Shown: positions 1 to 34,061 of the stretch, piece after piece
How the letters are laid out: each line of letters begins with the position of its first letter
How positions within the stretch are numbered: the stretch's first letter is position 1
Origin: an uncultured Pseudomonadota bacterium
Lineage (GTDB): Bacteria; Myxococcota_A; UBA9042; CAIXZC01
DNA: 34,061 nt
Assembly: GCA_937884235.1 (NCBI GenBank)
Contig: CALGBT010000815.1
Span: 1 to 34,061, forward strand
Direction: 5' to 3'
Notes under the pieces: model-generated
The model's input: the letters and a program-made list of their open reading frames with translations, nothing else
The model's database searches: none
What the model was told of the DNA's origin: nothing
Translations under genes and position numbers: made by a program

Positions 1-1
1 C

Positions 2-124
2 CGCTTCGAAGAGGCTGGCTACACGACCATCCTCAGCATCGGAGAGCTTGAAGAGAACCGCATCGGCTCCAATTGCGGGATGTACGTAAGCCGCCTGGAT
101 CAGGCAAGGGAGGCAATATGCTAG
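2..124 (+). CDS. 3' end of an upstream gene (partial, product not recognisable)
   Basis: The frame is open from the window edge (RFEEAGYTTILSIGELEENRIGSNCGMYVSRLDQAREAIC*). Third positions are G/C-rich like neighbouring genes. Its TAG (122-124) overlaps the ATG (118) of the next gene, a typical coupled junction. No start codon lies in the window. Confidence 0.35.
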   Translation, partial: RFEEAGYTTILSIGELEENRIGSNCGMYVSRLDQAREAIC

Positions 125-1098
125 TATTGGTCACCGGTGCGTCCGGCCATATCGGCTGCAACCTGATTCGAGTGCTGTTGGAGCAGGGCCACGAGGTCCG
201 GGCACTGGTTCGGTCGGATGTACGCGGCATCGAAGGACTCACGGTTGAGCAAGTCCCGGGAGACGTCCTCGACCCCGATTCGCTGGACCAGGCCTGTGCC
301 GGAGCCGAAGTCGTGTTTCATTGCGCGGCCAACATTTCAGTGGATGGATCCGTGGGAGACGACCAACTGCGGGTCAACGCCGAGGGCCCGCGCAACGTGG
401 CCGAGGCCTGCCTCAAGGCTGGAGTTCGCAAGCTCATCCATTTCAGTTCCTTGCATGCCATCTCGGAGTACCCTCGCGACCAGGCCATCACCGAAGAGAA
501 CGGTCTGGTCAAGCCTGCCGAGAACCCCCTCCCCTATAGCCGCACCAAGGCCCTGGGTGAAGAGGCTATTCAGGCGGCGGTGGCCAGAGGCCTCGACGCG
601 GTGGTCCTCAATCCGTCCGGCGTTATTGGTGGCCACGATTACAAGGTGTCGCACATGGGCGAGACGATACGGGACCTGGCCACCGGCAAGTTCCCGGCCC
701 TCATTCCCGGCGGCTATGATTTCGTCGACGTCAGGGATGTGGTCAAGGCTGCCCTCGCAGCGGTGGAGCAAGGGCGCTCCGGTGAGCGCTACCTGATCAC
801 GGGTCACTATCTATCGGTGGTGGAGCTGGCAGGGATCGTCGCTGCGGTGACTGGCAGAAAAGCCCCAGGTTGGGTCTGCCCCATGTGGCTGGCTCGGTTT
901 GCAGCCCCCTTCTCGGTGACCTGGGGACGACTGACCGGCAAGCGGGCGAAATTCACGAGTGCCTCGCTGCAGGTTCTGCGCAGCAATGGCCAGGCCGATC
1001 ACGCCAAAGCCACCGAGGAACTGGGCCATTCGCCCTACCCCGCGCAGGAATCGGTGGCAGCGGTGGTCGCATGGCAACGCGAGGCCGGCTGGTACTAG
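118..1098 (+). CDS. NAD-dependent epimerase/dehydratase family protein (extended SDR, dihydroflavonol-reductase/HpnA-like)
   Basis: ATG at 118 is preceded by GGGAGG, so I prefer it to the ORF-track start at 73. The N-terminal Rossmann motif is MLVLVTGASGHIG. The catalytic YxxxK is present as PYSRTK, and the length (~326 aa) is typical. Confidence 0.9.
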   Translation: MLVLVTGASGHIGCNLIRVLLEQGHEVRALVRSDVRGIEGLTVEQVPGDVLDPDSLDQACAGAEVVFHCAANISVDGSVGDDQLRVNAEGPRNVAEACLKAGVRKLIHFSSLHAISEYPRDQAITEENGLVKPAENPLPYSRTKALGEEAIQAAVARGLDAVVLNPSGVIGGHDYKVSHMGETIRDLATGKFPALIPGGYDFVDVRDVVKAALAAVEQGRSGERYLITGHYLSVVELAGIVAAVTGRKAPGWVCPMWLARFAAPFSVTWGRLTGKRAKFTSASLQVLRSNGQADHAKATEELGHSPYPAQESVAAVVAWQREAGWY

Positions 1099-1171
1099 GC
1101 GATTCTGCGCCTCACTTCTGCCCTACAAGAGAGCGCATCCCAACAACTGACTTGCGTGGACTCGGCGCGAA

Positions 1172-2341
1172 CTACTTTCGCGAGGCAAAGAGAAGTGCAT
1201 GCAATTGGCTGTGAAAGGCGGGGAGCCCCGGCACGGTTGGCAGCAGCCACCAACCGAGAACAATCAGTTTCGATGCAGTCGTGCGACCAACAATCTCGAC
1301 TGATGACACCGCCAGGTCGACCCCCAGGTAGCCGCTGGATAGTCGCGCCGCAAGACTTCGGGCCTCAGCAAGCATCTCCTCCGGCTTGCCGCGGCCAAGA
1401 GTTATCTGCGCCCTGCCACCGTTGATCTGCTCTTTGATTACCGGGGCCGAGACAACTTCACCGTCCACAATAATGGCCAGTTTGCGCTCCACGCTCTGGC
1501 CGCTCAGTTCGCCGAAGCGTTGGCCACCTGACGCCGTGAAATTAACGGAAACATACGCCTCGCCCCATTCGTTGGAACCGACGACGGCCTCCGCTACGTC
1601 CGTCCCCGTAAGCCACGGCTCCCCATCCAGCACGTAGAGGAGATATTCTGGGGCGGCCCCTTCGAGGCGCGTTTGAGTACCGATGGCGAATGACGGGGTC
1701 ATGGATATCCGAGGTGTAATCCAGTCGACATATGCCTCCAGAAGGTCTCGCCGCGGCGCTTTGAGGAGTTGCCCACCATACCCTTGGTTCACACCTATCT
1801 GGTTCGCTTCCTCGCCCTTCTCCTTGACGTACTCCGGCAGCCAGCTGAACACTCTCTCCGAAATCGCCCCTTCCTCTTCCACCAACTGGAATCGAAGGTC
1901 AACATCTGCCACCAGCGCCTTCTCCAGGAGCATGGAGTCCATGGACACAGATCCGGGGATCCAAATGACCAGTTCGTGGCCCCGGATCGAGATCATGGCC
2001 TCAGTGATGACAAGGTTGTCCAGGCGACGGCGGAGCACACCCTGGACGCGCCCCAATCCTGCAGCGTCCAATTCCCTGCCGGGAGCAACCGTGATGGCCC
2101 TACCCGGTTCCATTGGCAGATGGGGTAGTATCGTCGGTCGCAAGAACACATGATGAATGAAGCTGGTGACCAGGGATACTGGATGCCACGGCGAATCTGC
2201 CCCGACGCTGCTCTCGGGCGGCCATGACGGATAGCCAGGCAGCAAGCTGGACAGGGGCCCGCCGGGGGCGGCCTGAGCGGCTCCTGACAGAGTGACAACA
2301 ACGACTGCGACAATGGTCCAAATCACTGTACGTCTGCCCAT
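1172..2341 (-). CDS. SecD-like periplasmic (P1) domain protein lacking the SecD membrane bundle
   Basis: ATG with GGAGG 8 nt upstream. N-terminal signal/anchor is VAVVVVTLSGAAQA. RRRLDNLVITEAMISIRGHELVIWIPG...DLRFQLV and KLAIIVDGEVVSAPVIKEQINGGRAQITLG match conserved SecD P1 base/head motifs. The ORF ends after one short hydrophobic stretch and the next gene downstream is convergent. Confidence 0.6.
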   Translation of the reverse strand: MGRRTVIWTIVAVVVVTLSGAAQAAPGGPLSSLLPGYPSWPPESSVGADSPWHPVSLVTSFIHHVFLRPTILPHLPMEPGRAITVAPGRELDAAGLGRVQGVLRRRLDNLVITEAMISIRGHELVIWIPGSVSMDSMLLEKALVADVDLRFQLVEEEGAISERVFSWLPEYVKEKGEEANQIGVNQGYGGQLLKAPRRDLLEAYVDWITPRISMTPSFAIGTQTRLEGAAPEYLLYVLDGEPWLTGTDVAEAVVGSNEWGEAYVSVNFTASGGQRFGELSGQSVERKLAIIVDGEVVSAPVIKEQINGGRAQITLGRGKPEEMLAEARSLAARLSSGYLGVDLAVSSVEIVGRTTASKLIVLGWWLLPTVPGLPAFHSQLHALLFASRK

Positions 2342-2472
2342 GCGTCGACCTCCATGGCCTCCCAGCCTACGGTGGTCGGCAGTCTATGTAAAGAAAGTCA
2401 GAACCGGGGCGGCCCGCGAACGTAAGCGCCGTGACCCGTGGCCCCACCAAGGCCCTACTACTGGAGGAAGAA

Positions 2473-2718
2473 ATGAAAGGAACCCTGCTCCTGCTGGCTG
2501 CTGCCATCGGCCTGCTATCCGCTCCCGCCCTGGCCCAACACTCTCCGAAGGCGAAGTTCTACGAATTCCCGACCTTGACCATCGACGGCACTGTCAAGCA
2601 ACCCACCGCCCAGTACCATTCGGCTCGGGATCGGGTTCGCTTCGACCGCCTGGCGAAGCTCAAGAAGAGCATGCTGGGGGAGTTGCAGACATCTGCGGCA
2701 GATCTTTCGCTGCGCTAG
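2473..2718 (+). CDS. small secreted protein, unknown function
   Basis: An internal ATG (MKGTLLLLAAAIGLLSAPALAQ) follows GGAGGA and gives a clean Sec signal peptide with an ALA-Q cleavage site. The mature part is ~60 aa and basic at the C-terminus. I recognise no family. Confidence 0.5.
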   Translation: MKGTLLLLAAAIGLLSAPALAQHSPKAKFYEFPTLTIDGTVKQPTAQYHSARDRVRFDRLAKLKKSMLGELQTSAADLSLR

Positions 2719-2724
2719 ATTCGG

Positions 2725-3432
2725 CTAGAGGGTTCGTCGGTGGAGGTCGAGGAAGGAGTCCGGCGGACACTCTTCAGCAATGCGAGCGGCGAGGCTGTCA
2801 ACTGCCATCTTGCGGGCTTCGGGAGACTCCCGATCCACATCCCAGGGCATATCAATAACTGTCACGCCCTGCTGCCGCAGAATCGACACCATGTGGGAAA
2901 TCTCGCGGTCGAGGTCCATCAGGTAACGGAGATCGATGCCGGACTCACACCGCCGCCCTTCGCGCTGCGACATGCGCGACTCAATGCGATTGCGTGAGAT
3001 CTCCGGGGCAACCAACATCCGGACACAGACGTTGGGCAACATCACTGAGGCTGTCATGGCGTGGTAGATATCGCGATAGGTATTGAACTCCCGCTGGGTC
3101 ATTCCACCATTCTTGAGTTGCAGCCGCGCGAAGCAGGTATCACCGAAGTAACTACGGTCGAGGACGGCATGGCCCTCGCCGCTCATGGCGTGCCACTGTG
3201 CCTGAAGATGCATCCGGTAGCGGGCCTGCAGCAAATGCACTTGCATGACAAAAGCCCAGCGCGCCTGGTCACCGTAGAAATCTGCCAGATAGGGATTGGC
3301 ATCGTTGGCTTCATCCGGCTCCATCTGGATCAAGGTATCATCTCCCAGGGCCGCACCGAGTTCTCTGGTCAACGAGCTCTTGCCAGCTCCGATAATCCCT
3401 TCCACGATCACTACTTTCCTGCGTCGCATCAT
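2725..3432 (-). CDS. deoxynucleoside kinase family protein (dAK/dGK/dCK-like)
   Basis: P-loop VVIVEGIIGAGKSSL, the dNK-family motif DRSYFGD, an arginine-rich lid (RNRIESRMSQREGRR), and a length of ~235 aa. Confidence 0.88.
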   Translation of the reverse strand: MMRRRKVVIVEGIIGAGKSSLTRELGAALGDDTLIQMEPDEANDANPYLADFYGDQARWAFVMQVHLLQARYRMHLQAQWHAMSGEGHAVLDRSYFGDTCFARLQLKNGGMTQREFNTYRDIYHAMTASVMLPNVCVRMLVAPEISRNRIESRMSQREGRRCESGIDLRYLMDLDREISHMVSILRQQGVTVIDMPWDVDRESPEARKMAVDSLAARIAEECPPDSFLDLHRRTL

Positions 3433-3690
3433 GCCTTGCCCCCTCGTTGCATTCGTTCCGATTTCTTGCCAACCGCTTGCCGGTGATTGCGACAGGCTGT
3501 CCCAGATTCCGCCCCCCTGTCAAACAGTTGGCAAAACTTTTTTACGAAAACTGTTTTGGCCCGTCGTACCATTTTCGCTGCCCCCGTGTGATCATGGGGA
3601 AATGCGGCTCTTCCGGTAGCCTGAGGCACTAGCAAAACTAACGATCCGATCGGCGCTGCCAGACCCCAACTTTCACCGCAAATGATTCCG

Positions 3691-3696
3691 TATAAT
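3691..3696 (+). promoter_or_regulatory. possible -10 element (perfect TATAAT) upstream of the FKBP gene
   Basis: A perfect TATAAT sits in an otherwise GC-rich 430-bp divergent intergenic region. The -35 is poor (AACTTT at 17-nt spacing). It would give a ~165-nt leader. Confidence 0.2.
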
Positions 3697-3862
3697 GGAC
3701 GCAAGTAACCAAGAAGAAACAGAGTATTGGCTCACCGCGTTATGGAAAAACTGCGGGCAGCCATCTTGACTTTCGGCCACTTCCCTGCTTGACTGACGCC
3801 GCACAGGAGGGTCCAACCCTCGCACCAGGCGGTTTCCCCGGTGCGGCAAAGGAGGATGAAAG

Positions 3863-4288
3863 ATGGCAGTATCCAAGGGCGACACAATCAAGGTTCACTA
3901 TGAAGGCAGCCTCGATGACGGCACTCAGTTCGACAGTTCCTTCACCCGCGGCGAACCACTGGAATTCACCGTGGGCGCAGGTCAGTTGATCGCGGGATTC
4001 GACGAAGCCGTGGTGGGCATGTCAGTGGGCGAGGAGAAAACCATTCACCTGGAAGCGATTGAGGCGTACGGAGAATGGAACGCAGACGCTGTTCGCCGCT
4101 TTCCACGAAACCAGTATCCCCAGGGCCAGACACCAGTACAGGGAATGACCGTCGCCCTGGCGATGCCCAACGGCCAGCAGGTCCCGGCAATAATCTCCGA
4201 GGTCACGACAACGGAGGTCGCCATCGACCTCAATCATCCTCTGGCTGGCAAGCCTCTCAATTTCAAGATTCAGATCGTGGAGTGCTAA
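3863..4288 (+). CDS. FKBP-type peptidyl-prolyl cis-trans isomerase, SlyD/SlpA-like (with insert-in-flap domain, no His-rich tail)
   Basis: AAGGAGG RBS upstream. KVHYEGSLDDGTQFDSS...LEFTVGAGQLIAGFDEAVVGMSVGEEK is the FKBP core. An IF-like insert follows, then NHPLAGKPLNFKIQIVE is a typical SlyD-type C-terminal strand. Confidence 0.88.
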   Translation: MAVSKGDTIKVHYEGSLDDGTQFDSSFTRGEPLEFTVGAGQLIAGFDEAVVGMSVGEEKTIHLEAIEAYGEWNADAVRRFPRNQYPQGQTPVQGMTVALAMPNGQQVPAIISEVTTTEVAIDLNHPLAGKPLNFKIQIVEC

Positions 4289-4294
4289 TGCAGG

Positions 4295-4684
4295 CTAGAA
4301 GGGGAAGGGGCCCTTGAACTCACCGGGCCGAATGATCCTTCCCTGATAGCGCCTGAGCAGCCCCTTTGCCACGGCCTGCCGGATAGTCGGCACCAGCATC
4401 AGGAACCCTACCGCATCGGTAAGAAAGCCTGGAGTCAACAGAAAGAGACCTGACCCCAGCAAGACGAGACCACCCACCATCTCCGCTGCAGGCATGCGGC
4501 CTGCCTGCAACTCCCCGCGGATCCGGCGCATGGTAGCAATCCCCTGGTACTTGAGCAGGCTCCAGCCGGCGACCCCGGTGGCAACGATGAAAGCGATGGT
4601 CGGCAGAACGCCGATCCTCCCACCAACTTCAATGAGAAGCATCAACTCGACGGCCGGAACAGCGATGAACATGAGCAGCCACAT
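4295..4684 (-). CDS. fxsA: FxsA family membrane protein
   Basis: MWLLMFIAVPAVELMLLIEVGGRIG and TPGFLTDAVGFLMLVP are FxsA hallmarks. I prefer the ATG at 4684 to the TTG at 4729 used by the ORF track. Confidence 0.8.
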   Translation of the reverse strand: MWLLMFIAVPAVELMLLIEVGGRIGVLPTIAFIVATGVAGWSLLKYQGIATMRRIRGELQAGRMPAAEMVGGLVLLGSGLFLLTPGFLTDAVGFLMLVPTIRQAVAKGLLRRYQGRIIRPGEFKGPFPF

Positions 4685-4788
4685 GCCAAGAATATAGTAG
4701 CGGATATCGGCTGCGCAAGTGCGTTGCAACCCACCCTTGCCGAGTGTAGGCTTGACGGGTACCTGAATTCAGTTTTTGGAGGGCGCTC

Positions 4789-7422
4789 ATGATGACCCGC
4801 ACGTGCTTCCTGGTTATGGGCCTGTCTCTAGCCTGTTCGTCGACCAATGCCAACATTGATTCGTCTGGGGCGCCGGGCGACGACGTTGTCTTTGTGGCCG
4901 ACGCCAGGGCCCCGGAGGGGGACCAGCGGTCACCACATGGCAAGGAGACGTTCACCGACGATATCCTGGTGGAGGGTGACAGTTCCTGGTCTCCAGGCTC
5001 GCCCGACGTCTCCCCAGAGCTCACCTTCGACGTCGCCCCCGACCTGCCCCCGGTAGCAGATGCCGCGGAGGAGCCGGACCTGCCAGTGGGTGAAGACGCC
5101 GTTGAAATGAATGCAGAACCAGATGTCCCGGTCATCTCCGGAGCCATCGAGGAGCCCTTTGATGACGACTCCATGTCCGACCCTGCCGCGACCACTGCCC
5201 TGTGGGGTACCAACAGCACTTTGACCCCTGCTGCGGCTGGTTTTGGTGACGGTAGCGACGGCGAGTTCGCACCGGTCTCTGACGTCATCCTGGATACCGC
5301 CAACGGCCCCTTCCAGTACACCTCCGTTCACATTCCCGAGGACGTTACGGTCTCGGCATCTGGCATCGCCCCGCTTGAAATCCTGGTGCAGGGTGAGGTC
5401 GATATTGCAGGTCTTATCACGGTTGCCGGCGACAACGGCGATGATGCCCTCGGCATCGATGGCGGCAATTCCCCTCTGGGTGGGGCCGGCGTGGCGGGAG
5501 GCTCCAATGGCGGCAGCGGCGGCGCCGGTGGCCTGGAGGCCGGGACGGACGGTGAAGGCATGGGGCTGGGAACCGGAGGAGTGTCCACCGCCATCGTGAC
5601 CTTCGTCTCCCCCGGCGGTGGCGGCGGATTTGGTGCGTTCGGGGCCGACGGCATGGCGTTCAATGCCAACGCCGCTGGCAGCGGCGGACCCGACTACGGC
5701 ACCAGCGCTCTGGTGGACCTGGAAGGTGGCTCGGGTGGCGGTGGCGGAGGCCCCTACGACCGCACCCCAGGGGACCCCGCCGGGGGCGGTAACGGAATCG
5801 TCGACATCGATGATGCTCCTGGTGCCGGCGGCGGCGGTGGCGGCGGTGCGGTGGCGCTGCGCGCCGGCAGCTCCATTAACATCAGCGGACGGATCGATGC
5901 CGACGGTGGCGACGGCGGCATCGGTGATTTCTCTGGCGGTGGCGGTGGCGGCAGCGGCGGGGCAATCCTCCTGGAGACCGCGGCAGAGTTGACTCTCGCC
6001 CAGGGGCTGCTCTCAGCCCGCGGCGGCAGAGGCAACATTTGCACCGATTCCAATCAACTGGCGTGGTGCTATGGCGGCGACGGCGGCGGTGGCCGCATTG
6101 TGCTGCGCACTGGTATCCCCATGACCGACGGCATTGTCAAGAACCCGGTACCGGTACCAACCTGGGCGCCGACCCAGGGAGGCGTAGACGGTGGGACCGG
6201 GGTTGACGGCGCCTTTGCGCCCCTGGCGGACATCGAACTCGATACCAACGGCGGGCCGTATTTCTTCAGTAGCGTTACTATCCCGGCAGGAGTGACCGTC
6301 ACCGCGGTGGGAGACCAGCCGCTGCGTGTCTACTCCCAGGGCAACCTGGATGTGCTGGGCACCATCGATGTCAGCGGTTACCAGGCCGGCACTGCCTATT
6401 CCATGTGCTGTTCGCAACCTGGACCGCCGGAGGCAGGTGCCGGCGGTCTCCCCGGCCCCGGTGGTTACCGCGGCGGCACGGGCGGCCTAGCCGGCGACGG
6501 CGAGGGCGGTTCCGGCCCGGGGGGCGGTGCAGGTTCGCTGGGCTCCGGCTCACCTGGGGCTGGGGCTTTCGCCGGGGGCGGCGGGGGCGGCGGTTACGGC
6601 GAAATCGGCCAGGTGGGAGGCTGCCCGGAAGAGGCCGCGGGCGGCCCCGTCTATGGTGTCCATTCGCTGGAGCCGCTGGAAGGCGGTTCCGGAGGCGGAG
6701 GAGCAGGCTGGACCAATGTCGCCGGACCTAACCCCGGCTCGGGCGGAGGCGGAGGGGGCGGCGCAGTGCACCTGCAAACCGCCTCCATGCTGCTCATGCA
6801 GGGCACTATCCGCAGCAACGGCGGTACCGGCGGGGTCAACACGGGCAGCGGCACCGGCGGGTCCTTCGGAGCCGGCGGCGGAGGCGGCAGCGGCGGGGCG
6901 ATCCTGGTCAAGGCCCACTCCGTCAGAGATTATGGCATCTATGAAGCAATTGGTGGAGGGGCCGGGGATATCAAACAGGGCGGGGGATGCAGCAGCACGG
7001 TTGATGTGCCGGGCCAGGGTCGCGGTGGACATGGAGGCGAGGGCCGCATTCGCTTCGAAACTGACGTGCCAGTGGGTTTCGTCTACCCCGTTGACGGTTC
7101 GTTCCTGGTGGACGAATACTCCGCCGAGTACCAGAAGAAGGCGGTTTCACTCTTCTACGATACCGGCGTGGACTGCCCCGACTACGGAGAACCCGCACTG
7201 GTACCCGCTCCATTGGCGAACAAGGTCATCTTCAGCATCCAGGGAGCCCCGGGCAGCGGAGGAGTGCCCGACGCTGGCAACGCCACCCCCTGGACCAACA
7301 GTATTGATGCCGTCGATTGCCACCGCTTCATCCGCTTCTCGGTGGAGTTCAAGACGTGGGGCCCTGGCGACCCGCTCCCGGCTCTGGAGGGTGTCACGCT
7401 GCCCTTCACCTACTCTCCCTGA
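4789..7422 (+). CDS. glycine-rich secreted lipoprotein with two tandem ~290-aa modules (putative beta-helix, GGA[IV]-motif type)
   Basis: GGAGGG RBS. Lipobox LSLAC-SS followed by an acidic/proline linker. Module 1 (aa ~154-440) and module 2 (aa ~467-756) align motif by motif. The motifs are DGxFAPxxDxxLDTxxGP, xxVTVxAxG, LEGGSGGGG, GGGGGGGAVxLxxxS, GGGGGSGGAIL and GGxGRIxxxT. A ~120-aa non-glycine C-terminal domain follows. Confidence 0.8.
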   Translation: MMTRTCFLVMGLSLACSSTNANIDSSGAPGDDVVFVADARAPEGDQRSPHGKETFTDDILVEGDSSWSPGSPDVSPELTFDVAPDLPPVADAAEEPDLPVGEDAVEMNAEPDVPVISGAIEEPFDDDSMSDPAATTALWGTNSTLTPAAAGFGDGSDGEFAPVSDVILDTANGPFQYTSVHIPEDVTVSASGIAPLEILVQGEVDIAGLITVAGDNGDDALGIDGGNSPLGGAGVAGGSNGGSGGAGGLEAGTDGEGMGLGTGGVSTAIVTFVSPGGGGGFGAFGADGMAFNANAAGSGGPDYGTSALVDLEGGSGGGGGGPYDRTPGDPAGGGNGIVDIDDAPGAGGGGGGGAVALRAGSSINISGRIDADGGDGGIGDFSGGGGGGSGGAILLETAAELTLAQGLLSARGGRGNICTDSNQLAWCYGGDGGGGRIVLRTGIPMTDGIVKNPVPVPTWAPTQGGVDGGTGVDGAFAPLADIELDTNGGPYFFSSVTIPAGVTVTAVGDQPLRVYSQGNLDVLGTIDVSGYQAGTAYSMCCSQPGPPEAGAGGLPGPGGYRGGTGGLAGDGEGGSGPGGGAGSLGSGSPGAGAFAGGGGGGGYGEIGQVGGCPEEAAGGPVYGVHSLEPLEGGSGGGGAGWTNVAGPNPGSGGGGGGGAVHLQTASMLLMQGTIRSNGGTGGVNTGSGTGGSFGAGGGGGSGGAILVKAHSVRDYGIYEAIGGGAGDIKQGGGCSSTVDVPGQGRGGHGGEGRIRFETDVPVGFVYPVDGSFLVDEYSAEYQKKAVSLFYDTGVDCPDYGEPALVPAPLANKVIFSIQGAPGSGGVPDAGNATPWTNSIDAVDCHRFIRFSVEFKTWGPGDPLPALEGVTLPFTYSP

Positions 7423-9302
7423 CCCTCTTTGATGGTCTCCAACTCTTCCCAACGAGCGTAGGCAATCTCCAGCTCACCTTCCACTGCGGTGCTGCGACGT
7501 CTGGCAACAGCCACCGCATCCCCGGGCTGCCGATAGAATTCTGCGTCGGCCAGCTTCTCGAAGAGGACCGCCTTTTCGCCTTCGAGTTCGTCGATGAGGG
7601 GTTCCAGTGCGGCCAGCTCTTGCGTCTCTTTGAAGGACAGCCTGCGGGGGCGCACCGGGCGCACCCGAGGAGTCTTTGGTGCCGCCACCGCACTCTCCGC
7701 CACCGGCACCGGCCGTTGGGCCAGCCAATCGTCGTAGCCGCCGGCGTACTCGACCACGGCACCGGCTCCCTCCAGGGCGTACGTGCTGGTCACCACGTTG
7801 TTGAGGAACTCTCGGTCATGGCTGACGAGGAGCAAGGTGCCGGTATAGCCGATGAGCAGTTCTTCCAGCAACTCCAGCGTCTCGACGTCAAGATCGTTGG
7901 TTGGTTCGTCCAGAACCAACACGTTGGAAGGGTAGGTGAAGAGCCGGGCCAGGACCAGTCGATTACGCTCGCCGCCGGAGAGTGACGCCACCTGCATGTC
8001 GACCCGGTCGCGGGGAAAGAGGAAGTTCGCCAGGTAGGCGTAGATATGCATGGCGCGCCCATCGAACATGAAGATTTCCCGGCCATCCGCCACCGCCTCG
8101 CGGACTGACTGCTCCGGGTCAATGGAGGAGCGCAGCTGGTCGGAATAGACCACCTCCAGCTCAACGCCGTGGCCCACCTTGCCAGCCCCCGGTTGCAACT
8201 CCCCCAGGAGCAGTCGCAGCAAGGTGGTCTTCCCTGAGCCGTTGGCTCCGAGAATGCCCAACTTGTCGCCTCGGACGATGCGGCAGCCAAAGTTCTCGAT
8301 GATCAGATCATTGGTATAGCCGAAAGAGACCTCCTCGGCCTCCATGATCATGTCGCCGGAGCGCTTGACCCGCTGCAGCCTCAGCTTTGCCCGGCCCAGT
8401 TCTTCCCGGCGCTGGACACGCAGCTCACGCAGTTTCTCCAGAGCTCGCACCCGACCTTCATTCCTGGTTCGGCGCGCTTTGATTCCCTTGCGAACCCAGG
8501 TCTCCTCTTTGGCCAGCTTCTTGTCCAAAGCGCTCCAATTGGCCGCTTCCACTTCCAACTGCTGCACCTTGCGCTCGCGAAAAGTGTCGTAGTCACAATC
8601 CCAACTGGTAACCTGGCCTCGATCAATCTGCAGAATGCGGTTGGCGACATGACGAGCCAGCATGCGGTCGTGGGTTACCAGCAACAAGGTTCCCTCAAAG
8701 CGCAGCAGCCGGCCCTCGAGCCAGCCGATGGTCTCGATGTCCAGGTGATTCGTGGGCTCATCCAGGAGCAGCAGATCGGGACGAGCCACCAGGGCTCGGG
8801 CCAACAGTACACGGCGCTTGACGCCGCCCGAACGCGTCGTGAAGTCATCCTGGCCGTTCAAGGAGAGGTCGGCAAGGGTCCGCTCGACCTGCTGATAGAG
8901 CTGCCAACCGTCGGCCAGCTCCAGTTCCTGCTGGACCCTGGCCAAACGCGCCAGCTTCCCGGGAGATGACGAGTGGGCCACTTCGGCCGCCGCAAAATGG
9001 TACTCTGTCAACAACTCTCCCTGGCGCGCCAGCCCTCCGGCAACCACTTGATAGATGGTCCCGGTCAATTCTATGGGGACTTCCTGGGGAAGATATGAGA
9101 TGCGCAGGCCCGGCTCGACGTAGCGCTCCCCGGAGGTGGGTTCCAGAAAGCCCGCCAGACACTTCAGCAGACTGGTCTTGCCCGAGCCGTTGCGCCCCAC
9201 AAGAACAACCCGCTCGCCGCGTTCAAGTTGCAGGTCAGCCCCGTCCAACAGGGGGGGCTGGCCAAAAGAGATGCCGACATTTCGCAAAGAGAGCAGCGCC
9301 AT
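7410..9302 (-). CDS. uup: ABC-F family ATPase (Uup-like, with C-terminal coiled-coil domain)
   Basis: Two ABC cassettes. Walker A motifs are GRNGSGKTS and GANGSGKTT. Signatures are RSGGVKRR and LSGGERNR. Walker B motifs are LLLLDEPTNHLD and VLVLDEPTNDLD. There is no TM domain, an inter-domain linker, and an E/K-rich C-terminal tail. The N-terminus resembles E. coli Uup from memory. Confidence 0.88.
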   Translation of the reverse strand: MALLSLRNVGISFGQPPLLDGADLQLERGERVVLVGRNGSGKTSLLKCLAGFLEPTSGERYVEPGLRISYLPQEVPIELTGTIYQVVAGGLARQGELLTEYHFAAAEVAHSSSPGKLARLARVQQELELADGWQLYQQVERTLADLSLNGQDDFTTRSGGVKRRVLLARALVARPDLLLLDEPTNHLDIETIGWLEGRLLRFEGTLLLVTHDRMLARHVANRILQIDRGQVTSWDCDYDTFRERKVQQLEVEAANWSALDKKLAKEETWVRKGIKARRTRNEGRVRALEKLRELRVQRREELGRAKLRLQRVKRSGDMIMEAEEVSFGYTNDLIIENFGCRIVRGDKLGILGANGSGKTTLLRLLLGELQPGAGKVGHGVELEVVYSDQLRSSIDPEQSVREAVADGREIFMFDGRAMHIYAYLANFLFPRDRVDMQVASLSGGERNRLVLARLFTYPSNVLVLDEPTNDLDVETLELLEELLIGYTGTLLLVSHDREFLNNVVTSTYALEGAGAVVEYAGGYDDWLAQRPVPVAESAVAAPKTPRVRPVRPRRLSFKETQELAALEPLIDELEGEKAVLFEKLADAEFYRQPGDAVAVARRRSTAVEGELEIAYARWEELETIKEGQGE

Positions 9303-9306
9303 ATTG

Positions 9307-10323
9307 CTATTTCTTCTTCTTGGGGGGGCTTGGTTTCAAGACATCGGCGGGTACCTTCATGATCTCCAGGAGAAGCTCATCGCCAGCCTTCTCGCCATAT
9401 CGCTTCACAGCCCGAAACCACTTCACTTTCGGGTTGGTGGCCCAGGCACGAAAGTTCTCGCCGGAATGATGGAAGTACATGTAATCATGTTTGGTTGGGT
9501 GCGTATGGAGGACCACACTGCGGTCGTCGAAGGGCAGCGCCGCGATATTGGCTCTGAAGTCCCCGTCACGGTACTCAAAGTAATACTCTGCATTGGAGAG
9601 ATAGAAGAGCCTTACCGGCAATCCAAAACGGCTGGCCGCAGCCCCGATGTCCTTCAGGGTGCTGGGTCCGGTGAGGTCACCACGCACAGGAATCACGCGG
9701 CCTTGCGCCCACAATCCCCGCACGAAATCGAACTGCTCGGGCTGGGTCAGCCAGGTCTCCAGCCCAAGCTTCTTGTAGTTGGCGCGCTGACGACCGAGGT
9801 GGCGGGCGATGGAGGGCCCGTCCCGCCGGTGCATGGTGGCCAACACCTTTCGCCGTTGCGGGTCCGTCACCTCCTGCTCAAGGAGAGCGGCGAACTTCTC
9901 TTTGCTCTCTGCAGCCCACCAGGAAGTCAGTTCCTCGGCTGTTTTTGCCTCGCCGAACAGCAGCCCGTAGATTACATGAATGTCAGTAATGTACTGGTCG
10001 AAATCCATGCAAATGACCAGCTCTGGTCGGCTCCAGCCAGCCAGCAGGTAGTTCTGCTCCGCCCCGACCCCCAGTTGGATACCGCCGAGCTCTTTTGCGA
10101 CATCACGAAAGAGTCGCAGGTGCCGCTCATTGCTGGTGGTGTAGTGCACGTCCCTAATCAGTTTCGGCGGCTTCGGGTCAAAGCGAACAGCCTTCAGAGC
10201 CTCAGCCAGTTCCAGGGCGATGGGTGCGGAGTCAGCCCCGCGCTTCGGCTCCTGGGCGAGGACCGGAGATGCCCATGACAGGGTCAGTAGGAGAACCATG
10301 AAACAACGGCGATACCGGACCAT
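9307..10323 (-). CDS. secreted protein of unknown function (lysine-tailed)
   Basis: ATG with GGAGG upstream. Signal peptide is VLLLTLSWASPVLAQ. Coding-like G/C third-position bias. It ends PPKKKK. The stop lies 4 nt before the ABC-F start, so the pair is probably co-transcribed. Confidence 0.7.
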   Translation of the reverse strand: MVRYRRCFMVLLLTLSWASPVLAQEPKRGADSAPIALELAEALKAVRFDPKPPKLIRDVHYTTSNERHLRLFRDVAKELGGIQLGVGAEQNYLLAGWSRPELVICMDFDQYITDIHVIYGLLFGEAKTAEELTSWWAAESKEKFAALLEQEVTDPQRRKVLATMHRRDGPSIARHLGRQRANYKKLGLETWLTQPEQFDFVRGLWAQGRVIPVRGDLTGPSTLKDIGAAASRFGLPVRLFYLSNAEYYFEYRDGDFRANIAALPFDDRSVVLHTHPTKHDYMYFHHSGENFRAWATNPKVKWFRAVKRYGEKAGDELLLEIMKVPADVLKPSPPKKKK

Positions 10324-10398
10324 CTTACCTCCGACGAAAACCTCAAGGTGGTGGAGTATACCCGATTTCGCAGGATGGAGAAAGCCAGATTACGGTCC

Positions 10399-10428
10399 TT
10401 GACTTGCCCCCTCGGTGCGCCCTAAAGT
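10399..10428 (+). promoter_or_regulatory. possible sigma70-type promoter for the Asp23 cluster
   Basis: TTGACT (10399-10404), an 18-nt spacer, then TAAAGT (10423-10428), about 60 nt upstream of the ATG at 10491. This is a sequence match only. Confidence 0.25.
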
Positions 10429-10490
10429 GTAAGGGCACTGGAGGGAAACCCCGGGTGCACTCACCAATCAACACCAAACGGAGGCTCCAG

Positions 10491-10865
10491 ATGGGCACTG
10501 TTAAAGGAAACGTCACATTGACCCCCGAAGTTGTAAACCAGATTGCAGGCCACTCCGCGAGAGGAGTTGAGGGATTGCACCGACTGGGCAAGGCCAGCTT
10601 CTTCAACAAGTTGAAGGGCGGCGACGCACTGGGCGATGGCATTCTGGCCGAGGTGGGTAACGAGGAGGTCGCCTTCGACATCGACGTGGTCATCGAATAT
10701 GGCTACCCGCTTGAAGAAGTCTCAGAGCGACTGCGCAACAATATCTCGTCCCAGGTCAAGACCATGCTGGGGCGCACGGTGGTCGAGTGCAATATCAACG
10801 TCGTCGGGGTGCACTTCCCGGAGCCGGAAGTAGTTAAAGAAACTCCGCCCAAGCGGGTCAAGTAG
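10491..10865 (+). CDS. Asp23/Gls24 family envelope stress response protein
   Basis: ATG at 10491 lies 6 nt after GGAGG, and I prefer it to the ORF-track start at 10404. VTLTPEVVNQIAGHSARGVEGL and the EVAFDIDVVIEYGYPLEEV pattern are typical of Asp23. Confidence 0.85.
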   Translation: MGTVKGNVTLTPEVVNQIAGHSARGVEGLHRLGKASFFNKLKGGDALGDGILAEVGNEEVAFDIDVVIEYGYPLEEVSERLRNNISSQVKTMLGRTVVECNINVVGVHFPEPEVVKETPPKRVK

Positions 10866-10869
10866 CGAC

Positions 10870-11451
10870 ATGCATGCGCTCAACCGCATCATCACGGCCC
10901 TCTTCTCGTTGGCCCTGGCGGCAGCCTCACTGCTGACCATAGCCCTGGCGACGGGGAGCCTCTCTCCCGACCGACTGCAGATCATCGACCGGGCCCGGGA
11001 CACGCTCACGCGCCTGCCATTGCTCGGGGCCACGACCATCGCCACGGTGCTCCTGATAGCCACCGGCACGCTGCTCTTCGCCGGGTTGCTTCTGGTGGCC
11101 CAGTTCCGGCGCACTGCACGACACGGTTATCTGGTGCGAGAGGATGACTCGGGGACCTTCACGGTGCAGCCAGAGGCAGTTGTGGACATTGCCGCTTTCG
11201 TGGGCAAGACCATTTCCGGAGTGGATTCCGTGGCCTGCACCAGCAAGCAGACCAAGGACGGAGAGTTGGAAGTGCGCTGCAAGGTCTTCTTCCGTCCGGG
11301 GGCGGCCCTCGAAAAGACCGGAGTATTATTCCGTGACGAATTCCGCCAGCAGCTTGAGGAGTTGACCGGTCTCAAGGTGGGGAAATTGGATCAGGTGGCG
11401 GTCTATCGGTCTGGACGTCCGGGGCGCGAGAAGCGCCGCCACCTGGTTTGA
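10870..11451 (+). CDS. AmaP-like membrane anchor protein (Asp23-associated)
   Basis: The start is 4 nt after the Asp23 stop. There are two N-terminal TM segments (IITALFSLALAAASLLTIALATG; ATVLLIATGTLLFAGLLLVAQF). An Asp23-like soluble domain follows. The position directly downstream of Asp23 matches the known amaP arrangement. Confidence 0.55.
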   Translation: MHALNRIITALFSLALAAASLLTIALATGSLSPDRLQIIDRARDTLTRLPLLGATTIATVLLIATGTLLFAGLLLVAQFRRTARHGYLVREDDSGTFTVQPEAVVDIAAFVGKTISGVDSVACTSKQTKDGELEVRCKVFFRPGAALEKTGVLFRDEFRQQLEELTGLKVGKLDQVAVYRSGRPGREKRRHLV

Positions 11452-11461
11452 GGTGGGCGGC

Positions 11462-11860
11462 ATGATGGGACTCTATCGTAGCGGCACTGATACAGTTGTT
11501 TGGGGAGTCTGTGGCGGCCTGGCCGAGGTCTTTGGCGTGCGGCCGTCAGTGGTTCGACTCGCCTTCTCTCTCCTCGGTCTGGCCAGCGGCATTGGCATCG
11601 TGCTTTATGTTGTTCTGGCGCTGGTCCTCCCCCTGGAAGGAAGAAGTTCCGGCAATCTGCTGGAGACCTTCCAGAACAACCTCGAAGAGGTCGTCGCCAC
11701 CTTCCCGGCTCGGCGTCGCTCTCTCGGCGTGGTGCTGGTCGTTGCCGGAGTCCTGTTCTTCCTGGCGCAAAGCGGCTTTTTTGGTTGGCTCAGATGGAAT
11801 ACGGCGTTGCCCCTGCTACTGATCCTCGCAGGAGTCGCACTCTTCTGGCAGAACGACTGA
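11462..11860 (+). CDS. PspC domain-containing membrane protein
   Basis: LYRSGTDTVVWGVCGGLAEVFGVRPSVVRLAFSLL is the PspC motif. Further TM segments follow. ATG 11462 lies 6 nt after GAGGTG. A GTG at 11453 is an alternative start. Confidence 0.8.
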   Translation: MMGLYRSGTDTVVWGVCGGLAEVFGVRPSVVRLAFSLLGLASGIGIVLYVVLALVLPLEGRSSGNLLETFQNNLEEVVATFPARRRSLGVVLVVAGVLFFLAQSGFFGWLRWNTALPLLLILAGVALFWQND

Positions 11861-11879
11861 GCGGCAACTGCCCGAGTTT

Positions 11880-14800
11880 CTACCACTCAACATAGACGAC
11901 ACCGTTGGCACCTTTGCCGCCCGTGGGGCGACTGCCGTTGTAGCCGCCGGCGCCACCGCCGGAGCCATGTCCTTGACCGCCTTTGCCGGACCAACTCGCA
12001 CCGCCGTTGCCAGCAGTGGGGCCGGCCCCGTCGATGAGTAGGCCGCCGGCACCGCCGCCGCCGCTATGCGAAGAGGAGCCCGCAGCCCCGCCGGCCCCGG
12101 CAGTCAACGAGGCCAGCACAGCCCCGGCCAGGTTGTCAAAATGACCGCCACTGCCGCCCGAATAGGTGCAACCGTTCTGGCCGGCCGACCCGCCCTGGCC
12201 ACCCTTTCCTGCGCAGCCGGAATTGCCGGCACCGCCACCACCGCTGCCGCCATTACCCCCACCCGAGCCATTGGTATTCCCGCCGTTGCCGCCACTGGCA
12301 CTCAAGTAGCCCCCGAAGGAAGAGGTTGCCCCCTTGCTGCCCGGCGCGTCGTTGGTGTTGGCAACACCTCCATTACCGCCACCGCCGACCGTCACGGTCA
12401 CCACGCCAGCAACGTCGTAATTGCCGTAGAGAACGTAGCCTGAACCGCCGCCGCCGTAGTGGCTGCCGGCACCACCACCACCGCCACCAACCACTACGAC
12501 CCGCACAGTGCTTACCCCGGGTGGCACGGTGAAAGTCTGAGCGCCGCCGGTGTAAGTGAAGACCTTGTTGCCGGGCTGGTACTCCACGCAAGTCCCCGTC
12601 TGGCAGACGATTCCACCATCCTGGGTGCAGGCCGTGCCATCAGCCACGGGAGTGTAGAGACAGCCGCTACCAGCCTCGCAAGAGTCGTTGGTACATTCCT
12701 GGCTATCATCGCAGGTCAGGGCCGGCCCGCCGACGCAGGCCCCCTGGCTGCACTGATCCTGGGTAGTGCAGGCATTGGCATCATCGCAAGAGGCATCATT
12801 GGCGATGAAGGTGCAGCCCGCGGCAGGACTACAGCCATCGTCGGTGCAAGGGTTGCCGTCGAGACACTCAAGGGGTTCAGAACCGACACACACGCCGTCG
12901 ACGCAAGTGTCCGTCTTGGTGCACTGATTGTCGTCGTCACAGCTACCATCAATGGCCGTGTATTCGCAGCCGTTGGCGGGGTGGCAGGTATCGAGGGTGC
13001 AAGGATTGTCGTCATCACAATCGAGGGCACCGCCCGGTACGCAAGACCCATTGTCGCAAGCGTCACCAGTGGTGCACGCGTTGAAGTCTGTGCAGACCCC
13101 GGCGGTCGGCAAAAACTCGCAGCCCACGTTGGCATCGCAGCTATCGGCGGTGCAGATGTTACCGTCGTTGCAGTTGAGTTGCCCGCCGCCGGCGCATTGC
13201 CCCAATTCGCACTTCTCGCCCACGGTGCAGGCATCGCCATCATCGCAGGGAGCAGTATTGAAAGTGTGAATGCATCCCTGAAGCGGCGTGCAAGTATCAT
13301 TGGTGCACAGATTGTCGTCGTCGCAAGAGACCGCCTGAGTACCTTTGCAGGAACCGGCGCCGCAGATGTCGGCGAGGGTGCAGAGGTTGCCATCATCGCA
13401 GTCAGCTCCGTTAGCGGTGTGCACACAACCGGACTCCGGCGAGCACGAATCGTCGGTGCAGATGTTCTGATCATCGCAACCCAACGCACCGCTCCCCTGG
13501 CACTCGCCTTGAGCGCAAGTATCAACGGGAGTACAGATATTGCCGTCATCGCAGGGAGCAGCATTGTCGGCGTGAACGCAACCACCCGCAGGGTCGCAGG
13601 CATCGCTGGTGCACGGGTTCGCATCATCACAATCAAGCCACCCCTTGCCAACGCAAAGGCCACCAGAGCACAAATCGTTGAGAGTGCACGGGTTGCCATC
13701 GTCACATTTGCCGTCGTTGGGGACGTACTGACAGCCTTTCTTGGAATCGCAGGAATCGCTGGTGCAGTTGTTCTGGTCGTCGCAGGCCACCGCGATCTGG
13801 CCCTGACACTGGCCCTGGACACACGTGTCTGCCGCCGTGCAGAGGTCCTGATCGTCGCATGGTGCGCTGTTATGGGCGTACAGACAACCGCCCTGCGGAT
13901 TACACGAATCATTGGTGCAGACATCGCCATCATCGCAGTCTACGAGCCCCTCGAAAAGGCAATCACCGCCACCGCAATGATCGCCGAGGGTACAGTCGTT
14001 ACCATCGTCGCAGGGCTCAGCATTGGGCACGAAGGTGCAACCGCTGTTGTCGTCGCAGCTATCGTCAGTGCAGCCATTGGCATCGTCGCAAACCACCGGC
14101 ACCCCGCCCCCGCATTCGCCTTCGAAACAGGCATCACCCACGGTGCAAGGGTCGCCATCATCGCAGGCGAAACCCTGGTGATCCGGCACCAGTGCACATT
14201 CGCCCGTCCCCGGGTCACATGATGCCTTGACGCAAACTCCGTCAGGCCCTTCCGGTGCGGGGCAGGTCACCACCGTTCCCGGATCCACAAAGCACTGGTA
14301 AGGCAACTTGTCGAGTTGGCAGAAGAGCGTCCCGTTGCAAAGGTCACCATCTTCCAGAACAGCACAGTCGGCGTTGTCCTGGCATTCGCAGTCCACCGCA
14401 AAACCACTGCACTCGCCCTGGCTGCACTGGTCGTTGACGGTGCAAGGGTCACCATCATCGCAGGGCCCGGCGTTGAACTCCGCAGTGCACCCGCCAAGAC
14501 CATTGCAAAGATCGTCAGTACATGGATTGTCGTCGTCGCAGACAATGGGCAACCCGGTGCAGACGCCAGCTTCGCAGTGGTCACCCACGGTACAAGAGTC
14601 ACCATCCGCACACTCACCTTCCGAGAGGACTTGATGATCGCAACCCGCCTCTCCCATGCAGGAATCCTTGGTACAGGGGTTATCGTCATTACAAGGATTG
14701 ATGTAGTCCCCCTCCACTGCATTGGGTTCGTCGACCTCGCCATCGCAATCGTCGTCGATACCGTTGCATGATTCCAATTCCGGGACCGTGGCATCACAGT

Positions 14801-15533
14801 CAGTGAGACCCGCTTCGGCACAGAACCGCATGCCTTGACAGGTACCTATTTCATTAGCCACTTCACAGCCGGTCCAGAGCGACAACTCCACGGATCTTGA
14901 GGTGCAGGGGCAGACTCCGGCATCGGCAACACACTGCATGGTGGCGATGCCGTCCACGGTCTGGGCATCAACGCATGAAAAACCCCAGGGACAATCGCTG
15001 CCTTCAGCACAAACACTACCGCAGAACGCACCTTCGTCGCCGTAGTCCACGCAAACGTCCTCGGCACCGCTGGGACTCTTGCAGCTATCGCCACCATTGC
15101 ACGGCTTGCAGAGATTCGAGACATCGGACACGCAAATATAGACCACGTCGGGGTCAGCACCCGCCACCTGCTTGCACGACCATCCCGGGGGGCAATCCTC
15201 CTGGCAAGGAACCGTGCAAACCGCCTCTCCCATGTGCTCCACACACCAGCTCGACTGGCAATCGCCATTGCCCACGCAGGGGTCCAGAAAACATCCGGTT
15301 CCCGGCTCACACTCGACAAATGGCGCGTCCGGTCCCGAATCGAAACTCAACTCCGGCTCGATATAGAGGTCGGGCTCATCAGAAGCTTCCCCTGAGGAAG
15401 CCTCGTCCGGGACCGCAGATACGTCAGTCGTCGGGGTCGCATCCGGAACGTCGGCAACAGTAATTGTTGTCCCACCATTGTTGCAGGCAAAAAACATCAG
15501 AGTTGCGGCAAACAAAAAGCCAGTATTGCGCAT
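11880..15533 (-). CDS. giant cysteine-rich repeat lipoprotein, paralog 1 (C-terminal glycine-rich domain)
   Basis: ATG with GGAGG upstream. Lipobox MFFAC-NN followed by an acidic linker. Cys-rich head ends in CNGIDDDCDGEVDE. There are 12 bipartite 51-aa repeats (CDDGNxCTxxDxCxxGxC + CDDxNxCTxDxCxxxxGC). The C-terminus VFTYTGGAQTFTVPPGV...GGGGGG is a glycine-rich domain. Total length is 1217 aa. Confidence 0.92.
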   Translation of the reverse strand: MRNTGFLFAATLMFFACNNGGTTITVADVPDATPTTDVSAVPDEASSGEASDEPDLYIEPELSFDSGPDAPFVECEPGTGCFLDPCVGNGDCQSSWCVEHMGEAVCTVPCQEDCPPGWSCKQVAGADPDVVYICVSDVSNLCKPCNGGDSCKSPSGAEDVCVDYGDEGAFCGSVCAEGSDCPWGFSCVDAQTVDGIATMQCVADAGVCPCTSRSVELSLWTGCEVANEIGTCQGMRFCAEAGLTDCDATVPELESCNGIDDDCDGEVDEPNAVEGDYINPCNDDNPCTKDSCMGEAGCDHQVLSEGECADGDSCTVGDHCEAGVCTGLPIVCDDDNPCTDDLCNGLGGCTAEFNAGPCDDGDPCTVNDQCSQGECSGFAVDCECQDNADCAVLEDGDLCNGTLFCQLDKLPYQCFVDPGTVVTCPAPEGPDGVCVKASCDPGTGECALVPDHQGFACDDGDPCTVGDACFEGECGGGVPVVCDDANGCTDDSCDDNSGCTFVPNAEPCDDGNDCTLGDHCGGGDCLFEGLVDCDDGDVCTNDSCNPQGGCLYAHNSAPCDDQDLCTAADTCVQGQCQGQIAVACDDQNNCTSDSCDSKKGCQYVPNDGKCDDGNPCTLNDLCSGGLCVGKGWLDCDDANPCTSDACDPAGGCVHADNAAPCDDGNICTPVDTCAQGECQGSGALGCDDQNICTDDSCSPESGCVHTANGADCDDGNLCTLADICGAGSCKGTQAVSCDDDNLCTNDTCTPLQGCIHTFNTAPCDDGDACTVGEKCELGQCAGGGQLNCNDGNICTADSCDANVGCEFLPTAGVCTDFNACTTGDACDNGSCVPGGALDCDDDNPCTLDTCHPANGCEYTAIDGSCDDDNQCTKTDTCVDGVCVGSEPLECLDGNPCTDDGCSPAAGCTFIANDASCDDANACTTQDQCSQGACVGGPALTCDDSQECTNDSCEAGSGCLYTPVADGTACTQDGGIVCQTGTCVEYQPGNKVFTYTGGAQTFTVPPGVSTVRVVVVGGGGGGAGSHYGGGGSGYVLYGNYDVAGVVTVTVGGGGNGGVANTNDAPGSKGATSSFGGYLSASGGNGGNTNGSGGGNGGSGGGGAGNSGCAGKGGQGGSAGQNGCTYSGGSGGHFDNLAGAVLASLTAGAGGAAGSSSHSGGGGAGGLLIDGAGPTAGNGGASWSGKGGQGHGSGGGAGGYNGSRPTGGKGANGVVYVEW
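12630..14693 (-). repeat. in-frame tandem coding repeat array, 153-nt (51-aa) period, 12 units, split by a 75-aa insert
   Basis: The first Cys of the A half-repeat falls at aa 457, 508, 559, 610, 661, 712, 763, 814, 865 and 916, exactly 51 apart. Two more units precede the insert. Confidence 0.9.
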
Positions 15534-15694
15534 GAGGTGCCTCCGTAATCGTCACGCGATAGTACAGTCCGCGAGCCATTGCTGCAAGTCAGGCACCACG
15601 CGGGCCCGGTCGATTTTTTGTGCTTCTGCCCCTGCTCCTCCCGATATAGAGGATGGAGCAATCCTGCCCCAGCGACCGCAGCAAGGAGGCATCC

Positions 15695-16252
15695 ATGATC
15701 TTTCAGTGGACCATTCTGCTACTCATTTCTCCCCTTATGATGCCGGCCATGCCGGCAGGACGACCGCCTGACCCCGGGGAACTGGTGATAACCGAGATCA
15801 TGGTGGACCCACATGCGACAAAGGACACCTACGGGGAGTACCTGGAGGTCACCAACGTCAGCGACGACCCAGTCCAACTGCTCGGTCTCATAGTCCGGGA
15901 TCACGACCGTGACTGGTGCCCGGTGACACGGCCACTGCTGGTCCCAGCCGGCCGGGCCGTGGTCTTTGCCCGCCGCTGGGAACCGTCGGCCAATGGCGGG
16001 TTCTTCCCCAGCTACCTCTGCACGGGCCATGCGCTCCACCTCAAAAACGACCGCGACAGCATCGTCCTCGACTGGTACGGGGTGGACATCGACGAGGTCA
16101 CCTATCGAGCCCGGGAGTGGCCGCTAGAACCGGGCAAAGCCATGGAACTGGACCGCTCCTGCTATGACTCGGCCATCAACGATGAACCGTCGGCGTGGGC
16201 CAGGTCACGCACCCCCATGCCCAGCGGCGACTTTGGCACACCCGGGAAATAG
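15695..16252 (+). CDS. secreted lamin-tail-domain (LTD) protein
   Basis: ATG 15695 lies after AAGGAGG. There is a hydrophobic N-terminus. LVITEIMVDPHATKDTYGEYLEVTNVSDDPVQLLGLIVRD is the characteristic LTD opening motif. Length is ~185 aa. Confidence 0.75.
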   Translation: MIFQWTILLLISPLMMPAMPAGRPPDPGELVITEIMVDPHATKDTYGEYLEVTNVSDDPVQLLGLIVRDHDRDWCPVTRPLLVPAGRAVVFARRWEPSANGGFFPSYLCTGHALHLKNDRDSIVLDWYGVDIDEVTYRAREWPLEPGKAMELDRSCYDSAINDEPSAWARSRTPMPSGDFGTPGK

Positions 16253-16281
16253 GGCACCGCCAGAAAGGCACTGCGAAAATG

Positions 16282-16310
16282 TTTGCAACCTCTACCCAGA
16301 TGAGTAGACT
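16282..16310 (+). promoter_or_regulatory. possible sigma70-type promoter upstream of the amylase gene
   Basis: TTTGCA, a 17-nt spacer, then TAGACT, about 35 nt upstream of the ATG at 16346. This is a weak sequence match only. Confidence 0.2.
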
Positions 16311-16345
16311 CGGCTTGAAAAGCGTAACTCAAAACGGAGGCACGC

Positions 16346-18730
16346 ATGCCGCCAGTTGCCCGACCGGTCCTGATTTCGCTCATTGCTCTGGCCCTCGCTG
16401 CGTGCGAGCAGTCACCGGCCTCCTATGATTACCACGGAGCCACCGCAGACCTTACAGCACCAGATCTGGGCGCCACCACCGTTGACCTTTTCGCTCCCCC
16501 CGACGGCGACACCCTGGACTCTTTGCCAGATGTCGAGGAGCAGGACATGCCGCCACTGGACGATGATGTCGTGGCAGGAGATCAGGAGCCAGGAAACGAC
16601 AGTGCCGACAGCGATGCCGAGAGCGAACCGGAGTTGAATTGCGGCGAGGTGTTACTCACCTACGCCGGGGCCCCGGGCGTGCAGGAAGTGCTGGTCTCAG
16701 GTTCCTTCAACGATTGGGGCGACAGCGCCGCCACCGCAACGGTGCTGACTGACGACGACGGGGACGACACGTGGCAGGCATTGGTAACCCTCCCTCCCGG
16801 CAGCTACCAGTACAAGTTTGTTGTCGACGGCGTGTGGCTGGCCGACCCGGCCAACCCCAATCAGGCTGACGACGGCTACGGCGGCATTAACTCCGTTCTT
16901 GTTGTCGCACCCTGCCCGCAGCCCGGTGCTCTGACCCTCAAGGATCATGCCACCGATGAGTTCGGCGGTTTTCACGCCACCTTCACCGCCCTTGCCGGGG
17001 AAGCACCGGCGCAGGCTGAGGTCTCCGTCACGGTGGACCACGAGCCCGTGGCCGATGCCGTTGATGTCAACGAAGATACTGTGGAGATCACTGTCGAGGG
17101 TTTGCCCCAGGGCATCCACGATGTGCGGGTCACGGTGGGCGACAGGACTTACCTGCTGAAAGTCTATGTTGACATCAGCACCGATTGGCGAGAGACCATT
17201 CTCTACTTTGTTATGACCGACCGTTTCGCCAACGGCGACGCCGCCAACGATGGGCCGCTTGAAGATGTGGACTGGCGGACCAACTATCAGGGTGGGGATT
17301 TCGCCGGCGTGACCCAGAAGCTCGAGGCGGGCTACTTCGACGACCTCGGAGTCGGGGCCATCTGGCTGAGCTGGCCCGTGGACAACCCCGGCGGCTTCCA
17401 CGATGGCGGGCGCCCTTCCCAGCACTACTGCGGCATGGACCCCAAGACCGCCCCCATGGAGGGAACTCGCTACACCGGCTATCACGGCTACTGGCCTTCG
17501 GACCTCTACAAGACGGAGGAACACTTCGGCACCATGGCGGAACTGCAGGCACTGGTCACCACTGCCCATGCCCACGGCATCCGCATCCTCCTCGACTTCA
17601 CGGCCAACCACGTTCACGAATCATCGCCCTTCTTCCAGGAGCACAAGGATGACGGCTTCTTCCACTTCCCCGCAGAAATCTGCCAGGACGTGGGTTGGGA
17701 CAACAAACCCGTGAGTTGCTGGTTCACCAGCTACCTGCCGGATCTGAACTACAGGAATGCTGCGGCCATTGAGGCAGTCCTCGACTACGCCATGTTCTGG
17801 GCCAAAGAGACCGGTTGTGACGGCTTTCGCCTCGATGCTGTAAAGCACATTGAGATGGAGTTCGTGCACGCACTGCGCGCCCGAGCCAAAGTAGAGATGG
17901 AACTGACGGGGATCGATTTCTATATCGTCGGCGAGACCTTCACCGGCGATGCGGGACTCATCAAGAGCTTTATCGGGACTGACAAGATCCATGGGCAATT
18001 CGATTTCCCGGCCAACATGCAGCTCCTCAAGGCCTTCGCCAGAGAGGAGATCGGCCTCGACGAGATGGATGAAGCCGTGCGTACCGCCAAGGCCAGCTAT
18101 GGCCCCGATGCGATCATGTCCAACTTCATTGGCAATCATGATATCGCCCGGTTTGTCAGCCAGGCCTCGGGGATGATCTCCTGTGGCATCTGGGATGTGG
18201 TGAGCAACATAGCTCAGGGTTGGCTGGCCCCACCCAACAAACCGACCAACGCGGATGCGTACAATCGCCTCAAGCTGGCCTTCACCTATATCATGACCAT
18301 CCCCGGCATCCCCCTGATCTACTACGGCGATGAGTTTGGCATGCCGGGCGCTGGCGACCCCGACAACCGGCGCATGATGTACTTTGGCAACGACTTGAGC
18401 TTCGATGAAACTGACACCCTGCAGTTCTTGCGGCAACTGGGCACGGCTCGCAATGCGCACCCGGCTTTGGCCCGGGGTGATTGGCTCGGTCCCCTTTGGT
18501 CCGAGGGGGACTTTCTGGCCTACGCCCGCACCGCCGCTGGTGACCGCGTCCTCATCCTCATCAACCGCTCAGCTGAAGCGAAAACGGGCAAGATAGACCT
18601 GACCCAAACCCTGATCCCAGGCGGCACAGTACTAGTCGACGTCTTTTCCGGAACCAGCGTTACCGTGGATCAGAACCTGCAATTCTCTTTCTCAATTCCC
18701 GGTCGCTCCGCGGCGATTTACACTCAGTAG
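16346..18730 (+). CDS. alpha-amylase family (GH13) lipoprotein with N-terminal CBM48/AMPK-type glycogen-binding module
   Basis: Lipobox LALAAC-EQ followed by an acidic linker. VLVSGSFNDWG...PGSYQYKFVVDGVWLADPANP is CBM48-like. The GH13 conserved regions are DFTANHV (I), GFRLDAVKH (II), YIVGETF (III) and FIGNHD (IV). WRETILYFVMTDRFANGD and GGDFAGV are also present. Confidence 0.9.
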   Translation: MPPVARPVLISLIALALAACEQSPASYDYHGATADLTAPDLGATTVDLFAPPDGDTLDSLPDVEEQDMPPLDDDVVAGDQEPGNDSADSDAESEPELNCGEVLLTYAGAPGVQEVLVSGSFNDWGDSAATATVLTDDDGDDTWQALVTLPPGSYQYKFVVDGVWLADPANPNQADDGYGGINSVLVVAPCPQPGALTLKDHATDEFGGFHATFTALAGEAPAQAEVSVTVDHEPVADAVDVNEDTVEITVEGLPQGIHDVRVTVGDRTYLLKVYVDISTDWRETILYFVMTDRFANGDAANDGPLEDVDWRTNYQGGDFAGVTQKLEAGYFDDLGVGAIWLSWPVDNPGGFHDGGRPSQHYCGMDPKTAPMEGTRYTGYHGYWPSDLYKTEEHFGTMAELQALVTTAHAHGIRILLDFTANHVHESSPFFQEHKDDGFFHFPAEICQDVGWDNKPVSCWFTSYLPDLNYRNAAAIEAVLDYAMFWAKETGCDGFRLDAVKHIEMEFVHALRARAKVEMELTGIDFYIVGETFTGDAGLIKSFIGTDKIHGQFDFPANMQLLKAFAREEIGLDEMDEAVRTAKASYGPDAIMSNFIGNHDIARFVSQASGMISCGIWDVVSNIAQGWLAPPNKPTNADAYNRLKLAFTYIMTIPGIPLIYYGDEFGMPGAGDPDNRRMMYFGNDLSFDETDTLQFLRQLGTARNAHPALARGDWLGPLWSEGDFLAYARTAAGDRVLILINRSAEAKTGKIDLTQTLIPGGTVLVDVFSGTSVTVDQNLQFSFSIPGRSAAIYTQ

Positions 18731-18812
18731 TGCGCTTGGCGTTTGCCAATTCCCACGCTTTGTCAGATAATCGGCACCATAGAGACCGCCGCCCATAGCA
18801 CGAGGAATCGCC

Positions 18813-21800
18813 ATGAATCGTTTCGCCCTTGCCGCAGCCCTTCTGCTCGCAACAACTCTCCTGCTGGCGTGCAGCAACCAGGGGGGCGTAACACTCCTCA
18901 AGGATGCCATGGATTCCCAACAGGGGGACGGCAAAACTGTGCTGGACATGGCGGTCGAAGAGAGCCTCAGCGACCTGCGGCACGACGCCTGGACTGAGGA
19001 CAACCGTGGCGATACTGCCGACCTCCGCGACGAGCCCAGCGACTTCGGCACACCTTGCTCCGACAACGACGACTGCCTTTCCGGGCTGTGCATCCCGCAT
19101 CGGGGTGAGCTGGTCTGCTCCCATGAATGTGTAGAAGAGTGCCCCGACGGATTCATCTGCAGTGCCATCACTTCCGGCGGCCCGGACATGTTCTTTGCCT
19201 GCATCAGCCTCTACCCGTCACTCTGCTTGCCCTGCTCGTCCAGCGACGATTGCGAGCCGGGCCCAGGCGTGCCCACGGCCTGCGTCATCTACCCGGGCGA
19301 GGGCTCCTTCTGCGCCACCCAATGCACTGAGGAGATTCTCTGCCCCGAGGGAAGCTACTGCCTCGACGTCGATACCATGGAAGGGGGCAGCGGCAACTAC
19401 TGCACCAGGAACCAGGGCCCCTGCGAGTGTACTCAGTTCGCCATTGCCACGGGCCTCAAGACGCCCTGCTCGGTGACCAACGACTTTGGCACCTGCTCCG
19501 GCAACCGGGTATGCCAGGCCGATGGTCTGACCGAATGTAATGCAGCAGTCCCCAACGAGGAGTTCTGCAACGGCGCCGACGACAACTGTGACGGCCAGGT
19601 AGACGAGGGTACCTGCGTCGATGACAACCCTTGCACCCTGGATGAATGCCAGCCCAACCAAGGCTGCATCTTCACCCCACAGGAGGGGATGGAGTGCGAC
19701 GACGGCGACCCCTGCACGGTTGCCGAGCTGTGCCTGGCCGGCATCTGCCAGGGGTCGCCGGTGACTTGCAGCGATGACAACCAGTGCACCGATGACCTCT
19801 GCAGCATCGACGGTGGCTGCTCCTTTGAGCCCAACCAGGATGCCTGTGATGACGGTGACCCGTGCACCGTTGGCGATACCTGCAAGCTGGGACTCTGCAC
19901 GAGCACACCGATTGCGTGCAACTGCACGGTCGATGCCGATTGCAAAGCCCTGGAAGACGGCGATGCCTGCAACGGCACTCTTTTCTGCGACGTCTCGCAG
20001 ATCCCATATCAATGCCAGCCCGTGCCCGGCAGCGTCGTTGACTGCCCGGCACCGGAGGGAAAGAACAAGCTCTGCATGGCCGCCTGGTGCGACCCGTCGG
20101 ACGGCAGCTGCTCGCTGGTTCCAGCCAACGGGGGAAACCCCTGTGACGACGGCAATAAGTGCACTTATGGTGAGAGCTGCAGCGACGGCGCCTGTGTTGG
20201 CGGCAAAGCCCTCAACTGCAATGACGGCGATCCCTGCACCGATGACGCCTGCCAGGCGACGACAGGCTGCACAGCCACCTTCAATGACGCCCCCTGCGAT
20301 AATGGCAACTTCTGCACCACCAATGACTTCTGCGTCGCCGGGGAATGTACCGCGGGAGAAGCGCTCAACTGCAACGACAACAACGCCTGTACCAACGATA
20401 TCTGCAACCCGGTCAAGGGCTGCCTGCACACCAACAGCAGTCAACCCTGCGACGACCTCGACCCCTGCACCGAGCAAGACTCCTGCTCCGGCGGATTCTG
20501 CCTGGGCACCGTCCCCAAGAATTGTAACGACAACAACCCCTGCACGGACGACATCTGCGTTCCCCTGGCGGGTTGCTCCTACAACAACAACAGCAATCCG
20601 TGCAGTGACGGCAATGCCTGTACGGTGGCCGACAAGTGCGTCGGTGGTTCCTGCAATCCCGGGAACACCCTTGATTGCGATGACGGCAATGTCTGCACCA
20701 ACGACTCATGCTCGCCTGCGGAAGGCTGCCAGCATGCCCCCAACAAGTCCCCCTGCGACGACAACAACTCCTGTACCTCGCAGGACCAGTGCGCTGCGGG
20801 CAAGTGCATCGGCAGTGCCGATGTTGATTGCGACGATGACAATCCCTGCACCAAGGATCTCTGCCTCGCCAATGGTGGTTGCCAACACGAGAATGTGGTG
20901 GCACCGTGTAGCGATGGCAACCCCTGTACTGCGGGGGACATTTGCGCCAACGGCGAGTGTCAACCTGGAGACTCTGTGGATTGCGACGATGGCAACGTCT
21001 GTACTGCCGATTCCTGCAGCCAGAGCAATGGGTTGTGCCTCCATTCCCCCACCCCCGGGGATTGTGACGACAACAACCCGTGTACAACGAAGGACGCCTG
21101 CGGTGGTGGCAAATGCGTCGGCACTACTCCTCCCGATTGCAACGACCAGAACGTTTGCACTACCGACTACTGCGACCCGGCCAGTGGCTGCGTTCACCTG
21201 CTCAACAGCGCACCCTGTGATGACGACAACCTTTGCACCACCAAAGACCAGTGCAACCTCGGCGAGTGCGCCGGCGGTCCAGCCCTCTCCTGCACCGACG
21301 GAAATCCCTGCACCGACGACGGCTGCAACGCGGCGACCGGCTGCACCTTCACGCCCAACACCACACCTTGCGACGATGCCAACGCATGCACTGAGGGCGA
21401 TACCTGCAAGTCCGGGTGGTGCGTAGGCGTCGCCTCCAGTTGCGACGATCTCAACCCCTGCACCGCGGACAGCTGCGACCCGGGGGTCGGTTGCCTGCAC
21501 CTGCCTGCGGCGGGTGCTTGTGACGACAACGATGCTTGCACCGGCGATGATCTCTGCGCCAATGGACTGTGCGGCAGCGGGCCCGCAGTCAACTGCAACG
21601 ACGGCAACATCTGCACTGCCGACGCCTGCGACGCCGATACCGGTTGCACGCACACACCGACGGACGGAGGGTGCGACGACGACAATGCTTGCACCGTGGG
21701 TGATTCCTGCAATGAGGGCACCTGTCAAGCCGGGGGCATAGCCCTTGACTGCGACGACAGCGAGGTCTGCACCGATGATTCCTGCGACCCTGACCTGGGC

Positions 21801-22388
21801 TGCCAGCACACCAACAACGCAGTAGCCTGTGATGACAGCAACCAGTGCACCGTGGGCGATGTCTGTGCCATTGGCGTTTGCACCGCCGGGCCAGCTACCC
21901 TCGACTGCAGTGACAACGACCCCTGCACCACCGACACCTGCGACCCGAACCTCGGGTGCCAGCACTCGGGAGGCGGCTGCCTGCAATTCAGTCACGCCTT
22001 CAGCGCCGGCCCCACCACAGGAGCCGCCTGCAACAAGTGGAACGCCTTCCGGGCCACGCTGACTGGCAACTACAGCAAGGTCACCATCAAGGGCACTTAC
22101 GACCAGGTCGGCGTCTCCTGCACCGGGGCCAGCGCCAATGCCATCTGCAACTCGCTGCGCACCAAATCGGCCGGCTCCTGGAGCTGCGGCGGGCGGACCT
22201 GGCGCACTGGGGACTGCGGCGGTGACATCGAGGTCAACGCCAATGGCGACATGTGCAATTGTCCGGGCAACGGTTACACCGTGCGACCCTGCATAGACTA
22301 CCCGGGGTCGTCAAACCCCAACTGGGGCGGAGCCCTCACAGAGACCTGCAACAGTCCAACGCAAACCCTTGAACTGATTTGCCAGTAG
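18813..22388 (+). CDS. giant cysteine-rich repeat lipoprotein, paralog 2 (C-terminal 11-Cys module instead of glycine-rich domain)
   Basis: Lipobox LLLAC-SN followed by an acidic linker. The head is colinear with paralog 1 and ends CNGADDNCDGQVDE. There are 14 bipartite ~51-aa repeats with the same insert after unit 2. The last 136 aa (CLQFSHAF...TLELICQ) are unrelated to the other two tips. Confidence 0.92.
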   Translation: MNRFALAAALLLATTLLLACSNQGGVTLLKDAMDSQQGDGKTVLDMAVEESLSDLRHDAWTEDNRGDTADLRDEPSDFGTPCSDNDDCLSGLCIPHRGELVCSHECVEECPDGFICSAITSGGPDMFFACISLYPSLCLPCSSSDDCEPGPGVPTACVIYPGEGSFCATQCTEEILCPEGSYCLDVDTMEGGSGNYCTRNQGPCECTQFAIATGLKTPCSVTNDFGTCSGNRVCQADGLTECNAAVPNEEFCNGADDNCDGQVDEGTCVDDNPCTLDECQPNQGCIFTPQEGMECDDGDPCTVAELCLAGICQGSPVTCSDDNQCTDDLCSIDGGCSFEPNQDACDDGDPCTVGDTCKLGLCTSTPIACNCTVDADCKALEDGDACNGTLFCDVSQIPYQCQPVPGSVVDCPAPEGKNKLCMAAWCDPSDGSCSLVPANGGNPCDDGNKCTYGESCSDGACVGGKALNCNDGDPCTDDACQATTGCTATFNDAPCDNGNFCTTNDFCVAGECTAGEALNCNDNNACTNDICNPVKGCLHTNSSQPCDDLDPCTEQDSCSGGFCLGTVPKNCNDNNPCTDDICVPLAGCSYNNNSNPCSDGNACTVADKCVGGSCNPGNTLDCDDGNVCTNDSCSPAEGCQHAPNKSPCDDNNSCTSQDQCAAGKCIGSADVDCDDDNPCTKDLCLANGGCQHENVVAPCSDGNPCTAGDICANGECQPGDSVDCDDGNVCTADSCSQSNGLCLHSPTPGDCDDNNPCTTKDACGGGKCVGTTPPDCNDQNVCTTDYCDPASGCVHLLNSAPCDDDNLCTTKDQCNLGECAGGPALSCTDGNPCTDDGCNAATGCTFTPNTTPCDDANACTEGDTCKSGWCVGVASSCDDLNPCTADSCDPGVGCLHLPAAGACDDNDACTGDDLCANGLCGSGPAVNCNDGNICTADACDADTGCTHTPTDGGCDDDNACTVGDSCNEGTCQAGGIALDCDDSEVCTDDSCDPDLGCQHTNNAVACDDSNQCTVGDVCAIGVCTAGPATLDCSDNDPCTTDTCDPNLGCQHSGGGCLQFSHAFSAGPTTGAACNKWNAFRATLTGNYSKVTIKGTYDQVGVSCTGASANAICNSLRTKSAGSWSCGGRTWRTGDCGGDIEVNANGDMCNCPGNGYTVRPCIDYPGSSNPNWGGALTETCNSPTQTLELICQ
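19614..21977 (+). repeat. in-frame tandem coding repeat array, ~153-nt period, 14 units, split by a 75-aa insert
   Basis: The A-unit first Cys falls at aa 444, 495, 546, 597, 648, 699, 751, 802, 853, 903, 954 and 1006. Spacing is 51 aa except three steps of 52, 50 and 52. Confidence 0.9.
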
Positions 22389-22393
22389 GGACC

Positions 22394-23275
22394 ATGGGAA
22401 CCGCCACCGGAAGTCTGCATGATACCGGCGAGTTTCGTCGCCACGGCCTGTTGGCAACGGGACTCTACCTGGTCACCATCATGGCTGTGGGCGGTGCCAT
22501 GTGGGGGTTCATTTGGAGTCATGGGGCGCAACGGCCCCAGGTGACTCTGCCTGACACCGGCTCCAGGTGGGCCGACGACACCCCGGTGATTGCCGGGACC
22601 GGTGCCGCCCTGCCACTTCTCCACCACCTTACCAGGAGTTGGCGTCAAGCGGGCGGGCAGACTATCCAGGTGGCCCCAAGCATCGGCTCTGGTGGCGGAC
22701 TCGCCGCCTTGCGGGACGGTGTTATCGACTGCGCCATCGTCTCCCGTCCTCTCACCGCCGAGGAGAGAGCCGGCCGGGTTGTCCAGCAACTGGCCATGGC
22801 CCCCATCGTCCTGGCCGCAGGAAGTAATGTCCCCATGGAGAAGATCACCCCCAGGGATCTGGTGCAACTGGTGCGTCCAGCTGCCACTTCAGACTCATCC
22901 AGCGCCGGGTTTGTCCTGCGCGAACCGGGAGACTCCGGGCAGCAGTTGCTGGCAGAGGCTCTCCCGGACCTGGCAGCAGCACTAGCAGACGCCACGGCCC
23001 ATGAGTCCCGGCCAATGGCTTTCACCGATGCGGACATGGAACGACGTCTCCTGGCTCGCAGCAACCTTATTGGGGTCTTCGACCTGGGCACCATTCGCCT
23101 CCGCTCCCTACCACTCCAGGTGCTGCCCATTGAGGGACTCTCCACAGAGCTGGTCCGCCCCTTCACCCTGGTTTGCCACGCTGAGCATCGGCTTGACGGC
23201 TTTCTCCACTACCTCAACACGACGCCCGTGCGTGAAGCGCTGCTCTCTTTTGGCTATCAGCTGGGGGAGAACTAG
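22394..23275 (+). CDS. membrane-anchored PstS-like periplasmic binding protein (PBP_like_2 type)
   Basis: N-terminal TM is LLATGLYLVTIMAVGGAMWGFIW. SIGSGGGLAALRDGVIDCAIVSRPLTAEE resembles the phosphate-binding-protein-family motif. The start is uncertain: ATG at 22394, or TTG at 22379 overlapping the paralog-2 stop. Confidence 0.65.
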   Translation: MGTATGSLHDTGEFRRHGLLATGLYLVTIMAVGGAMWGFIWSHGAQRPQVTLPDTGSRWADDTPVIAGTGAALPLLHHLTRSWRQAGGQTIQVAPSIGSGGGLAALRDGVIDCAIVSRPLTAEERAGRVVQQLAMAPIVLAAGSNVPMEKITPRDLVQLVRPAATSDSSSAGFVLREPGDSGQQLLAEALPDLAAALADATAHESRPMAFTDADMERRLLARSNLIGVFDLGTIRLRSLPLQVLPIEGLSTELVRPFTLVCHAEHRLDGFLHYLNTTPVREALLSFGYQLGEN

Positions 23276-23276
23276 C

Positions 23277-24614
23277 ATGGTTTCTCGCACCTGGCAGACC
23301 AGTCTTACCTATCGCCTCGGCAGAACCGTACTGCCGCTTTCCGCGGTGGCGGCCCTGCTGCTGGCACTTAGCGCCCCGGTGGCCTGGTTCGCCCTGAAGT
23401 ACGGCGAGCTGACGCTGCGGGCCCAAGGCACAGCAGCCCGAGTTGCGGCGGAGCTGGGGCAGTTTGTGCACGAATCACCCCGGCTCTGGCCGTACAATAC
23501 GCCGAAGATAAGCCAACGCATGCAGTCACTGCTGTCCCTCGATGCCGACACCTACATTGCCGTCGTGGGCCCGGGGGGAGACAGTGCGTATGAGCGAGAC
23601 CCGCAAGATGGCCCCTATCTCTGGCACCTGGAAACTCTGTCCACTGCGGGCGGCACTGGCGGATGGGTCGTTGTGGGGGTCTCGGCCGGCAAGTTCCTGG
23701 CTACTGCGCTCACTCTGCTGGCCGGTTTCGGCCTCCTCGGGGGTGTTGTCGCAGGCTTGCTCTTCATGCTGCCAATGAAGGCCATGCGCAGCACCGAAGA
23801 ACAGCTCAGCACTACTCTGGGTAGCTTGAGCGAAGCCCAGGAGCGCCTGCGCGGCATCAATGAGGAACTGGAACTGCGCGTCCGGGAGAAGACTCAGGGA
23901 CTGGTCGATGCCCACGACCAACTCACCGCCCAGCAAGAAGCTCTTCAACGCCTCGCAGCCTCTCTCTACAATGCCCAGGAGGAAGAGCGTCACCGGATCG
24001 CCGCGGATCTGCACGATTCCGTGGGGCAGATGTTGACGGCAATTCGCGTCAATCTCGAAACCGCAGAGAGGATGCAGGAAGAAGGTTCGGACGGCGCACC
24101 ATTGGGCCCGCTCCTCCAGCACACCTCGGATCTCGTTAATCAAACCACCGACTCGATCCGGCAGGCCATCCATCTTCTCGAACCGCCGCAAATGCAGGAG
24201 GGCGGCCTGCGTCGCGCCCTCAAAGCTCTCGACCGGCAGTTTGAACTGACCCCCTATGAGATGGTTGTGGACGACTCTGGGCTACCTGAAGAGCGGCTGC
24301 CGGCAACTGTGGAGGCGCTGGCCTTCCGCATTGTCCAGGAGGCGCTCAACAACGCCCTACGCCACGGTGGTGCCGACGTTGTCAGGCTGCGCCTCGATGT
24401 CCGGGAAGGGGTTTTCCTTGTCGTTGTCGAAGACAACGGCAGTCGCGGGCGCCAGGTCTACAAGGAAGGGCACGGCCTCGCATCGTTGCGCGACAAGGTC
24501 CAGCTACTGGGCGGCCAGTTCAAAGTTGAGCCGCTGCCAAATGGCCATGCTGTAGCGGCCTCCATCCCCATTTTGACCGTCACTCCAACTGCTCCGGAGC
24601 GCGATGACGACTGA
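23277..24614 (+). CDS. sensor histidine kinase, HisKA_3 (NarX/DesK-like) class
   Basis: ATG 23277 lies 1 nt after the PBP stop; the ORF-track N-terminal extension to 23001 overlaps that gene. Two TM segments flank a ~150-aa periplasmic region, followed by a coiled coil. The H-box is EEERHRIAADLHDSVGQ, the N-box QEALNNALRHG, G1 VEDNGSRG and G2 GHGLASL. Confidence 0.87.
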   Translation: MVSRTWQTSLTYRLGRTVLPLSAVAALLLALSAPVAWFALKYGELTLRAQGTAARVAAELGQFVHESPRLWPYNTPKISQRMQSLLSLDADTYIAVVGPGGDSAYERDPQDGPYLWHLETLSTAGGTGGWVVVGVSAGKFLATALTLLAGFGLLGGVVAGLLFMLPMKAMRSTEEQLSTTLGSLSEAQERLRGINEELELRVREKTQGLVDAHDQLTAQQEALQRLAASLYNAQEEERHRIAADLHDSVGQMLTAIRVNLETAERMQEEGSDGAPLGPLLQHTSDLVNQTTDSIRQAIHLLEPPQMQEGGLRRALKALDRQFELTPYEMVVDDSGLPEERLPATVEALAFRIVQEALNNALRHGGADVVRLRLDVREGVFLVVVEDNGSRGRQVYKEGHGLASLRDKVQLLGGQFKVEPLPNGHAVAASIPILTVTPTAPERDDD

Positions 24615-25245
24615 ATCGATAGTGCGCATCCTGGTAGTGGATGACCACACTATCGTGCGCCAAGGGCTGGTCGCCCTCCTCTCTGGAGTCACCGATTTTG
24701 CCGTCGTGGCCGATTGCGGCAGCGGCTTGCAGGCCGTCAGCCTGGCGGAGAAGCACCGGCCGGACATTGTGCTCCTCGATTTGAGCCTGCCGGACATGAA
24801 CGGCGTGGAGGTCATCCACGAACTGGCGGCACGCAGCCTCCCCACCCGTGTCGTCGTCCTGACCATGCACGCGAACCCCGACTACGCCAGACCGGCCTTG
24901 CGCGCAGGGGCGGCTGGATATCTGATCAAGGGCTCCGATATCGGCGATCTCGTCACCGCCATTCGCAAGGCAGTACAAGGTGAAACCCACTTGAGCCCGG
25001 TAGTCGCCAGCATGCTTGTGGATTCACCGCCATCACCCTTCAGTGACCGGCTCTCCCCGCGGGAGGAAGAAGTACTCCGCCTGGTTGCCCAGGGGAAAAC
25101 CAGTAGAGAGGTCGGTTTGCTCCTGGAGATCAGCCCGCGTACTGTGGACAACCACCGGCGCAATATCATGGAGAAGTTGGGGGTCAACGATGTTGTCAGC
25201 CTGACCAGAGCTGCAATTAAGGCTGGCCTGGTGATGCCGGAGTAG
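24604..25245 (+). CDS. NarL/FixJ-family response regulator (REC + LuxR-type HTH)
   Basis: It overlaps the kinase stop by 11 nt. The REC domain shows ILVVDDHTIVRQG...DIVLLDLSLPDMNG. The HTH is LSPREEEVLRLVAQGKTSREVGLLLEISPRTVDNHRRNIMEKLG. Confidence 0.92.
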   Translation: MTTESIVRILVVDDHTIVRQGLVALLSGVTDFAVVADCGSGLQAVSLAEKHRPDIVLLDLSLPDMNGVEVIHELAARSLPTRVVVLTMHANPDYARPALRAGAAGYLIKGSDIGDLVTAIRKAVQGETHLSPVVASMLVDSPPSPFSDRLSPREEEVLRLVAQGKTSREVGLLLEISPRTVDNHRRNIMEKLGVNDVVSLTRAAIKAGLVMPE

Positions 25246-26172
25246 TCAGGCCAACTGACCCTGGCAACTTCGTCGCGTCGCAAACTCACGCCGGATCTCC
25301 GCCAGAAAAGCGCTCTTGTCCAATTTGCCGTCGGTGTCAATCAGCCAATCCGGGGCCAATGTGCAACCCAGGAGCCCGTCACTCACCATGCGCTCCACGA
25401 CGATGTTCGGATGGACTCGTTCAAGTACATCGACAACGCCTTTGACATACTCGGCCATGGTCAGCAAAGGCACCTCGCCGCGCCGCCAGCTATCCGCCAG
25501 CACAGTCCCTTCCACAACATAGAGCATGTGCAGTTTGATTGCATCGATACTGGCGGCCGAGAGACCCCTTGCCGTATTCAGCCAATCCTCACGGCTCTCA
25601 CCGGGCAGACCAAGAATCTGATGCGCGCAGACAAACAGGCCCCTCTCCTTGCAGGCCCCAATAGCTGCCAGAGAAGCCTCCGCCCGGTGCCCTCGACCGA
25701 TGGCTGCCACCGTCTCTTCCCGCAGGCTCTGCACTCCGATTTCCACCGAAACCCAGGTACGATGCGAGAATTCTTCCAACAGTTCCAACACTGCTTCCGG
25801 CAAGCAATCGGGACGGGTACTGACGGAGAGCCCAACCACACCAGGCTGAGCCAGCGCCTCTTCATAGAGGGGTCGCAGAACCTCCACGGACGCGTAGGTG
25901 GAAGAGAACGATTGGAAGTAGGCGACATACTGTTCGTGACGCGGACTACCCGCCCGGTCAGCCCGGAAACGAGCCATCTGCGCCGCCGGACTCCCCAACT
26001 CACGCAGACGTCCGGTCCCCCCCTCAGCGTCGCAGTAGACGCATCCCCGCCACGCCAAAGAACCATCGCGATTGGGACAGGTGAACCCACCATCAATGGG
26101 CAACTTCCGGACCAACCCCCCAAAGCGTTCCTTCAAGTAGCTGGCAAATGATCGATAGGGTACTTCCCGCAT
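25246..26172 (-). CDS. TIGR01212-family radical SAM protein (YhcC-like)
   Basis: YRSFASYLKERFGGLVRKLPIDGGFTCPNRDGSLAWRGCVYC is the characteristic N-terminus and Cys cluster of this family. I prefer ATG 26172 to the upstream ATG at 26214. Confidence 0.85.
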   Translation of the reverse strand: MREVPYRSFASYLKERFGGLVRKLPIDGGFTCPNRDGSLAWRGCVYCDAEGGTGRLRELGSPAAQMARFRADRAGSPRHEQYVAYFQSFSSTYASVEVLRPLYEEALAQPGVVGLSVSTRPDCLPEAVLELLEEFSHRTWVSVEIGVQSLREETVAAIGRGHRAEASLAAIGACKERGLFVCAHQILGLPGESREDWLNTARGLSAASIDAIKLHMLYVVEGTVLADSWRRGEVPLLTMAEYVKGVVDVLERVHPNIVVERMVSDGLLGCTLAPDWLIDTDGKLDKSAFLAEIRREFATRRSCQGQLA

Positions 26173-26398
26173 CCTCGAGCCTCCACCCCATCCATACCGC
26201 CATGCGCACCTCACATCAAGGCGGAATGTCCCGAATCCGCTCCGGGCCAGTACTCACCGGCTAGGTAGATCTACTCACTGCAGCAATGCCGTCGCTCTGC
26301 TAGAGTACGGACAGGACGCTGGGGCCTTCGCGGTTGGCCGTTACGAGCGGCAACCGTAAGGGAGCGGGGACCGCCTTTGCGATGTTTCTAGAGGAATC

Positions 26399-28597
26399 AT
26401 GAACTTCATCAAATCTGCCTCGTTGAGCATACTGCTGCTAGTCGCCACCATTGTCTGGGCAGAGGAAGCGCCCAGGCAAGACCCACCGGCCGAAACCTCA
26501 AACGATGTCGAGTTGGGGGCCGTGACTGTAACTGTCGACCGCGGCGAGCGGCGCAAGTTTGAGGTCAGGCGCTCCGTAGAGATTCTGGACGAGGACGGCA
26601 TTGCCCAGCGCCAGCCAAAGAGCGTCCCTGACCTCCTCGACGAGACTCCGGGGGTGATGGTTCAGAAGACCAATGCGGGGGCCGGTGCCCCCGTGCTGCG
26701 CGGCCTCGTCGGGCCGGACAATCTGATTCTCATGGACGGCATCAGGATCTCTAACAGCACCTACCGGACGGGCCCCAACCAGTACCTGGCGATGATCGAC
26801 CCATGGTCGCTGCGGGCCTTTGAACTGCTGCGCGGCCCTGGGTCTGTGCTCTATGGATCCGATGCCATGGGCGGGGTGCTCCATGCCATCACCAAGGATC
26901 CGCGCCGGCTTTCAGAGAGGGCGTGGGGACTGAGTGGACGCCTCTCCTTTGCCTCGGCTTACCCGGGGCTGGGTGGCTCAATCCAGGGAGATTTCCGTGA
27001 CGGGGACTACGCCGGCTATCTTGGCGCCACCTTCGATCACTTCGGCGAAGTCAGAGCCGGCGGCAACATCATCCAACCACTGAGCAGCTACCAGCGCGCG
27101 GCCGTGCGCCACAAGTCGGTAGTGGAACTCGCCCCCGGCTATCAACTCACCGCGGCAGTATTCGAAACCAGCATTCGCAACGCCGGCCGCGCCGACCAGC
27201 TCAACCTCGGCAAGCACAGCACCTACGACAACGACGACCTGCTCGCATATGTACGACTGGACCGCATCGGGGAAGGTTGGCAGCACCGCTTCCGGGTCAA
27301 CCTCAGCTACCATCTCACCAACGAGTTGGAGAGCGGAGTCCGCTGCGCCAGGACCGGCGACGTGGTCGCTGACCGGGCGGCTTGCCTCGCTGCGCAGCCG
27401 GACCAGCTCACGAGGCGGACCGAAATGCAGGACACGGTCCACACTCCGGGCCTTTTCGCCACCCTCGAATCCCGCTCCTGGGACAACCGCATGCGCACCA
27501 TCGTCGGGGCCGAAGGATACTTCGACTATGTCGACTCCTCGGCCCGGGTGGCGAAACCGGATGGGTGGGATTGGCAGGACGGTGAGCGCGGCCACTTCTC
27601 AGCAGGCTCGACCTATGCCTCCCTGGGCACCTTTCTGCGGGGCGAGCTCGACCTCATCAAGTCCGACAAATCCACGGTCACTGCCGATGCCGGCACCCGC
27701 CTCTCCTACTTCGCCGCGCATGCCCCTGACGTGCCGGGCCTGGGCAACGTGGATTACTCCCACGCAGGGCTCATCGGGTCCGCGGGAATTGGCTATCAGT
27801 ACGCTCAGCTGCTCCATCTCTACGCCGACTTCTCCCAGGGCTTCCGGGCAGCTAACCTGCAGGAGACCACGGAGATGGGCGACACGGGAATCTTCTTCGA
27901 GGTCCCCAACGATGGTCTCCGGCCGATTCGCTCCGATACCCTGGAGTTGGGCATGAAGCTCAACGCCCCCCACTTTCACCTGGGTATCTCCGGCTGGTAC
28001 AGCAAGTTGACTGACCTCTATGGGCGCGAGGTACTCACCGTGGCTGAGATCGCCGATCTTGGCCTTGACGAGGGCCTACTCTCCGGGCAGACAGTGGTGC
28101 GACGCATCAACCATGCTTCAGGGGACTACCGGGGCGTCGACCTCACCCTTGAGTCGCGCAGATTCAGCGGTTTCTCGGCGTACGGAGCCGTCTCCTGGAT
28201 CGATGGCAACGTCGAGGATGAGCCGGGCAGGTTCGTCAGCCCTCGCCGCCTGCCACCCGTGGCCGGGAGCGCCGGCCTGCGCTACGAAACGCCAGGCGGT
28301 GACATCTACGGCGAGTTCTTCATCCGCTGGGCGGCAGCCCAGAGCAACCTCAATCCCGAAGACGAGGCCGACTATCGAATCTGCGAAGACCCTGACCGTC
28401 CGGGGCAGTTGCTGGACGATTGTCAAGGAACCCCTGGTTGGGCGACCCTGAATTGGCGAGCCGGCCTGCTCGTCACCCCCAATCTCGCCCTTGACTTGCG
28501 GATTGAGAATCTTGGCGACACCCACTACCGGGTCCATGGCAGCGGCATCGATGCGCCGGGTTTCAATGGCATGGTTGAACTGCGCGGGACCTACTGA
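26399..28597 (+). CDS. TonB-dependent outer-membrane receptor
   Basis: There is a signal peptide. The plug domain shows ILDEDGIAQRQPKSVPDLLDETPGVMV...APVLRGL...LMDGIRI...LRGPGSVLYGSDAMGGVLHAITK. A long beta-barrel ends with an aromatic residue (LRGTY). The substrate is not inferable. Confidence 0.9.
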   Translation: MNFIKSASLSILLLVATIVWAEEAPRQDPPAETSNDVELGAVTVTVDRGERRKFEVRRSVEILDEDGIAQRQPKSVPDLLDETPGVMVQKTNAGAGAPVLRGLVGPDNLILMDGIRISNSTYRTGPNQYLAMIDPWSLRAFELLRGPGSVLYGSDAMGGVLHAITKDPRRLSERAWGLSGRLSFASAYPGLGGSIQGDFRDGDYAGYLGATFDHFGEVRAGGNIIQPLSSYQRAAVRHKSVVELAPGYQLTAAVFETSIRNAGRADQLNLGKHSTYDNDDLLAYVRLDRIGEGWQHRFRVNLSYHLTNELESGVRCARTGDVVADRAACLAAQPDQLTRRTEMQDTVHTPGLFATLESRSWDNRMRTIVGAEGYFDYVDSSARVAKPDGWDWQDGERGHFSAGSTYASLGTFLRGELDLIKSDKSTVTADAGTRLSYFAAHAPDVPGLGNVDYSHAGLIGSAGIGYQYAQLLHLYADFSQGFRAANLQETTEMGDTGIFFEVPNDGLRPIRSDTLELGMKLNAPHFHLGISGWYSKLTDLYGREVLTVAEIADLGLDEGLLSGQTVVRRINHASGDYRGVDLTLESRRFSGFSAYGAVSWIDGNVEDEPGRFVSPRRLPPVAGSAGLRYETPGGDIYGEFFIRWAAAQSNLNPEDEADYRICEDPDRPGQLLDDCQGTPGWATLNWRAGLLVTPNLALDLRIENLGDTHYRVHGSGIDAPGFNGMVELRGTY

Positions 28598-29616
28598 GTC
28601 ACCTCCCTCAGGGGCAGCCGGGCCATAATTGTCTCGGCCACCTGCTGGGGATTGTCATCATATCGCACCGTCAGCACAGGTATTGCGCGAGTCTGCAGCG
28701 CGGCGGCAGCCTCGGCGTTCTGCTTCTGGGCTTCATCGAAGGCAGCCGTACCCATGTATGGGCTGTAGAATTCCCCGGGTCCGGGACGGCGCGGCACGGC
28801 GCGGCTGGCAGCCAGTGCCGGCTCGGATTCAACCAGCACCACGAGGTCAGGCTCCAGCAGAAAGCCATCCACCGCGTCAAGGAGCGTGGTATCGCTGAGC
28901 TGCTCCAAATGCTGATAAGCCACCGAGGCAAGCGCGTAAAAACGCGTTACCACCACGGCCCCCCGCTGCAACGCAGGACGAATCTGCTGCTCCTGCCGGC
29001 TGAGCCGCTCGCAGGCGTAGAGCAGGGTCCGCTCAAAGGCATGGACTGGGTCAGGAGCGATGGTCTGGAAGCGTTCGACCATGAACTTCCAGAGCTCCGA
29101 TTCGAAATCGTAGCCGCTAGCCACCCCAGCCTTCCCGGAAGCACTGAGGTCGGCCATCAAAGAATCCCCGATGGCATCGAGGACGACACCATCAATGCCC
29201 TCGAGTGACACCAGACAACCGGTGCGAACCGCCAGCCGCTTCCAGGTCTGCAGCAGGCTGATACCGGCGTGTCCTGACAGGGTGCGCCCCAGCTGCAGCA
29301 CCGCGGTCCGATCCCGGCTGGTAAGCATCTCGTAAAGGCTCTCCCACTCCCGACGACCGGGTTCCAGGACCCGCTGGGGGCCCTTAGGCAGGAAGGCCTC
29401 TACCTGGCGCCCCAGGGCGGCACCCAGCTTGCACAACAGGGCGGCGCTGAAAGAGTACCGGCCACTTTCGAGGGACTTGAGGTGAGGGGCGCTGATACCC
29501 AGCTTCTGGGACAACTCCTCCAGGTTCATTTGGGCATCGAGGCGAAAGGCCTGGGCCCGAGCGCCGATGAAAGCGTTGAGTTCCTGGTCTTCGTCAGTCT
29601 TGCGCGTCCTGGGCAT
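28591..29616 (-). CDS. XRE-family HTH regulator fused to a thymidylate-kinase-like domain with degenerate P-loop
   Basis: The N-terminal HTH is MNLEELSQKLGISAPHLKSLESGRYSFS. The C-terminal ~210 aa are colinear with Tmk motifs. VSLEGIDGVVLDA stands in for IxxEGxDGxGKTT. VVVTRFYALASVAYQ stands in for DR[YH]xxSxxAYQ. PDLVVLVESEP stands in for PDLxxxLDVxP. Confidence 0.7.
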   Translation of the reverse strand: MPRTRKTDEDQELNAFIGARAQAFRLDAQMNLEELSQKLGISAPHLKSLESGRYSFSAALLCKLGAALGRQVEAFLPKGPQRVLEPGRREWESLYEMLTSRDRTAVLQLGRTLSGHAGISLLQTWKRLAVRTGCLVSLEGIDGVVLDAIGDSLMADLSASGKAGVASGYDFESELWKFMVERFQTIAPDPVHAFERTLLYACERLSRQEQQIRPALQRGAVVVTRFYALASVAYQHLEQLSDTTLLDAVDGFLLEPDLVVLVESEPALAASRAVPRRPGPGEFYSPYMGTAAFDEAQKQNAEAAAALQTRAIPVLTVRYDDNPQQVAETIMARLPLREVTQ

Positions 29617-29623
29617 TATTCCC

Positions 29624-31198
29624 CTAGTGAAGATCCTGTGTTCTGAACATCAACTCCTGGGCAAAGCGAAGACGCTCCAGTTGGTCAAGAAAGAACTGCT
29701 CCCAGGCACCGTTGCCGGCATACCACATCCCCCCCGGCTTGTCCGCAGTCAACTGGCGATAGAAGAAGAAGGAGTCATAGCTGATGCCGTACTCACCCCC
29801 CAATCCGTTGACACTAACCTCTGCAAAGGGGTTGCCCGTACAATCCAGGCCCGGATGGGCTGTGGGGAGGTAGTAGCGGTCTTCAGGCATCTTCGCCAGA
29901 GCCTCAGCAAGATGCTTGGGCTCGGCGGGCAAGGACTGGCTGGAGAAGCCGTAGAAGATGGCGCTGCCAGGTCCGTAGGACGGGGTCACCGAGTAGATCT
30001 GCCCCTGAGTTGTCGGATAGAACTTGTCCAGCTGGCCAGCTACATTCCATCCACCCTTGGCCGCGTGGGCCGCACCCATATGTGCATAGAGCAACGTCTC
30101 GTCATCCGGAATCGCTTGCTGGAACGTCCAGATCAGAATCTGCTCCCGCTCCATCATCATCTGCATCAGGTAGCTCTGGTCCCCGCCGCCCAAAGAGCCC
30201 ATCATGAAATCCTGGGAGACGAAGACCGCCCCCATCCAGAGGGAGTAGGCCAGGTACTCTACCTCTTCGCAGCTAGCCTCATCGGAGAGCGCGGCGCAGA
30301 TGGCCTCAATGTGGTCCAGCACCATCTTGTAGTAATCCTCGGCATCTTCCACGTATGCCGTCTCGAGGCCCATCATGCCGTAGCTCTGGATCTCTCGGGG
30401 GGCCGGCAGAGTATCAAGCAGCAACCCCACCGCGACATCATCGGTCATCTCGGCGGCAATAGCCGTCAACTGCTCATTGACCCAGGCCAGCCGCTGGGGC
30501 ACGTCTACCCCCACAACATCGAGGTCGTAGCCCTCCAGGACCAGCTCATGAGCTCGCTCCGGAAGCAGCCGGCGGAACATGTTCTCGCCATACATATCGG
30601 CCCCGATAGCCTGCATCGCCGCAGGATTTCCCGTGGCCAGAAAGTCCTGCAAGTCCGCAGTAGTATCCATGCCGATCTCCAGGGCCAGAACCCGCACCCC
30701 ATGGTACCGCACCAGATACTCAAAGAGGTCAGCGCTGGCTAGTCCGATCTCATTTGAACCGTGGACTTCGCCCATGAAGAAGGCCTGATGCCCCTCGAAC
30801 TCCTTGCCAAGAATCGAGAAGTCCCAGCCGTCAGCACCAGCCGCCGCACAACGCAACGGAAAGGCGTTGTTCTGCGCAAAAGTGGAAATTTCGTTGCTAG
30901 AAGTCGGTGCTGCTGTCACCGCCCCGCAAACCGCCAGTTCGGGTTGGTCGCAGAGACTGCTGGGAATCGTCACTTCGGGCTCTTCCACCAGATCCTCAAA
31001 GGGAACGACGTCCTCCCCCGCGACCTCGCCAACATTGGCGAGGTCCGCCTCCACGTAGACGTCCTGACCAAAGAGATCCGGCGCAGCCTCAACATCGTTC
31101 GTAACCTTGGAATCGCTACTGGACGAACAGCCCGCACCAAGCAGAAGAAGCGTTACCAGGAGAGAGAGGAAGTATGGTCGCAGCAAGGGAATCATCAT
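29624..31198 (-). CDS. erythromycin-esterase/ChaN/Tiki-superfamily-like lipoprotein
   Basis: Lipobox LLLGAGC-SS followed by an acidic linker. AFFMGEVHGSNEIGLASADLFEYLVRYHGVRVLALEIG resembles the GExTHGxxEF...ALE opening of erythromycin esterase-like proteins. LLYAHMGAAHAAKG resembles the second His motif. The start is ambiguous (ATG 31198 preferred, ATG 31258 possible). Confidence 0.5.
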   Translation of the reverse strand: MMIPLLRPYFLSLLVTLLLLGAGCSSSSDSKVTNDVEAAPDLFGQDVYVEADLANVGEVAGEDVVPFEDLVEEPEVTIPSSLCDQPELAVCGAVTAAPTSSNEISTFAQNNAFPLRCAAAGADGWDFSILGKEFEGHQAFFMGEVHGSNEIGLASADLFEYLVRYHGVRVLALEIGMDTTADLQDFLATGNPAAMQAIGADMYGENMFRRLLPERAHELVLEGYDLDVVGVDVPQRLAWVNEQLTAIAAEMTDDVAVGLLLDTLPAPREIQSYGMMGLETAYVEDAEDYYKMVLDHIEAICAALSDEASCEEVEYLAYSLWMGAVFVSQDFMMGSLGGGDQSYLMQMMMEREQILIWTFQQAIPDDETLLYAHMGAAHAAKGGWNVAGQLDKFYPTTQGQIYSVTPSYGPGSAIFYGFSSQSLPAEPKHLAEALAKMPEDRYYLPTAHPGLDCTGNPFAEVSVNGLGGEYGISYDSFFFYRQLTADKPGGMWYAGNGAWEQFFLDQLERLRFAQELMFRTQDLH

Positions 31199-31297
31199 GC
31201 ACCTCGTGGCATCGGGAACGGTCCGGCGACCACCTGTCGCGGTGAGCATCATACTCATTTGAGGTGATTATTCAATCGGTGGGACGCAGACTCGGAC

Positions 31298-34061
31298 TTA
31301 GTAGGTGACCTTGATCTGGCCATGCCCCATGCGGACATCAGCCGTGGTGCTGCTCGCGGTAACACCCCCCACGTAGGAGGACCCGCCTCCACCGCCGCCA
31401 CCGCCGCAGTTCTGGTGGCCGCCGCCACCGCCACCGTAGTATCCGCCGCCGCCGGAGCCAGCGCTGCCGCACACATCACCGTCAGCCTCCCCCGCTCCCT
31501 TGCCACCCTGGCCAAGTTCCCCGGCAGTGCCAACGATGTAGTCGCAGCATGCAAGCCCCGTTGCCCCGGCCGCGCCGCCGCCAGCCTGCGTCCCCGCCTT
31601 CCCCCCTCTCCCGGGGGGCTGGTTGGGAATGCTGTCTGTTCCATCCTGGCCCGAAGTGCCGCCACCGCCGCCGCCGACTCCGCCCGTCCAGCCGCCAGAG
31701 CCGAAGCTGTATCCCGCGTGCCCGCCACCGCCGCCGGCAACGATCTTGCGGTCGCTCAACGCGGTGCCGCCGACCCGCACATCCGAGCCGCCGCCACCCC
31801 AGCCTTTGGCCCAGGAACTGACGTTCTTGCCGCCACCGTTCCAGCCCCCGGCACTACCTTTGCCCCCCACATAGAGGTGCAGAATCTGGCCGGGGGTGAC
31901 CGCCAGCGTACCAGTGGCCTTGCCACCCTTGCCGCCGTCGGGTACTTCGAAGCCATTACCTCCACCCTGTGCGCCATAGGCTTCAACCACCACCGACTTG
32001 ACACAAGGCGGCACCGTCCAGTCCTGCGTTCCGCCAGTGTAATCAAAGGTAATGGAGCCGGTCTCGCAGGCATCGATACACTCACCAGCCCAGCACTCCA
32101 GATCCTGGCCACACTCCGTACCGTTTGCCACCGGCACAAACTGACAGCCAGCCCCGGGGGCGCACGCATCGTCAGTGCACCCATTGGCGTCATCGCACTC
32201 CACCGCAATCCCCGGCTGACACTGGCCCGCACCACAGATGTCGCCATCGGTGCAGGCGTCGGCATCATCACAAGGTGCGGTGTTGGGAGTGTTCACACAG
32301 CCATCGACGGGGTGGCAGGAATCCGTGGTGCAAAGCTCATTGTCGTTGCAGCTGATCCCGGCCCCACCACCACACACGCCCCCGGCACAGAATTCATTGA
32401 CGGTACAGGCATCACCGTCGTCGCAGGGGACCGTATTGGGCACGTGCACACACCCGGCAACGGCATCGCAAGAATCATCTGTACACAAGTCGTCATCGTC
32501 GCAATCCAGGCCCGGACCGGCCTTGCACATGCCCCCTCCGCAAGCGTCGGCAACGGTACAGGCATTACTGTCATCGCAGGGCGCGGTGTTGTTCAGGAAT
32601 TGGCAACCGGTGTTGGGGTGACAGCTGTCGGTGGTGCACAGGTTACCATCTTTGCACTCCAGATTGCCGCTGCTGATACAATCCCCGAGGTGACAGTGGT
32701 CACCGGTGGTGCAAACGTCGGCATCGTCACAGGGGACGCTGTTGAGCAGGTGCAGGCAACCCACCGCCGGGTCACAACTATCGGTGGTGCAGAGGTTATC
32801 GTCGTCGCACCCGGGCGCAGTACTTCCCTTGCAAACCCCGGCAACGCAAGTGTCTACCAGCGTGCAGGCATTACCATCGTCACAGGCCGCCTCCTTGGGG
32901 ACAAACTGGCAGCCAAGTTCGCTGTCGCAGCTATCGTCGGTGCAGGGATTCTCGTCGACGCATGCCGCGGCCGGCCCCGGAGCGCATTCCCCGGCCAGGC
33001 AATGGTCCCCGACGGTGCACACATCACCATCCTGGCAAGGGGCCTGATTGGGCGTGTGGACACAGCCTGTATCCGGGTCACAGCTGTCATCCGTGCAAGG
33101 GTTATCGTCAGCACAAATTGCCGCGACGCCGGCGACACACTTACCGACCTGGCAACTGTCGCCGATGGTGCAAGCATCACCGTCATCGCACGCGAATTCA
33201 TCATGGTCCGGGATCAGACTGCACCCTCCCGCGGCCTCGAGGTCGCAAATCGATTGCTGGCAAATAGCATCAATACCGGTCGGAGCCGGACACTCCACCA
33301 CCGTCTCCGGCAGCACCACACACTGATAAGGCCACTTGTCCTTGTTGCAGCCTAACGTGCCATTGCAGAGGTCTCCGTCTTCGAACTGGGCACAGTCCTC
33401 GTCTGCCTGACAGTCACATGCCACCGGCGTCCCGAAACAACTGCCGTCCCCACAATAGTCACCGACTGTGCAGGCATCCCCGTCATCGCAGGCTGAAGTG
33501 TTGTTGGTGAACTCGCAGCCGCCAAAACCGTCGCAGGCATCATCGGTGCAGGGATTGCTATCATCACAGGCCACCGGGGAACCAGCGCAGACTCCCTCTG
33601 CGCAATGGTCACCGACGGTGCAAGCATCGCCATCAATGCACTCACCCGCGCTCAGCGCCTCATGAACACAGCCGGCCTCTCCTTTGCAGAGATCAGTGGT
33701 GCAAGCATTGCCATCGTCGCAGGGGCCCACATACTGACCCTCGTGGAATGTCCCCTCGTCCACATCACCATCACAGTTGTCGTCAACCCCATTGCAGACC
33801 TCGGCTGCGGGCACCTGGGCATCGCAGTCCCCCAGGCCATCGTCGAGGCAAACCCGCTGGCCCACACAGGCGCCAAAGTCGTTGGCCCGGGAGCAGGGGG
33901 TCCACAACCCCAGAGATACCGAGGTATCGGTGCAGGGGCAGACCCCCGCATCCGCCACGCACTGGACAGTGCTTACACCGTCCACCGTAACCGTCTCCAA
34001 ACAGGAGAAACCCCATGGGCAGTCCTCGTCAACGGCACACTTCGCCCCGCAGAAACTACCC
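31298..34061 (-). CDS. giant cysteine-rich repeat lipoprotein, paralog 3 (5' end beyond window; C-terminal glycine-rich domain)
   Basis: The frame stays open to nt 34061: upstream of the ORF-track TTG it reads GSFCGAKCAVDEDCPWGFSCLETVTVDG, colinear with paralog 1 GAFCGSVCAEGSDCPWGFSCVDAQTVDG. It carries CNGVDDNCDGDVDE, 9 bipartite 51-aa repeats and the same insert. The C-terminus is ITFDYTGGTQDWTVPP...AYGAQGGG...GGGGSDVRVGGTALSDRKIVAGGGGG. Confidence 0.92.
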   Translation of the reverse strand, partial: GSFCGAKCAVDEDCPWGFSCLETVTVDGVSTVQCVADAGVCPCTDTSVSLGLWTPCSRANDFGACVGQRVCLDDGLGDCDAQVPAAEVCNGVDDNCDGDVDEGTFHEGQYVGPCDDGNACTTDLCKGEAGCVHEALSAGECIDGDACTVGDHCAEGVCAGSPVACDDSNPCTDDACDGFGGCEFTNNTSACDDGDACTVGDYCGDGSCFGTPVACDCQADEDCAQFEDGDLCNGTLGCNKDKWPYQCVVLPETVVECPAPTGIDAICQQSICDLEAAGGCSLIPDHDEFACDDGDACTIGDSCQVGKCVAGVAAICADDNPCTDDSCDPDTGCVHTPNQAPCQDGDVCTVGDHCLAGECAPGPAAACVDENPCTDDSCDSELGCQFVPKEAACDDGNACTLVDTCVAGVCKGSTAPGCDDDNLCTTDSCDPAVGCLHLLNSVPCDDADVCTTGDHCHLGDCISSGNLECKDGNLCTTDSCHPNTGCQFLNNTAPCDDSNACTVADACGGGMCKAGPGLDCDDDDLCTDDSCDAVAGCVHVPNTVPCDDGDACTVNEFCAGGVCGGGAGISCNDNELCTTDSCHPVDGCVNTPNTAPCDDADACTDGDICGAGQCQPGIAVECDDANGCTDDACAPGAGCQFVPVANGTECGQDLECWAGECIDACETGSITFDYTGGTQDWTVPPCVKSVVVEAYGAQGGGNGFEVPDGGKGGKATGTLAVTPGQILHLYVGGKGSAGGWNGGGKNVSSWAKGWGGGGSDVRVGGTALSDRKIVAGGGGGHAGYSFGSGGWTGGVGGGGGGTSGQDGTDSIPNQPPGRGGKAGTQAGGGAAGATGLACCDYIVGTAGELGQGGKGAGEADGDVCGSAGSGGGGYYGGGGGGHQNCGGGGGGGGSSYVGGVTASSTTADVRMGHGQIKVTY
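32114..33721 (-). repeat. in-frame tandem coding repeat array, 153-nt (51-aa) period, 9 units, split by a 75-aa insert
   Basis: The A-unit first Cys falls at ORF-track aa 271, 322, 373, 424, 475, 526 and 577, exactly 51 apart. Two more units precede the insert. Confidence 0.9.

Follow-up and report, generated by a model that had tools for sequence, protein, structure and literature searches.

Three genes within a 34,061-nt stretch of DNA from an uncultured bacterium (the whole stretch is hereafter the window) are real, old and colinear paralogues, designated A, B and C, that encode large Cys-rich proteins. Their common order of parts is a lipobox signal, an acidic tether, a base domain, two stalk units, a knob, a further 7–12 units and a C-terminal tip. 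We favor, with a probability of about 55%, an interpretation of A, B and C as lipid-anchored, extracytoplasmic display proteins, in which a chassis carries a swappable tip as payload, forming a surface display or adhesin platform.

Genes and protein architecture

The open reading frames lie at 11880–15533 (minus strand, A), 18813–22388 (plus strand, B) and from 31298 to the window end (minus strand, C). These coordinates, and the colinearity of the three, agree with the original prediction, as judged from translations and alignment. The frame of C remains open through the window end, placing its N-terminus beyond the window as anticipated; the called gene (31298..34000) stops short of this only because the call begins at the first TTG. 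The combined length is 9,994 nt, against the ~10 kb first estimated. The parts of each protein are as follows.

Protein A
15483..15533, minus strand: signal peptide and lipobox (MFFAC, Cys17), from the translation, with an Arg-containing n-region and a hydrophobic h-region
15315..15482, minus strand: tether, aa 18–73, acidic and proline-rich by composition
14718..15314, minus strand: base domain, aa 74–272, no family model, AF2 model
14394..14717, minus strand: stalk units 1–2, aa 273–380, four Dicty_CTDC half-repeats, modelled
14166..14393, minus strand: knob, aa 381–456, 76 aa, 10 Cys, conserved among the paralogues
12636..14165, minus strand: main stalk, ten 51-aa units, aa 457–966, 80 Cys, PF00526 E=1.3e-57, strict 25/26-aa spacing
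11880..12635, minus strand: short cap and glycine-rich tip, aa 967–1217, and stop, PF21722 Gly_rich_2

Protein B
18813..18872, plus strand: signal peptide and lipobox (LLAC, Cys20), from the translation
18873..19052, plus strand: tether, aa 21–80, acidic by composition
19053..19598, plus strand: base domain, aa 81–262, 42% identity to A with cysteines in register
19599..19913, plus strand: stalk units 1–2, aa 263–367, by repeat spacing
19914..20141, plus strand: knob, aa 368–443, 10 Cys, conserved among the paralogues
20142..21977, plus strand: main stalk, twelve 51-aa units, aa 444–1055, 96 Cys, PF00526 E=2.4e-67
21978..22388, plus strand: orphan Cys-rich tip, aa 1056–1191, 11 Cys, and stop, no family match

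Protein C
33746..34061, minus strand: base domain, C-terminal half only, 62% identity to A and 53% to B
33422..33745, minus strand: stalk units 1–2, by repeat spacing
33191..33421, minus strand: knob, 77 aa, conserved among the paralogues
32120..33190, minus strand: main stalk, seven 51-aa units, PF00526 E=3.1e-53
31298..32119, minus strand: cap, glycine-rich tip and stop, PF12810 ALK_LTK_GRD

In a three-way protein alignment, A shows 45% identity to B and 53% to C, with cysteines in register, and the non-repeat N-terminal 390 aa of A and B align by BLASTP at E=2e-109 with 47% identity. At the DNA level, identity between the genes is patchy (63–74%), and the longest common exact words are 15–17 nt. 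No DNA tandem repeats were detected within 11800–34061, leading us to reject recent tandem amplification. Five contigs carry A and three carry B. A 200-kb JGI contig from another sample encodes a 1216-aa relative of A from the same 90%-identity cluster, followed, in the gene order of the window, by an LTD protein, an amylase, a Dicty_CTDC protein at the position of B, a PBP-like gene and a kinase. Since the A/B arrangement recurs in this independent assembly, and given the diverged DNA and the several contigs, assembly duplication, named beforehand as an outcome that would refute the original claim, was rejected. The genes had already been described as divergent, not recent, duplicates.

Both complete copies carry the predicted lipobox. 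The N-termini read MRNTGFLFAATLMFFAC in A and MNRFALAAALLLATTLLLAC in B, and place the lipobox Cys at residues 17 and 20, respectively. By inspection, both appear to be lipoprotein (signal peptidase II) signals, with an n-region, an h-region and a lipobox Cys within ~25 residues. The FFAC lipobox of A is atypical, with Phe at −3 and −2; lipobox signals occur in nearly all relatives, and almost all of these are L-x-[AG]-C. The MYXO-CTERM sorting tag (TIGR03901) gave no NCBIfam match in A, B or C. It is a true match in two CTDC proteins (P0076 and P0126), and base-domain-only relatives have a MYXO-CTERM-like tail below threshold (14.8 bits versus 20 in P0011). The tether is weakly conserved among the paralogues (30% identity), and its earlier description as D/E/P-rich suits A (13 D/E, 7 P and no K/R in 55 aa) better than B (15 D/E in 60 aa, but a single P and 5 K/R).

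The expected Cys-rich N-terminal domain, of ~200 aa (~190 aa in the original prediction) and ending in the motif CNGxDDxCDGxVDE, was located at aa 74–272 of A and aa 81–262 of B. It had been called a head; because it adjoins the lipid anchor, it is the base of the molecule, which leaves the C-terminal tip at the far end. The base domain of A comprises three Cys-rich beta modules and terminates in CNGIDDDCDGEVDE. Modules 1 and 2 are an internal duplication (score 81 versus 35±7 in shuffles). Its AF2 model is confident (pLDDT 91.5, pTM 0.82), with no significant fold match in the PDB or among BFVD viral models, and no Pfam or NCBIfam model matches this domain family. The suggested likeness to ‘putative metal-binding motif’ proteins stays below threshold: PF11617 Cu-binding_MopE reached 15.5 bits on the A base domain, under its cut-off of 27 (E=0.021), over profile positions 14–30 only.

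Each stalk unit has a length of exactly 51 aa (25+26) and contains 8 Cys, the density first noted; it is made of two Dicty_CTDC half-repeats. The predicted series of two units, insert, 7–12 units and tip was recovered, with counts of 2+10 in A, 2+12 in B and 2+7 in C. The spacing over the insert is 99–100 aa in all three, and the insert itself, here the knob, measures 76–77 aa with 10 Cys (75 aa in the original prediction). PF00526 Dicty_CTDC scores 191.6 bits in A (12 stretches), 222.7 in B (13) and 177.6 in C (9), against a cut-off of 27. The repeat had been likened to the Myxococcus cysteine-rich repeat. Searches of NCBIfam and Pfam found neither TIGR02232, the model of that repeat, nor PF13948 DUF4215 in A, B or C at E<=0.01, so this membership was rejected in favor of PF00526 (E 1e-53 to 1e-67). 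The knob, with 47–59% identity among A, B and C, has no Pfam family, and is modelled as a compact region with short helices. It occupies the same place (aa ~355–396) in 50 of 64 family representatives.

An AF2 model of the stalk (A aa 270–611) has a pLDDT of 93.4 and contains short beta-hairpins only; its pTM of 0.55 means that the overall straightness is not fixed by the model. A Foldseek search of the PDB with this model gave Entamoeba Gal/GalNAc lectin heavy-chain entries as the sole significant matches (E 2.5e-5 to 1.8e-4, probability up to 0.99), while phmmer searches of PDB sequences, the Entamoeba chain among them, with full-length A and B gave no match at E<=1. Leaving aside the lipobox Cys, the cysteines number 138 in A and 158 in B, even totals, which complete disulfide pairing demands. 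The modelled hairpins and the Entamoeba lectin-arm match support the proposal that the stalk forms a disulfide-stapled rod.

The tips differ between copies, and two of them belong to described glycine-rich domain families. Tip A matches PF21722 Gly_rich_2 (E=2.7e-15, 57.4 bits versus a cut-off of 24.3) over profile positions 3–225 of 226, together with the PHROG tail-category families phrog_863 (E=6.6e-17) and phrog_21412. Tip C matches PF12810 ALK_LTK_GRD (E=1.6e-14, 54.9 bits versus a cut-off of 24.5). Searched alone against PDB sequences, tip C yielded low-complexity Gly runs only; ALK was reached by a profile search, in which four ALK-type tips combined matched the ALK ectodomain (7lrz, 7mzy, 7nwz and 7n00, E 1e-6 to 2e-6) over the whole domain (profile positions 12–231). 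These matches indicate homology between tip C and the glycine-rich ligand-binding domain of ALK/LTK. BLASTP gave no alignment between tips A and C (E=5.8), which would make them related at most at the level of the Pfam family. Tip B had no match in Pfam, PHROGs or the PDB, and one relative only in a word-indexed protein database (93 aa, 74% identity).

Family size and tip exchange

A, B and C belong to a large family, as yet unnamed, whose members come from uncultured Myxococcota of lakes and the sea. The ABC-F protein encoded in the window gave genome matches of about 50% identity that were scattered over many phyla, and so did not help to place the window taxonomically. All relatives found carry the source name ‘hypothetical protein’, and a search of the literature on Pfam-named glycine-rich domains, bacterial polyglycine-II domains and Myxococcota cysteine-rich lipoproteins returned nothing on this family. 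The whole architecture had not been assigned to a described family, and its coverage by a curated family had been named as a refuting outcome. No curated family covers it as a whole: NCBIfam gave no match, and Pfam covers the stalk repeat and two tips. A profile search with the base domain retrieved 1743 representatives at E<=1e-30. Without exception, the tether would keep this domain near the membrane anchor, and the same domain is also found beneath MopE-motif, TSP3, EGF and FG-GAP stalks. Single MAGs contain at least 13 base-domain genes, of which 8–9 have CTDC stalks, often in tandem.

Among 63 chassis-bearing representatives, the tips include FGE-sulfatase (6), Laminin_G_3 (6), SBBP (4), Lcl_C (4), ALK_LTK_GRD (3) and Gly_rich_2 (2), with further cases of beta-helix/NosD, RCC1, Endostatin, lactonase propeller, PKD, LDL-B, LTD, CBM96 and BNR/Sortilin. 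Over the N-terminal 400 aa, every one of the 2079 representative pairs can be aligned (median identity 56%), and just 28 of them have a tip in common. Partners in tip are mostly not the nearest N-terminal relatives, their ranks running from 1 to 58 of 64. Sequence comparison thus indicates a chassis that is conserved across the family and a tip that is exchanged among unrelated, mostly binding-type domains (lectin-like, beta-propeller, beta-helix and glycine-rich TNF-like), which agrees, together with the copy number, with the diversifying surface-protein family originally suggested. Elsewhere in the family, FGE-sulfatase, lactonase and beta-helix tips might have catalytic activity, so that a binding role need not extend to all members. 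DUF4215-like CCGNG...EECDDGN modules were also seen in the tips of some relatives.

Thousands of large metagenome proteins are led by this unnamed ~200-aa base domain, which has a confident model and no PDB fold match. Naming it and solving its structure would annotate many ‘hypothetical’ Myxococcota surface proteins.

Proposed function and alternatives

In the proposed display mechanism, the N-terminal cysteine would be acylated and the protein sorted to the outer membrane, with periplasmic oxidation closing ~69 (A) to 79 (B) disulfides. An extracellular location is favored by the lipobox signals of nearly all relatives, by the MYXO-CTERM tags of P0076 and P0126, and by the place of Dicty_CTDC among the N-terminal modules of Myxococcota teneurin-like lipoproteins (bioRxiv 10.1101/2025.11.11.687626). 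Against it stands the need to move a folded, disulfide-bonded rod of 1200 aa through the outer membrane. The base domain may attach the rod to a partner in the envelope, or have a part in export to the surface. The stalk would then hold the tip tens of nanometres off the cell, a rough figure that takes each 25-aa module as 1.5–2 nm long, by analogy with EGF or TNFR-type arrays. There, the tip would bind its ligand, which could belong to prey, particles, polymers or kin, and we infer that recognition of surfaces, prey or particles is its most likely role. Tips A and C may act as protein- or surface-binding glycine-rich domains, by comparison with ALK/LTK and phage tail fibres. A battery of paralogues with varied tips and stalk lengths would give each cell a broad recognition repertoire. 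The host is probably predatory or particle-attached, as judged from its phylum label.

Taken further, the same observations could tentatively be read as a genome-wide ‘plug-and-play’ recognition system, with at least 12 paralogues per cell. It would combine a base of unseen fold with a eukaryote-like disulfide rod, whose module type is otherwise found in Amoebozoa, in the matrix proteins of Dictyostelium and the adhesin arm of Entamoeba. Lectins, propellers and ALK-type glycine-rich domains would be exchanged by recombination where stalk and tip meet, the base would be a handle for surface export of folded lipoproteins, and both the rod and the ALK-type domain would be traces of genes passed between bacteria and eukaryotes. 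We consider this joint reading speculative.

Other functions were weighed against surface display. Were the CTDC rods building blocks of an extracellular matrix or sheath, the role of the tips would be to join polysaccharide or other components of the matrix to one another, in place of recognizing foreign targets. The stalk repeat is that of a Dictyostelium ECM repeat family, ECM-type modules (TSP3, EGF and LamG) occur on sister proteins with the same base domain, and in both strains the interval from A to B includes genes for an LTD protein and for a GH13 amylase that has a glycogen/starch-binding module. However, the lipid anchor and the single distal payload per molecule favor display over a network, the extreme tip diversity and at least 13 paralogues per genome are unexpected for a bulk structural protein, and self-association lacks support; a structural role of this kind appears improbable. 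We find it similarly hard to credit a scaffold for nutrient capture or enzyme display, whose stalk would present substrate-binding or catalytic modules while TonB-dependent receptors import polymers. The amylase adjoins B, a TonB-dependent receptor is encoded at 26399–28597 in the window, and some family tips have folds of an enzyme type (FGE-sulfatase, lactonase propeller, beta-helix/NosD and CBM96). Yet none of the three tips in the window resembles an enzyme, FGE-sulfatase and beta-propeller domains often serve purely in binding as well, and family members in other genomes have no conserved synteny with such genes; no conserved partner genes, including an export gene, were found around them.

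A conserved N-terminus with a hypervariable C-terminus, encoded by tandem paralogues, is also expected of polymorphic toxins, in which an N-terminal trafficking part and filament would deliver variable C-terminal toxins accompanied by immunity genes, and Myxococcota do use lipoprotein polymorphic toxins of a teneurin-like kind (bioRxiv 10.1101/2025.11.11.687626). No toxin family was found in the tips of the 63 representatives or in A, B and C, and no small conserved gene follows the tips. The neighbors in the window are a convergent gene after A, the PBP-like gene after B and, after C, a gene for a 544-aa lipoprotein for which an exact look-up found no record. Toxin delivery was rejected on these two absences and seems very improbable. 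Equally remote is metal binding, periplasmic or at the surface, in which Cys and Asp would bind metal, such as copper in the manner of MopE, in place of forming disulfides or binding Ca2+. The repeats are Asp-rich and the base-domain motif resembles PF11617, but this motif occurs once per protein in A, B and C and scores below threshold, and both the even number of Cys and the hairpins of the confident model are consistent with disulfides. MopE-type binding was therefore rejected; copper binding by MopE itself is not known to rest on a PF11617-type motif.

Comparison with known systems

Dictyostelium CTDC-repeat proteins are components of the slime sheath and stalk-tube matrix. Like A, B and C (PF00526, 178–223 bits versus a cut-off of 27), they are secreted, Cys-rich and built from tandem ~24-aa modules. 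A, B and C differ from them in the strict 51-aa double unit, in being bacterial lipoproteins, and in having a base domain, a knob after unit 2 and an exchangeable tip. No solved structure had been reported for the repeat as of 2021 (PMC8078820), and the present work adds a confident model of it, linking it to the newly solved arm of an Entamoeba adhesin. In Entamoeba HgL, this elongated arm is rigidified via interdomain disulphides (PMC12948311). The HgL arm (PDB 9gjc and others), on a surface adhesin, and the stalk are alike in their disulfide-stapled hairpin modules of ~20–25 residues. The match is significant (Foldseek E 2.5e-5, probability 0.99) but has a TM of 0.1–0.2 and ~16% identity, so the models suggest a common type of module without establishing homology. 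HgL, a type I membrane protein, has its sugar-binding site in a separate light chain, and none of its parts corresponds to the base domain, knob or C-terminal payload described here.

Proteins of the MopE-type PF11617 class are connected to the family through sister proteins with the same base domain, in which 5–25 full PF11617 repeats form the stalk. In A, B and C, by contrast, the motif is single and below threshold, and the stalk is of another repeat family. Myxococcota teneurin-like lipoproteins, which have Dicty_CTDC among their N-terminal modules, share with A, B and C the phylum, the SPII lipoprotein route and this display module, but enclose a toxin in a YD-shell (bioRxiv 10.1101/2025.11.11.687626). 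Pfam scans of A, B and C found no YD, NHL or FN-plug domains and no toxin-like tip.

The glycine-rich domain of ALK is part of a receptor tyrosine kinase and binds ALKAL cytokines. Its counterpart in tip C, matched through PF12810 and over the whole domain of the solved ectodomain, is bacterial and sits at the distal end of a stalk. Such tips would thereby place an ALK/LTK ligand-binding domain in a bacterial display setting. The Gly_rich_2 family (PF21722), matched by tip A, includes relatives from phage tail fibres.

In design logic, the proposed platform resembles the mosaic adhesive trimer (MAT) fibres of Bdellovibrio bacteriovorus (PMC10769870), which also combine many paralogues in a predator-lineage genome, a conserved fibre chassis, diverse adhesive tips and surface display for the recognition of varied targets. 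MAT fibres are trimers by name; the present models are of single chains of disulfide-rich hairpins, in proteins with a predicted N-terminal lipid anchor. The chassis has no Pfam, PHROG or PDB match of the MAT kind, and the likeness is one of functional logic. A stiff, modular, disulfide-stapled rod with a 51-aa increment could also be a possible spacer in protein engineering. The chassis-plus-payload layout, in parallel with phage tail fibres and the MAT fibres, offers a testable model for diversifying recognition in uncultured bacteria.

Three colinear genes for predicted lipoproteins and their surroundings

Three long open reading frames encode giant cysteine-rich proteins, predicted lipoproteins designated A, B and C. 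Their positions and colinearity, as put forward in the original prediction, were borne out by the translations and a three-way alignment.

11880-15533, minus strand: A, translation of 1217 aa
18813-22388, plus strand: B, translation of 1191 aa
31298 to the window end, minus strand: C, translation of >920 aa, running off the window before its N-terminus

Cysteine accounts for 11-13% of the translations. A shares 45% identity with B and 53% with C, with cysteines in register, and colinearity extends from the first residue that all three share through the whole stalk; the N-terminal non-repeat 390 aa of A and B align with E=2e-109. Identity is 42-62% across the base domain, repeat units, insert and stalk, and collapses at the cap and C-terminal tip. 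This domain order and conservation pattern are established for the three genes.

An assembly artefact, which would have undone the prediction, was ruled out, as was recent duplication. Tandem Repeats Finder detected no tandem repeats in 11800-34061, DNA identity between the genes is just 63-74% and confined to patches, and the longest exact word common to them is ≤17 nt. A is present on five contigs and B on three, with close A variants of 1215-1216 aa in JGI data and an exact B match on an ENA scaffold from the Alinen Mustajarvi lake metagenome. A relative of 1216 aa, within the 90%-identity cluster of A, lies on a 200-kb JGI contig obtained from a different sample, where it is followed in the same gene order by the Lamin-Tail-Domain (LTD) protein, the amylase, a Dicty_CTDC protein at the position of B, the PBP-like protein and the kinase. 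In this related strain the protein at the B position has 1090 aa, 101 fewer than the 1191 aa of B, a difference that two 51-aa units lost or gained would produce, suggesting that stalk length varies between strains.

Several neighbouring genes were also annotated. At 4789-7422 (plus strand) lies an 877-aa lipoprotein with a lipobox (LSLAC), an acidic/proline tether and two internally repeated glycine-rich halves; it has the lipobox and acidic tether of A and B, lacks the base domain and CTDC stalk, matches no Pfam or PHROG family, and has an 878-aa counterpart at the same place in the 200-kb contig. Between A and B (15653-18730, plus strand) are the small LTD protein and a GH13 alpha-amylase with an AMPK1_CBM glycogen/starch-binding module. 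The related strain keeps this arrangement, with a VapBC pair (PIN and VapB) and a PALP enzyme inserted between the two genes; LTD also serves as the tip in one family member. Directly after B (22379-25245, plus strand) follow a PBP-like periplasmic binding protein, whose ORF overlaps the B stop codon, a HisKA_3 histidine kinase and a LuxR-type response regulator. The related strain has the PBP-like gene and then the kinase in the same order, the stretch compared ending within the kinase. A sigma-70-like promoter match (TTGCCA, 17 nt, GATAAT; 10/12) is found at 18743-18771 (plus strand), 42 nt upstream of the B start codon, such matches being no more numerous in the region than in shuffled sequence. 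Downstream of C by 40 nt and on the same strand lies a predicted 544-aa lipoprotein (29624-31258, minus strand; LLGAGCSSS), which may share a transcript with C. Neither Pfam nor PHROG gave a match to it, and no record with its exact sequence turned up, perhaps owing to a different start call.

Architecture of the stalk, base domain and tips

The spacing of the CT..D.C motif alternates between 25 and 26 residues, giving an exact 51-aa unit with eight cysteines. The units number 2+10 in A, 2+12 in B and 2+7 in C, and each stalk is interrupted after unit 2 by one gap of 99-100 aa containing a conserved insert, or knob, of 76-77 aa with ten cysteines and no Pfam family. Excluding the lipobox cysteine, A contains 138 cysteines and B 158, the even counts that full disulfide pairing requires. 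The stalk belongs to PF00526 Dicty_CTDC (E 1e-53 to 1e-67), which fixes the repeat family. NCBIfam returned no match for A, B or C, and the likeness to the Myxococcus cysteine-rich repeat proposed earlier was not upheld.

Residues 270-611 of A (two units, the insert and three units) were modelled from a 66-sequence alignment. The model (pLDDT 93.4) is a chain of short beta-hairpins, with the insert as a compact region with short helices; its pTM of 0.55 is typical of an elongated module chain and does not fix overall straightness. [quoted passage not shown] The cysteine-rich part of that chain is described as a long arm built from pseudo-domains of ~20 residues and stiffened by disulphides between them (PMC12948311); TNFR-type and EGF arrays rank next, with non-significant E-values. 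Given the confident hairpin model and the likeness to a rigidified arm, the predicted disulfide-stapled rod is well supported as the structural type of the stalk.

The N-terminal cysteine-rich domain of ~200 aa belongs to no family. Its closing motif, CNGxDDxCDGxVDE, had been likened to the putative metal-binding motif; the motif is present, but scores 15.5 bits against a PF11617 cut-off of 27. Modules 1 and 2 of the domain form an internal duplication (score 81, compared with 35±7 for shuffles). An AlphaFold2 model from a 34-sequence alignment is mostly beta and confident (pLDDT 91.5, pTM 0.82), and in Foldseek searches neither the PDB (best E 1.4, TM<0.2) nor the viral models contained a similar fold. 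Since the predicted lipid anchor is N-terminal, this domain, originally termed the head, is the membrane-proximal base, and the C-terminal tip is the distal end. The base domain is always tethered near the membrane anchor through an acidic linker. It stands alone in three relatives (P0009, P0011 and P0018), with an acidic linker and then a Gly-Cys/transmembrane/Arg tail on its C-terminal side, and therefore anchoring of the base domain is possible at either terminus. The signal peptide of P0009 and P0011 is of the ordinary kind that lacks a lipobox, and P0018 is an N-terminal fragment. The tails resemble MYXO-CTERM with scores below the model threshold; a genuine MYXO-CTERM tag is found in two other CTDC proteins.

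The tips of A and C were identified by Pfam as PF21722 Gly_rich_2 and PF12810 ALK_LTK_GRD, respectively, and show no BLASTP alignment to each other. A profile of four C-type tips matches the solved ALK ectodomain over the full domain (E~1e-6), and tip A also matches PHROGs in the phage tail category. Tip B (136 aa, 11 cysteines) has no match in Pfam, PHROGs or the PDB, and one 93-aa relative in a word-indexed database.

Family expansion and exchange of tips

An exhaustive search of 1.84 billion representatives with the base-domain profile returned 7907 proteins at E≤1e-3 and 1743 at E≤1e-30, some top scores being inflated by repeated MopE motifs. The base domain was found solely in MAGs that bear a Myxococcales, Deltaproteobacteria, Myxococcota or Bradymonadia label and were sampled in lakes (LaPlata, Alinen, Tanganyika), the Red Sea, the Black Sea and comparable places, with no cultured organism among the full-length matches. 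The same chassis (base domain, two 51-aa units, knob and n units) occurs in 64 of the 149 best representatives, and in 50 of the 64 the position of the insert (aa ~355-396) is shared as well; the others have MopE-motif stalks (39) or other architectures (46). In relatives' loci the base domain also precedes MopE, TSP type 3, EGF/cbEGF, FG-GAP and PKD arrays.

Base-domain genes number at least 13 in each of two MAGs (8-9 with CTDC stalks) and at least 10 and 9 in two others, these being lower bounds from the loci examined. They often lie in tandem or back to back (loci L001, L002, L004, L005, L006 and L008), with CTDC, MopE and EGF stalk types mixed within single clusters, and the three-gene cluster of the window is typical of the lineage. 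Locus L001 gives an example.

5564-9001: base-domain gene
9701-13606: base-domain gene
13726-17529: base-domain gene

In 63 chassis-bearing representatives, the region after the last stalk unit spans 124-1349 aa. The tip domains comprise FGE-sulfatase, Laminin_G_3, SBBP propellers, Lcl_C, beta-helix/NosD, ALK_LTK_GRD, Gly_rich_2, RCC1, Endostatin-like, lactonase propellers, PKD, LDL-receptor B, LTD, CBM96 and BNR/Sortilin, with no toxin families. A connector, C-x-G-K-(E/D)-C-G-x-D-G-C-G-G-x-C-G-x-C, recurs in the tips of many representatives (e.g. P0190, P0209 and P0217), joining the stalk to tip domains or one tip domain to another; A, B and C lack it.

The N-terminal 400 aa align in 2079/2079 pairs (median identity 56%), but only 28 pairs share a tip, and tip-sharing partners are usually not mutual closest N-terminal relatives. 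For example, the tips of representatives P0214 and P0234 are 62% identical, with an N-terminal rank of 58/64. Family size, expansion and tip exchange are directly observed, and this decoupling of tip sharing from N-terminal kinship indicates domain shuffling at the distal end. The many paralogues per MAG and the unrelated tips on a conserved chassis support, and extend, the suggestion of a diversifying surface-protein family.

Proposed function and comparison with known systems

We propose that the signal-peptide cysteine would be acylated, the protein sorted to the outer membrane and exposed, and its cysteines oxidised in the periplasm. At 1.5-2 nm per 25-aa module, our own estimate from EGF or TNFR arrays, the rod would hold the tip tens of nanometres off the cell, where it may bind a ligand. 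Paralogues differing in tip and stalk length could then give one cell a broad recognition repertoire. The MYXO-CTERM-tagged CTDC proteins make a surface location more likely.

That the CTDC proteins instead serve as extracellular matrix material is suggested by the repeat, which is a Dictyostelium matrix repeat, and the abundance of ECM-type modules in sister proteins; we consider this unlikely, as the lipid anchor, the single payload per molecule and the dozen paralogues with different tips are better suited to display. A role in capturing nutrients or displaying enzymes is about equally improbable: some family tips resemble enzymes, and the window has an amylase and a TonB-dependent receptor close by, but synteny is not conserved elsewhere and none of the tips of A, B and C is enzyme-like. 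Variable C-termini would also fit polymorphic toxins, for which neither toxin domains nor immunity-like neighbours were found, making this reading highly improbable. Metal binding, with a single sub-threshold motif as its basis, has a similarly slight chance.

Some elements of the system proposed here, variable recognition tips displayed on a conserved rod, have precedents: the repeat (Dicty_CTDC), the glycine-rich domains, the MopE-like motif and the general concept of variable tips on a fibre chassis. Four features are described neither by the curated families nor by the literature found: a base domain that forms a large family and whose fold has no match, a chassis of fixed layout, expansion and exchange of tips on this scale within an uncultured lineage of Myxococcota, and the apparent tie, through a confident structural model, between the Dicty_CTDC repeat and the Entamoeba adhesin arm. 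The N-terminal display modules listed for teneurin-like lipoproteins of Myxococcota include Dicty_CTDC, consistent with a surface location. Despite having no sequence or fold relation to A, B or C, the mosaic adhesive trimer fibres of Bdellovibrio (PMC10769870) offer the closest functional parallel.

What the first reader, a model, noticed from the sequence alone, without database searches (positions are those of the whole stretch)
12630..14693. Strict 51-residue periodicity of a bipartite 4+4-Cys repeat with variable unit number (12 / 14 / 9)
Each unit is an A half (CDDGNxCTxxDxCxxGxCxGxxxxx, 25 aa) plus a B half (CDDxNxCTxDxCxxxxGCxxxxNxxx, 26 aa). In paralogs 1 and 3 the first Cys of successive A halves is exactly 51 aa apart across 10 and 7 units, without a single indel. 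Paralog 2 deviates by one residue only three times. Residues between the Cys/Asp/Asn/Thr framework positions vary freely. A fixed length with variable surface is what a rigid spacer or ruler, or a variable binding surface on a constant scaffold, would look like. Unit number differs between paralogs, so expansion and contraction has occurred.
Basis: seen in the sequence. Interest (0 to 1): 0.7.

Follow-up and report, generated by a model that had tools for sequence, protein, structure and literature searches.

The report
Cysteine-repeat stalks on myxobacterial lipoproteins
Three large lipoproteins of an uncultured myxobacterium carry exactly periodic cysteine-rich repeats that belong to the known but structurally unsolved "Dictyostelium repeat" family. 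The repeats most likely form stiff, disulfide-chained stalks that hold different binding domains away from the cell, so the pattern is real and tidy but it is a member of a known repeat family.

Summary
Three paralogs (11880-15533 -, 18813-22388 +, 31298-34061 -) hold 70 four-Cys half-repeats that alternate A (25 aa) and B (26 aa). The 51-aa period is exact over 10 units in paralog 1 and 7 in paralog 3. It is off by one residue three times in paralog 2.

The B half is Pfam PF00526 (Dicty_CTDC, E 1e-53 to 1e-67). The A half is a sister module that the model does not reach.

AlphaFold2 predicts a chain of beta-hairpin modules (pLDDT 94.8). The only solved look-alike is the disulfide-rigidified arm of the Entamoeba Gal/GalNAc lectin heavy chain. 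Cys counts are odd at both ends of the arrays, which argues that disulfides cross module borders.

The proteins look like lipobox-anchored stalks carrying swappable C-terminal heads (glycine-rich, C-lectin, fibrinogen-C, D8C, MAM). Unit number changes only by whole AB units between orthologs.

Variable positions are under purifying selection (omega 0.04-0.29), so a diversifying binding surface is not supported. Family-wide, only 44-71% of units are exactly 51 aa, with no length compensation, so a precision ruler is not supported either.

Arginine is almost absent from the arrays, and this is unexplained.

The parts
11880..15533 (-). Paralog 1, complete gene (1217 aa): lipoprotein with a Dicty_CTDC-type array and a Gly_rich_2 head
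   Evidence: ORF and translation. Pfam PF00526 1.3e-57 in 12 stretches and PF21722 2.7e-15. Orthologs at 74-85% identity have the same length.
15483..15533 (-). Paralog 1 signal peptide ending in lipobox Cys17 (MFFAC)
   Evidence: Read from the sequence. Orthologs have APGC, VTGC and VVAC. 147 of 202 full-length homologs have a lipobox-like motif.
15324..15482 (-). Acidic, fast-evolving linker (aa 18-70), probably a disordered tether
   Evidence: It has the highest dN of any segment (0.32-0.71). The equivalent segment of paralog 2 has pLDDT about 30.
14694..15323 (-). Conserved Cys-rich N-domain (aa 71-280, 27 Cys), ending in a MopE-like CNGxDDDCDGxVDE motif
   Evidence: The equivalent region in the paralog-2 model has pLDDT about 90. 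The Cys count is odd in 68 of 70 homologs. Weak PF11617 hit, E 0.023.
14391..14693 (-). Head array B-A-B-A (aa 281-381; half lengths 27, 24, 26, 24)
   Evidence: It has 16 Cys in all 70 parsed homologs.
14166..14390 (-). 75-aa insert with 10 Cys that splits the array at the same place in all paralogs
   Evidence: Only sub-threshold Pfam hits.
12636..14165 (-). Main array of paralog 1: 10 AB units, exact 51-aa period, 80 Cys, 0 Arg, net charge -91
   Evidence: AF2 model of aa 457-660 has pLDDT 94.8.
12564..12635 (-). 3-Cys cap (C-T-x6-C-x2-G-x-C), a truncated A-like module that closes the array
11883..12563 (-). C-terminal glycine-rich head (PF21722 Gly_rich_2)
18813..22388 (+). Paralog 2, complete gene (1191 aa): lipobox LLAC, 14 units, unassigned Cys-rich head
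19614..19916 (+). Paralog 2 head array B-A-B-A (aa 268-368)
20142..21983 (+). Paralog 2 main array: 12 AB units with A-to-A spacings 51 x8 plus 52, 50, 52, closed by a single Cys
   Evidence: Orthologs P0122 and P0125 lack exactly aa 636-737.
21984..22385 (+). Paralog 2 C-terminal 134-aa, 10-Cys head with no family match
   Evidence: No Pfam hit at E<=10. Only 8 relatives in hand. AF2 pLDDT below 50.
31298..34061 (-). Paralog 3, 5'-truncated by the window end: 9 units and an ALK/LTK-type glycine-rich head
   Evidence: The frame continues upstream of the listed TTG start.
33419..33721 (-). Paralog 3 head array B-A-B-A
32120..33190 (-). Paralog 3 main array: 7 AB units, exact 51-aa period
31301..32119 (-). 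Paralog 3 4-Cys cap plus glycine-rich head (PF12810 ALK_LTK_GRD, 1.5e-14)

Best explanation
The repeats form the stalk of a family of cell-surface lipoproteins from uncultured Myxococcota.

Proposed layout. Each protein is anchored by an N-terminal lipidated Cys. This is inferred from the lipobox. Next come a short disordered acidic tether and a conserved Cys-rich N-domain. Then comes a chain of small beta-hairpin modules of two alternating types. Type B is a bona fide Dicty_CTDC repeat, in which C3 and C4 flank a 3-residue turn. Type A is a sister module with a 2-residue Gly turn. A variable C-terminal head does the binding.

Why the period is so exact. Within a module, the four Cys and the Asp/Asn/Thr/Gly residues that cap the turns leave no room for indels. 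Only the tail after the fourth Cys can change length. At least one disulfide appears to cross every module border, so the array would be a covalently chained, strongly polyanionic rod. The 51-aa period is simply 25 + 26.

Reach. Reach is adjusted in evolution by gain or loss of whole AB pairs, which keeps the A/B alternation intact.

Status of each step.
- Shown: the sequence pattern, family membership of the B half, whole-unit indels, and purifying selection.
- Predicted: the hairpin-module fold.
- Inferred: lipid anchoring, surface exposure, inter-module disulfides, rigidity, and the head as the functional end.
For: - Family membership. PF00526 scores 178-223 bits against a cut-off of 27, and the stretches coincide with B halves.
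- Fold. AF2 of four units gives pLDDT 94.8. It is all beta, with C3 and C4 as cross-strand neighbours in both halves. The same pattern runs along full-length paralog 2, with a signal helix, a pLDDT-30 linker and a pLDDT-90 N-domain.
- Structural analog. The only PDB matches are the Entamoeba HgL chains 9gjb/9gjc/9gjf (E 5e-5 to 2e-3). The HgL Cys-rich region is built of 20-35-aa, 4-Cys beta modules joined by inter-module disulfides, and its arm is described as rigidified by inter-domain disulfides (PMC12948311).
- Cys parity. In paralog 1 the counts are N-domain 27, head array 16, insert 10, main array 80, cap 3. In paralog 2 they are 25, 16, 10, 96, then 1 closing Cys. The N-domain count is odd in 68 of 70 homologs, the C-terminal part is odd in 58 of 70, and the total is even in 56 of 70. 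Two odd ends separated by the whole array are satisfied only if pairing is relayed through it.
- Framework constraint. There are 0 non-synonymous changes in 192 framework codons across 4 orthologs. True Cys loss occurs in only a handful of about 8,500 halves.
- Architecture. Lipobox motifs are common and C-terminal anchors are absent. Heads in relatives lie C-terminal to the array: Lectin_C, Fibrinogen_C, D8C_UMOD, InhA-like MAM, Gly_rich_2 and ALK_LTK_GRD.
- Paralogy. At least 15 paralogs occur in one MAG.
- Unit changes. Indels of 102 aa and 52 aa correspond to whole units. Relatives have 10, 11 or 12 main units.
- Age of the repeats. Units are old and not homogenised: DNA identity is at most 0.67 and TRF finds no 153-nt array.
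Against: - No coordinates were available, so rod geometry, rigidity and disulfide pairing were not read from the model.
- Foldseek TM-scores to HgL are low (at most 0.18), and there is no sequence similarity to any solved structure.
- The single double-Cys loss seen (P0181: A-C2 together with the following B-C3) does not fit the HgL pairing direction.
- Non-framework residues are 57-76% conserved between orthologs. This is more than a purely passive spacer needs.
- The near-total exclusion of Arg hints at a surface property under selection that a spacer role does not explain.
- Genomic context gives no partner genes.
- No experiment exists for any member.
Confidence: 0.6

Rival explanations
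1. The array itself is the binding surface. Each unit would present its own conserved set of exposed residues on a constant scaffold, to bind a polymer, a mineral or a cation-coated surface. Dictyostelium matrix proteins built of this repeat sit in a cellulose-containing sheath.
For: - Non-framework positions are only 25% identical between units but 57-76% identical between orthologous units, so each unit keeps an identity of its own.
- The arrays carry about -9 charge per unit and exclude Arg about 30-fold relative to Lys.
- Dicty_CTDC proteins EcmA and EcmB are matrix proteins (PMC4931340, PMC9117722).
Against: - Omega is 0.04-0.29, with no hypervariable class.
- These positions evolve faster than the N- and C-domains, as exposed scaffold residues would.
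- Unit number varies between close orthologs without loss of the gene.
- Swappable lectin-like heads already provide binding modules.
Confidence: 0.2
2. These are extracellular matrix or cross-linking proteins. After release from the cell they would form a disulfide- or Ca2+-linked network. In that case the repeat number matters for fibre properties, not for reach.
For: - They belong to the same repeat family as the Dictyostelium slime-sheath and stalk-tube proteins.
- One database source names a relative 'extracellular matrix protein'.
- There are many paralogs per genome.
- 14 of 70 homologs have an odd total Cys count, which could allow intermolecular bonds.
Against: - A lipobox is present in most members, and the total Cys count is even in 56 of 70.
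- Each paralog has a distinct globular head, which is typical of receptors and adhesins, not of bulk matrix.
Confidence: 0.12
3. The arrays are chiefly divalent-cation (Ca2+) binding modules. The invariant D3, N5, T8 and D10/11 would be ligands, as in cbEGF, LDL-A or thrombospondin type-3 repeats, so that cation load controls stiffness.
For: - Asp, Asn and Thr are invariant next to Cys.
- The arrays are 15-16% Asp with net charge -61 to -91.
- A-half residues align weakly to the fibrillin cbEGF N-terminus, E 0.95.
Against: - There is no hit to EGF_CA, TSP_3 or Ldl_recept_a models.
- The fibrillin match is at chance level.
- The same residues can be explained as turn caps.
- No metal site could be inspected.
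Confidence: 0.08

Closest known systems
Pfam PF00526 Dicty_CTDC, the 'Dictyostelium (slime mold) repeat' of EcmA, EcmB, PsiA and relatives
   Same: The B half has the family's C-x5-C-T-x-D-x-C-x4-G-C pattern. It scores about 20 bits per copy, or 217 bits for ten B halves. Both sets are secreted, Cys-rich and tandemly arrayed. The family still has no solved structure of its own (listed as such in PMC8078820).
   Different: - Here every second module is an A type (C-x5-C-T-x2-D-x-C-x2-G-x-C). It matches only profile positions 1-10 and scores 14 bits, below the cut-off.
- The unit is therefore a 51-aa heterodimer. From memory, and not tested here, the amoebal proteins have a uniform 24-aa repeat.
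- The host is bacterial and the protein is lipid-anchored.
- It has a conserved N-domain, an insert and swappable heads.
[quoted passage not shown]
   Same: These are the only solved structures found by Foldseek (E 5e-5 to 2e-3). The modules are 20-35 aa with four Cys and antiparallel strands. They are chained by inter-module disulfides into an elongated, rigidified arm. Cys parity here points to the same kind of chaining.
   Different: - There is no detectable sequence similarity.
- TM-scores are at most 0.18.
- HgL modules are irregular in length, whereas these are strictly 25 and 26 aa.
- The disulfide pattern here is unverified.
Myxococcus xanthus TraA (variable domain + cysteine-rich repeats + MYXO-CTERM)
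   Same: It is a myxobacterial cell-surface protein in which a recognition domain is carried on Cys-rich repeats (PMC13184517). It is a functional analog for the stalk-plus-head reading.
   Different: - The polarity is opposite: the TraA head is N-terminal and the anchor C-terminal.
- There is no PA14-like domain, no MYXO-CTERM and no DUF4215-type repeat in the three paralogs.
Tandem cbEGF / TNFR-CRD type disulfide-rich rods of animal extracellular proteins
   Same: Both are small disulfide-pinned beta modules in tandem that form extended stalks carrying or forming binding sites. They appear as weak Foldseek neighbours: 4-1BB, Notch EGF, ADAM10.
   Different: No model of these families matches. 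All such Foldseek matches have E>0.5.

Membership tests
Pfam PF00526 Dicty_CTDC | Whole-protein score above the curated gathering cut-off (27 bits) | tested here: met
   191.6, 222.7 and 177.5 bits for the three paralogs.
Pfam PF00526 Dicty_CTDC | Roughly 24-aa unit with four Cys spaced C-x5-C-x4-C-x5-C and a CT.D.C....GC core | tested here: met
   All 35 B halves fit, one of them with a 1-residue insertion. A B-only concatenate scores 216.8 bits in 10 stretches.
Pfam PF00526 Dicty_CTDC | Every module of the array is recognised by the family model | tested here: not met
   An A-only concatenate scores 14 bits (E 0.045) and matches profile positions 1-10 only. The stretch counts of 12, 13 and 9 equal the number of B halves, not of all halves.
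Pfam PF00526 Dicty_CTDC | Secreted or extracellular protein | tested here: met
   Signal peptide plus lipobox in paralogs 1 and 2 and in 147 of 202 homologs. This is a sequence pattern only.
Entamoeba HgL-type chained pseudo-domain arm | 20-35-aa modules with four Cys and antiparallel beta strands | tested here: met
   Predicted only. DSSP of the AF2 models shows it, with pLDDT 94.8.
Entamoeba HgL-type chained pseudo-domain arm | Significant structural superposition | tested here: inconclusive
   Foldseek E 5e-5 to 2e-3 and probability 0.57-0.90, but TM at most 0.18 and rmsd above 20 A over long rods.
Entamoeba HgL-type chained pseudo-domain arm | Inter-module disulfides (C1-C4 within a module, C2 and C3 to the neighbours) | tested here: inconclusive
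   Odd Cys counts at both ends require border-crossing bonds. The exact pairing could not be read. C3 and C4 are cross-strand neighbours, which may favour a local C3-C4 bond. One co-loss case disagrees with the HgL direction.
Entamoeba HgL-type chained pseudo-domain arm | Sequence homology | tested here: not met
   phmmer and a profile search of the PDB gave no HgL hit at E<=10.
TraA-like myxobacterial receptor | PA14-like variable domain, DUF4215/Myxococcus Cys-rich repeats, MYXO-CTERM tag | tested here: not met
   No such Pfam hits in the three paralogs. There is no hydrophobic C-terminal tail in 213 of 214 homologs.
Calcium-binding EGF / TSP type-3 / LDL-A repeats | Match to the family model; Ca2+ ligand consensus | tested here: not met
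   No hits at E<=0.01. The only hit is a chance-level alignment to fibrillin cbEGF, E 0.95. Metal binding itself is not testable with these tools.

The most novel reading that the evidence does not exclude
The A/B heterodimeric 51-aa unit may define an undescribed class of covalently chained, arginine-free polyanionic nanorod. Uncultured Myxococcota would use it as a length-adjustable stalk, changed in steps of one AB pair, for a large repertoire of eukaryote-like recognition heads (C-lectin, fibrinogen-C, D8C, MAM, ALK-type glycine-rich). The same module lineage may underlie the Dictyostelium matrix repeats and the Entamoeba lectin arm. That would imply an old bacterial origin and transfer between bacteria and Amoebozoa.
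Probability: 0.2. Interest if true: 0.65.

Novelty: new member of a known kind. Interest (0 to 1): 0.38.

Why it matters
PF00526 is a 30-year-old repeat family with no solved structure and no known mechanism.

- The family is far larger in bacteria than its name suggests. There are 24,037 clusters at 50% identity, and some proteins have more than 100 half-repeats.
- It folds with high predicted confidence into a hairpin-module chain.
- Its only solved analog is a 2026 amoebal lectin arm.

If the chained-rod model holds, these arrays are natural, modular, disulfide-locked spacers whose length changes in fixed steps. That would be useful for annotating thousands of "hypothetical" myxobacterial surface proteins, and possibly as engineering parts. 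The near-absence of arginine is a clean, testable compositional rule without an explanation.

Tried and rejected
- NCBIfam gave no family for any paralog.
- PDB sequence searches, with a single sequence and with a 51-sequence profile, gave nothing except a chance-level fibrillin match.
- Foldseek against viral predicted structures gave nothing with E<0.09.
- TRF found no DNA-level tandem repeat of 75, 78 or 153 nt. Recent slippage or duplication is therefore rejected, in line with unit DNA identity of at most 0.67.
- Cys co-loss was tried as a way to deduce disulfide pairs. It failed because Cys is almost never lost. Most apparent losses were compensated 1-residue shifts, and only one double loss was seen.
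- dN/dS is limited by saturated dS (above 1) even for the closest ortholog. Only relative dN and upper-bound omega are usable.
- A test for length compensation between A and B halves found none.
- Genomic context in the window and in four related contigs showed no conserved partner genes apart from ordinary synteny.
- The paralog-2 head has no Pfam hit, only 8 relatives and pLDDT below 50, so it is uninterpretable.
- The paralog 1 and 3 heads gave no PDB hit to ALK/LTK by phmmer. Only the Pfam profile links them.
- BLASTP between the glycine-rich heads, and against the glycine-rich 877-aa lipoprotein, found no similarity.
- A DUF7107 hit arose only on an artificial A-A concatenate and was disregarded.
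Full report
**What is at the coordinates.** Bases 12630-14693 lie inside a 1217-aa minus-strand ORF (11880-15533, paralog 1) and cover its aa 281-968. Two paralogs lie at 18813-22388 (+, 1191 aa) and 31298-34000 (-). The third gene is cut by the window: its reading frame continues to base 34061 and matches the N-domain of paralog 1, so the TTG start listed by the ORF finder is an artefact. The long plus-strand ORF 12459-14222 is an Ala/Gly/Val-rich shadow ORF. The surrounding genes are ordinary Gram-negative housekeeping genes: SecDF, ABC-F, an alpha-amylase, a two-component system and a TonB receptor.

**Check of the observation.**
- Anchoring on C-x5-C-T gives 24, 28 and 18 half-repeats, 70 in total.
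- After a conserved B-A-B-A block (27, 24, 26, 24 aa) and a 74-75-aa insert with 10 Cys, the halves alternate A (25 aa) and B (26 aa).
- A-to-A spacing is exactly 51 aa for 10 units in paralog 1 and 7 units in paralog 3. In paralog 2 it is 51 except 52, 50 and 52.
- Column statistics over 35 A and 35 B halves show an invariant framework. In A it is C1, D3, C7, T8, D/E11, C13, G16, C18. In B it is C1, D3, C7, T8, D10, C12, G17, C18. The other columns have 2-3.4 bits of entropy.
- The strict motif occurs 69 times in the three genes and nowhere else in six frames. Shuffled paralog 1 gives a mean of 0.04 copies against 24 observed.

**Family assignment.** Pfam PF00526 (Dicty_CTDC, the "Dictyostelium (slime mold) repeat") matches at 1e-57, 2e-67 and 3e-53, with 12, 13 and 9 stretches. 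These stretches are the B halves. A concatenate of the ten B halves of paralog 1 scores 217 bits in 10 stretches. The ten A halves score 14 bits, below the 27-bit cut-off, and match only profile positions 1-10, the shared CDDGNxCTxD start. The array is therefore a strict alternation of a bona fide Dicty_CTDC repeat with a sister module. That module has one residue more between C2 and C3 and one fewer between C3 and C4. In dictyostelids this domain marks the matrix proteins EcmA, EcmB and PsiA, with 6-15 proteins per genome (PMC4931340, PMC9117722, PMC4406040). A 2021 survey lists the family among repeat families without a known structure (PMC8078820).

**Relatives.**
- More than 4000 proteins match each paralog at E<=1e-10. 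They are nearly all unnamed or labelled "cysteine-rich repeat protein".
- Genome hits are MAGs labelled uncultured Myxococcales, Myxococcota or Deltaproteobacteria. One MAG contributes at least 15 loci among the best 80 of 316.
- A four-unit profile finds 24,037 clusters at 50% identity (6,441 at E<=1e-30). Some of these proteins reach 5,481 aa and more than 100 half-repeats. One protein is almost purely B type.

**Architecture.**
- Paralogs 1 and 2 begin with a signal peptide ending in a lipobox Cys. Orthologs have APGC, VTGC and VVAC, and 147 of 202 full-length homologs have such a motif. None of 214 has a hydrophobic C-terminal tail, with one exception.
- The full-length AF2 model of paralog 2 shows a signal helix, a linker of pLDDT about 30 (aa 20-72), an N-domain of pLDDT about 90, the hairpin arrays at 70-85, and an unresolved head.
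- The heads differ. Paralog 1 has Gly_rich_2, paralog 3 has ALK_LTK_GRD, and paralog 2 has an unassigned 134-aa 10-Cys domain. Relatives carry Lectin_C, Fibrinogen_C, uromodulin D8C or an InhA-like MAM domain, all C-terminal to the array.

**Structure.** Four units of paralog 1 (aa 457-660) were modelled with 50 in-register windows from the paralogs and homologs. The model has pLDDT 94.8 and is all beta. The A half is a short meander with tight turns at the conserved glycines. The B half is one longer hairpin. In both halves C3 and C4 are direct cross-strand neighbours, across a 2-residue turn in A and a 3-residue turn in B. This accounts for the different Cys spacing.

No solved structure is similar by sequence. 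[quoted passage not shown] The paper on that structure describes 20-35-aa, four-Cys, three-stranded pseudo-domains of "novel fold". [quoted passage not shown]

**Disulfide chaining (inference).** Coordinates could not be read, so I used Cys bookkeeping.
- In paralog 1 the N-domain has 27 Cys, the head array 16, the insert 10, the main array 80, the cap 3 and the head 2. In paralog 2 the counts are 25, 16, 10 and 96, then one closing Cys, then 10 in the head.
- In 70 parseable homologs the N-domain count is odd in 68. The head array and insert are always 16 and 10. The C-terminal part is odd in 58, and the mature total is even in 56.
- Two odd segments at opposite ends of the array can both be satisfied only if one Cys per module is handed to the next module. 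That means at least one disulfide crosses each border.
- The exact pairing remains open. Cys loss is too rare to map pairs: there are a handful of true losses in about 8,500 halves, and the one double loss does not fit the HgL direction.

**Evolution.**
- Paralog-1 orthologs at 74-85% identity keep all 10 main units without a single indel in the array. More distant relatives have 11 or 12 units.
- Two paralog-2 orthologs, one of them on a syntenic contig, lack exactly aa 636-737 (102 aa, two units). Another relative lacks 52 aa, one unit. Unit number therefore changes by whole AB pairs.
- The units are old. Non-framework identity is 0.25 both within and between genes, DNA identity is at most 0.67, and TRF finds no 153-nt repeat.
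- Across four orthologs the 192 framework codons have no non-synonymous change. Variable array positions have dN 0.10-0.39. The N-domain has 0.04-0.16, the C-terminal head 0.04-0.25 and the disordered linker 0.32-0.71. Omega is 0.04-0.29, with dS saturated.
- Non-framework residues are 57-76% identical between orthologous units.

This is relaxed purifying selection on an exposed scaffold, not diversification.

**How strict is the period?** In 301 relatives the A half is 25 aa in 84% of cases (24 aa in 11%). The B half is 26 aa in 77% (27-29 aa in 19%). A+B equals 51 in 71% of units, against 69% expected if the two lengths vary independently (correlation -0.007). In 139 more distant representatives only 44% of two-step spacings are 51. 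All variation sits in the tails after the fourth Cys. The exactness in this window therefore reflects module-level packing and shared ancestry. It does not reflect selection on a 51-aa ruler.

**Interpretation.** The best-supported reading (confidence 0.6) is a lipid-anchored surface protein. Its Dicty_CTDC-type array is a disulfide-chained, polyanionic stalk. The stalk presents a variable C-terminal recognition head, and its reach is tuned by whole AB units. M. xanthus TraA is a functional analog with opposite polarity and unrelated repeats (PMC13184517). Three rivals are not excluded but have less support: the array itself as a binding surface, a released matrix protein, and a Ca2+-binding polyanion. 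It is a new bacterial member of a known repeat family, with an undescribed alternating A module. Interest is moderate.

**Unexplained.** The arrays contain no arginine at all in the window, over 1,481 residues. In 214 homologs there are 75 Arg against 2,207 Lys in 105,417 array residues. Neighbouring genes have 3-10% Arg and more Arg than Lys. Net charge is about -9 per unit.

Noticed in passing
window 12636-14165 (-), 20142-21983 (+), 32120-33190 (-): Arginine is essentially excluded from the arrays. There are 0 Arg in 1,481 array residues of the window. In 214 homologs there are 75 Arg against 2,207 Lys in 105,417 residues. Other genes of this 61% GC window have 3-10% Arg and more Arg than Lys. 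The arrays carry about -9 net charge per 51-aa unit. No explanation was tested.
   Followed up: partly
window 34000-34061 (-): Paralog 3 runs off the window end. The frame upstream of the listed TTG start reads GSFCGAKCAVDEDCPWGFSC, which matches the N-domain of paralog 1. The gene is therefore 5'-truncated and its true unit count applies only to the part seen.
   Followed up: yes
window 21984-22385 (+): The C-terminal 134 aa of paralog 2 (10 Cys) match no Pfam family even at E<=10. They have only 8 relatives among 214 homologs. They were modelled at pLDDT below 50, so this is an unassigned head domain.
   Followed up: partly
window 11883-12563 (-) and 31301-32050 (-): The heads of paralogs 1 and 3 are glycine-rich domains (PF21722 Gly_rich_2 and PF12810 ALK/LTK glycine-rich domain). 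This links bacterial surface proteins to the ligand-binding domain of animal ALK/LTK receptors at profile level only. phmmer finds no PDB hit, and BLASTP finds no similarity between the two heads.
   Followed up: partly
window 4789-7422 (+): An 877-aa predicted lipoprotein (LSLAC lipobox) has two long glycine-rich segments and local GC of 0.69. It has no Pfam hit and no BLASTP similarity to the glycine-rich head of paralog 1. It is conserved next to the ABC-F gene in orthologous contigs.
   Followed up: partly
window 14166-14390 (-), 19917-20141 (+), 33191-33418 (-): A 74-75-aa insert with exactly 10 Cys interrupts the array after the second unit in all three paralogs and in all 70 parsed homologs. 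It might be a knee or hinge. It gives only sub-threshold Pfam hits (Dicty_CTDC 0.15, EGF_Tme5 0.36).
   Followed up: partly
window 14730-14780 (-) approx. (paralog 1 aa 252-268): A CNGxDDDCDGxVDE motif lies directly before the first repeat. It resembles the MopE 'putative metal-binding motif' (PF11617, E 0.023, below cut-off) and is conserved in the homologs used for parsing.
   Followed up: no
window 15653-16252 (+): A 199-aa lamin-tail-domain (LTD) protein lies head-to-head with paralog 1. It keeps that position in two orthologous contigs (L079 and the P0002 contig). Its relation to the repeat protein is unknown.
   Followed up: no
P0216, P0218, P0259 (representative search): Giant relatives of 4,900-5,400 aa carry 105-107 half-repeats. 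P0259 is almost purely B type (103 B, 4 A), so the A/B alternation is predominant but not obligatory in the wider family.
   Followed up: partly
L083 14161-18705; L082 18735-23276: Contigs of related MAGs carry further large Cys-rich, eukaryote-like extracellular proteins next to family members. They include TSP_3 plus MopE motifs, and Dicty_CTDC plus SBBP. This suggests a broad repertoire of such surface proteins in this lineage.
   Followed up: no

Follow-up and report, generated by a model that had tools for sequence, protein, structure and literature searches.

Three paralogous genes in the stretch of DNA analysed here (the window, 34,061 nucleotides) encode large cysteine-rich proteins, and the C-terminal ends of two of them are rich in glycine. 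An earlier note, made from the sequence, had read these ends as the domain Gly_rich, known from the animal receptor kinases ALK and LTK, and had pictured them as binding tips displayed on the disulfide-rich stalk of a lipoprotein. This raises the question of whether such ends are folded domains or low-complexity sequence, to which family they belong and what a bacterium may use them for. Demonstrated roles of the glycine-rich TNF-like/polyglycine-II (PGII) domain are confined to cytokine binding by ALK/LTK and host recognition by phage tail fibres; thousands of bacterial proteins carry a glycine-rich domain, and a described function was found for none of them.

Results

Architecture of the three paralogs

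Paralog 1 (11880..15533, minus strand) is a complete gene, which according to its open reading frame and translation encodes 1217 aa arranged as putative lipoprotein signal, acidic linker, cysteine-rich stalk and glycine-rich head. The signal peptide (15483..15533, minus strand; MRNTGFLFAATLMFFAC), as read from the translation, has a lipobox-like end with Cys17. The stalk, together with a cysteine-rich membrane-proximal module, covers 12621..15308 (minus strand; approximately residues 76–971, both boundaries being approximate) and was delimited on the basis of 12 PF00526 stretches and a cysteine fraction of 0.15. A connector with a small cysteine hairpin (12549..12620, minus strand; DGGIVCQTGTCVEYQPGNKVFTYT) leads over to the head. 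In the AF2 model it contains two short strands (E4-7 and E10-13), and its motif PVA(D/N)GTxC...CxxGxC is common to many family members with different heads. The head itself, a Gly_rich_2 domain (PF21722), occupies 11883..12548 (minus strand; residues 996–1217); the interval 11883-12572, in which the glycine-rich end had been noticed, corresponds to residues 988–1217. Translation of 11880-15533 ends in ...KVFTYTGGAQTFTVPPGVSTVRVVVVGGGGGGAGSHYGGGGSG...GGGGAGGLLIDGAG...GANGVVYVEW*. Full-length homologs of paralog 1 exhibit 58% identity over 1225 aa (P0149) and 43% identity (P0181).

Paralog 3 (31298..34061, minus strand) is cut at its 5' end by the edge of the window, which leaves 920 codons visible. 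Its frame stays open as far as base 34061 and, when aligned with paralog 1, reaches about residue 170 of the latter; as it runs off the window end, the lipoprotein signal of paralog 3 itself is not visible. A full-length ortholog of 1085 aa at a syntenic locus (L159:7742-10999), whose tip is 86% identical, has the N-terminus MRTHWLWGVALILGC, which contains a lipobox. Translation of 31298-34000 yields the C-terminus ...SITFDYTGGTQDWTVPPCVKSVVVEAYGAQGGGNG...GQILHLYVGGKG...GGGGSDVRVGGTALSDRKIVAGGGGGHAG...GGGGGGGGSSYVGG...GQIKVTY*. The head (31301..32056, minus strand) extends from SITFDYTGG to the C-terminus and carries ALK_LTK_GRD (PF12810), the Pfam match proper covering 31358-31987 (minus strand). 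The glycine-rich tip that had been claimed for two of the three paralogs is thus present in paralogs 1 and 3, and the letters reported for paralog 1 agree with the translation. Paralog 2 (18813..22388, plus strand) is of the same lipoprotein and stalk type and bears a different head (21930-22385, plus strand) of 152 aa with 13 cysteines and 14% glycine. This tip has no match in Pfam or PHROG and is a singleton among 84 family tips clustered by BLAST.

Comparison of the neighbours of stalk genes revealed no conserved partner gene pointing to a ligand. Downstream of paralog 3 lies a gene for a 544-aa lipoprotein. The idea that this protein is a conserved accessory factor or chaperone of glycine-rich heads was dropped, because the gene is absent beside other stalk genes and occurs only at the orthologous loci L159-L161. 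A glycine-rich lipoprotein encoded at 4789-7422 was ruled out as a member of the same superfamily by its negative scores against both tip profiles.

Stalk and probable lipid anchor of a modular family

Pfam detected Dicty_CTDC (PF00526) in 12, 16 and 10 stretches of paralogs 1, 2 and 3, with scores of 192, 223 and 178 bits, respectively (cut-off 27), and an E-value of 1.3e-57 for the 12 stretches of paralog 1. These 10–16 matches per protein and a stalk cysteine content of 15% bear out the disulfide-rich stalk described earlier. No NCBIfam match was obtained for any of the three paralogs. The lipobox is canonical in paralog 2 (...LLLAC), non-canonical at positions -3 and -2 in paralog 1 (...TLMFFAC) and reads ...LILGC in the ortholog of paralog 3; at least 68 of the 87 N-complete family members have a signal peptide that ends in cysteine. 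Judged by this sequence pattern, the paralogs are probably lipoproteins anchored to the membrane by an N-terminal lipid. The pattern agrees with the earlier assignment for paralogs 1 and 2 and for the ortholog of paralog 3, the N-terminus of paralog 3 itself lying outside the window.

The stalk has 316 relatives in GTDB genomes, nearly all from uncultured Myxococcales/Myxococcota, and at least 15 loci encode it in one assembly. The assignment of the source organism to this group is based on the near-restriction of the stalk family to Myxococcales/Myxococcota MAGs; an ABC-F protein examined for the same purpose was uninformative, its best matches being no more than 47–55% identical and scattered across many phyla. 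Its C-terminal heads vary: the 84 complete tips include ALK_LTK_GRD (9), Gly_rich_2 (5), DUF4215 (13), Fibrinogen_C (4) and COLFI (3), as well as Laminin_G_3, Lectin_C, CARDB and Peptidase_M10 (2 each) and others, and RCC1/WD40 propellers are also found among the family heads. BLAST sorted the 84 tips into 66 clusters, which is a rough measure of head diversity only, since low-complexity masking splits the glycine-rich heads. Because the heads of the family also include enzymes and propellers (Peptidase_M10, RCC1/WD40), a function of the head as binding module is not universal in the family. Of the 146 newly retrieved representatives (P0137-P0282) within the best 150 Gly_rich_2-type matches, no more than 2 had a cysteine-rich stalk, and among the listed homologs of the paralog 3 head PF00526 was found only in P0018 and P0019. 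In P0018, the called gene is a shortened version of the paralog 3 ortholog. With GC-rich cysteine-repeat genes such as these, gene-calling programs can pick the antisense strand by mistake, with the result that the real protein is truncated in the annotation.

Pfam identity and divergence of the glycine-rich heads

Both tips comprise about 225–255 residues, 35–37% of which are glycine (fractions of 0.37 in paralog 1 and 0.35 in paralog 3 versus 0.12–0.13 in their own stalks), and both start with FxYTGxxQxF/WTVPxxV. The tip of paralog 1 matches Gly_rich_2 with 57.4 (whole protein) to 62.2 bits (cut-off 24.3; E 9e-17) and covers positions 3–225 of the 226 profile positions. The tip of paralog 3 matches ALK_LTK_GRD with 55.0 bits in the whole protein (E 1.5e-14) and 58.8 bits when searched alone (E 1e-15; cut-off 24.5), covering profile positions 12–203 of 243. 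Significant Gly_rich-type matches, which the earlier note had proposed as a test, were thus found for both tips at more than twice the cut-off. The family named there was PF12810, which we take to be the one formerly called Gly_rich. This guess proved right for the tip of paralog 3 but not for that of paralog 1, to which the stated coordinates refer: the latter belongs to the sister family Gly_rich_2, and the Pfam search reported no PF12810 match in paralog 1 at E<=10.

Homologs of the paralog 3 head number more than 1552, nearly all with PF12810. For the paralog 1 head, 16 word-index homologs were obtained, and PF21722 is present wherever a domain is recorded for them; an exhaustive profile search returned 5108 cluster representatives at E<=1e-10. 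When each tip was searched as a single sequence against PDB sequences using phmmer, only compositional matches appeared (ARIH1 poly-Gly, GMC oxidoreductase) and therefore profiles were needed. Tandem repeats in the DNA are tiny, at most 25 nt, and hence microsatellite-type expansion of simple DNA repeats was rejected as source of the glycine runs. Both heads extend a domain family that is already known, and the architecture in which they occur is undescribed.

No similarity between the tips of paralogs 1 and 3 was detectable by BLASTP, and hhalign of the two family alignments (probability 97.7%, E 1.9e-12) covered only 71 N-terminal columns. The statement that the two tips are strongly diverged was accordingly an understatement. 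As the stalks of the paralogs are 39–47% identical and the tips are alike only in their first ~70 residues, different heads sit on paralogous stalks, and these heads would represent different subfamilies, Gly_rich_2 in paralog 1 and ALK_LTK_GRD in paralog 3. Conservation between orthologous heads is good (86–91% identity for those of paralog 3; in the case of paralog 1, 58% identity along the entire protein), and thus there is no sign of rapid arms-race variation as in phage receptor-binding tips.

Predicted fold of the heads

AF2 modelled the paralog 3 head with a pLDDT of 89.5, a pTM of 0.89 and 10 beta-strands. The model of the paralog 1 head reached a pLDDT of 78.9 and a pTM of 0.80 with about 10 beta-strands; here the alignment was shallow (17 sequences) and 42 residues (118–159 of the modelled fragment) remained below a pLDDT of 50. 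The glycine runs of the paralog 3 head attain a pLDDT of 98 and the stretches between them 70–85, while DSSP assigns neither helix nor strand to the runs. Disorder, which had been named as the finding that would speak against a domain, was not observed in either head, and the glycine runs are the best modelled segments.

A profile built from 61 sequences of the paralog 3 head retrieved nine distinct ALK/LTK/SCD-2 chains from the PDB sequences (E 1.1e-12 to 1.8e-9), with the glycine runs and the flanking strands being aligned. When the paralog 3 model was compared to the PDB using Foldseek, the top 21 matches were all ALK/LTK (E 1e-7 to 1e-5, probability 1.0), at TM-scores of only 0.41–0.47; for both heads together, TM-scores range from 0.25 to 0.47 and the rmsd is large. 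The paralog 1 model matched the Bxb1 tail tip (E 1.6e-5), the Pam3 fibre (E 2e-4, TM 0.45) and ALK/LTK structures (E 1e-4 to 1e-3). It also matched 227 viral BFVD models at E<=1e-3, some of which are annotated as tail fibre or minor tail proteins. The paralog 1 head also matches PHROG tail families (phrog_863, tail, E 8e-17), and sequence profiles match it weakly to the tail proteins of phages Pam3 and Bxb1. The postulated link to ALK/LTK hence holds for paralog 3, by profile (E 1e-12) as well as by its top 21 folds, and is weaker for paralog 1.

The models suggest a TNF-like beta-sandwich, the strands of which would run on into a lattice of packed glycine runs; by analogy, these runs presumably form polyglycine-II helices. 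When the heads of stalk-borne paralogs were aligned, high-confidence blocks were 56% and loop blocks 28% identical, with 14 versus 93 gap cells, a contrast that is partly circular because pLDDT tracks alignment conservation.

Discussion

What might these heads do? In our view, the paralogs probably belong to a modular, lipid-anchored protein family of Myxococcota type, whose glycine-rich heads are most likely binding modules. The family plan would comprise a lipoprotein signal, a short acidic linker, a long disulfide-rich Dicty_CTDC stalk and one interchangeable C-terminal head, which the stalk would hold tens of nanometres off the outer membrane. The first and last strands of the domain would lie together in the sandwich beside the stalk, and consequently the glycine lattice and the variable loops should face away from the cell. 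Conserved glycine motifs would make up a rigid scaffold, whereas contact with an external ligand, perhaps a polymer or a structure on the surface of another cell, would be made by the variable loops that separate these motifs. Binding is proposed because this is the mode of action of phage tail-fibre tips with this fold and because the ALK domain binds its cytokine. The position at the tip of a stalk, shared with lectin-type heads, provides a circumstantial but coherent argument for an outward-facing binding module in bacteria.

Several other explanations were weighed. If the tails were disordered low-complexity sequence, i.e. a flexible spacer or a compositional artefact rather than a domain, one would understand their glycine content of 35–37%, the low pLDDT (<50) of residues 118–159 of the paralog 1 head and the purely compositional matches in single-sequence PDB searches. 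However, the scores of both tips against curated full-length Pfam domains exceed the cut-off more than twofold, and in the alignments the glycine runs are bordered by conserved beta-strand motifs. The runs themselves are modelled at a pLDDT of 98, the folds retrieved are specifically those of ALK/LTK and phage fibres, and tandem repeats in the DNA are short only. The Pfam, ALK/LTK profile, AF2 and Foldseek results effectively refute disorder, which we regard as extremely improbable. There is next to no chance that the genes are remnants of a receptor-binding protein of a prophage or tailocin, even though the matches of the paralog 1 head include models of phage tail fibres and minor tail proteins as well as PHROG tail families. 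The 34-kb window contains no phage structural, integrase or lysis genes, on which ground a prophage origin was rejected, and its neighbouring genes are of housekeeping and envelope type. Moreover, the N-terminus consists of a lipoprotein signal and a cysteine-rich stalk instead of a baseplate-attachment domain, other Myxococcota genomes have kept the protein over its whole length, and no phage genes, be they for tail or baseplate, were seen at the orthologous loci L159-L161.

In snow-flea antifreeze proteins, the flat faces that bind ice are formed by polyglycine-II bundles, a precedent for a materials-type module that uses the flat repetitive surface of its glycine lattice for ice or mineral binding or for matrix self-assembly. 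PPII/PGII bundle domains have been reviewed beside ALK and gp38 (PMC13243192), and COLFI (collagen-C-terminal-like) and fibrinogen-C heads occur elsewhere in the family. Yet, the heads are modelled as TNF-like and glycine-rich as in ALK and Pam3 gp24, not as a free PGII bundle, and are present in a single copy per protein, and we deem such a material role very improbable. Effector or enzymatic modules at the end of the stalk, either polymorphic-toxin-like cargo or hydrolases, are also quite improbable: the characterised relatives (ALK/LTK, Pam3 gp24, Bxb1 tail tip) are binding or tail-tip proteins and not enzymes, neither paralog 1 nor paralog 3 is followed by a small gene of immunity type, the 544-aa gene next to the latter on its downstream side is confined to orthologous loci, and Pfam, PHROG and NCBIfam gave no toxin or enzyme family match for the heads. 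These findings stand against the facts that polymorphic toxins typically join a conserved trunk to C-terminal modules that vary, that Peptidase_M10 ends two family members, and that Myxococcota Dicty_CTDC lipoproteins include teneurin-like toxins (bioRxiv 10.1101/2025.11.11.687626). Finally, the heads could mediate homotypic recognition of self or kin within the species, like TraA, rather than bind foreign ligands. A related phylum uses the same design of anchor, cysteine-rich stalk and distal head for this purpose (PMC3325183), the orthologous heads are conserved and not hypervariable, and the family is expanded within genomes. We nonetheless consider it unlikely, as a PA14 head, a MYXO-CTERM tag and NCBIfam matches to TraA-type repeat models are missing, the Pfam annotations of the window include no traB-like OmpA partner, and dozens of heads per genome, lectin-type folds included, are in better agreement with many external targets.

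We therefore prefer binding modules as exchangeable heads on stalk proteins. As a bolder extension, which we offer tentatively and with some doubt, each uncultured aquatic Myxococcota genome may encode at least 15 stalk-borne surface 'receptors' with swappable heads that recognise the surfaces of prey or partners, these heads being drawn from folds otherwise known from phage receptor-binding tips and animal extracellular proteins, such as glycine-rich domains of ALK and phage type, C-type lectin, fibrinogen-C, LamG and collagen-C-terminal domains. If true, this would be the first cellular function of the glycine-rich fold outside phages and animals, and would supply a concrete intermediate between phage tail-fibre tips and the ligand-binding domain of ALK/LTK. 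The modular surface-protein family of Myxococcota could be mined for recognition specificities and may inform on the kinship of the forms that the fold takes in bacteria, phages and animals.

Comparison with known systems

The glycine-rich (TNF-like plus glycine-rich, 'TG') domain of ALK/LTK/SCD-2 (PDB 7NX1, 7NX4, 7LRZ, 7N00, 7LIR) shares PF12810 with the paralog 3 head and is its exclusive top fold match, the resemblance to the paralog 1 head being weaker. Unlike the ALK/LTK receptors, the window proteins are bacterial, with a predicted N-terminal lipid anchor, and lack a transmembrane helix, kinase, EGF-like module, MAM/LDLa and heparin-binding region. In paralog 3, nothing follows the last strand of the glycine-rich domain, and besides ALK_LTK_GRD the only Pfam family found in it is Dicty_CTDC. 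The ligand cannot be ALKAL/Augmentor, and TM-scores are only about 0.45.

Pam3 gp24 (PDB 7YPX/7YFW) and the Bxb1 tail tip (9D93) are elongated and combine a TNF-like sandwich with a distal glycine-rich lattice, like the paralog 1 head. Pam3 gp24 recognises the host via its TNF-like and glycine-rich domain, in which the glycine motifs are conserved and the distal tip varies, and it was reported to be structurally similar to C. elegans ALK (PMC9608196). However, phage fibres are trimeric, are joined to the baseplate by an alpha-helical shaft and need a chaperone, whereas the window proteins have a disulfide-rich lipoprotein stalk, no chaperone-like neighbour and no phage context. The adhesin gp38 of Salmonella phage S16 and T-even phages (6F45) resembles the heads in operating principle only: as cited in PMC9608196 and PMC13243192, a polyglycine-II lattice of conserved motifs displays variable receptor-binding loops. 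The gp38 lattice is paired with a beta-helix and not with a TNF-like sandwich, and 6F45 is not among the Foldseek matches listed for either head model.

The same domain is present in thousands of other bacterial PF12810/PF21722 members from Bacteroidota, Pseudomonadota, Myxococcota and others, for which NCBI provides only the name 'glycine-rich protein'. Most of them pair it with PF00801/PF18911, PF18962, PF07589, PF07963 or PF07645, presumably PKD, a T9SS tail, PEP-CTERM, a pilin N-methylation site and EGF_CA, respectively. In the literature searched, we found no description of the function of bacterial PF12810/PF21722 members, nor of members that join lipoprotein signal, stalk and glycine-rich head.

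In overall design, the window proteins resemble the cell-surface receptor TraA of Myxococcus xanthus, which likewise combines an anchor, a rigid cysteine-rich repeat stalk and a distal variable head. The polarity is opposite, since the head of TraA is N-terminal and its MYXO-CTERM anchor C-terminal, as against a predicted N-terminal anchor in the window proteins, and TraA consists of a PA14 head and TIGR04201 repeats in place of a glycine-rich head and Dicty_CTDC. Paralogs 1 and 3 yielded no PA14 match in Pfam and no match at all in NCBIfam, and they end in ...YVEW and ...KVTY without a C-terminal tag. The TraA repeats have been likened to Pfam00526, and a model in which the stalk presents the head was proposed (PMC3325183). 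This precedent of a cysteine-rich repeat stalk presenting a head supports the anchor-stalk-head design suggested here.

Three predicted lipoprotein genes with cysteine-rich stalks

The window has a GC content of 61% and represents a bacterial chromosomal segment, in which Pfam annotation identified ordinary envelope and housekeeping genes. The neighbours encode an epimerase, a SecDF-like protein, a deoxynucleoside kinase, an FKBP, an ABC-F protein, a PspC protein, an alpha-amylase, a HisKA_3/LuxR two-component pair, a radical SAM protein and a TonB-dependent receptor. Three paralogous stalk-type genes are embedded here: P1 (11880-15533, minus strand, 1217 aa), P2 (18813-22388, plus strand, 1191 aa) and P3 (31298 to the window end, minus strand, at least 920 aa). 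The reading frame of P3 is open to base 34061, i.e. the gene runs past the window edge, and its first visible residues align with approximately residue 170 of P1. Tandem repeats in the DNA are trivial (all ≤25 nt). P1 is adjoined by a divergently transcribed gene (15653-16252, plus strand) for a 199-aa protein, which matches the Lamin Tail Domain (PF00932) with 36 bits (cut-off 34.3 bits).

P1 and P2 start with signal peptides ending in cysteine (…TLMFFAC and …LLLAC, respectively), followed by an acidic linker and the Cys-rich region, subsequently designated stalk. Pfam detected 12, 16 and 10 significant Dicty_CTDC (PF00526) stretches in P1, P2 and P3, respectively. Cysteine makes up 15% of the stalks, whose pairwise identities are 39-47%. 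At the level of the family, a Cys-terminated signal peptide was detected by regular expression in at least 68 of the 87 members with complete N-terminus, and a lipobox is visible by eye in several of the members missed. Lysine at position +2, which acts as inner-membrane retention signal in M. xanthus, occurs in none of the proteins. The proteins would be lipid-anchored in the outer membrane, and the stalk of ~900 residues, stiffened by disulfides, would project the head off the cell. This arrangement is modelled on the Myxococcus surface receptor TraA, for which a stalk projecting the head away from the cell has been proposed (PMC3325183).

Lipid anchoring of P3 is indicated by orthology. Database proteins P0017 and P0018 share 91% and 86% identity with the P3 head, and P0018 is located on JGI metagenome contigs syntenic with the window, which retain the order of a 544-aa lipoprotein, an HTH-thymidylate-kinase-like gene and a TonB-dependent receptor. 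In the P0018 entry (332 aa) the gene was called too short: the actual ORF comprises 1085 aa (L159:7742-10999), and the JGI caller picked an antisense ORF of 506 aa over it. As this full-length ortholog begins with MRTHWLWGVALILGC, P3 is, by orthology, a predicted lipoprotein as well. The entry P0017 (261 aa) probably suffered the same truncation, and database entries of the stalk family may be systematically fragmented. Very long antisense ORFs are present in these GC-rich Cys-repeat genes, in the window e.g. at 31322-33355 and 12459-14222 (both plus strand). The 544-aa predicted lipoprotein (…LLLLGAGC; 29624-31258, minus strand) follows P3 in the same orientation, 40 nt downstream. Pfam gave no match to this protein, and its score with EreA-type erythromycin esterase (17.9 bits, cut-off 750 bits) is below threshold. 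In the loci L159-L161, which are syntenic, it recurs with 71% identity, but it was not found beside other stalk genes.

P1 and P3 carry glycine-rich heads of two Pfam families

The tip of P1 encoded at 11883-12572 (minus strand) corresponds to residues 988-1217. Glycine accounts for 37% of this tip and for 35% of the P3 tip, and every string that the earlier note had quoted for the two tips is present in the translations. Its prediction of PF12810 applies to P3, which matches ALK_LTK_GRD (PF12810) with 55-59 bits (cut-off 24.5), but not to P1, whose match is the sister family Gly_rich_2 (PF21722) with 57-62 bits (cut-off 24.3), along the entire model (positions 3-225 of 226). We regard these domain identifications as nearly certain. 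BLASTP yielded nothing significant between the two heads. Profile-profile comparison aligned them with a probability of 97.7% (E 1.9e-12), but only over the first ~71 columns, comprising the FxYTG…VPxGV…GGGG…VxVGxGG strands. Hence, P1 and P3 did not obtain their heads by recent duplication.

The P3 head retrieved over 1552 relatives from the database (E≤1e-3), and PF12810 is recorded for nearly all of these. Exhaustive search with the P1-type profile returned 5108 cluster representatives at E≤1e-10, 156 at E≤1e-30 and 31,344 at E≤1e-3, the last number probably including compositional matches. The tip of P2 (21930-22385, plus strand; 152 aa, 13 cysteines) matched neither Pfam nor PHROG families, and no similar tip was found among the 84 family tips examined; judged by sequence comparison, it appears to be an orphan head.

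A further predicted lipoprotein of 877 aa (MMTRTCFLVMGLSLAC) is encoded at 4789-7422 (plus strand; local GC 0.69). A module (…DG.FAP..D..LDT..GP…SV.IP..VTV.A.G…) is duplicated within this protein, long runs rich in glycine come next, and neither Pfam nor NCBIfam gave a match. Negative scores with both tip profiles dismiss it as the same type of tip; it looks like a separate glycine-rich surface protein without family.

A constant stalk combined with interchangeable heads

When GTDB species representatives were scanned by pattern with P1, 316 relatives emerged, and MAGs of uncultured Myxococcales/Myxococcota (or "Deltaproteobacteria") contain nearly all of them. Of the 78 loci retained, 15 stem from assembly CAZFVN01 and 13 from CAZVFX01, and several have two genes in tandem. 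Together with the window these loci provided 98 stalk-type ORFs, 85 with complete C-terminus. Pfam analysis of 84 tips detected DUF4215 (13), ALK_LTK_GRD (9), Gly_rich_2 (5), Fibrinogen_C (4), COLFI and a MopE-type motif (3 each), Laminin_G_3, Lectin_C, CARDB and Peptidase_M10 (2 each) as well as one RCC1 and one WD40 propeller; head diversity in these loci was covered by such family-level counts. The glycine-rich domain is thus among the commoner heads, and the P3-type head profile picks up 14 tips from outside the window. All-against-all BLAST sorted the 84 tips into 66 clusters including 53 singletons, a number too high for the glycine-rich heads due to low-complexity masking. Many different heads directly follow the connector motif PVA[DN]GTxC…CxxGxC. 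Varied heads behind a common connector indicate that the family consists of a constant anchor-plus-stalk and interchangeable heads. Several of these heads are domains more familiar from extracellular proteins of animals, i.e. Fibrinogen_C, COLFI, C-type lectin, Laminin_G_3 and matrixin (e.g. loci L047, L054, L018, L027 and L052).

Conversely, the stalk is a rare partner of the glycine-rich domain. PF00526 is present only in P0018 and P0019 among the listed relatives of the P3 head. The best 150 Gly_rich_2-type matches include 146 newly returned representatives (P0137-P0282), of which only P0149 and P0181 possess the stalk. P1 shares 58% identity with P0149 over 1225 residues, head included, and 43% with P0181, which identifies the P1 type as a conserved orthologous group.

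The glycine-rich heads are predicted to fold

AF2 modelled the P3 head with pLDDT 89.5, pTM 0.89 and ten beta-strands (61-sequence alignment), and the P1 head with pLDDT 78.9 and pTM 0.80 from an alignment of only 17 sequences. The view that the tips are folded rather than disordered is upheld by these models, and disordered low complexity as rival is effectively refuted. The glycine runs RKIVAGGGGG, GGGYYGGGGG and GGGSSYVGGV are the most confident parts of the P3 model (pLDDT 98 each), the stretches between them the least confident (pLDDT 70-85). DSSP assigns neither helix nor strand to these runs, as would be expected of packed polyglycine-II helices in such a model. In P1, one 42-residue stretch (GSGGGNGGSGGGGAGNSGCAGKGGQGGSAGQNGCTYSGGSGG) has pLDDT <50. 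Within this only low-confidence segment are two cysteines (…GNSGC-AGKGG…GQNGCTY…; 12120-12245, minus strand, residues ~1097-1138), which are kept in the stalk-borne Gly_rich_2 heads (P1, P0149, P0181) and only partially retained in the remaining family members; they may close a loop through a disulfide.

The proposed kinship with the glycine-rich domain of the animal receptor kinases ALK/LTK was confirmed for the P3 head at two levels. Its sequence profile finds the ectodomain chains of ALK, LTK and C. elegans SCD-2 (E 1e-12 to 2e-9), and glycine-rich/TG domains of ALK/LTK occupy each of the first 21 places among the Foldseek matches of its model to the PDB (E 1e-7 to 1e-5, probability 1.0), followed by the fibre of phage Pam3. 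The P1 model finds its best PDB matches in the tail tip of Bxb1 (E 1.6e-5), in ALK and LTK (E 1e-4) and in the fibre of Pam3 (TM 0.45). TM-scores are modest throughout (0.25-0.55), i.e. these matches are evidence for the fold class, not for close superposition. In a viral structure library the P1 model matched 227 models (E≤1e-3), among them annotated tail fibre, minor tail and "glycine-rich domain-containing" phage proteins, and in PHROGs the P1 head matched a tail-category family (E 8e-17).

Proposed display of a binding head and comparison with phage adhesins

The N- and C-terminal strands of the head would lie together beside the stalk, a placement by which the glycine lattice and loops would face outward, where they may bind a ligand. 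A binding role is supported by the lectin-type heads at the same position in paralogs. We give modest preference to this display-and-bind mechanism. Homotypic kin recognition by the heads is unlikely. Use of the heads as effector or enzyme modules appears quite improbable, and a materials-type role marginally more so. Despite the phage proteins among the matches, it is hardly credible that the genes are a prophage remnant, and no phage context was found among the window genes. A conserved partner gene of the stalk genes was not found either.

Both domain families have curated Pfam entries and abundant members in bacteria and phages, to which the tips add. A description of this architecture, or of an expanded variable-head family in uncultured Myxococcota, was not found in the literature.

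Ten stalk-borne ALK-type heads aligned with P0017 and P0018 share the N-terminal strands, four glycine motifs (GGGGSDVR, VAGGGGG, GGGGGGYYGGGG and GGGGGSSY) and the C-terminal strand GxGxVxISW, while indels and substitutions cluster in the four inter-motif segments. The five closest paralog heads are 56% identical in high-confidence blocks versus 28% in loop blocks, with 14 versus 93 gap cells, a contrast that is partly circular since model confidence depends on alignment conservation. This scaffold/loop contrast agrees with the organisation of phage adhesins into conserved motifs and variable segments. A two-part unit of exactly the fold seen here, TNF-like plus glycine-rich, has been described for the Pam3 tail fibre, and the same paper points out that it resembles C. 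elegans ALK (7LIR) as well as S16 gp38 (PMC9608196).

What the first reader, a model, noticed from the sequence alone, without database searches (positions are those of the whole stretch)
21978..22385. Tip swap: paralog 2 replaces the glycine-rich domain with an unrelated 136-aa, 11-Cys module
After the last repeat, paralog 2 continues with an unrelated sequence. It reads CLQFSHAFSAGPTTGAACNKWNAFRATLTGNYSKVTIKGTYDQVGVSCTGASANAICNSLRTKSAGSWSCGGRTWRTGDCGGDIEVNANGDMCNCPGNGYTVRPCIDYPGSSNPNWGGALTETCNSPTQTLELICQ. It has no similarity to the other two tips, no repeat periodicity, and a different Cys spacing. I do not recognise the domain. The same stalk with a different tip resembles cassette exchange in tail fibres and polymorphic surface or toxin proteins. 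It is the strongest hint that the family is modular.
Basis: seen in the sequence. Interest (0 to 1): 0.65.

Follow-up and report, generated by a model that had tools for sequence, protein, structure and literature searches.

The report
Unclassified ten-cysteine tip domain
The last 134 residues of a long, cysteine-rich surface lipoprotein from an uncultured marine myxobacterium form a real, widespread but uncatalogued disulfide-locked domain, which most likely acts as the binding tip of a rod that carries many different tips in related proteins.

Summary
Window 21978-22385 encodes the C-terminal 136 aa (11 Cys) of a 1191-aa ORF, and it is unrelated to the Gly-rich tips of the two paralogs (hhalign probability 0.2%).

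It is a genuine domain. An exhaustive search found 639 clusters (50% identity level) that match it end to end, and 116 of the top 150 proteins carry it at their extreme C-terminus. No Pfam, NCBIfam, PHROGs or PDB sequence model covers it. An AlphaFold2 model is very confident (pLDDT 96, pTM 0.90) and has no Foldseek neighbour in PDB or BFVD.

Cysteine co-loss gives five disulfides. The first Cys of the finding belongs to the stalk, so the module has 10 Cys.

The domain sits on Cys-rich rods, type IX secretion system (T9SS) cargo, type IV pilin-like proteins and rotifer EGF proteins. None of the host proteins scanned in detail has a catalytic domain.

A census of 57 complete proteins with this head and stalk found roughly two dozen unrelated tip types, including Gly-rich, LamG, fibrinogen-like and lamin-tail domains. 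The family is therefore modular.

The event is old. Orthologs at 52-75% identity keep this tip, which is their best-conserved part. There are no spare cassettes and no immunity gene.

Best reading: an adhesin or lectin-like recognition module. The ligand is unknown.

The parts
18813..18872 (+). Lipoprotein-type signal peptide of paralog 2 (MNRFALAAALLLATTLLLAC; lipobox L-L-A-C, Cys20)
   Evidence: Read from the translation and a lipobox pattern match. No dedicated signal-peptide predictor was run. The orthologs in L005 and L001 also have an N-terminal hydrophobic stretch followed by Cys.
18873..19049 (+). Acidic, poorly conserved linker (aa 21-79)
   Evidence: Only 25-47% amino-acid identity between orthologs, and dN/dS about 0.8-1.0.
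19050..19607 (+). Cys-rich 'head' region (aa 80-265), shared by the whole family and ending in a CNGxDDxCDGxVDE motif
   Evidence: Aligns between paralogs 1 and 2 and the orthologs. A profile of this region plus the first stalk repeats (A5, aa 75-440) found 217 proteins and 441 metagenome stretches.
19608..21980 (+).
   Evidence: Pfam PF00526 Dicty_CTDC, E=2.4e-67, 16 stretches. Cys1056 is conserved in only 2% of tip-domain homologs, so it belongs to the stalk.
21981..22385 (+). The finding: a ~134-aa, 10-Cys alpha+beta domain of an uncurated family at the extreme C-terminus (stop at 22386-22388)
   Evidence: 639 homologous clusters. AlphaFold2 pLDDT 96 and pTM 0.90. Five disulfides from Cys co-loss: C18-C105, C48-C70, C57-C135, C80-C93, C95-C124. 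No curated family or solved structure matches.
11883..12548 (-). Comparator: Gly-rich tip of paralog 1 (gene 11880..15533)
   Evidence: Pfam PF21722 Gly_rich_2, aa 996-1217, E=2.7e-15. Also hits tail-fibre PHROGs.
31358..31987 (-). Comparator: Gly-rich tip of paralog 3 (gene 31298..beyond the window end)
   Evidence: Pfam PF12810 ALK_LTK_GRD, E=1.5e-14. The ORF is open to the end of the window.

Best explanation
Paralog 2 encodes a lipid-anchored protein of an uncultured aquatic or marine Myxococcota bacterium. It is probably surface-exposed. From N- to C-terminus it has a lipoprotein signal, an acidic linker, a Cys-rich head, a ~790-aa rod of disulfide-stapled Dicty_CTDC repeats, and a compact 134-aa alpha+beta domain at the far end. 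Five disulfides hold that domain together.

The domain belongs to a large extracellular family that has not been curated. It is almost always displayed at the distal end of extracellular scaffolds. It most likely works as the ligand-recognition (adhesin or lectin-like) module that decides what the rod binds. Sister proteins with the same chassis present other binding modules instead: polyglycine Gly-rich, LamG, fibrinogen-like and lamin-tail domains. Together they give the organism a repertoire of specificities.

Shown: the domain is real, its boundaries, its disulfide pairing (by covariation), a confident predicted fold, its distribution, the diversity of tips, and purifying selection.

Inferred: lipidation and surface exposure, the binding function, and the ligand (unknown; a glycan or a cell-surface component of other organisms is the leading guess).
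For: Real, autonomous domain:
- 639 clusters match it, generally across nearly the whole tail.
- AlphaFold2 gives pLDDT 96 and pTM 0.90, with a beta-alpha-beta-beta-alpha-beta core plus five strands.
- Cysteines are lost in pairs: 45/45, 12/12, 11/11 and 5/7.

Display position:
- 116 of 150 carriers have it at the very C-terminus, and 17 carry 2-3 copies, often in tandem.
- Partner domains across 82 carriers are dominated by extracellular scaffold or adhesin types: Stig1, DUF4215, Big_9, HYR, He_PIG, PKD, EGF, Laminin_G_3, TSP3, LTD. Only the 25 most frequent of 69 matched families were listed.
- Seven large carriers scanned in full showed no catalytic domain.
- It is followed by T9SS sorting domains in Bacteroidota-type cargo.
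- It is fused to type IV pilin-like N-termini (GFTLIELMVV) in four proteins.
- One T9SS protein carries both ALK_LTK_GRD and two copies of this domain.

Same position in the family: tips of head-and-stalk relatives include ALK_LTK_GRD, Laminin_G_3, Fibrinogen_C/COLFI, LTD and PPC, which are known binding or adhesion folds.

Constraint: the tip is the best-conserved segment among orthologs, 84/74/62% identity against 75/56/59% for the stalk.

Conserved surface-type residues include W21, W75, W116, R103, N115, Q129 and E85.

The Cys-rich 'stalk displays a recognition domain' idea has a precedent in TraA (PMC6372800).
Against: There is no direct evidence for any ligand. No homolog has been characterised, and there are no RNA data.

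The model coordinates could not be inspected, so it is untested whether the conserved Trp, Arg, Asn and Gln residues form one surface patch.

Lipidation and surface exposure rest on a sequence pattern only.

Guilt-by-position arguments cannot exclude a structural capping role or a non-binding role.

E85 and D42 are fairly well conserved (about 80%), so a small catalytic site is not formally excluded.
Confidence: 0.6

Rival explanations
1. The tip is a toxin or effector domain of a polymorphic-toxin-like lipoprotein. This would be analogous to myxobacterial SitA lipoprotein toxins or Rhs/teneurin-like C-terminal toxins, delivered to neighbouring cells.
For: It is a C-terminal variable domain on a long repetitive lipoprotein, and the family has many alternative tips. 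Myxococcota are rich in polymorphic toxins (10.1101/2025.11.11.687626).
Against: - Five conserved disulfides point to an extracellular, oxidising site of action.
- The domain occurs in tandem and internally in giant adhesin-like proteins and on pilin-like proteins.
- The other tips in the family are lectin or adhesion folds, not toxin folds.
- No conserved small downstream gene exists. Downstream is a PBP_like_2, kinase and regulator set in the window and L005, and an opposite-strand Impact_N gene in L001.
- The tip is more conserved than the stalk, not hypervariable.
Confidence: 0.07
2. The domain is a small secreted enzyme module, for example glycan-active or lytic. It could be linked functionally to the adjacent GH13 alpha-amylase lipoprotein.
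For: E85 (81%) and D42 (78%) are conserved acidic residues. A GH13 plus CBM48 lipoprotein gene lies directly upstream in the window and in L005.
Against: - Apart from the cysteines, only G117 and Q129 are invariant. The acidic positions are replaced by Ala, Ser or Asn in 12-20% of members.
- Tandem repeats of the domain are typical of binding modules.
- The amylase neighbourhood is not kept in L001.
- No structural similarity to any enzyme was found.
Confidence: 0.1
3. The domain is a structural cap, folding nucleus or oligomerisation domain for the Cys-rich rod, like collagen C-propeptides or fibre C-terminal chaperone domains. It would have no ligand of its own.
For: It lies at the extreme C-terminus in 116 of 150 proteins. 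COLFI-like and endostatin-like tips, which are C-terminal collagen domains, occur in the same position in relatives. The domain is highly conserved.
Against: - It occurs on unrelated scaffolds (Ig/HYR/PKD arrays, pilins, EGF), internally, in 2-3 copies, often in tandem, and upstream of T9SS sorting domains.
- Relatives with quite different tips build the same rod, so the rod does not need this particular cap.
Confidence: 0.13
4. The domain is a C-terminal sorting or anchoring signal for a secretion or attachment pathway, comparable to T9SS CTDs or MYXO-CTERM.
For: There is a strong bias to the extreme C-terminus.
Against: - In Bacteroidota-type proteins it is followed by a bona fide T9SS sorting domain, Por_Secre_tail or CHU_C.
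- It is present in tandem, internally, in rotifers and in a DPANN archaeon.
- It is 130 aa with five disulfides and has no hydrophobic tail.
- The window protein already has an N-terminal lipid anchor.
Confidence: 0.03

Closest known systems
TraA kin-recognition receptor of Myxococcus xanthus (PA14-like variable domain, Cys-rich repeat stalk, MYXO-CTERM)
   Same: It is a myxobacterial cell-surface protein in which Cys-rich repeats are proposed to form a stalk that displays a recognition domain away from the membrane (PMC6372800). The recognition domain is the polymorphic part.
   Different: The topology is inverted. Here the anchor is an N-terminal lipobox and the recognition domain is C-terminal. 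The tip is not PA14, there is no MYXO-CTERM, and no traB-like partner gene lies beside it. The repeats are Dicty_CTDC type. In this family, variation comes from whole-domain replacement rather than from allelic polymorphism within one domain.
Polyglycine-rich receptor-binding tips (phage gp38-type adhesins; ALK/LTK glycine-rich domain; Pfam Gly_rich_2 / ALK_LTK_GRD)
   Same: They occupy exactly the same position on the window's paralogs 1 and 3 and on about 10 relatives. They co-occur with the new domain in one T9SS protein. From general knowledge, they are known ligand or receptor binders.
   Different: There is no sequence or profile similarity. The new domain is Cys-rich and alpha+beta, not Gly-rich, and it is absent from phage collections.
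Modular type IV pilins and T9SS-secreted giant adhesins (HYR/PKD/Ig arrays with terminal binding modules)
   Same: The same domain is grafted onto pilin-like N-termini and onto T9SS cargo with HYR, PKD or Ig repeats. These are architectures in which appended modules act in adhesion (general knowledge).
   Different: The window protein uses a lipoprotein anchor and a CTDC rod instead. No member with this domain has been studied experimentally.
Polymorphic toxin systems (SitA lipoproteins, Rhs / teneurin-like proteins)
   Same: Both have a conserved N-terminal chassis with exchangeable C-terminal domains, both are abundant in Myxococcota, and Dicty_CTDC repeats are listed among the N-terminal modules of bacterial teneurin-like proteins.
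   Different: There is no toxin fold and no immunity gene. The tips are disulfide-rich extracellular binding-type domains, and the tip is conserved rather than hypervariable.

Membership tests
Pfam PF00526 Dicty_CTDC repeat proteins (stalk only) | Repeated ~24-aa Cys-rich units that match the Pfam model above its gathering score | tested here: met
   E=2.4e-67, 222.7 bits against a cut-off of 27, 16 stretches, all upstream of residue 1056. This applies to the stalk, not to the finding's domain.
Glycine-rich tip domains (Pfam PF21722 Gly_rich_2 / PF12810 ALK_LTK_GRD) | Match to the family profile, or profile-profile similarity to the paralogs' Gly-rich tips | tested here: not met
   No Pfam hit for the tail at E<=1. 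hhalign of the 89-sequence domain profile against the paralog-1 tip gave probability 0.17%. The tail is 15% Gly against 33-35% in the paralog tips.
Any curated protein family or solved structure | A significant match to a Pfam-A, NCBIfam or PHROGs model, to a PDB sequence, or to a PDB or BFVD fold | tested here: not met
   Pfam: 0 hits for the tail, and no recurring family across 50 members, only scattered single weak hits. NCBIfam: 0. PHROGs: 0. PDB phmmer and profile search: 0. Foldseek best E=0.39 with TM<=0.26 in PDB, and E=0.24 in BFVD. CDD, SMART, CATH, ECOD and AlphaFold DB were not available.
Polymorphic toxin systems | A C-terminal toxin domain with a recognisable toxin fold or family | tested here: not met
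   No toxin family was hit. The family's other tips are LamG, FBG, LTD or Gly-rich.
Polymorphic toxin systems | A cognate immunity gene immediately downstream, conserved together with the toxin | tested here: not met
   Downstream genes are PBP_like_2, a HisKA_3 kinase and a LuxR regulator in the window and L005, and a convergent Impact_N gene in L001.
Polymorphic toxin or tail-fibre cassette systems | Hypervariable tip relative to the chassis, orphan or silent cassettes nearby, and recent recombination | tested here: not met
   The tip is the best-conserved segment among orthologs. A six-frame HMM scan finds a single copy in the window. The paralog stalks are only 46% identical.
TraA-type myxobacterial recognition receptors | An N-terminal PA14-like variable domain and a C-terminal MYXO-CTERM tag | tested here: not met
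   No PA14 hit. The protein ends ...LELICQ* with no hydrophobic C-terminal tag. The features are as defined in PMC6372800.
Bacterial lipoproteins | An N-terminal signal peptide ending in a lipobox [LVI][ASTVI][GAS]C | tested here: met
   MNRFALAAALLLATTLLLAC: L-L-A-C at residues 17-20. This is a pattern match only; no predictor was run and there is no experiment.
Lectins / carbohydrate-binding modules (functional class) | Demonstrated binding to a glycan, or homology to a CBM or lectin family | not testable with these tools
   No homology was found to any CBM or lectin family. Only architectural analogy supports this class: terminal position, tandem copies and conserved Trp, Arg, Asn and Gln residues.

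The most novel reading that the evidence does not exclude
The tip defines a new fold family of extracellular recognition modules with five disulfides and no neighbour among solved structures. The family is spread across Myxococcota, Bacteroidota, pilin-bearing uncultured bacteria, a DPANN archaeon and bdelloid rotifers. The head plus CTDC-rod lipoproteins would then form a large 'plug-in tip' display system through which uncultured, possibly predatory, marine Myxococcota recognise different targets such as prey, particles or glycans. The new domain would provide a previously unknown binding specificity.
Probability: 0.35. Interest if true: 0.7.

Novelty: new variant of a known kind. Interest (0 to 1): 0.55.

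Why it matters
A domain present in at least 639 sequence clusters, including RefSeq proteins of cultured Bacteroidota, has no entry in the curated libraries tested here and no solved relative. Proteins that carry it are labelled only by their other domains, or as hypothetical.

Defining the domain would improve annotation of many giant surface proteins. This report supplies its boundaries, disulfide map and a confident model.

The host family shows unusually clear whole-domain tip replacement on a constant lipoprotein rod. That makes it a natural system for studying how uncultured Myxococcota diversify surface recognition, and a possible scaffold for displaying binding modules.

If the fold and ligand prove new, this adds a new lectin or adhesin class.

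Tried and rejected
- A single-sequence AlphaFold2 run gave pLDDT 36 and was useless. It was replaced by an 89-sequence alignment.
- The word-indexed homolog search with the tail alone found only one hit, which is a truncated gene call. The exhaustive search was needed.
- The viral contig scan with the domain alignment could not be run because no stretch was conserved enough.
- Searching for full-length family members with the head profile returned only fragments of 650 aa or less, so the tips were read from metagenome contigs instead.
- The apparent stand-alone versions P0152-P0154 are C-terminal pieces of longer Cys-rich ORFs.
- dN/dS values are only indicative because synonymous sites are saturated (pS 0.53-0.73). 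I rely on the amino-acid identity contrasts.
- The literature searches found no description of this domain or of this lipoprotein family.
- No RNA runs were found.
- Readings considered and rejected: degenerate Gly-rich domain (43), toxin with immunity gene (51, 70), sorting signal, phage or plasmid origin.

Full report
OBSERVATION

It is the C-terminal end (aa 1056-1191) of ORF 18813..22388, which is 1191 aa long. That ORF has 159 cysteines, or 13%.

Pfam finds only Dicty_CTDC repeats in it (E=2.4e-67, 16 stretches), all upstream of the tail, and nothing in the tail itself.

Paralog 1 (11880..15533, minus strand, 1217 aa) has the same repeats and ends in Gly_rich_2. Paralog 3 (31298 to beyond the window end, minus strand) ends in ALK_LTK_GRD.

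Paralogs 1 and 2 align at 46% identity over 982 residues, including the non-repeat N-terminal head. They are true paralogs with unrelated ends. A profile of the tail family against the Gly-rich tip gives hhalign probability 0.17%.

THE TAIL IS A REAL, AUTONOMOUS, WIDESPREAD DOMAIN

The word-indexed search found only a 93-aa fragment. That fragment is the mis-called end of a 1193-aa ortholog (L001 6701..10282).

The exhaustive phmmer search of 1.84 billion representatives found 639 proteins at E<=1e-3, 338 at E<=1e-10 and 19 at E<=1e-30. Matches generally span nearly the whole tail. This fixes the domain at about 130-135 residues.

Among the best 150 proteins:
- 116 have the domain at the very C-terminus.
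- 13 have it near the N-terminus and 21 have it internally.
- 17 have two or three copies.

In a 160-sequence alignment the cysteines disappear in pairs:
- C57 with C135 (45 of 45)
- C18 with C105 (12 of 12)
- C48 with C70 (11 of 11)
- C80 with C93 (5 of 7)
- C95 with C124, by elimination

The module is therefore a 10-Cys, five-disulfide domain.

G117 and Q129 are invariant. Further strongly conserved positions (about 75% or more of sequences) are F8, W21, F24, L28, G39, D42, G45, W75, E85, R103, P104, N113, N115, W116, G118 and T123.

STRUCTURE

A single-sequence prediction failed (pLDDT 36). With an 89-sequence alignment, AlphaFold2 gives pLDDT 96.0 and pTM 0.90. The model has a beta-alpha-beta-beta-alpha-beta N-terminal half followed by five further strands.

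Foldseek finds no neighbour. The best PDB match has E=0.39 and TM<=0.26, and the best BFVD match has E=0.24.

Sequence and profile searches of PDB are empty. The following curated libraries also give nothing:
- Pfam: the tail has no hit, and 50 diverse members share no family; only scattered weak hits appear, each in a single member.
- NCBIfam.
- PHROGs.

There are no tblastn matches in 50,697 phage or 72,556 plasmid records.

Within the reach of these tools, the domain is uncurated and has no solved relative. AlphaFold DB, CDD and ECOD could not be searched.

WHERE ELSE THE DOMAIN OCCURS

Named carriers include:
- HYR-domain giant proteins of the cultured Bacteroidota Nibribacter ruber and Maribellus luteus, and of an uncultured Draconibacterium
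- a Pacearchaeota protein
- Deltaproteobacteria, Pseudomonadota and Bacteroidota metagenome-assembled genomes (MAGs)
- bdelloid rotifers (Rotaria, Adineta), once next to an EGF domain

None of these annotations mentions the domain.

Across 82 carriers the most frequent partner Pfam families are Stig1 (12), DUF4215 (10), Big_9, HYR, He_PIG, Disintegrin, MopE motif, Laminin_G_3, PKD, EGF, T9SS sorting domains and the N_methyl pilin motif. Only the 25 most frequent of 69 matched families were listed.

Four carriers are type IV pilin-like proteins (GFTLIELMVV) with the domain as their C-terminal module. One T9SS protein carries ALK_LTK_GRD plus two copies of the domain. Seven large carriers scanned in full showed only adhesin-type domains and no catalytic domain.

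THE HOST FAMILY AND THE 'TIP SWAP'

A MAG of an uncultured Myxococcales bacterium (L005) has a syntenic ortholog. Its amylase, CTDC protein, PBP_like_2, kinase, regulator and radical-SAM genes are all 64-83% identical to those of the window.

L001 and L028 hold more distant orthologs at 55% and 52% overall identity. Both carry the same tip.

In all three comparisons the tip is the best-conserved segment:

| Ortholog | Tip identity | Stalk identity | Head identity |
|---|---|---|---|
| L005 | 84% | 75% | 80% |
| L001 | 74% | 56% | 49% |
| L028 | 62% | 59% | 46% |

Synonymous sites are saturated, so dN/dS (about 0.08-0.33 for the tip) is only indicative.

The tip has therefore been inherited together with its chassis for a long time and is under purifying selection. 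A six-frame HMM scan finds no second or silent copy in the window.

At family level, a profile of the head region (A5, paralog-2 aa 75-440, i.e. the head plus the first stalk repeats) found 441 relatives in metagenome contigs, and 80 loci were fetched. Fifty-seven complete head-and-stalk ORFs with at least 5 repeats and a tip of at least 100 aa fall into 26 tip clusters. Cluster 0 merges the Gly-rich tips with several DUF4215-linked ones, so the cluster count is only approximate.

Pfam recognises ALK_LTK_GRD, DUF4215-linked ends, Laminin_G_3, LTD, Fibrinogen_C/COLFI, PPC, beta-propellers, DUF1554 and an endostatin-like end. Many tips remain unassigned.

In a neighbour-joining tree of heads (no bootstrap), three of the four carriers of the new domain group together. 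L028 did not pass the filter for the tree. Tip types are interleaved. For example, two tandem genes in L016 have sister heads but different tips.

An active cassette system like those of tail fibres or polymorphic toxins is not.

MECHANISM

The protein starts with a lipoprotein-type signal (lipobox LLAC, Cys20). An acidic, fast-evolving linker follows, then the head, then the rod.

The domain is disulfide-locked and placed distally. It recurs at the ends of extracellular scaffolds served by at least four different display routes: lipoprotein rod, T9SS cargo, pilin and eukaryotic EGF protein. It occurs in tandem copies, and its partners are adhesin-type domains. Relatives carry known binding folds at the same position.

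Taken together, the most likely function is ligand recognition, as an adhesin or lectin-like module (confidence about 0.6). This is analogous to the stalk-displayed recognition domain proposed for TraA (PMC6372800).

The ligand is unknown. The conserved GH13 plus CBM48 neighbour in two genomes is a weak pointer to alpha-glucan, and that neighbourhood is not kept in L001.

Rival explanations are a structural cap (0.13), a small enzyme (0.10), a toxin (0.07) and a sorting signal (0.03). Each has specific counter-evidence, listed in the rival section.

NOVELTY AND VERDICT

Modular surface proteins with swappable binding tips are a known kind. This tip, however, is an uncurated domain family of at least 639 clusters. 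It has a confident predicted fold with no solved neighbour and a cross-kingdom distribution. The host lipoprotein family shows very extensive tip replacement.

I rate it a new variant of a known kind, interest 0.55. The source is an aquatic or seawater metagenome organism. No expression data were found.

Noticed in passing
window 4789-7422 (+): An 877-aa ORF with a lipoprotein-like N-terminus and extremely Gly-rich sequence (long GGGGG runs, apparently two similar halves). It has no Pfam hit at E<=1e-3. It may be another polyglycine-type surface protein.
   Followed up: partly
window 16346-18730 (+), 22379-25245 (+), 25246-26214 (-); L005 362-10199: A GH13 alpha-amylase with an AMPK1_CBM/CBM48 domain and a lipoprotein-like signal lies directly upstream of the CTDC gene. 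Downstream, closely spaced, are PBP_like_2, a HisKA_3 kinase and a LuxR-type regulator, then a 322-aa ORF on the opposite strand that I took to be a radical-SAM enzyme from its sequence; it was not scanned against Pfam. This order is conserved in the Myxococcales MAG L005 but not in L001. The PBP ORF probably starts at the ATG at 22394 rather than the overlapping TTG at 22379.
   Followed up: partly
window 11883-12548 (-) and 31358-31987 (-): The two 'glycine-rich tips' of paralogs 1 and 3 hit different Pfam models, Gly_rich_2 and ALK_LTK_GRD. The paralog-1 tip also hits tail-fibre PHROGs.
   Followed up: partly
L016 3973-7116 and 7120-10524: Two tandem family members on one contig have sister heads in the neighbour-joining tree but different tips, one DUF4215-linked and one Gly-rich. 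This is the clearest case of tip replacement after tandem duplication.
   Followed up: partly
P0157, P0158, P0160 (Rotaria, Adineta); P0024 (Pacearchaeota): The domain is present in bdelloid rotifer genomes, once on a 2.08-Mb contig and once fused to an EGF-like region. These copies appear to have lost three of the five disulfides, judging by eye from the sequences. It is also present in a DPANN archaeon protein. Horizontal transfer between kingdoms is likely but was not analysed.
   Followed up: no
P0018, P0031, P0062, P0063; P0052: Four type IV pilin-like proteins (GFTLIELMVV N-termini) carry the domain as their C-terminal module. One T9SS cargo protein combines ALK_LTK_GRD with two copies of the new domain.
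   Followed up: partly
L001, L006, L007 and the hits: Public gene calls systematically fragment these Cys-rich, high-GC genes. P0001 and P0152-P0154 are C-terminal pieces of longer ORFs. All listed head-region hits are 650 aa or less, although the true genes are about 1000-2000 aa.
   Followed up: yes
loci from sample Ga0233425 (L001, L012, L016, L022, L025, L041, L046, L068, L069, L072, L073, L086): A single metagenome sample contributes at least a dozen different loci of this head-and-stalk family. This suggests a large paralogous expansion in the organisms that carry it.
   Followed up: no
window 15653-16252 (+): A small 199-aa lamin-tail-domain (LTD) protein lies between paralog 1 and the amylase gene. 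LTD is also one of the alternative tips in the family.
   Followed up: no

Follow-up and report, generated by a model that had tools for sequence, protein, structure and literature searches.

The regulator gene and its surroundings

The window, the whole stretch of DNA analysed here, comprises 34 061 nucleotides from an uncultured Pseudomonadota bacterium (GCA_937884235.1 CALGBT010000815.1:1-34061). Whole or in part, this stretch occurs in five DNA runs from three studies; no RNA run is listed for it. An open reading frame on its minus strand (28591..29616) begins with ATG and encodes a protein of 341 amino acids. The ORF call, Pfam matches and predicted model (mean pLDDT 82.5) divide the product into an XRE-type helix-turn-helix (HTH), a linker and a degenerate thymidylate kinase (Tmk)-like domain. 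The N-terminal pattern M-x-R-x-[RK]-K is common to homologues whose tblastn alignment begins at query residue 1.

Directly upstream on the same strand lies a gene for a 544-residue putative lipoprotein (29624..31258, minus strand), which has no Pfam match and an erythromycin-esterase-like predicted fold. At the junction (29617..29626, minus strand), the TAG stop of this gene is followed by 7 nt with a Shine–Dalgarno-like GGGGA run and then by the ATG of the regulator; the purine-rich AGGGGAA just 5′ of that ATG overlaps the TAG of the lipoprotein gene. A convergent gene for a TonB-dependent receptor (26399..28597, plus strand; ORF call and Pfam) overlaps the 3′ end of the regulator gene by 7 nt. 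The order of stop, purine run and ATG recurs in two close relatives, L003 and L037 (79–82% identity), which also keep the receptor gene. The 7 nt gap and the synteny in these two relatives make cotranscription of the regulator with the upstream genes plausible at the level of sequence. The neighbours are shared by these two loci only, while L004–L009 have unrelated neighbourhoods. The original prediction had placed the gene last in a ‘paralog-3 operon’; since the surroundings of more distant members bear no relation to it, that operon cannot define the function of the family, and synteny was rejected as a functional clue because the neighbours are conserved in L003 and L037 alone.

The regulator gene of the window lacks a separate intergenic region. 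The sequence upstream of the lipoprotein operon lies past the contig end, its counterpart in L003 being 2980–3065; upstream of the receptor gene is 26215–26398. A candidate operator, the palindrome TGAACAGRAWTTWTYCTG, lies 64 nt upstream of the L009 orthologue, at L009:7916–7945, and 129 nt upstream of the L008 orthologue. L009 belongs to the cultured Paraliomyxa miuraensis SMH-27-4. When the window was searched with this L008/L009 pattern, a single one-mismatch match (at 15285) was obtained against 0.66 expected by chance, and it was rejected. A scan of 28300–31500 for promoters and terminators yielded one promoter-like and three terminator-like sites, a result not above that of shuffled sequences. 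Rfam at gathering thresholds gave no match in the window and seven further loci, and no known leader RNA accounts for the long stretches upstream in L005 and L007. A defence-system reading found no support: PADLOC returned only weak matches to HTH or Tmk fragments (best E 1.6e-5, HTH_VI) and none for the neighbours.

A thymidylate kinase fold joined to an XRE domain

The HTH domain spans residues 8–78 (29383..29595, minus strand) and is modelled with high confidence (pLDDT 87–94 for residues 11–70). Pfam HTH_3 (PF01381) matches residues 24–72 with 25.6 bits (cut-off 23), which identifies a Cro/C1-type HTH, and HTH_31 scores 24.2 bits. Structural comparison by VIA-align yielded a match to C.AhdI (Z 12.4, rmsd 1.0 across 66 residues), with ImmR, SinR and P22 c2 as further hits. 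From this similarity the domain is predicted to bind DNA in the manner of an XRE regulator. The helical linker that follows (residues 85–128; 29233..29364, minus strand) is built in the model as three helices (85–97, 100–113 and 121–128) with a pLDDT of only 51–77, and has W91, L98, R101 and R103 as conserved positions in the family alignment. NCBIfam NF006015 (PRK08154), the profile for BzdR-type regulators, matches only the N-terminal part, residues 4–118 with the HTH and the greater part of the linker (E 7.2e-9), and scores 35.2 bits where its cut-off is 204.

The C-terminal domain (residues 131–337; 28606..29226, minus strand) is catalytically degenerate but retains the Tmk fold. Pfam Thymidylate_kin (PF02223) matches residues 196–278 with 40.7 bits (cut-off 27, E 2.7e-10), covering just positions 57–140 of the 185 in the profile, and the TIGR00041 equivalog scores 43 bits, below its cut-off of 83.25. 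Among the Foldseek matches listed there are Tmks only, with TM-scores by target up to 0.81, and the first seven ranks in VIA-align are all Tmks (Z 17.3–19.8), compared with a Z of 10.9 for shikimate kinase. Comparison with a Tmk profile by hhalign, the type of search proposed with the original prediction as a check, supported the Tmk assignment (probability 99.87, E 9.2e-32). On the predicted model, this is a Tmk domain in three-dimensional fold.

Catalytic motifs lost, kept and newly fixed

The strings quoted in the original prediction are all present in the protein: VSLEGIDG (136–143), VVLDA (144–148), LLYACERLSRQEQQIRPALQRGAVVV (198–223), ASVAYQ (230–235) and PDLVVLVESEPALAASRA (256–273). 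What remains of the P-loop is E139-G-I-D-G-V-V-L-D-A148 (29173..29202, minus strand), in which the E, G, D and G are kept and the G-K/T-T-T is lost. Alignments with human Tmk, the Tmk profile and Aquifex Tmk all set VVLDA opposite S-G-K-T-T, and in the model a helix begins at residue 143, directly after the remnant. Across the family the remnant reads EG[IV][DNH]G and then continues with hydrophobic residues (V/L/I at 144–146). An intact Walker A elsewhere in the protein would have told against the prediction; neither [AG]xxxxGK[ST] nor GxG[KT][ST] occurs anywhere in the 34 family sequences.

The catalytic D-R-Y site is occupied by R225-F226-Y227 (28936..28944, minus strand; family consensus P-F-F), as aligned with the Tmk profile, Aquifex Tmk and the family. 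Its Asp is Pro in 19 of 29 family members and Arg in the window protein, while the Tmk-invariant Arg has become Phe in 25, Tyr in three and is retained in one. The Aquifex R90A mutant chain 5xb5 departs from the wild type precisely at the column aligned with the family Phe, and T224 aligns with the Ser/Thr that precedes D-R-Y. The original prediction had TRF in place of DR[YH], a register off by one that would have kept an Arg; in the correct register, with RFY opposite DRY, the catalytic Asp and Arg are both gone, so the loss itself is upheld. The basic LID retains its first Arg alone (R272; Arg in 21 of 29, Lys in five). The remainder reads P278 ... F283-Y-S-P-Y287, of which F283–Y287 (28756..28770, minus strand) forms a family-specific aromatic/proline motif with F283 conserved in 29/29, S285 in 26/29, P286 in 25/29 and Y287 in 27/29, modelled at pLDDT 90–92. 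The P-loop GX4GK[ST], the D-R-[YFH] and the basic LID with its catalytic Arg are therefore all missing from the domain; the first is given for Tmks in general and the LID Arg for type II Tmks (PMC3169407). Pfam, Foldseek, hhalign, the motif scan and VIA-align agree on the arrangement first proposed, an XRE-HTH joined to a Tmk fold without the P-loop Lys and Ser/Thr and without the DR of DRY.

It is very improbable that the domain is still a kinase or NTPase working through an unconventional nucleotide site, an enzyme and regulator in one like NadR. Such activity could appeal to the intact fold, to the basic residues R204, R272 and the newly acquired R207 close to the old site, and to the canonical Tmks of the lineage (GAGTTT), which already lack the Walker Lys, so that its absence is in itself no proof of inactivity. 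Here, however, the second P-loop Gly and both Thr/Ser have also given way to V/L/I, with GxG[KT][ST] absent throughout the family, DRY has lost its Asp and Arg, and a Pro/aromatic motif stands in place of the basic LID.

Taking as reference the 29 columns in which canonical Tmks are at least 85% conserved, we found 20 kept, five swapped for another residue conserved in the family and four variable. D142, Y/F200, R204, Y234 and Q235 are kept in the family alignment. In M. tuberculosis Tmk, Asp9 contacts the 3′-OH, Phe70 stacks on thymine, Arg74 hydrogen-bonds to it and Arg95 binds phosphate (PMC3619541). By motif spacing and profile alignment, the kept positions probably correspond to Asp9, Phe70, Arg74 and Tyr103 of that enzyme; a Phe occupies the position matching Arg95. 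The counterpart of the Tmk LLFAADR motif, L198-L-Y-A-C-E-R-L-S-R-Q208 (28993..29025, minus strand; profile and family alignment), keeps the aromatic Y200 and R204, has exchanged the D for E203 and has newly conserved C202, R207 and Q208. In all, 17 family-specific conserved positions were found, 12 of which lie, per the alignment, in or beside the LLFAADR helix, the DRY/SS segment or the LID (195–197, 202, 203, 207, 208, 226, 230, 283, 285–287).

This pattern bears on another explanation, in which the dead domain is an oligomerization scaffold that joins two HTHs and binds no ligand, control being exerted by abundance or another factor. Tmks are typically homodimers (PMC3169407), XRE regulators require dimerization to bind a palindrome, and the hydrophobic V/L/I at 144–146 could merely fill the vacant ATP site. 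A scaffold, however, would have no need to keep D142, F/Y200, R204, Y234 and Q235, nor to install new invariant polar residues where catalysis once took place (E203 in 28/29, R207 in 29/29 and Q208 in 27/29), and BzdR is described as dimerizing through its N-terminal rather than its kinase-like domain (PMC3602430). We consider a pure scaffold unlikely. Prediction of a homodimer from two copies with alignment A2 (score 0.16, mark 0.42) weighs neither for nor against dimerization.

Family, conservation and origin

The fusion family is rare and myxobacterial. It was present, with a patchy distribution, in five of the 301 genomes sampled from the phylum, and about 22 clusters carry it among 1.84 billion proteins. 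A metagenome scan added just two loci, one of them a duplicate of L007, and when P0075 and alignment A2 were used as queries in word-indexed searches, no new members emerged among the candidates that passed the index. In the openly accessible literature, we found no earlier description of a protein that joins an XRE/HTH to a Tmk-like domain. One family member, P0005, is labelled ‘dTMP kinase’ in at least one public source. The label is almost certainly mistaken and could misdirect metabolic reconstructions of myxobacterial genomes.

In a tree of 64 rows, none left out, the fusion family arose once (SH-aLRT 92; 99 for a core of 27 rows), with two stand-alone Tmks as its sister at moderate support (93); this tree does not demonstrate descent from a myxobacterial GTTT-type Tmk. 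One member, P0047, has lost the P-loop and still has the Arg of DRY, and looks like an intermediate.

Rarity and patchiness might suggest a functionless sequence, either a fusion in decay or a wrongly called ORF, but we find this scarcely credible. The reading frame is intact in every member over an identity range of 23–86%, with the motifs conserved. Between the window gene and L003, pN is 0.13 over the whole gene with synonymous sites saturated, and 0.149 against a pS of 0.778 over the 211 codons of the Tmk-like domain; the predicted model is also a confident one (mean pLDDT 82.5). Judged from these codon comparisons, purifying selection acts on the degenerate domain, which is not decaying. 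Such selection, along with the conserved residues newly acquired where the active site used to be, is in keeping with a repurposed pseudo-enzyme.

The genome of the window also encodes a canonical Tmk (142.6 bits), as does each of the fusion-bearing genomes G044, G119 and G292 (135.6–166 bits). Pseudo-enzymes often act by binding their active paralogues, and the canonical Tmk in each fusion-bearing genome checked would offer the domain a partner: it could sense a protein, for example the host Tmk via the conserved Tmk dimer interface, linking transcription to the state of thymidylate synthesis. We hold this to be quite improbable, as the host Tmks have P-loops of two types (GKS in G044 and G292, GTTT in G000 and G119), and the most conserved positions of the family fall on the active-site motifs and not on a separate surface.

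A putative signal-receiving role

On balance, we slightly favour a repressor or activator that senses a ligand and is constructed along the lines of BzdR, with the dead Tmk domain as its sensor. The protein would be a one-component transcription regulator that binds DNA via the N-terminal XRE HTH, and its Tmk-descended domain, probably no longer able to bind ATP-Mg or transfer phosphate, would serve as the signal-receiving module. A small molecule other than ATP may bind the remodelled dTMP/active-site cleft, which appears to retain the positions for base and sugar contact and to have become rich in aromatic residues. The open/closed motion typical of the kinase fold could then be relayed via the linker to alter operator binding, a logic demonstrated experimentally for BzdR. 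The pocket is a putative one, placed by alignment to known Tmk motifs; binding of a ligand and its type, recognition of a palindromic operator by a dimer, and the genes controlled are likewise what we infer.

The original prediction also spoke of a pseudokinase repurposed for ligand sensing, possibly of a nucleotide. The analyses support that prediction in part: repurposing fits the purifying selection with its new conserved residues. The suggestion of a nucleotide has some backing in the alignments, where the kept positions match those assigned to thymine base and sugar contact, although dTMP itself may not fit because several phosphate-contacting positions are lost. Against the sensor reading, gene neighbourhoods vary among family members and give no hint of an effector pathway. 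A narrower form of it, that the domain reads a thymine or pyrimidine nucleoside or a related compound, making this a transcription factor that senses the thymidine/thymidylate pool directly, is unlikely; such recognition would use the kept stacking aromatic, Arg, Tyr-Gln and P-loop Asp. If it were true, it would be a previously unknown coupling of gene expression to DNA-precursor supply, and in this lineage the regulator would act on the operon of the surface lipoprotein and possibly also on the neighbouring gene for TonB-dependent uptake. A pyrimidine nucleoside or nucleotide as ligand would make the family a new type of DNA-precursor sensor.

Should the favoured sensor role hold, this would be a second independent passage of a P-loop small-molecule kinase into an XRE-regulator sensor, after BzdR. 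New relative to BzdR are the thymidylate kinase as source and the full erasure of Walker A. The intermediate-like P0047 and the housekeeping Tmk in each genome checked provide natural material on the change from enzyme to regulator.

Comparison with known systems

BzdR of Azoarcus sp. CIB consists of an HTH-XRE domain (1–90), a linker and a kinase-like domain (131–298) that lacks kinase activity and binds benzoyl-CoA; the kinase-like domain is the effector-binding module and dimerization resides in the N-terminal domain (PMC3602430). The fusion described here has the same layout of XRE HTH, linker and C-terminal P-loop-kinase-fold domain, which is here predicted to be without kinase function. 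Unlike that of BzdR, its C-terminal domain derives from thymidylate kinase and not shikimate kinase (Z 19.8 versus 10.9), and shikimate kinase PF01202 gave no match in the window protein at E up to 10. Walker A is retained in BzdR, whereas all 34 members of the Tmk-fusion family lack it. Moreover, bzdR lies beside the bzd genes, while there are no benzoate genes near the window regulator: the 18 large ORFs of the window are all free of benzoate-pathway domains. Language-model feature neighbours in the Atlas were HTH_3+SKI fusion clusters (score 0.84), which we treat as a lead only. DdiA of M. xanthus is described as an XRE protein of small size that carries two helices at its C-terminus, and is unrelated.

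With the Tmk families (PF02223, TIGR00041; EC 2.7.4.9) the protein shares the fold along with EG-D-G, LLF-A-x-x-R, I-x-P-x-L-x-x-G-x-x-V, A-Y-Q, P-D-L and the first LID Arg. It differs from them in having no Walker A Gly-Lys-Ser/Thr, DRY Asp/Arg or basic LID, in its fusion to a DNA-binding domain and in scoring below the TIGR00041 cut-off. NadR, made up of an HTH, an NMN adenylyltransferase and a ribosylnicotinamide kinase, is likewise a transcription regulator with a P-loop-kinase-fold domain, which in NadR binds a nucleotide-related metabolite (structural Z 13.5–13.6), and one Atlas feature neighbour is a cluster of HTH_3 with NadR/Ttd14 AAA_28. NadR retains enzymatic activity and has an additional adenylyltransferase domain. 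Unlike NadR, whose structure entries are titled trifunctional, the fusion has one degenerate Tmk-type domain. More broadly, the protein resembles XRE-cupin and other two-domain XRE one-component regulators, as described in PMC7901475 and PMC10965056, in which an XRE HTH is paired with a domain that senses a small molecule, a role that the C-terminal domain probably also plays here; the sensor fold is a cupin in the XRE-cupin regulators and a Tmk-derived P-loop-kinase fold in this family.

Domain architecture and fold

The regulator ORF (28591-29616, minus strand) encodes 341 residues, and its ATG lies 7 nt past the upstream gene's TAG stop, with a GGGGA run within the gap. Pfam assigned HTH_3 to residues 24-72 (25.6 bits, cut-off 23) and Thymidylate_kin to residues 196-278 (40.7 bits, cut-off 27, E 2.7e-10). 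In NCBIfam, the dTMP-kinase equivalog scored 43 bits, well under its cut-off of 83.25, and the BzdR-type model NF006015 gave a partial match over residues 4-118 (35.2 bits, cut-off 204). The protein was modelled using AlphaFold2 with 15 family sequences as input (mean pLDDT 82.5), yielding a five-helix HTH domain (residues 8-75), three low-confidence linker helices (85-128, pLDDT 51-77) and an alpha/beta domain (134-333).

Among the matches listed by Foldseek against the PDB there were thymidylate kinases (Tmks) only (best E 9.8e-8, TM by target 0.81). An independent all-against-representatives structural search placed Tmks at ranks 1-7 (Z 17.3-19.8), with deoxynucleoside kinases (Z 14.8-16.3), adenylate kinase (14.6), NadR (13.5-13.6) and shikimate kinase (10.9) at lower ranks, and matched the HTH to C.AhdI (Z 12.4, rmsd 1.0). 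A profile of 29 family members aligned with one of canonical Tmks (n = 20) at a probability of 99.87 and E 9.2e-32; the C-terminal domain is therefore Tmk-like, as originally predicted, rather than a different P-loop-less fold. An ordinary deoxynucleoside kinase gene of related P-loop kinase fold (2725-3432, minus strand; PF01712, E 7.4e-29) also lies in the window, without any obvious connection to the regulator.

Loss of catalytic motifs and conservation of the domain

In concordant alignments, the Tmk P-loop E-G-I-D-G-S-G-K/T-T-T falls opposite E139-G-I-D-G-V-V-L-D-A148. A pattern search found neither Walker A nor GxG[KT][ST] at any position in all 34 family sequences, so the predicted destruction of the P-loop is borne out and no intact Walker A lies elsewhere. 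R225-F226-Y227 sits opposite the DRY motif, where P-F-F is the family consensus, and the Arg column, fixed by the Aquifex R90A mutant chain, is the one opposite the family's Phe. The original prediction was right that DR[YH] is lost, although its register for the replacing 'TRF' was off by one residue. In place of the basic LID stands P278 ... F283-Y-S-P-Y287, modelled at pLDDT 90-92. With its Tmk fold, the protein might be read as a residual enzyme; given the state of these motifs, we consider this very improbable.

Canonical Tmks have 29 alignment columns that are at least 85% conserved. The family keeps 20 of them (E139, G140, D142, G143, L198, L199, F/Y200, R204, P214, L216, G219, V222, Y234, Q235, P256, D257, L258, A269, R272 and a Tyr replaced by N300 in the window protein), has a different conserved residue at five (Pro to D170, Gly to W176, Asp to E203, Arg to F226 and Ser to A230) and varies at four. 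Family-specific conservation was seen at 17 positions, including R207 (29/29), E203 (28/29), Q208 (27/29) and F283 (29/29). Compared with the close relative L003 (82% identical), the Tmk-like domain has pN 0.149 and pS 0.778 over 211 codons, with synonymous sites saturated. By these patterns the domain is degenerate yet not decaying, and the chance that the ORF is junk appears negligible.

According to a study of Mycobacterium tuberculosis Tmk (PMC3619541), Phe70 stacks on thymine, Arg74 and Asn100 hydrogen-bond it, Asp9 binds a sugar hydroxyl and Arg95 contacts phosphate. Judged by motif spacing and profile alignment, the equivalents would be Y/F200, R204, S231, D142 and F226, respectively. 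On this correspondence, positions touching base and sugar would be mostly kept, and those touching phosphates, Mg and ATP would be gone. For a sensor domain, a base-like, nucleoside-like or other planar ligand is more likely than a triphosphate. The domain could alternatively be a scaffold only, which we regard as rather unlikely.

Canonical Tmks are also encoded by the window's own genome (87% complete; 142.6 bits) and by the family-carrying genomes G044, G119 and G292 (135.6-166 bits). The dead domain might sense a protein, such as the real Tmk, a reading to which we give a slim chance. The own-genome Tmk (L001:408-974, contig C634) has the P-loop E-G-[IL]-D-G-A-G-T-T-T-Q, in which Thr replaces the Walker A Lys. 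This form is common to canonical, high-scoring Tmks of many Myxococcota (also L015-L021 and L024-L026), occurring, with the DRY motif and the rest intact, in 8/8 of one Tmk sequence set and 3/5 of another; of the 20 canonical Tmks that lie closest to the family profile, ten have it too. G245 (97% complete) has no further stand-alone Tmk besides this type. Three loci in G245 and G150 (L027, L028 and L032) encode Tmk-like domains (62-71 bits to PF02223) whose G-S-G-K-[TS]-T P-loop is intact, within very long open frames (582-1107 aa), and represent other Tmk-domain fusions in Myxococcota.

Distribution and origin of the family

A single-sequence search recovered 15 full-length relatives (33-86% identity), 14 of which carry PF02223 plus an HTH family in precomputed Pfam annotation, the exception being the N-terminally short P0015. 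Source names exist for two, P0005 ('dTMP kinase') and P0015 ('hypothetical protein'). An HMM search in filter-only mode, covering 1.84 billion representatives, returned 30 proteins at E <=1e-30, comprising approximately 22 full-length clusters at 50% identity, the remainder being fragments or multi-HTH proteins; the HTH_XRE+Tmk-like architecture of the original prediction is present in other genomes.

Named loci all come from Myxococcota assemblies, the cultured Paraliomyxa miuraensis among them, with one record labelled 'uncultured Gammaproteobacteria bacterium'. Loci L007, L014 and L038 are identical in match statistics, the upstream sequence of L038 matches that of L007, and L014 belongs to G044, placed in the window's phylum by genome search; the label probably reflects a mistake in binning or naming. 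Across 301 sampled genomes of the phylum, five (G000, G204, G119, G292 and G044) encode the full-length protein (>400 bits), and ten more matches (approx. 76-84 bits), covering the Tmk part only, are ordinary Tmks.

In a maximum-likelihood tree of 64 rows, the fusion family forms one clade (SH-aLRT 92, and 99 for its 27 core rows) with a moderately supported sister group. P0047 may be an evolutionary intermediate, having lost the P-loop but retained E-R-Y at the DRY position. P0075, a Lys/Ile/Asn-rich singleton of low identity (23%), shares the family architecture and has E-Y-Y at that position.

Gene context and candidate regulatory sites

On the minus strand, the regulator is preceded by a Dicty_CTDC/glycine-rich protein (lipoprotein) gene (31298-34060) and then a gene for a 544-aa protein (29624-31258). 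The latter has no Pfam match even at E up to 10; its Atlas model resembles erythromycin-esterase-family models (predicted fold, TM by row 0.70-0.73), and its N-terminus, which resembles a lipobox (L-L-G-A-G-C), gives it the look of a lipoprotein. A convergent gene for a TonB-dependent receptor shares 7 nt with the regulator gene. This arrangement and the tight stop-to-start junction recur in L003 and L037, making co-transcription with the upstream genes plausible in this lineage, in keeping with the proposal that the regulator ends a paralog-3 operon. The arrangement is not shared by more distant members, which lie near, among others, MFS/PFOR genes, a metallo-beta-lactamase-fold gene, sigma-54 activators and a protein kinase; the family function is not tied to the window operon.

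A palindrome, TGAACAG-R-A-W-TT-W-T-Y-CTG, lies upstream of the L008 and L009 orthologues, which belong to sister subclades, and is a candidate operator. The AT-rich sites (L009:7916-7945 and L008:1668-1690), 64 and 129 nt upstream of the orthologues, share the core CAGRAW-TT-WTYCTG and an identical TGAACAG left flank; in L009, the arms reach 14 nt with 79% complementarity. The window yielded no comparable site. L005 (7730-7770) and L007 (7720-7750) have a good sigma-70-like promoter (TTGACA, 17 nt, TATGGT) approximately 250 nt ahead of the start codon and therefore a long leader, which matched no Rfam family.

Comparison with BzdR

In open-access full text and on bioRxiv, searches turned up no account of an HTH/XRE regulator with a thymidylate-kinase-like domain. 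The closest worked-out system is BzdR of Azoarcus sp. CIB, in which, according to PMC3602430, a linker connects an XRE HTH (1-90) to a shikimate-kinase-like domain (131-298); the latter lacks kinase activity and binds benzoyl-CoA with a ligand-induced conformational change, a switch role that required catalysis to be lost. The same three-part plan, together with the missing Walker A, leads us to favour, by a little, a one-component regulator in which the dead Tmk domain would receive the signal as sensor. The window protein differs from BzdR in its kinase ancestor and in the more radical loss, Walker A being wholly absent. The principle of equipping an XRE regulator with an enzyme-derived sensor is already known; as far as the searched literature goes, a version that derives from Tmk and lacks Walker A is new.
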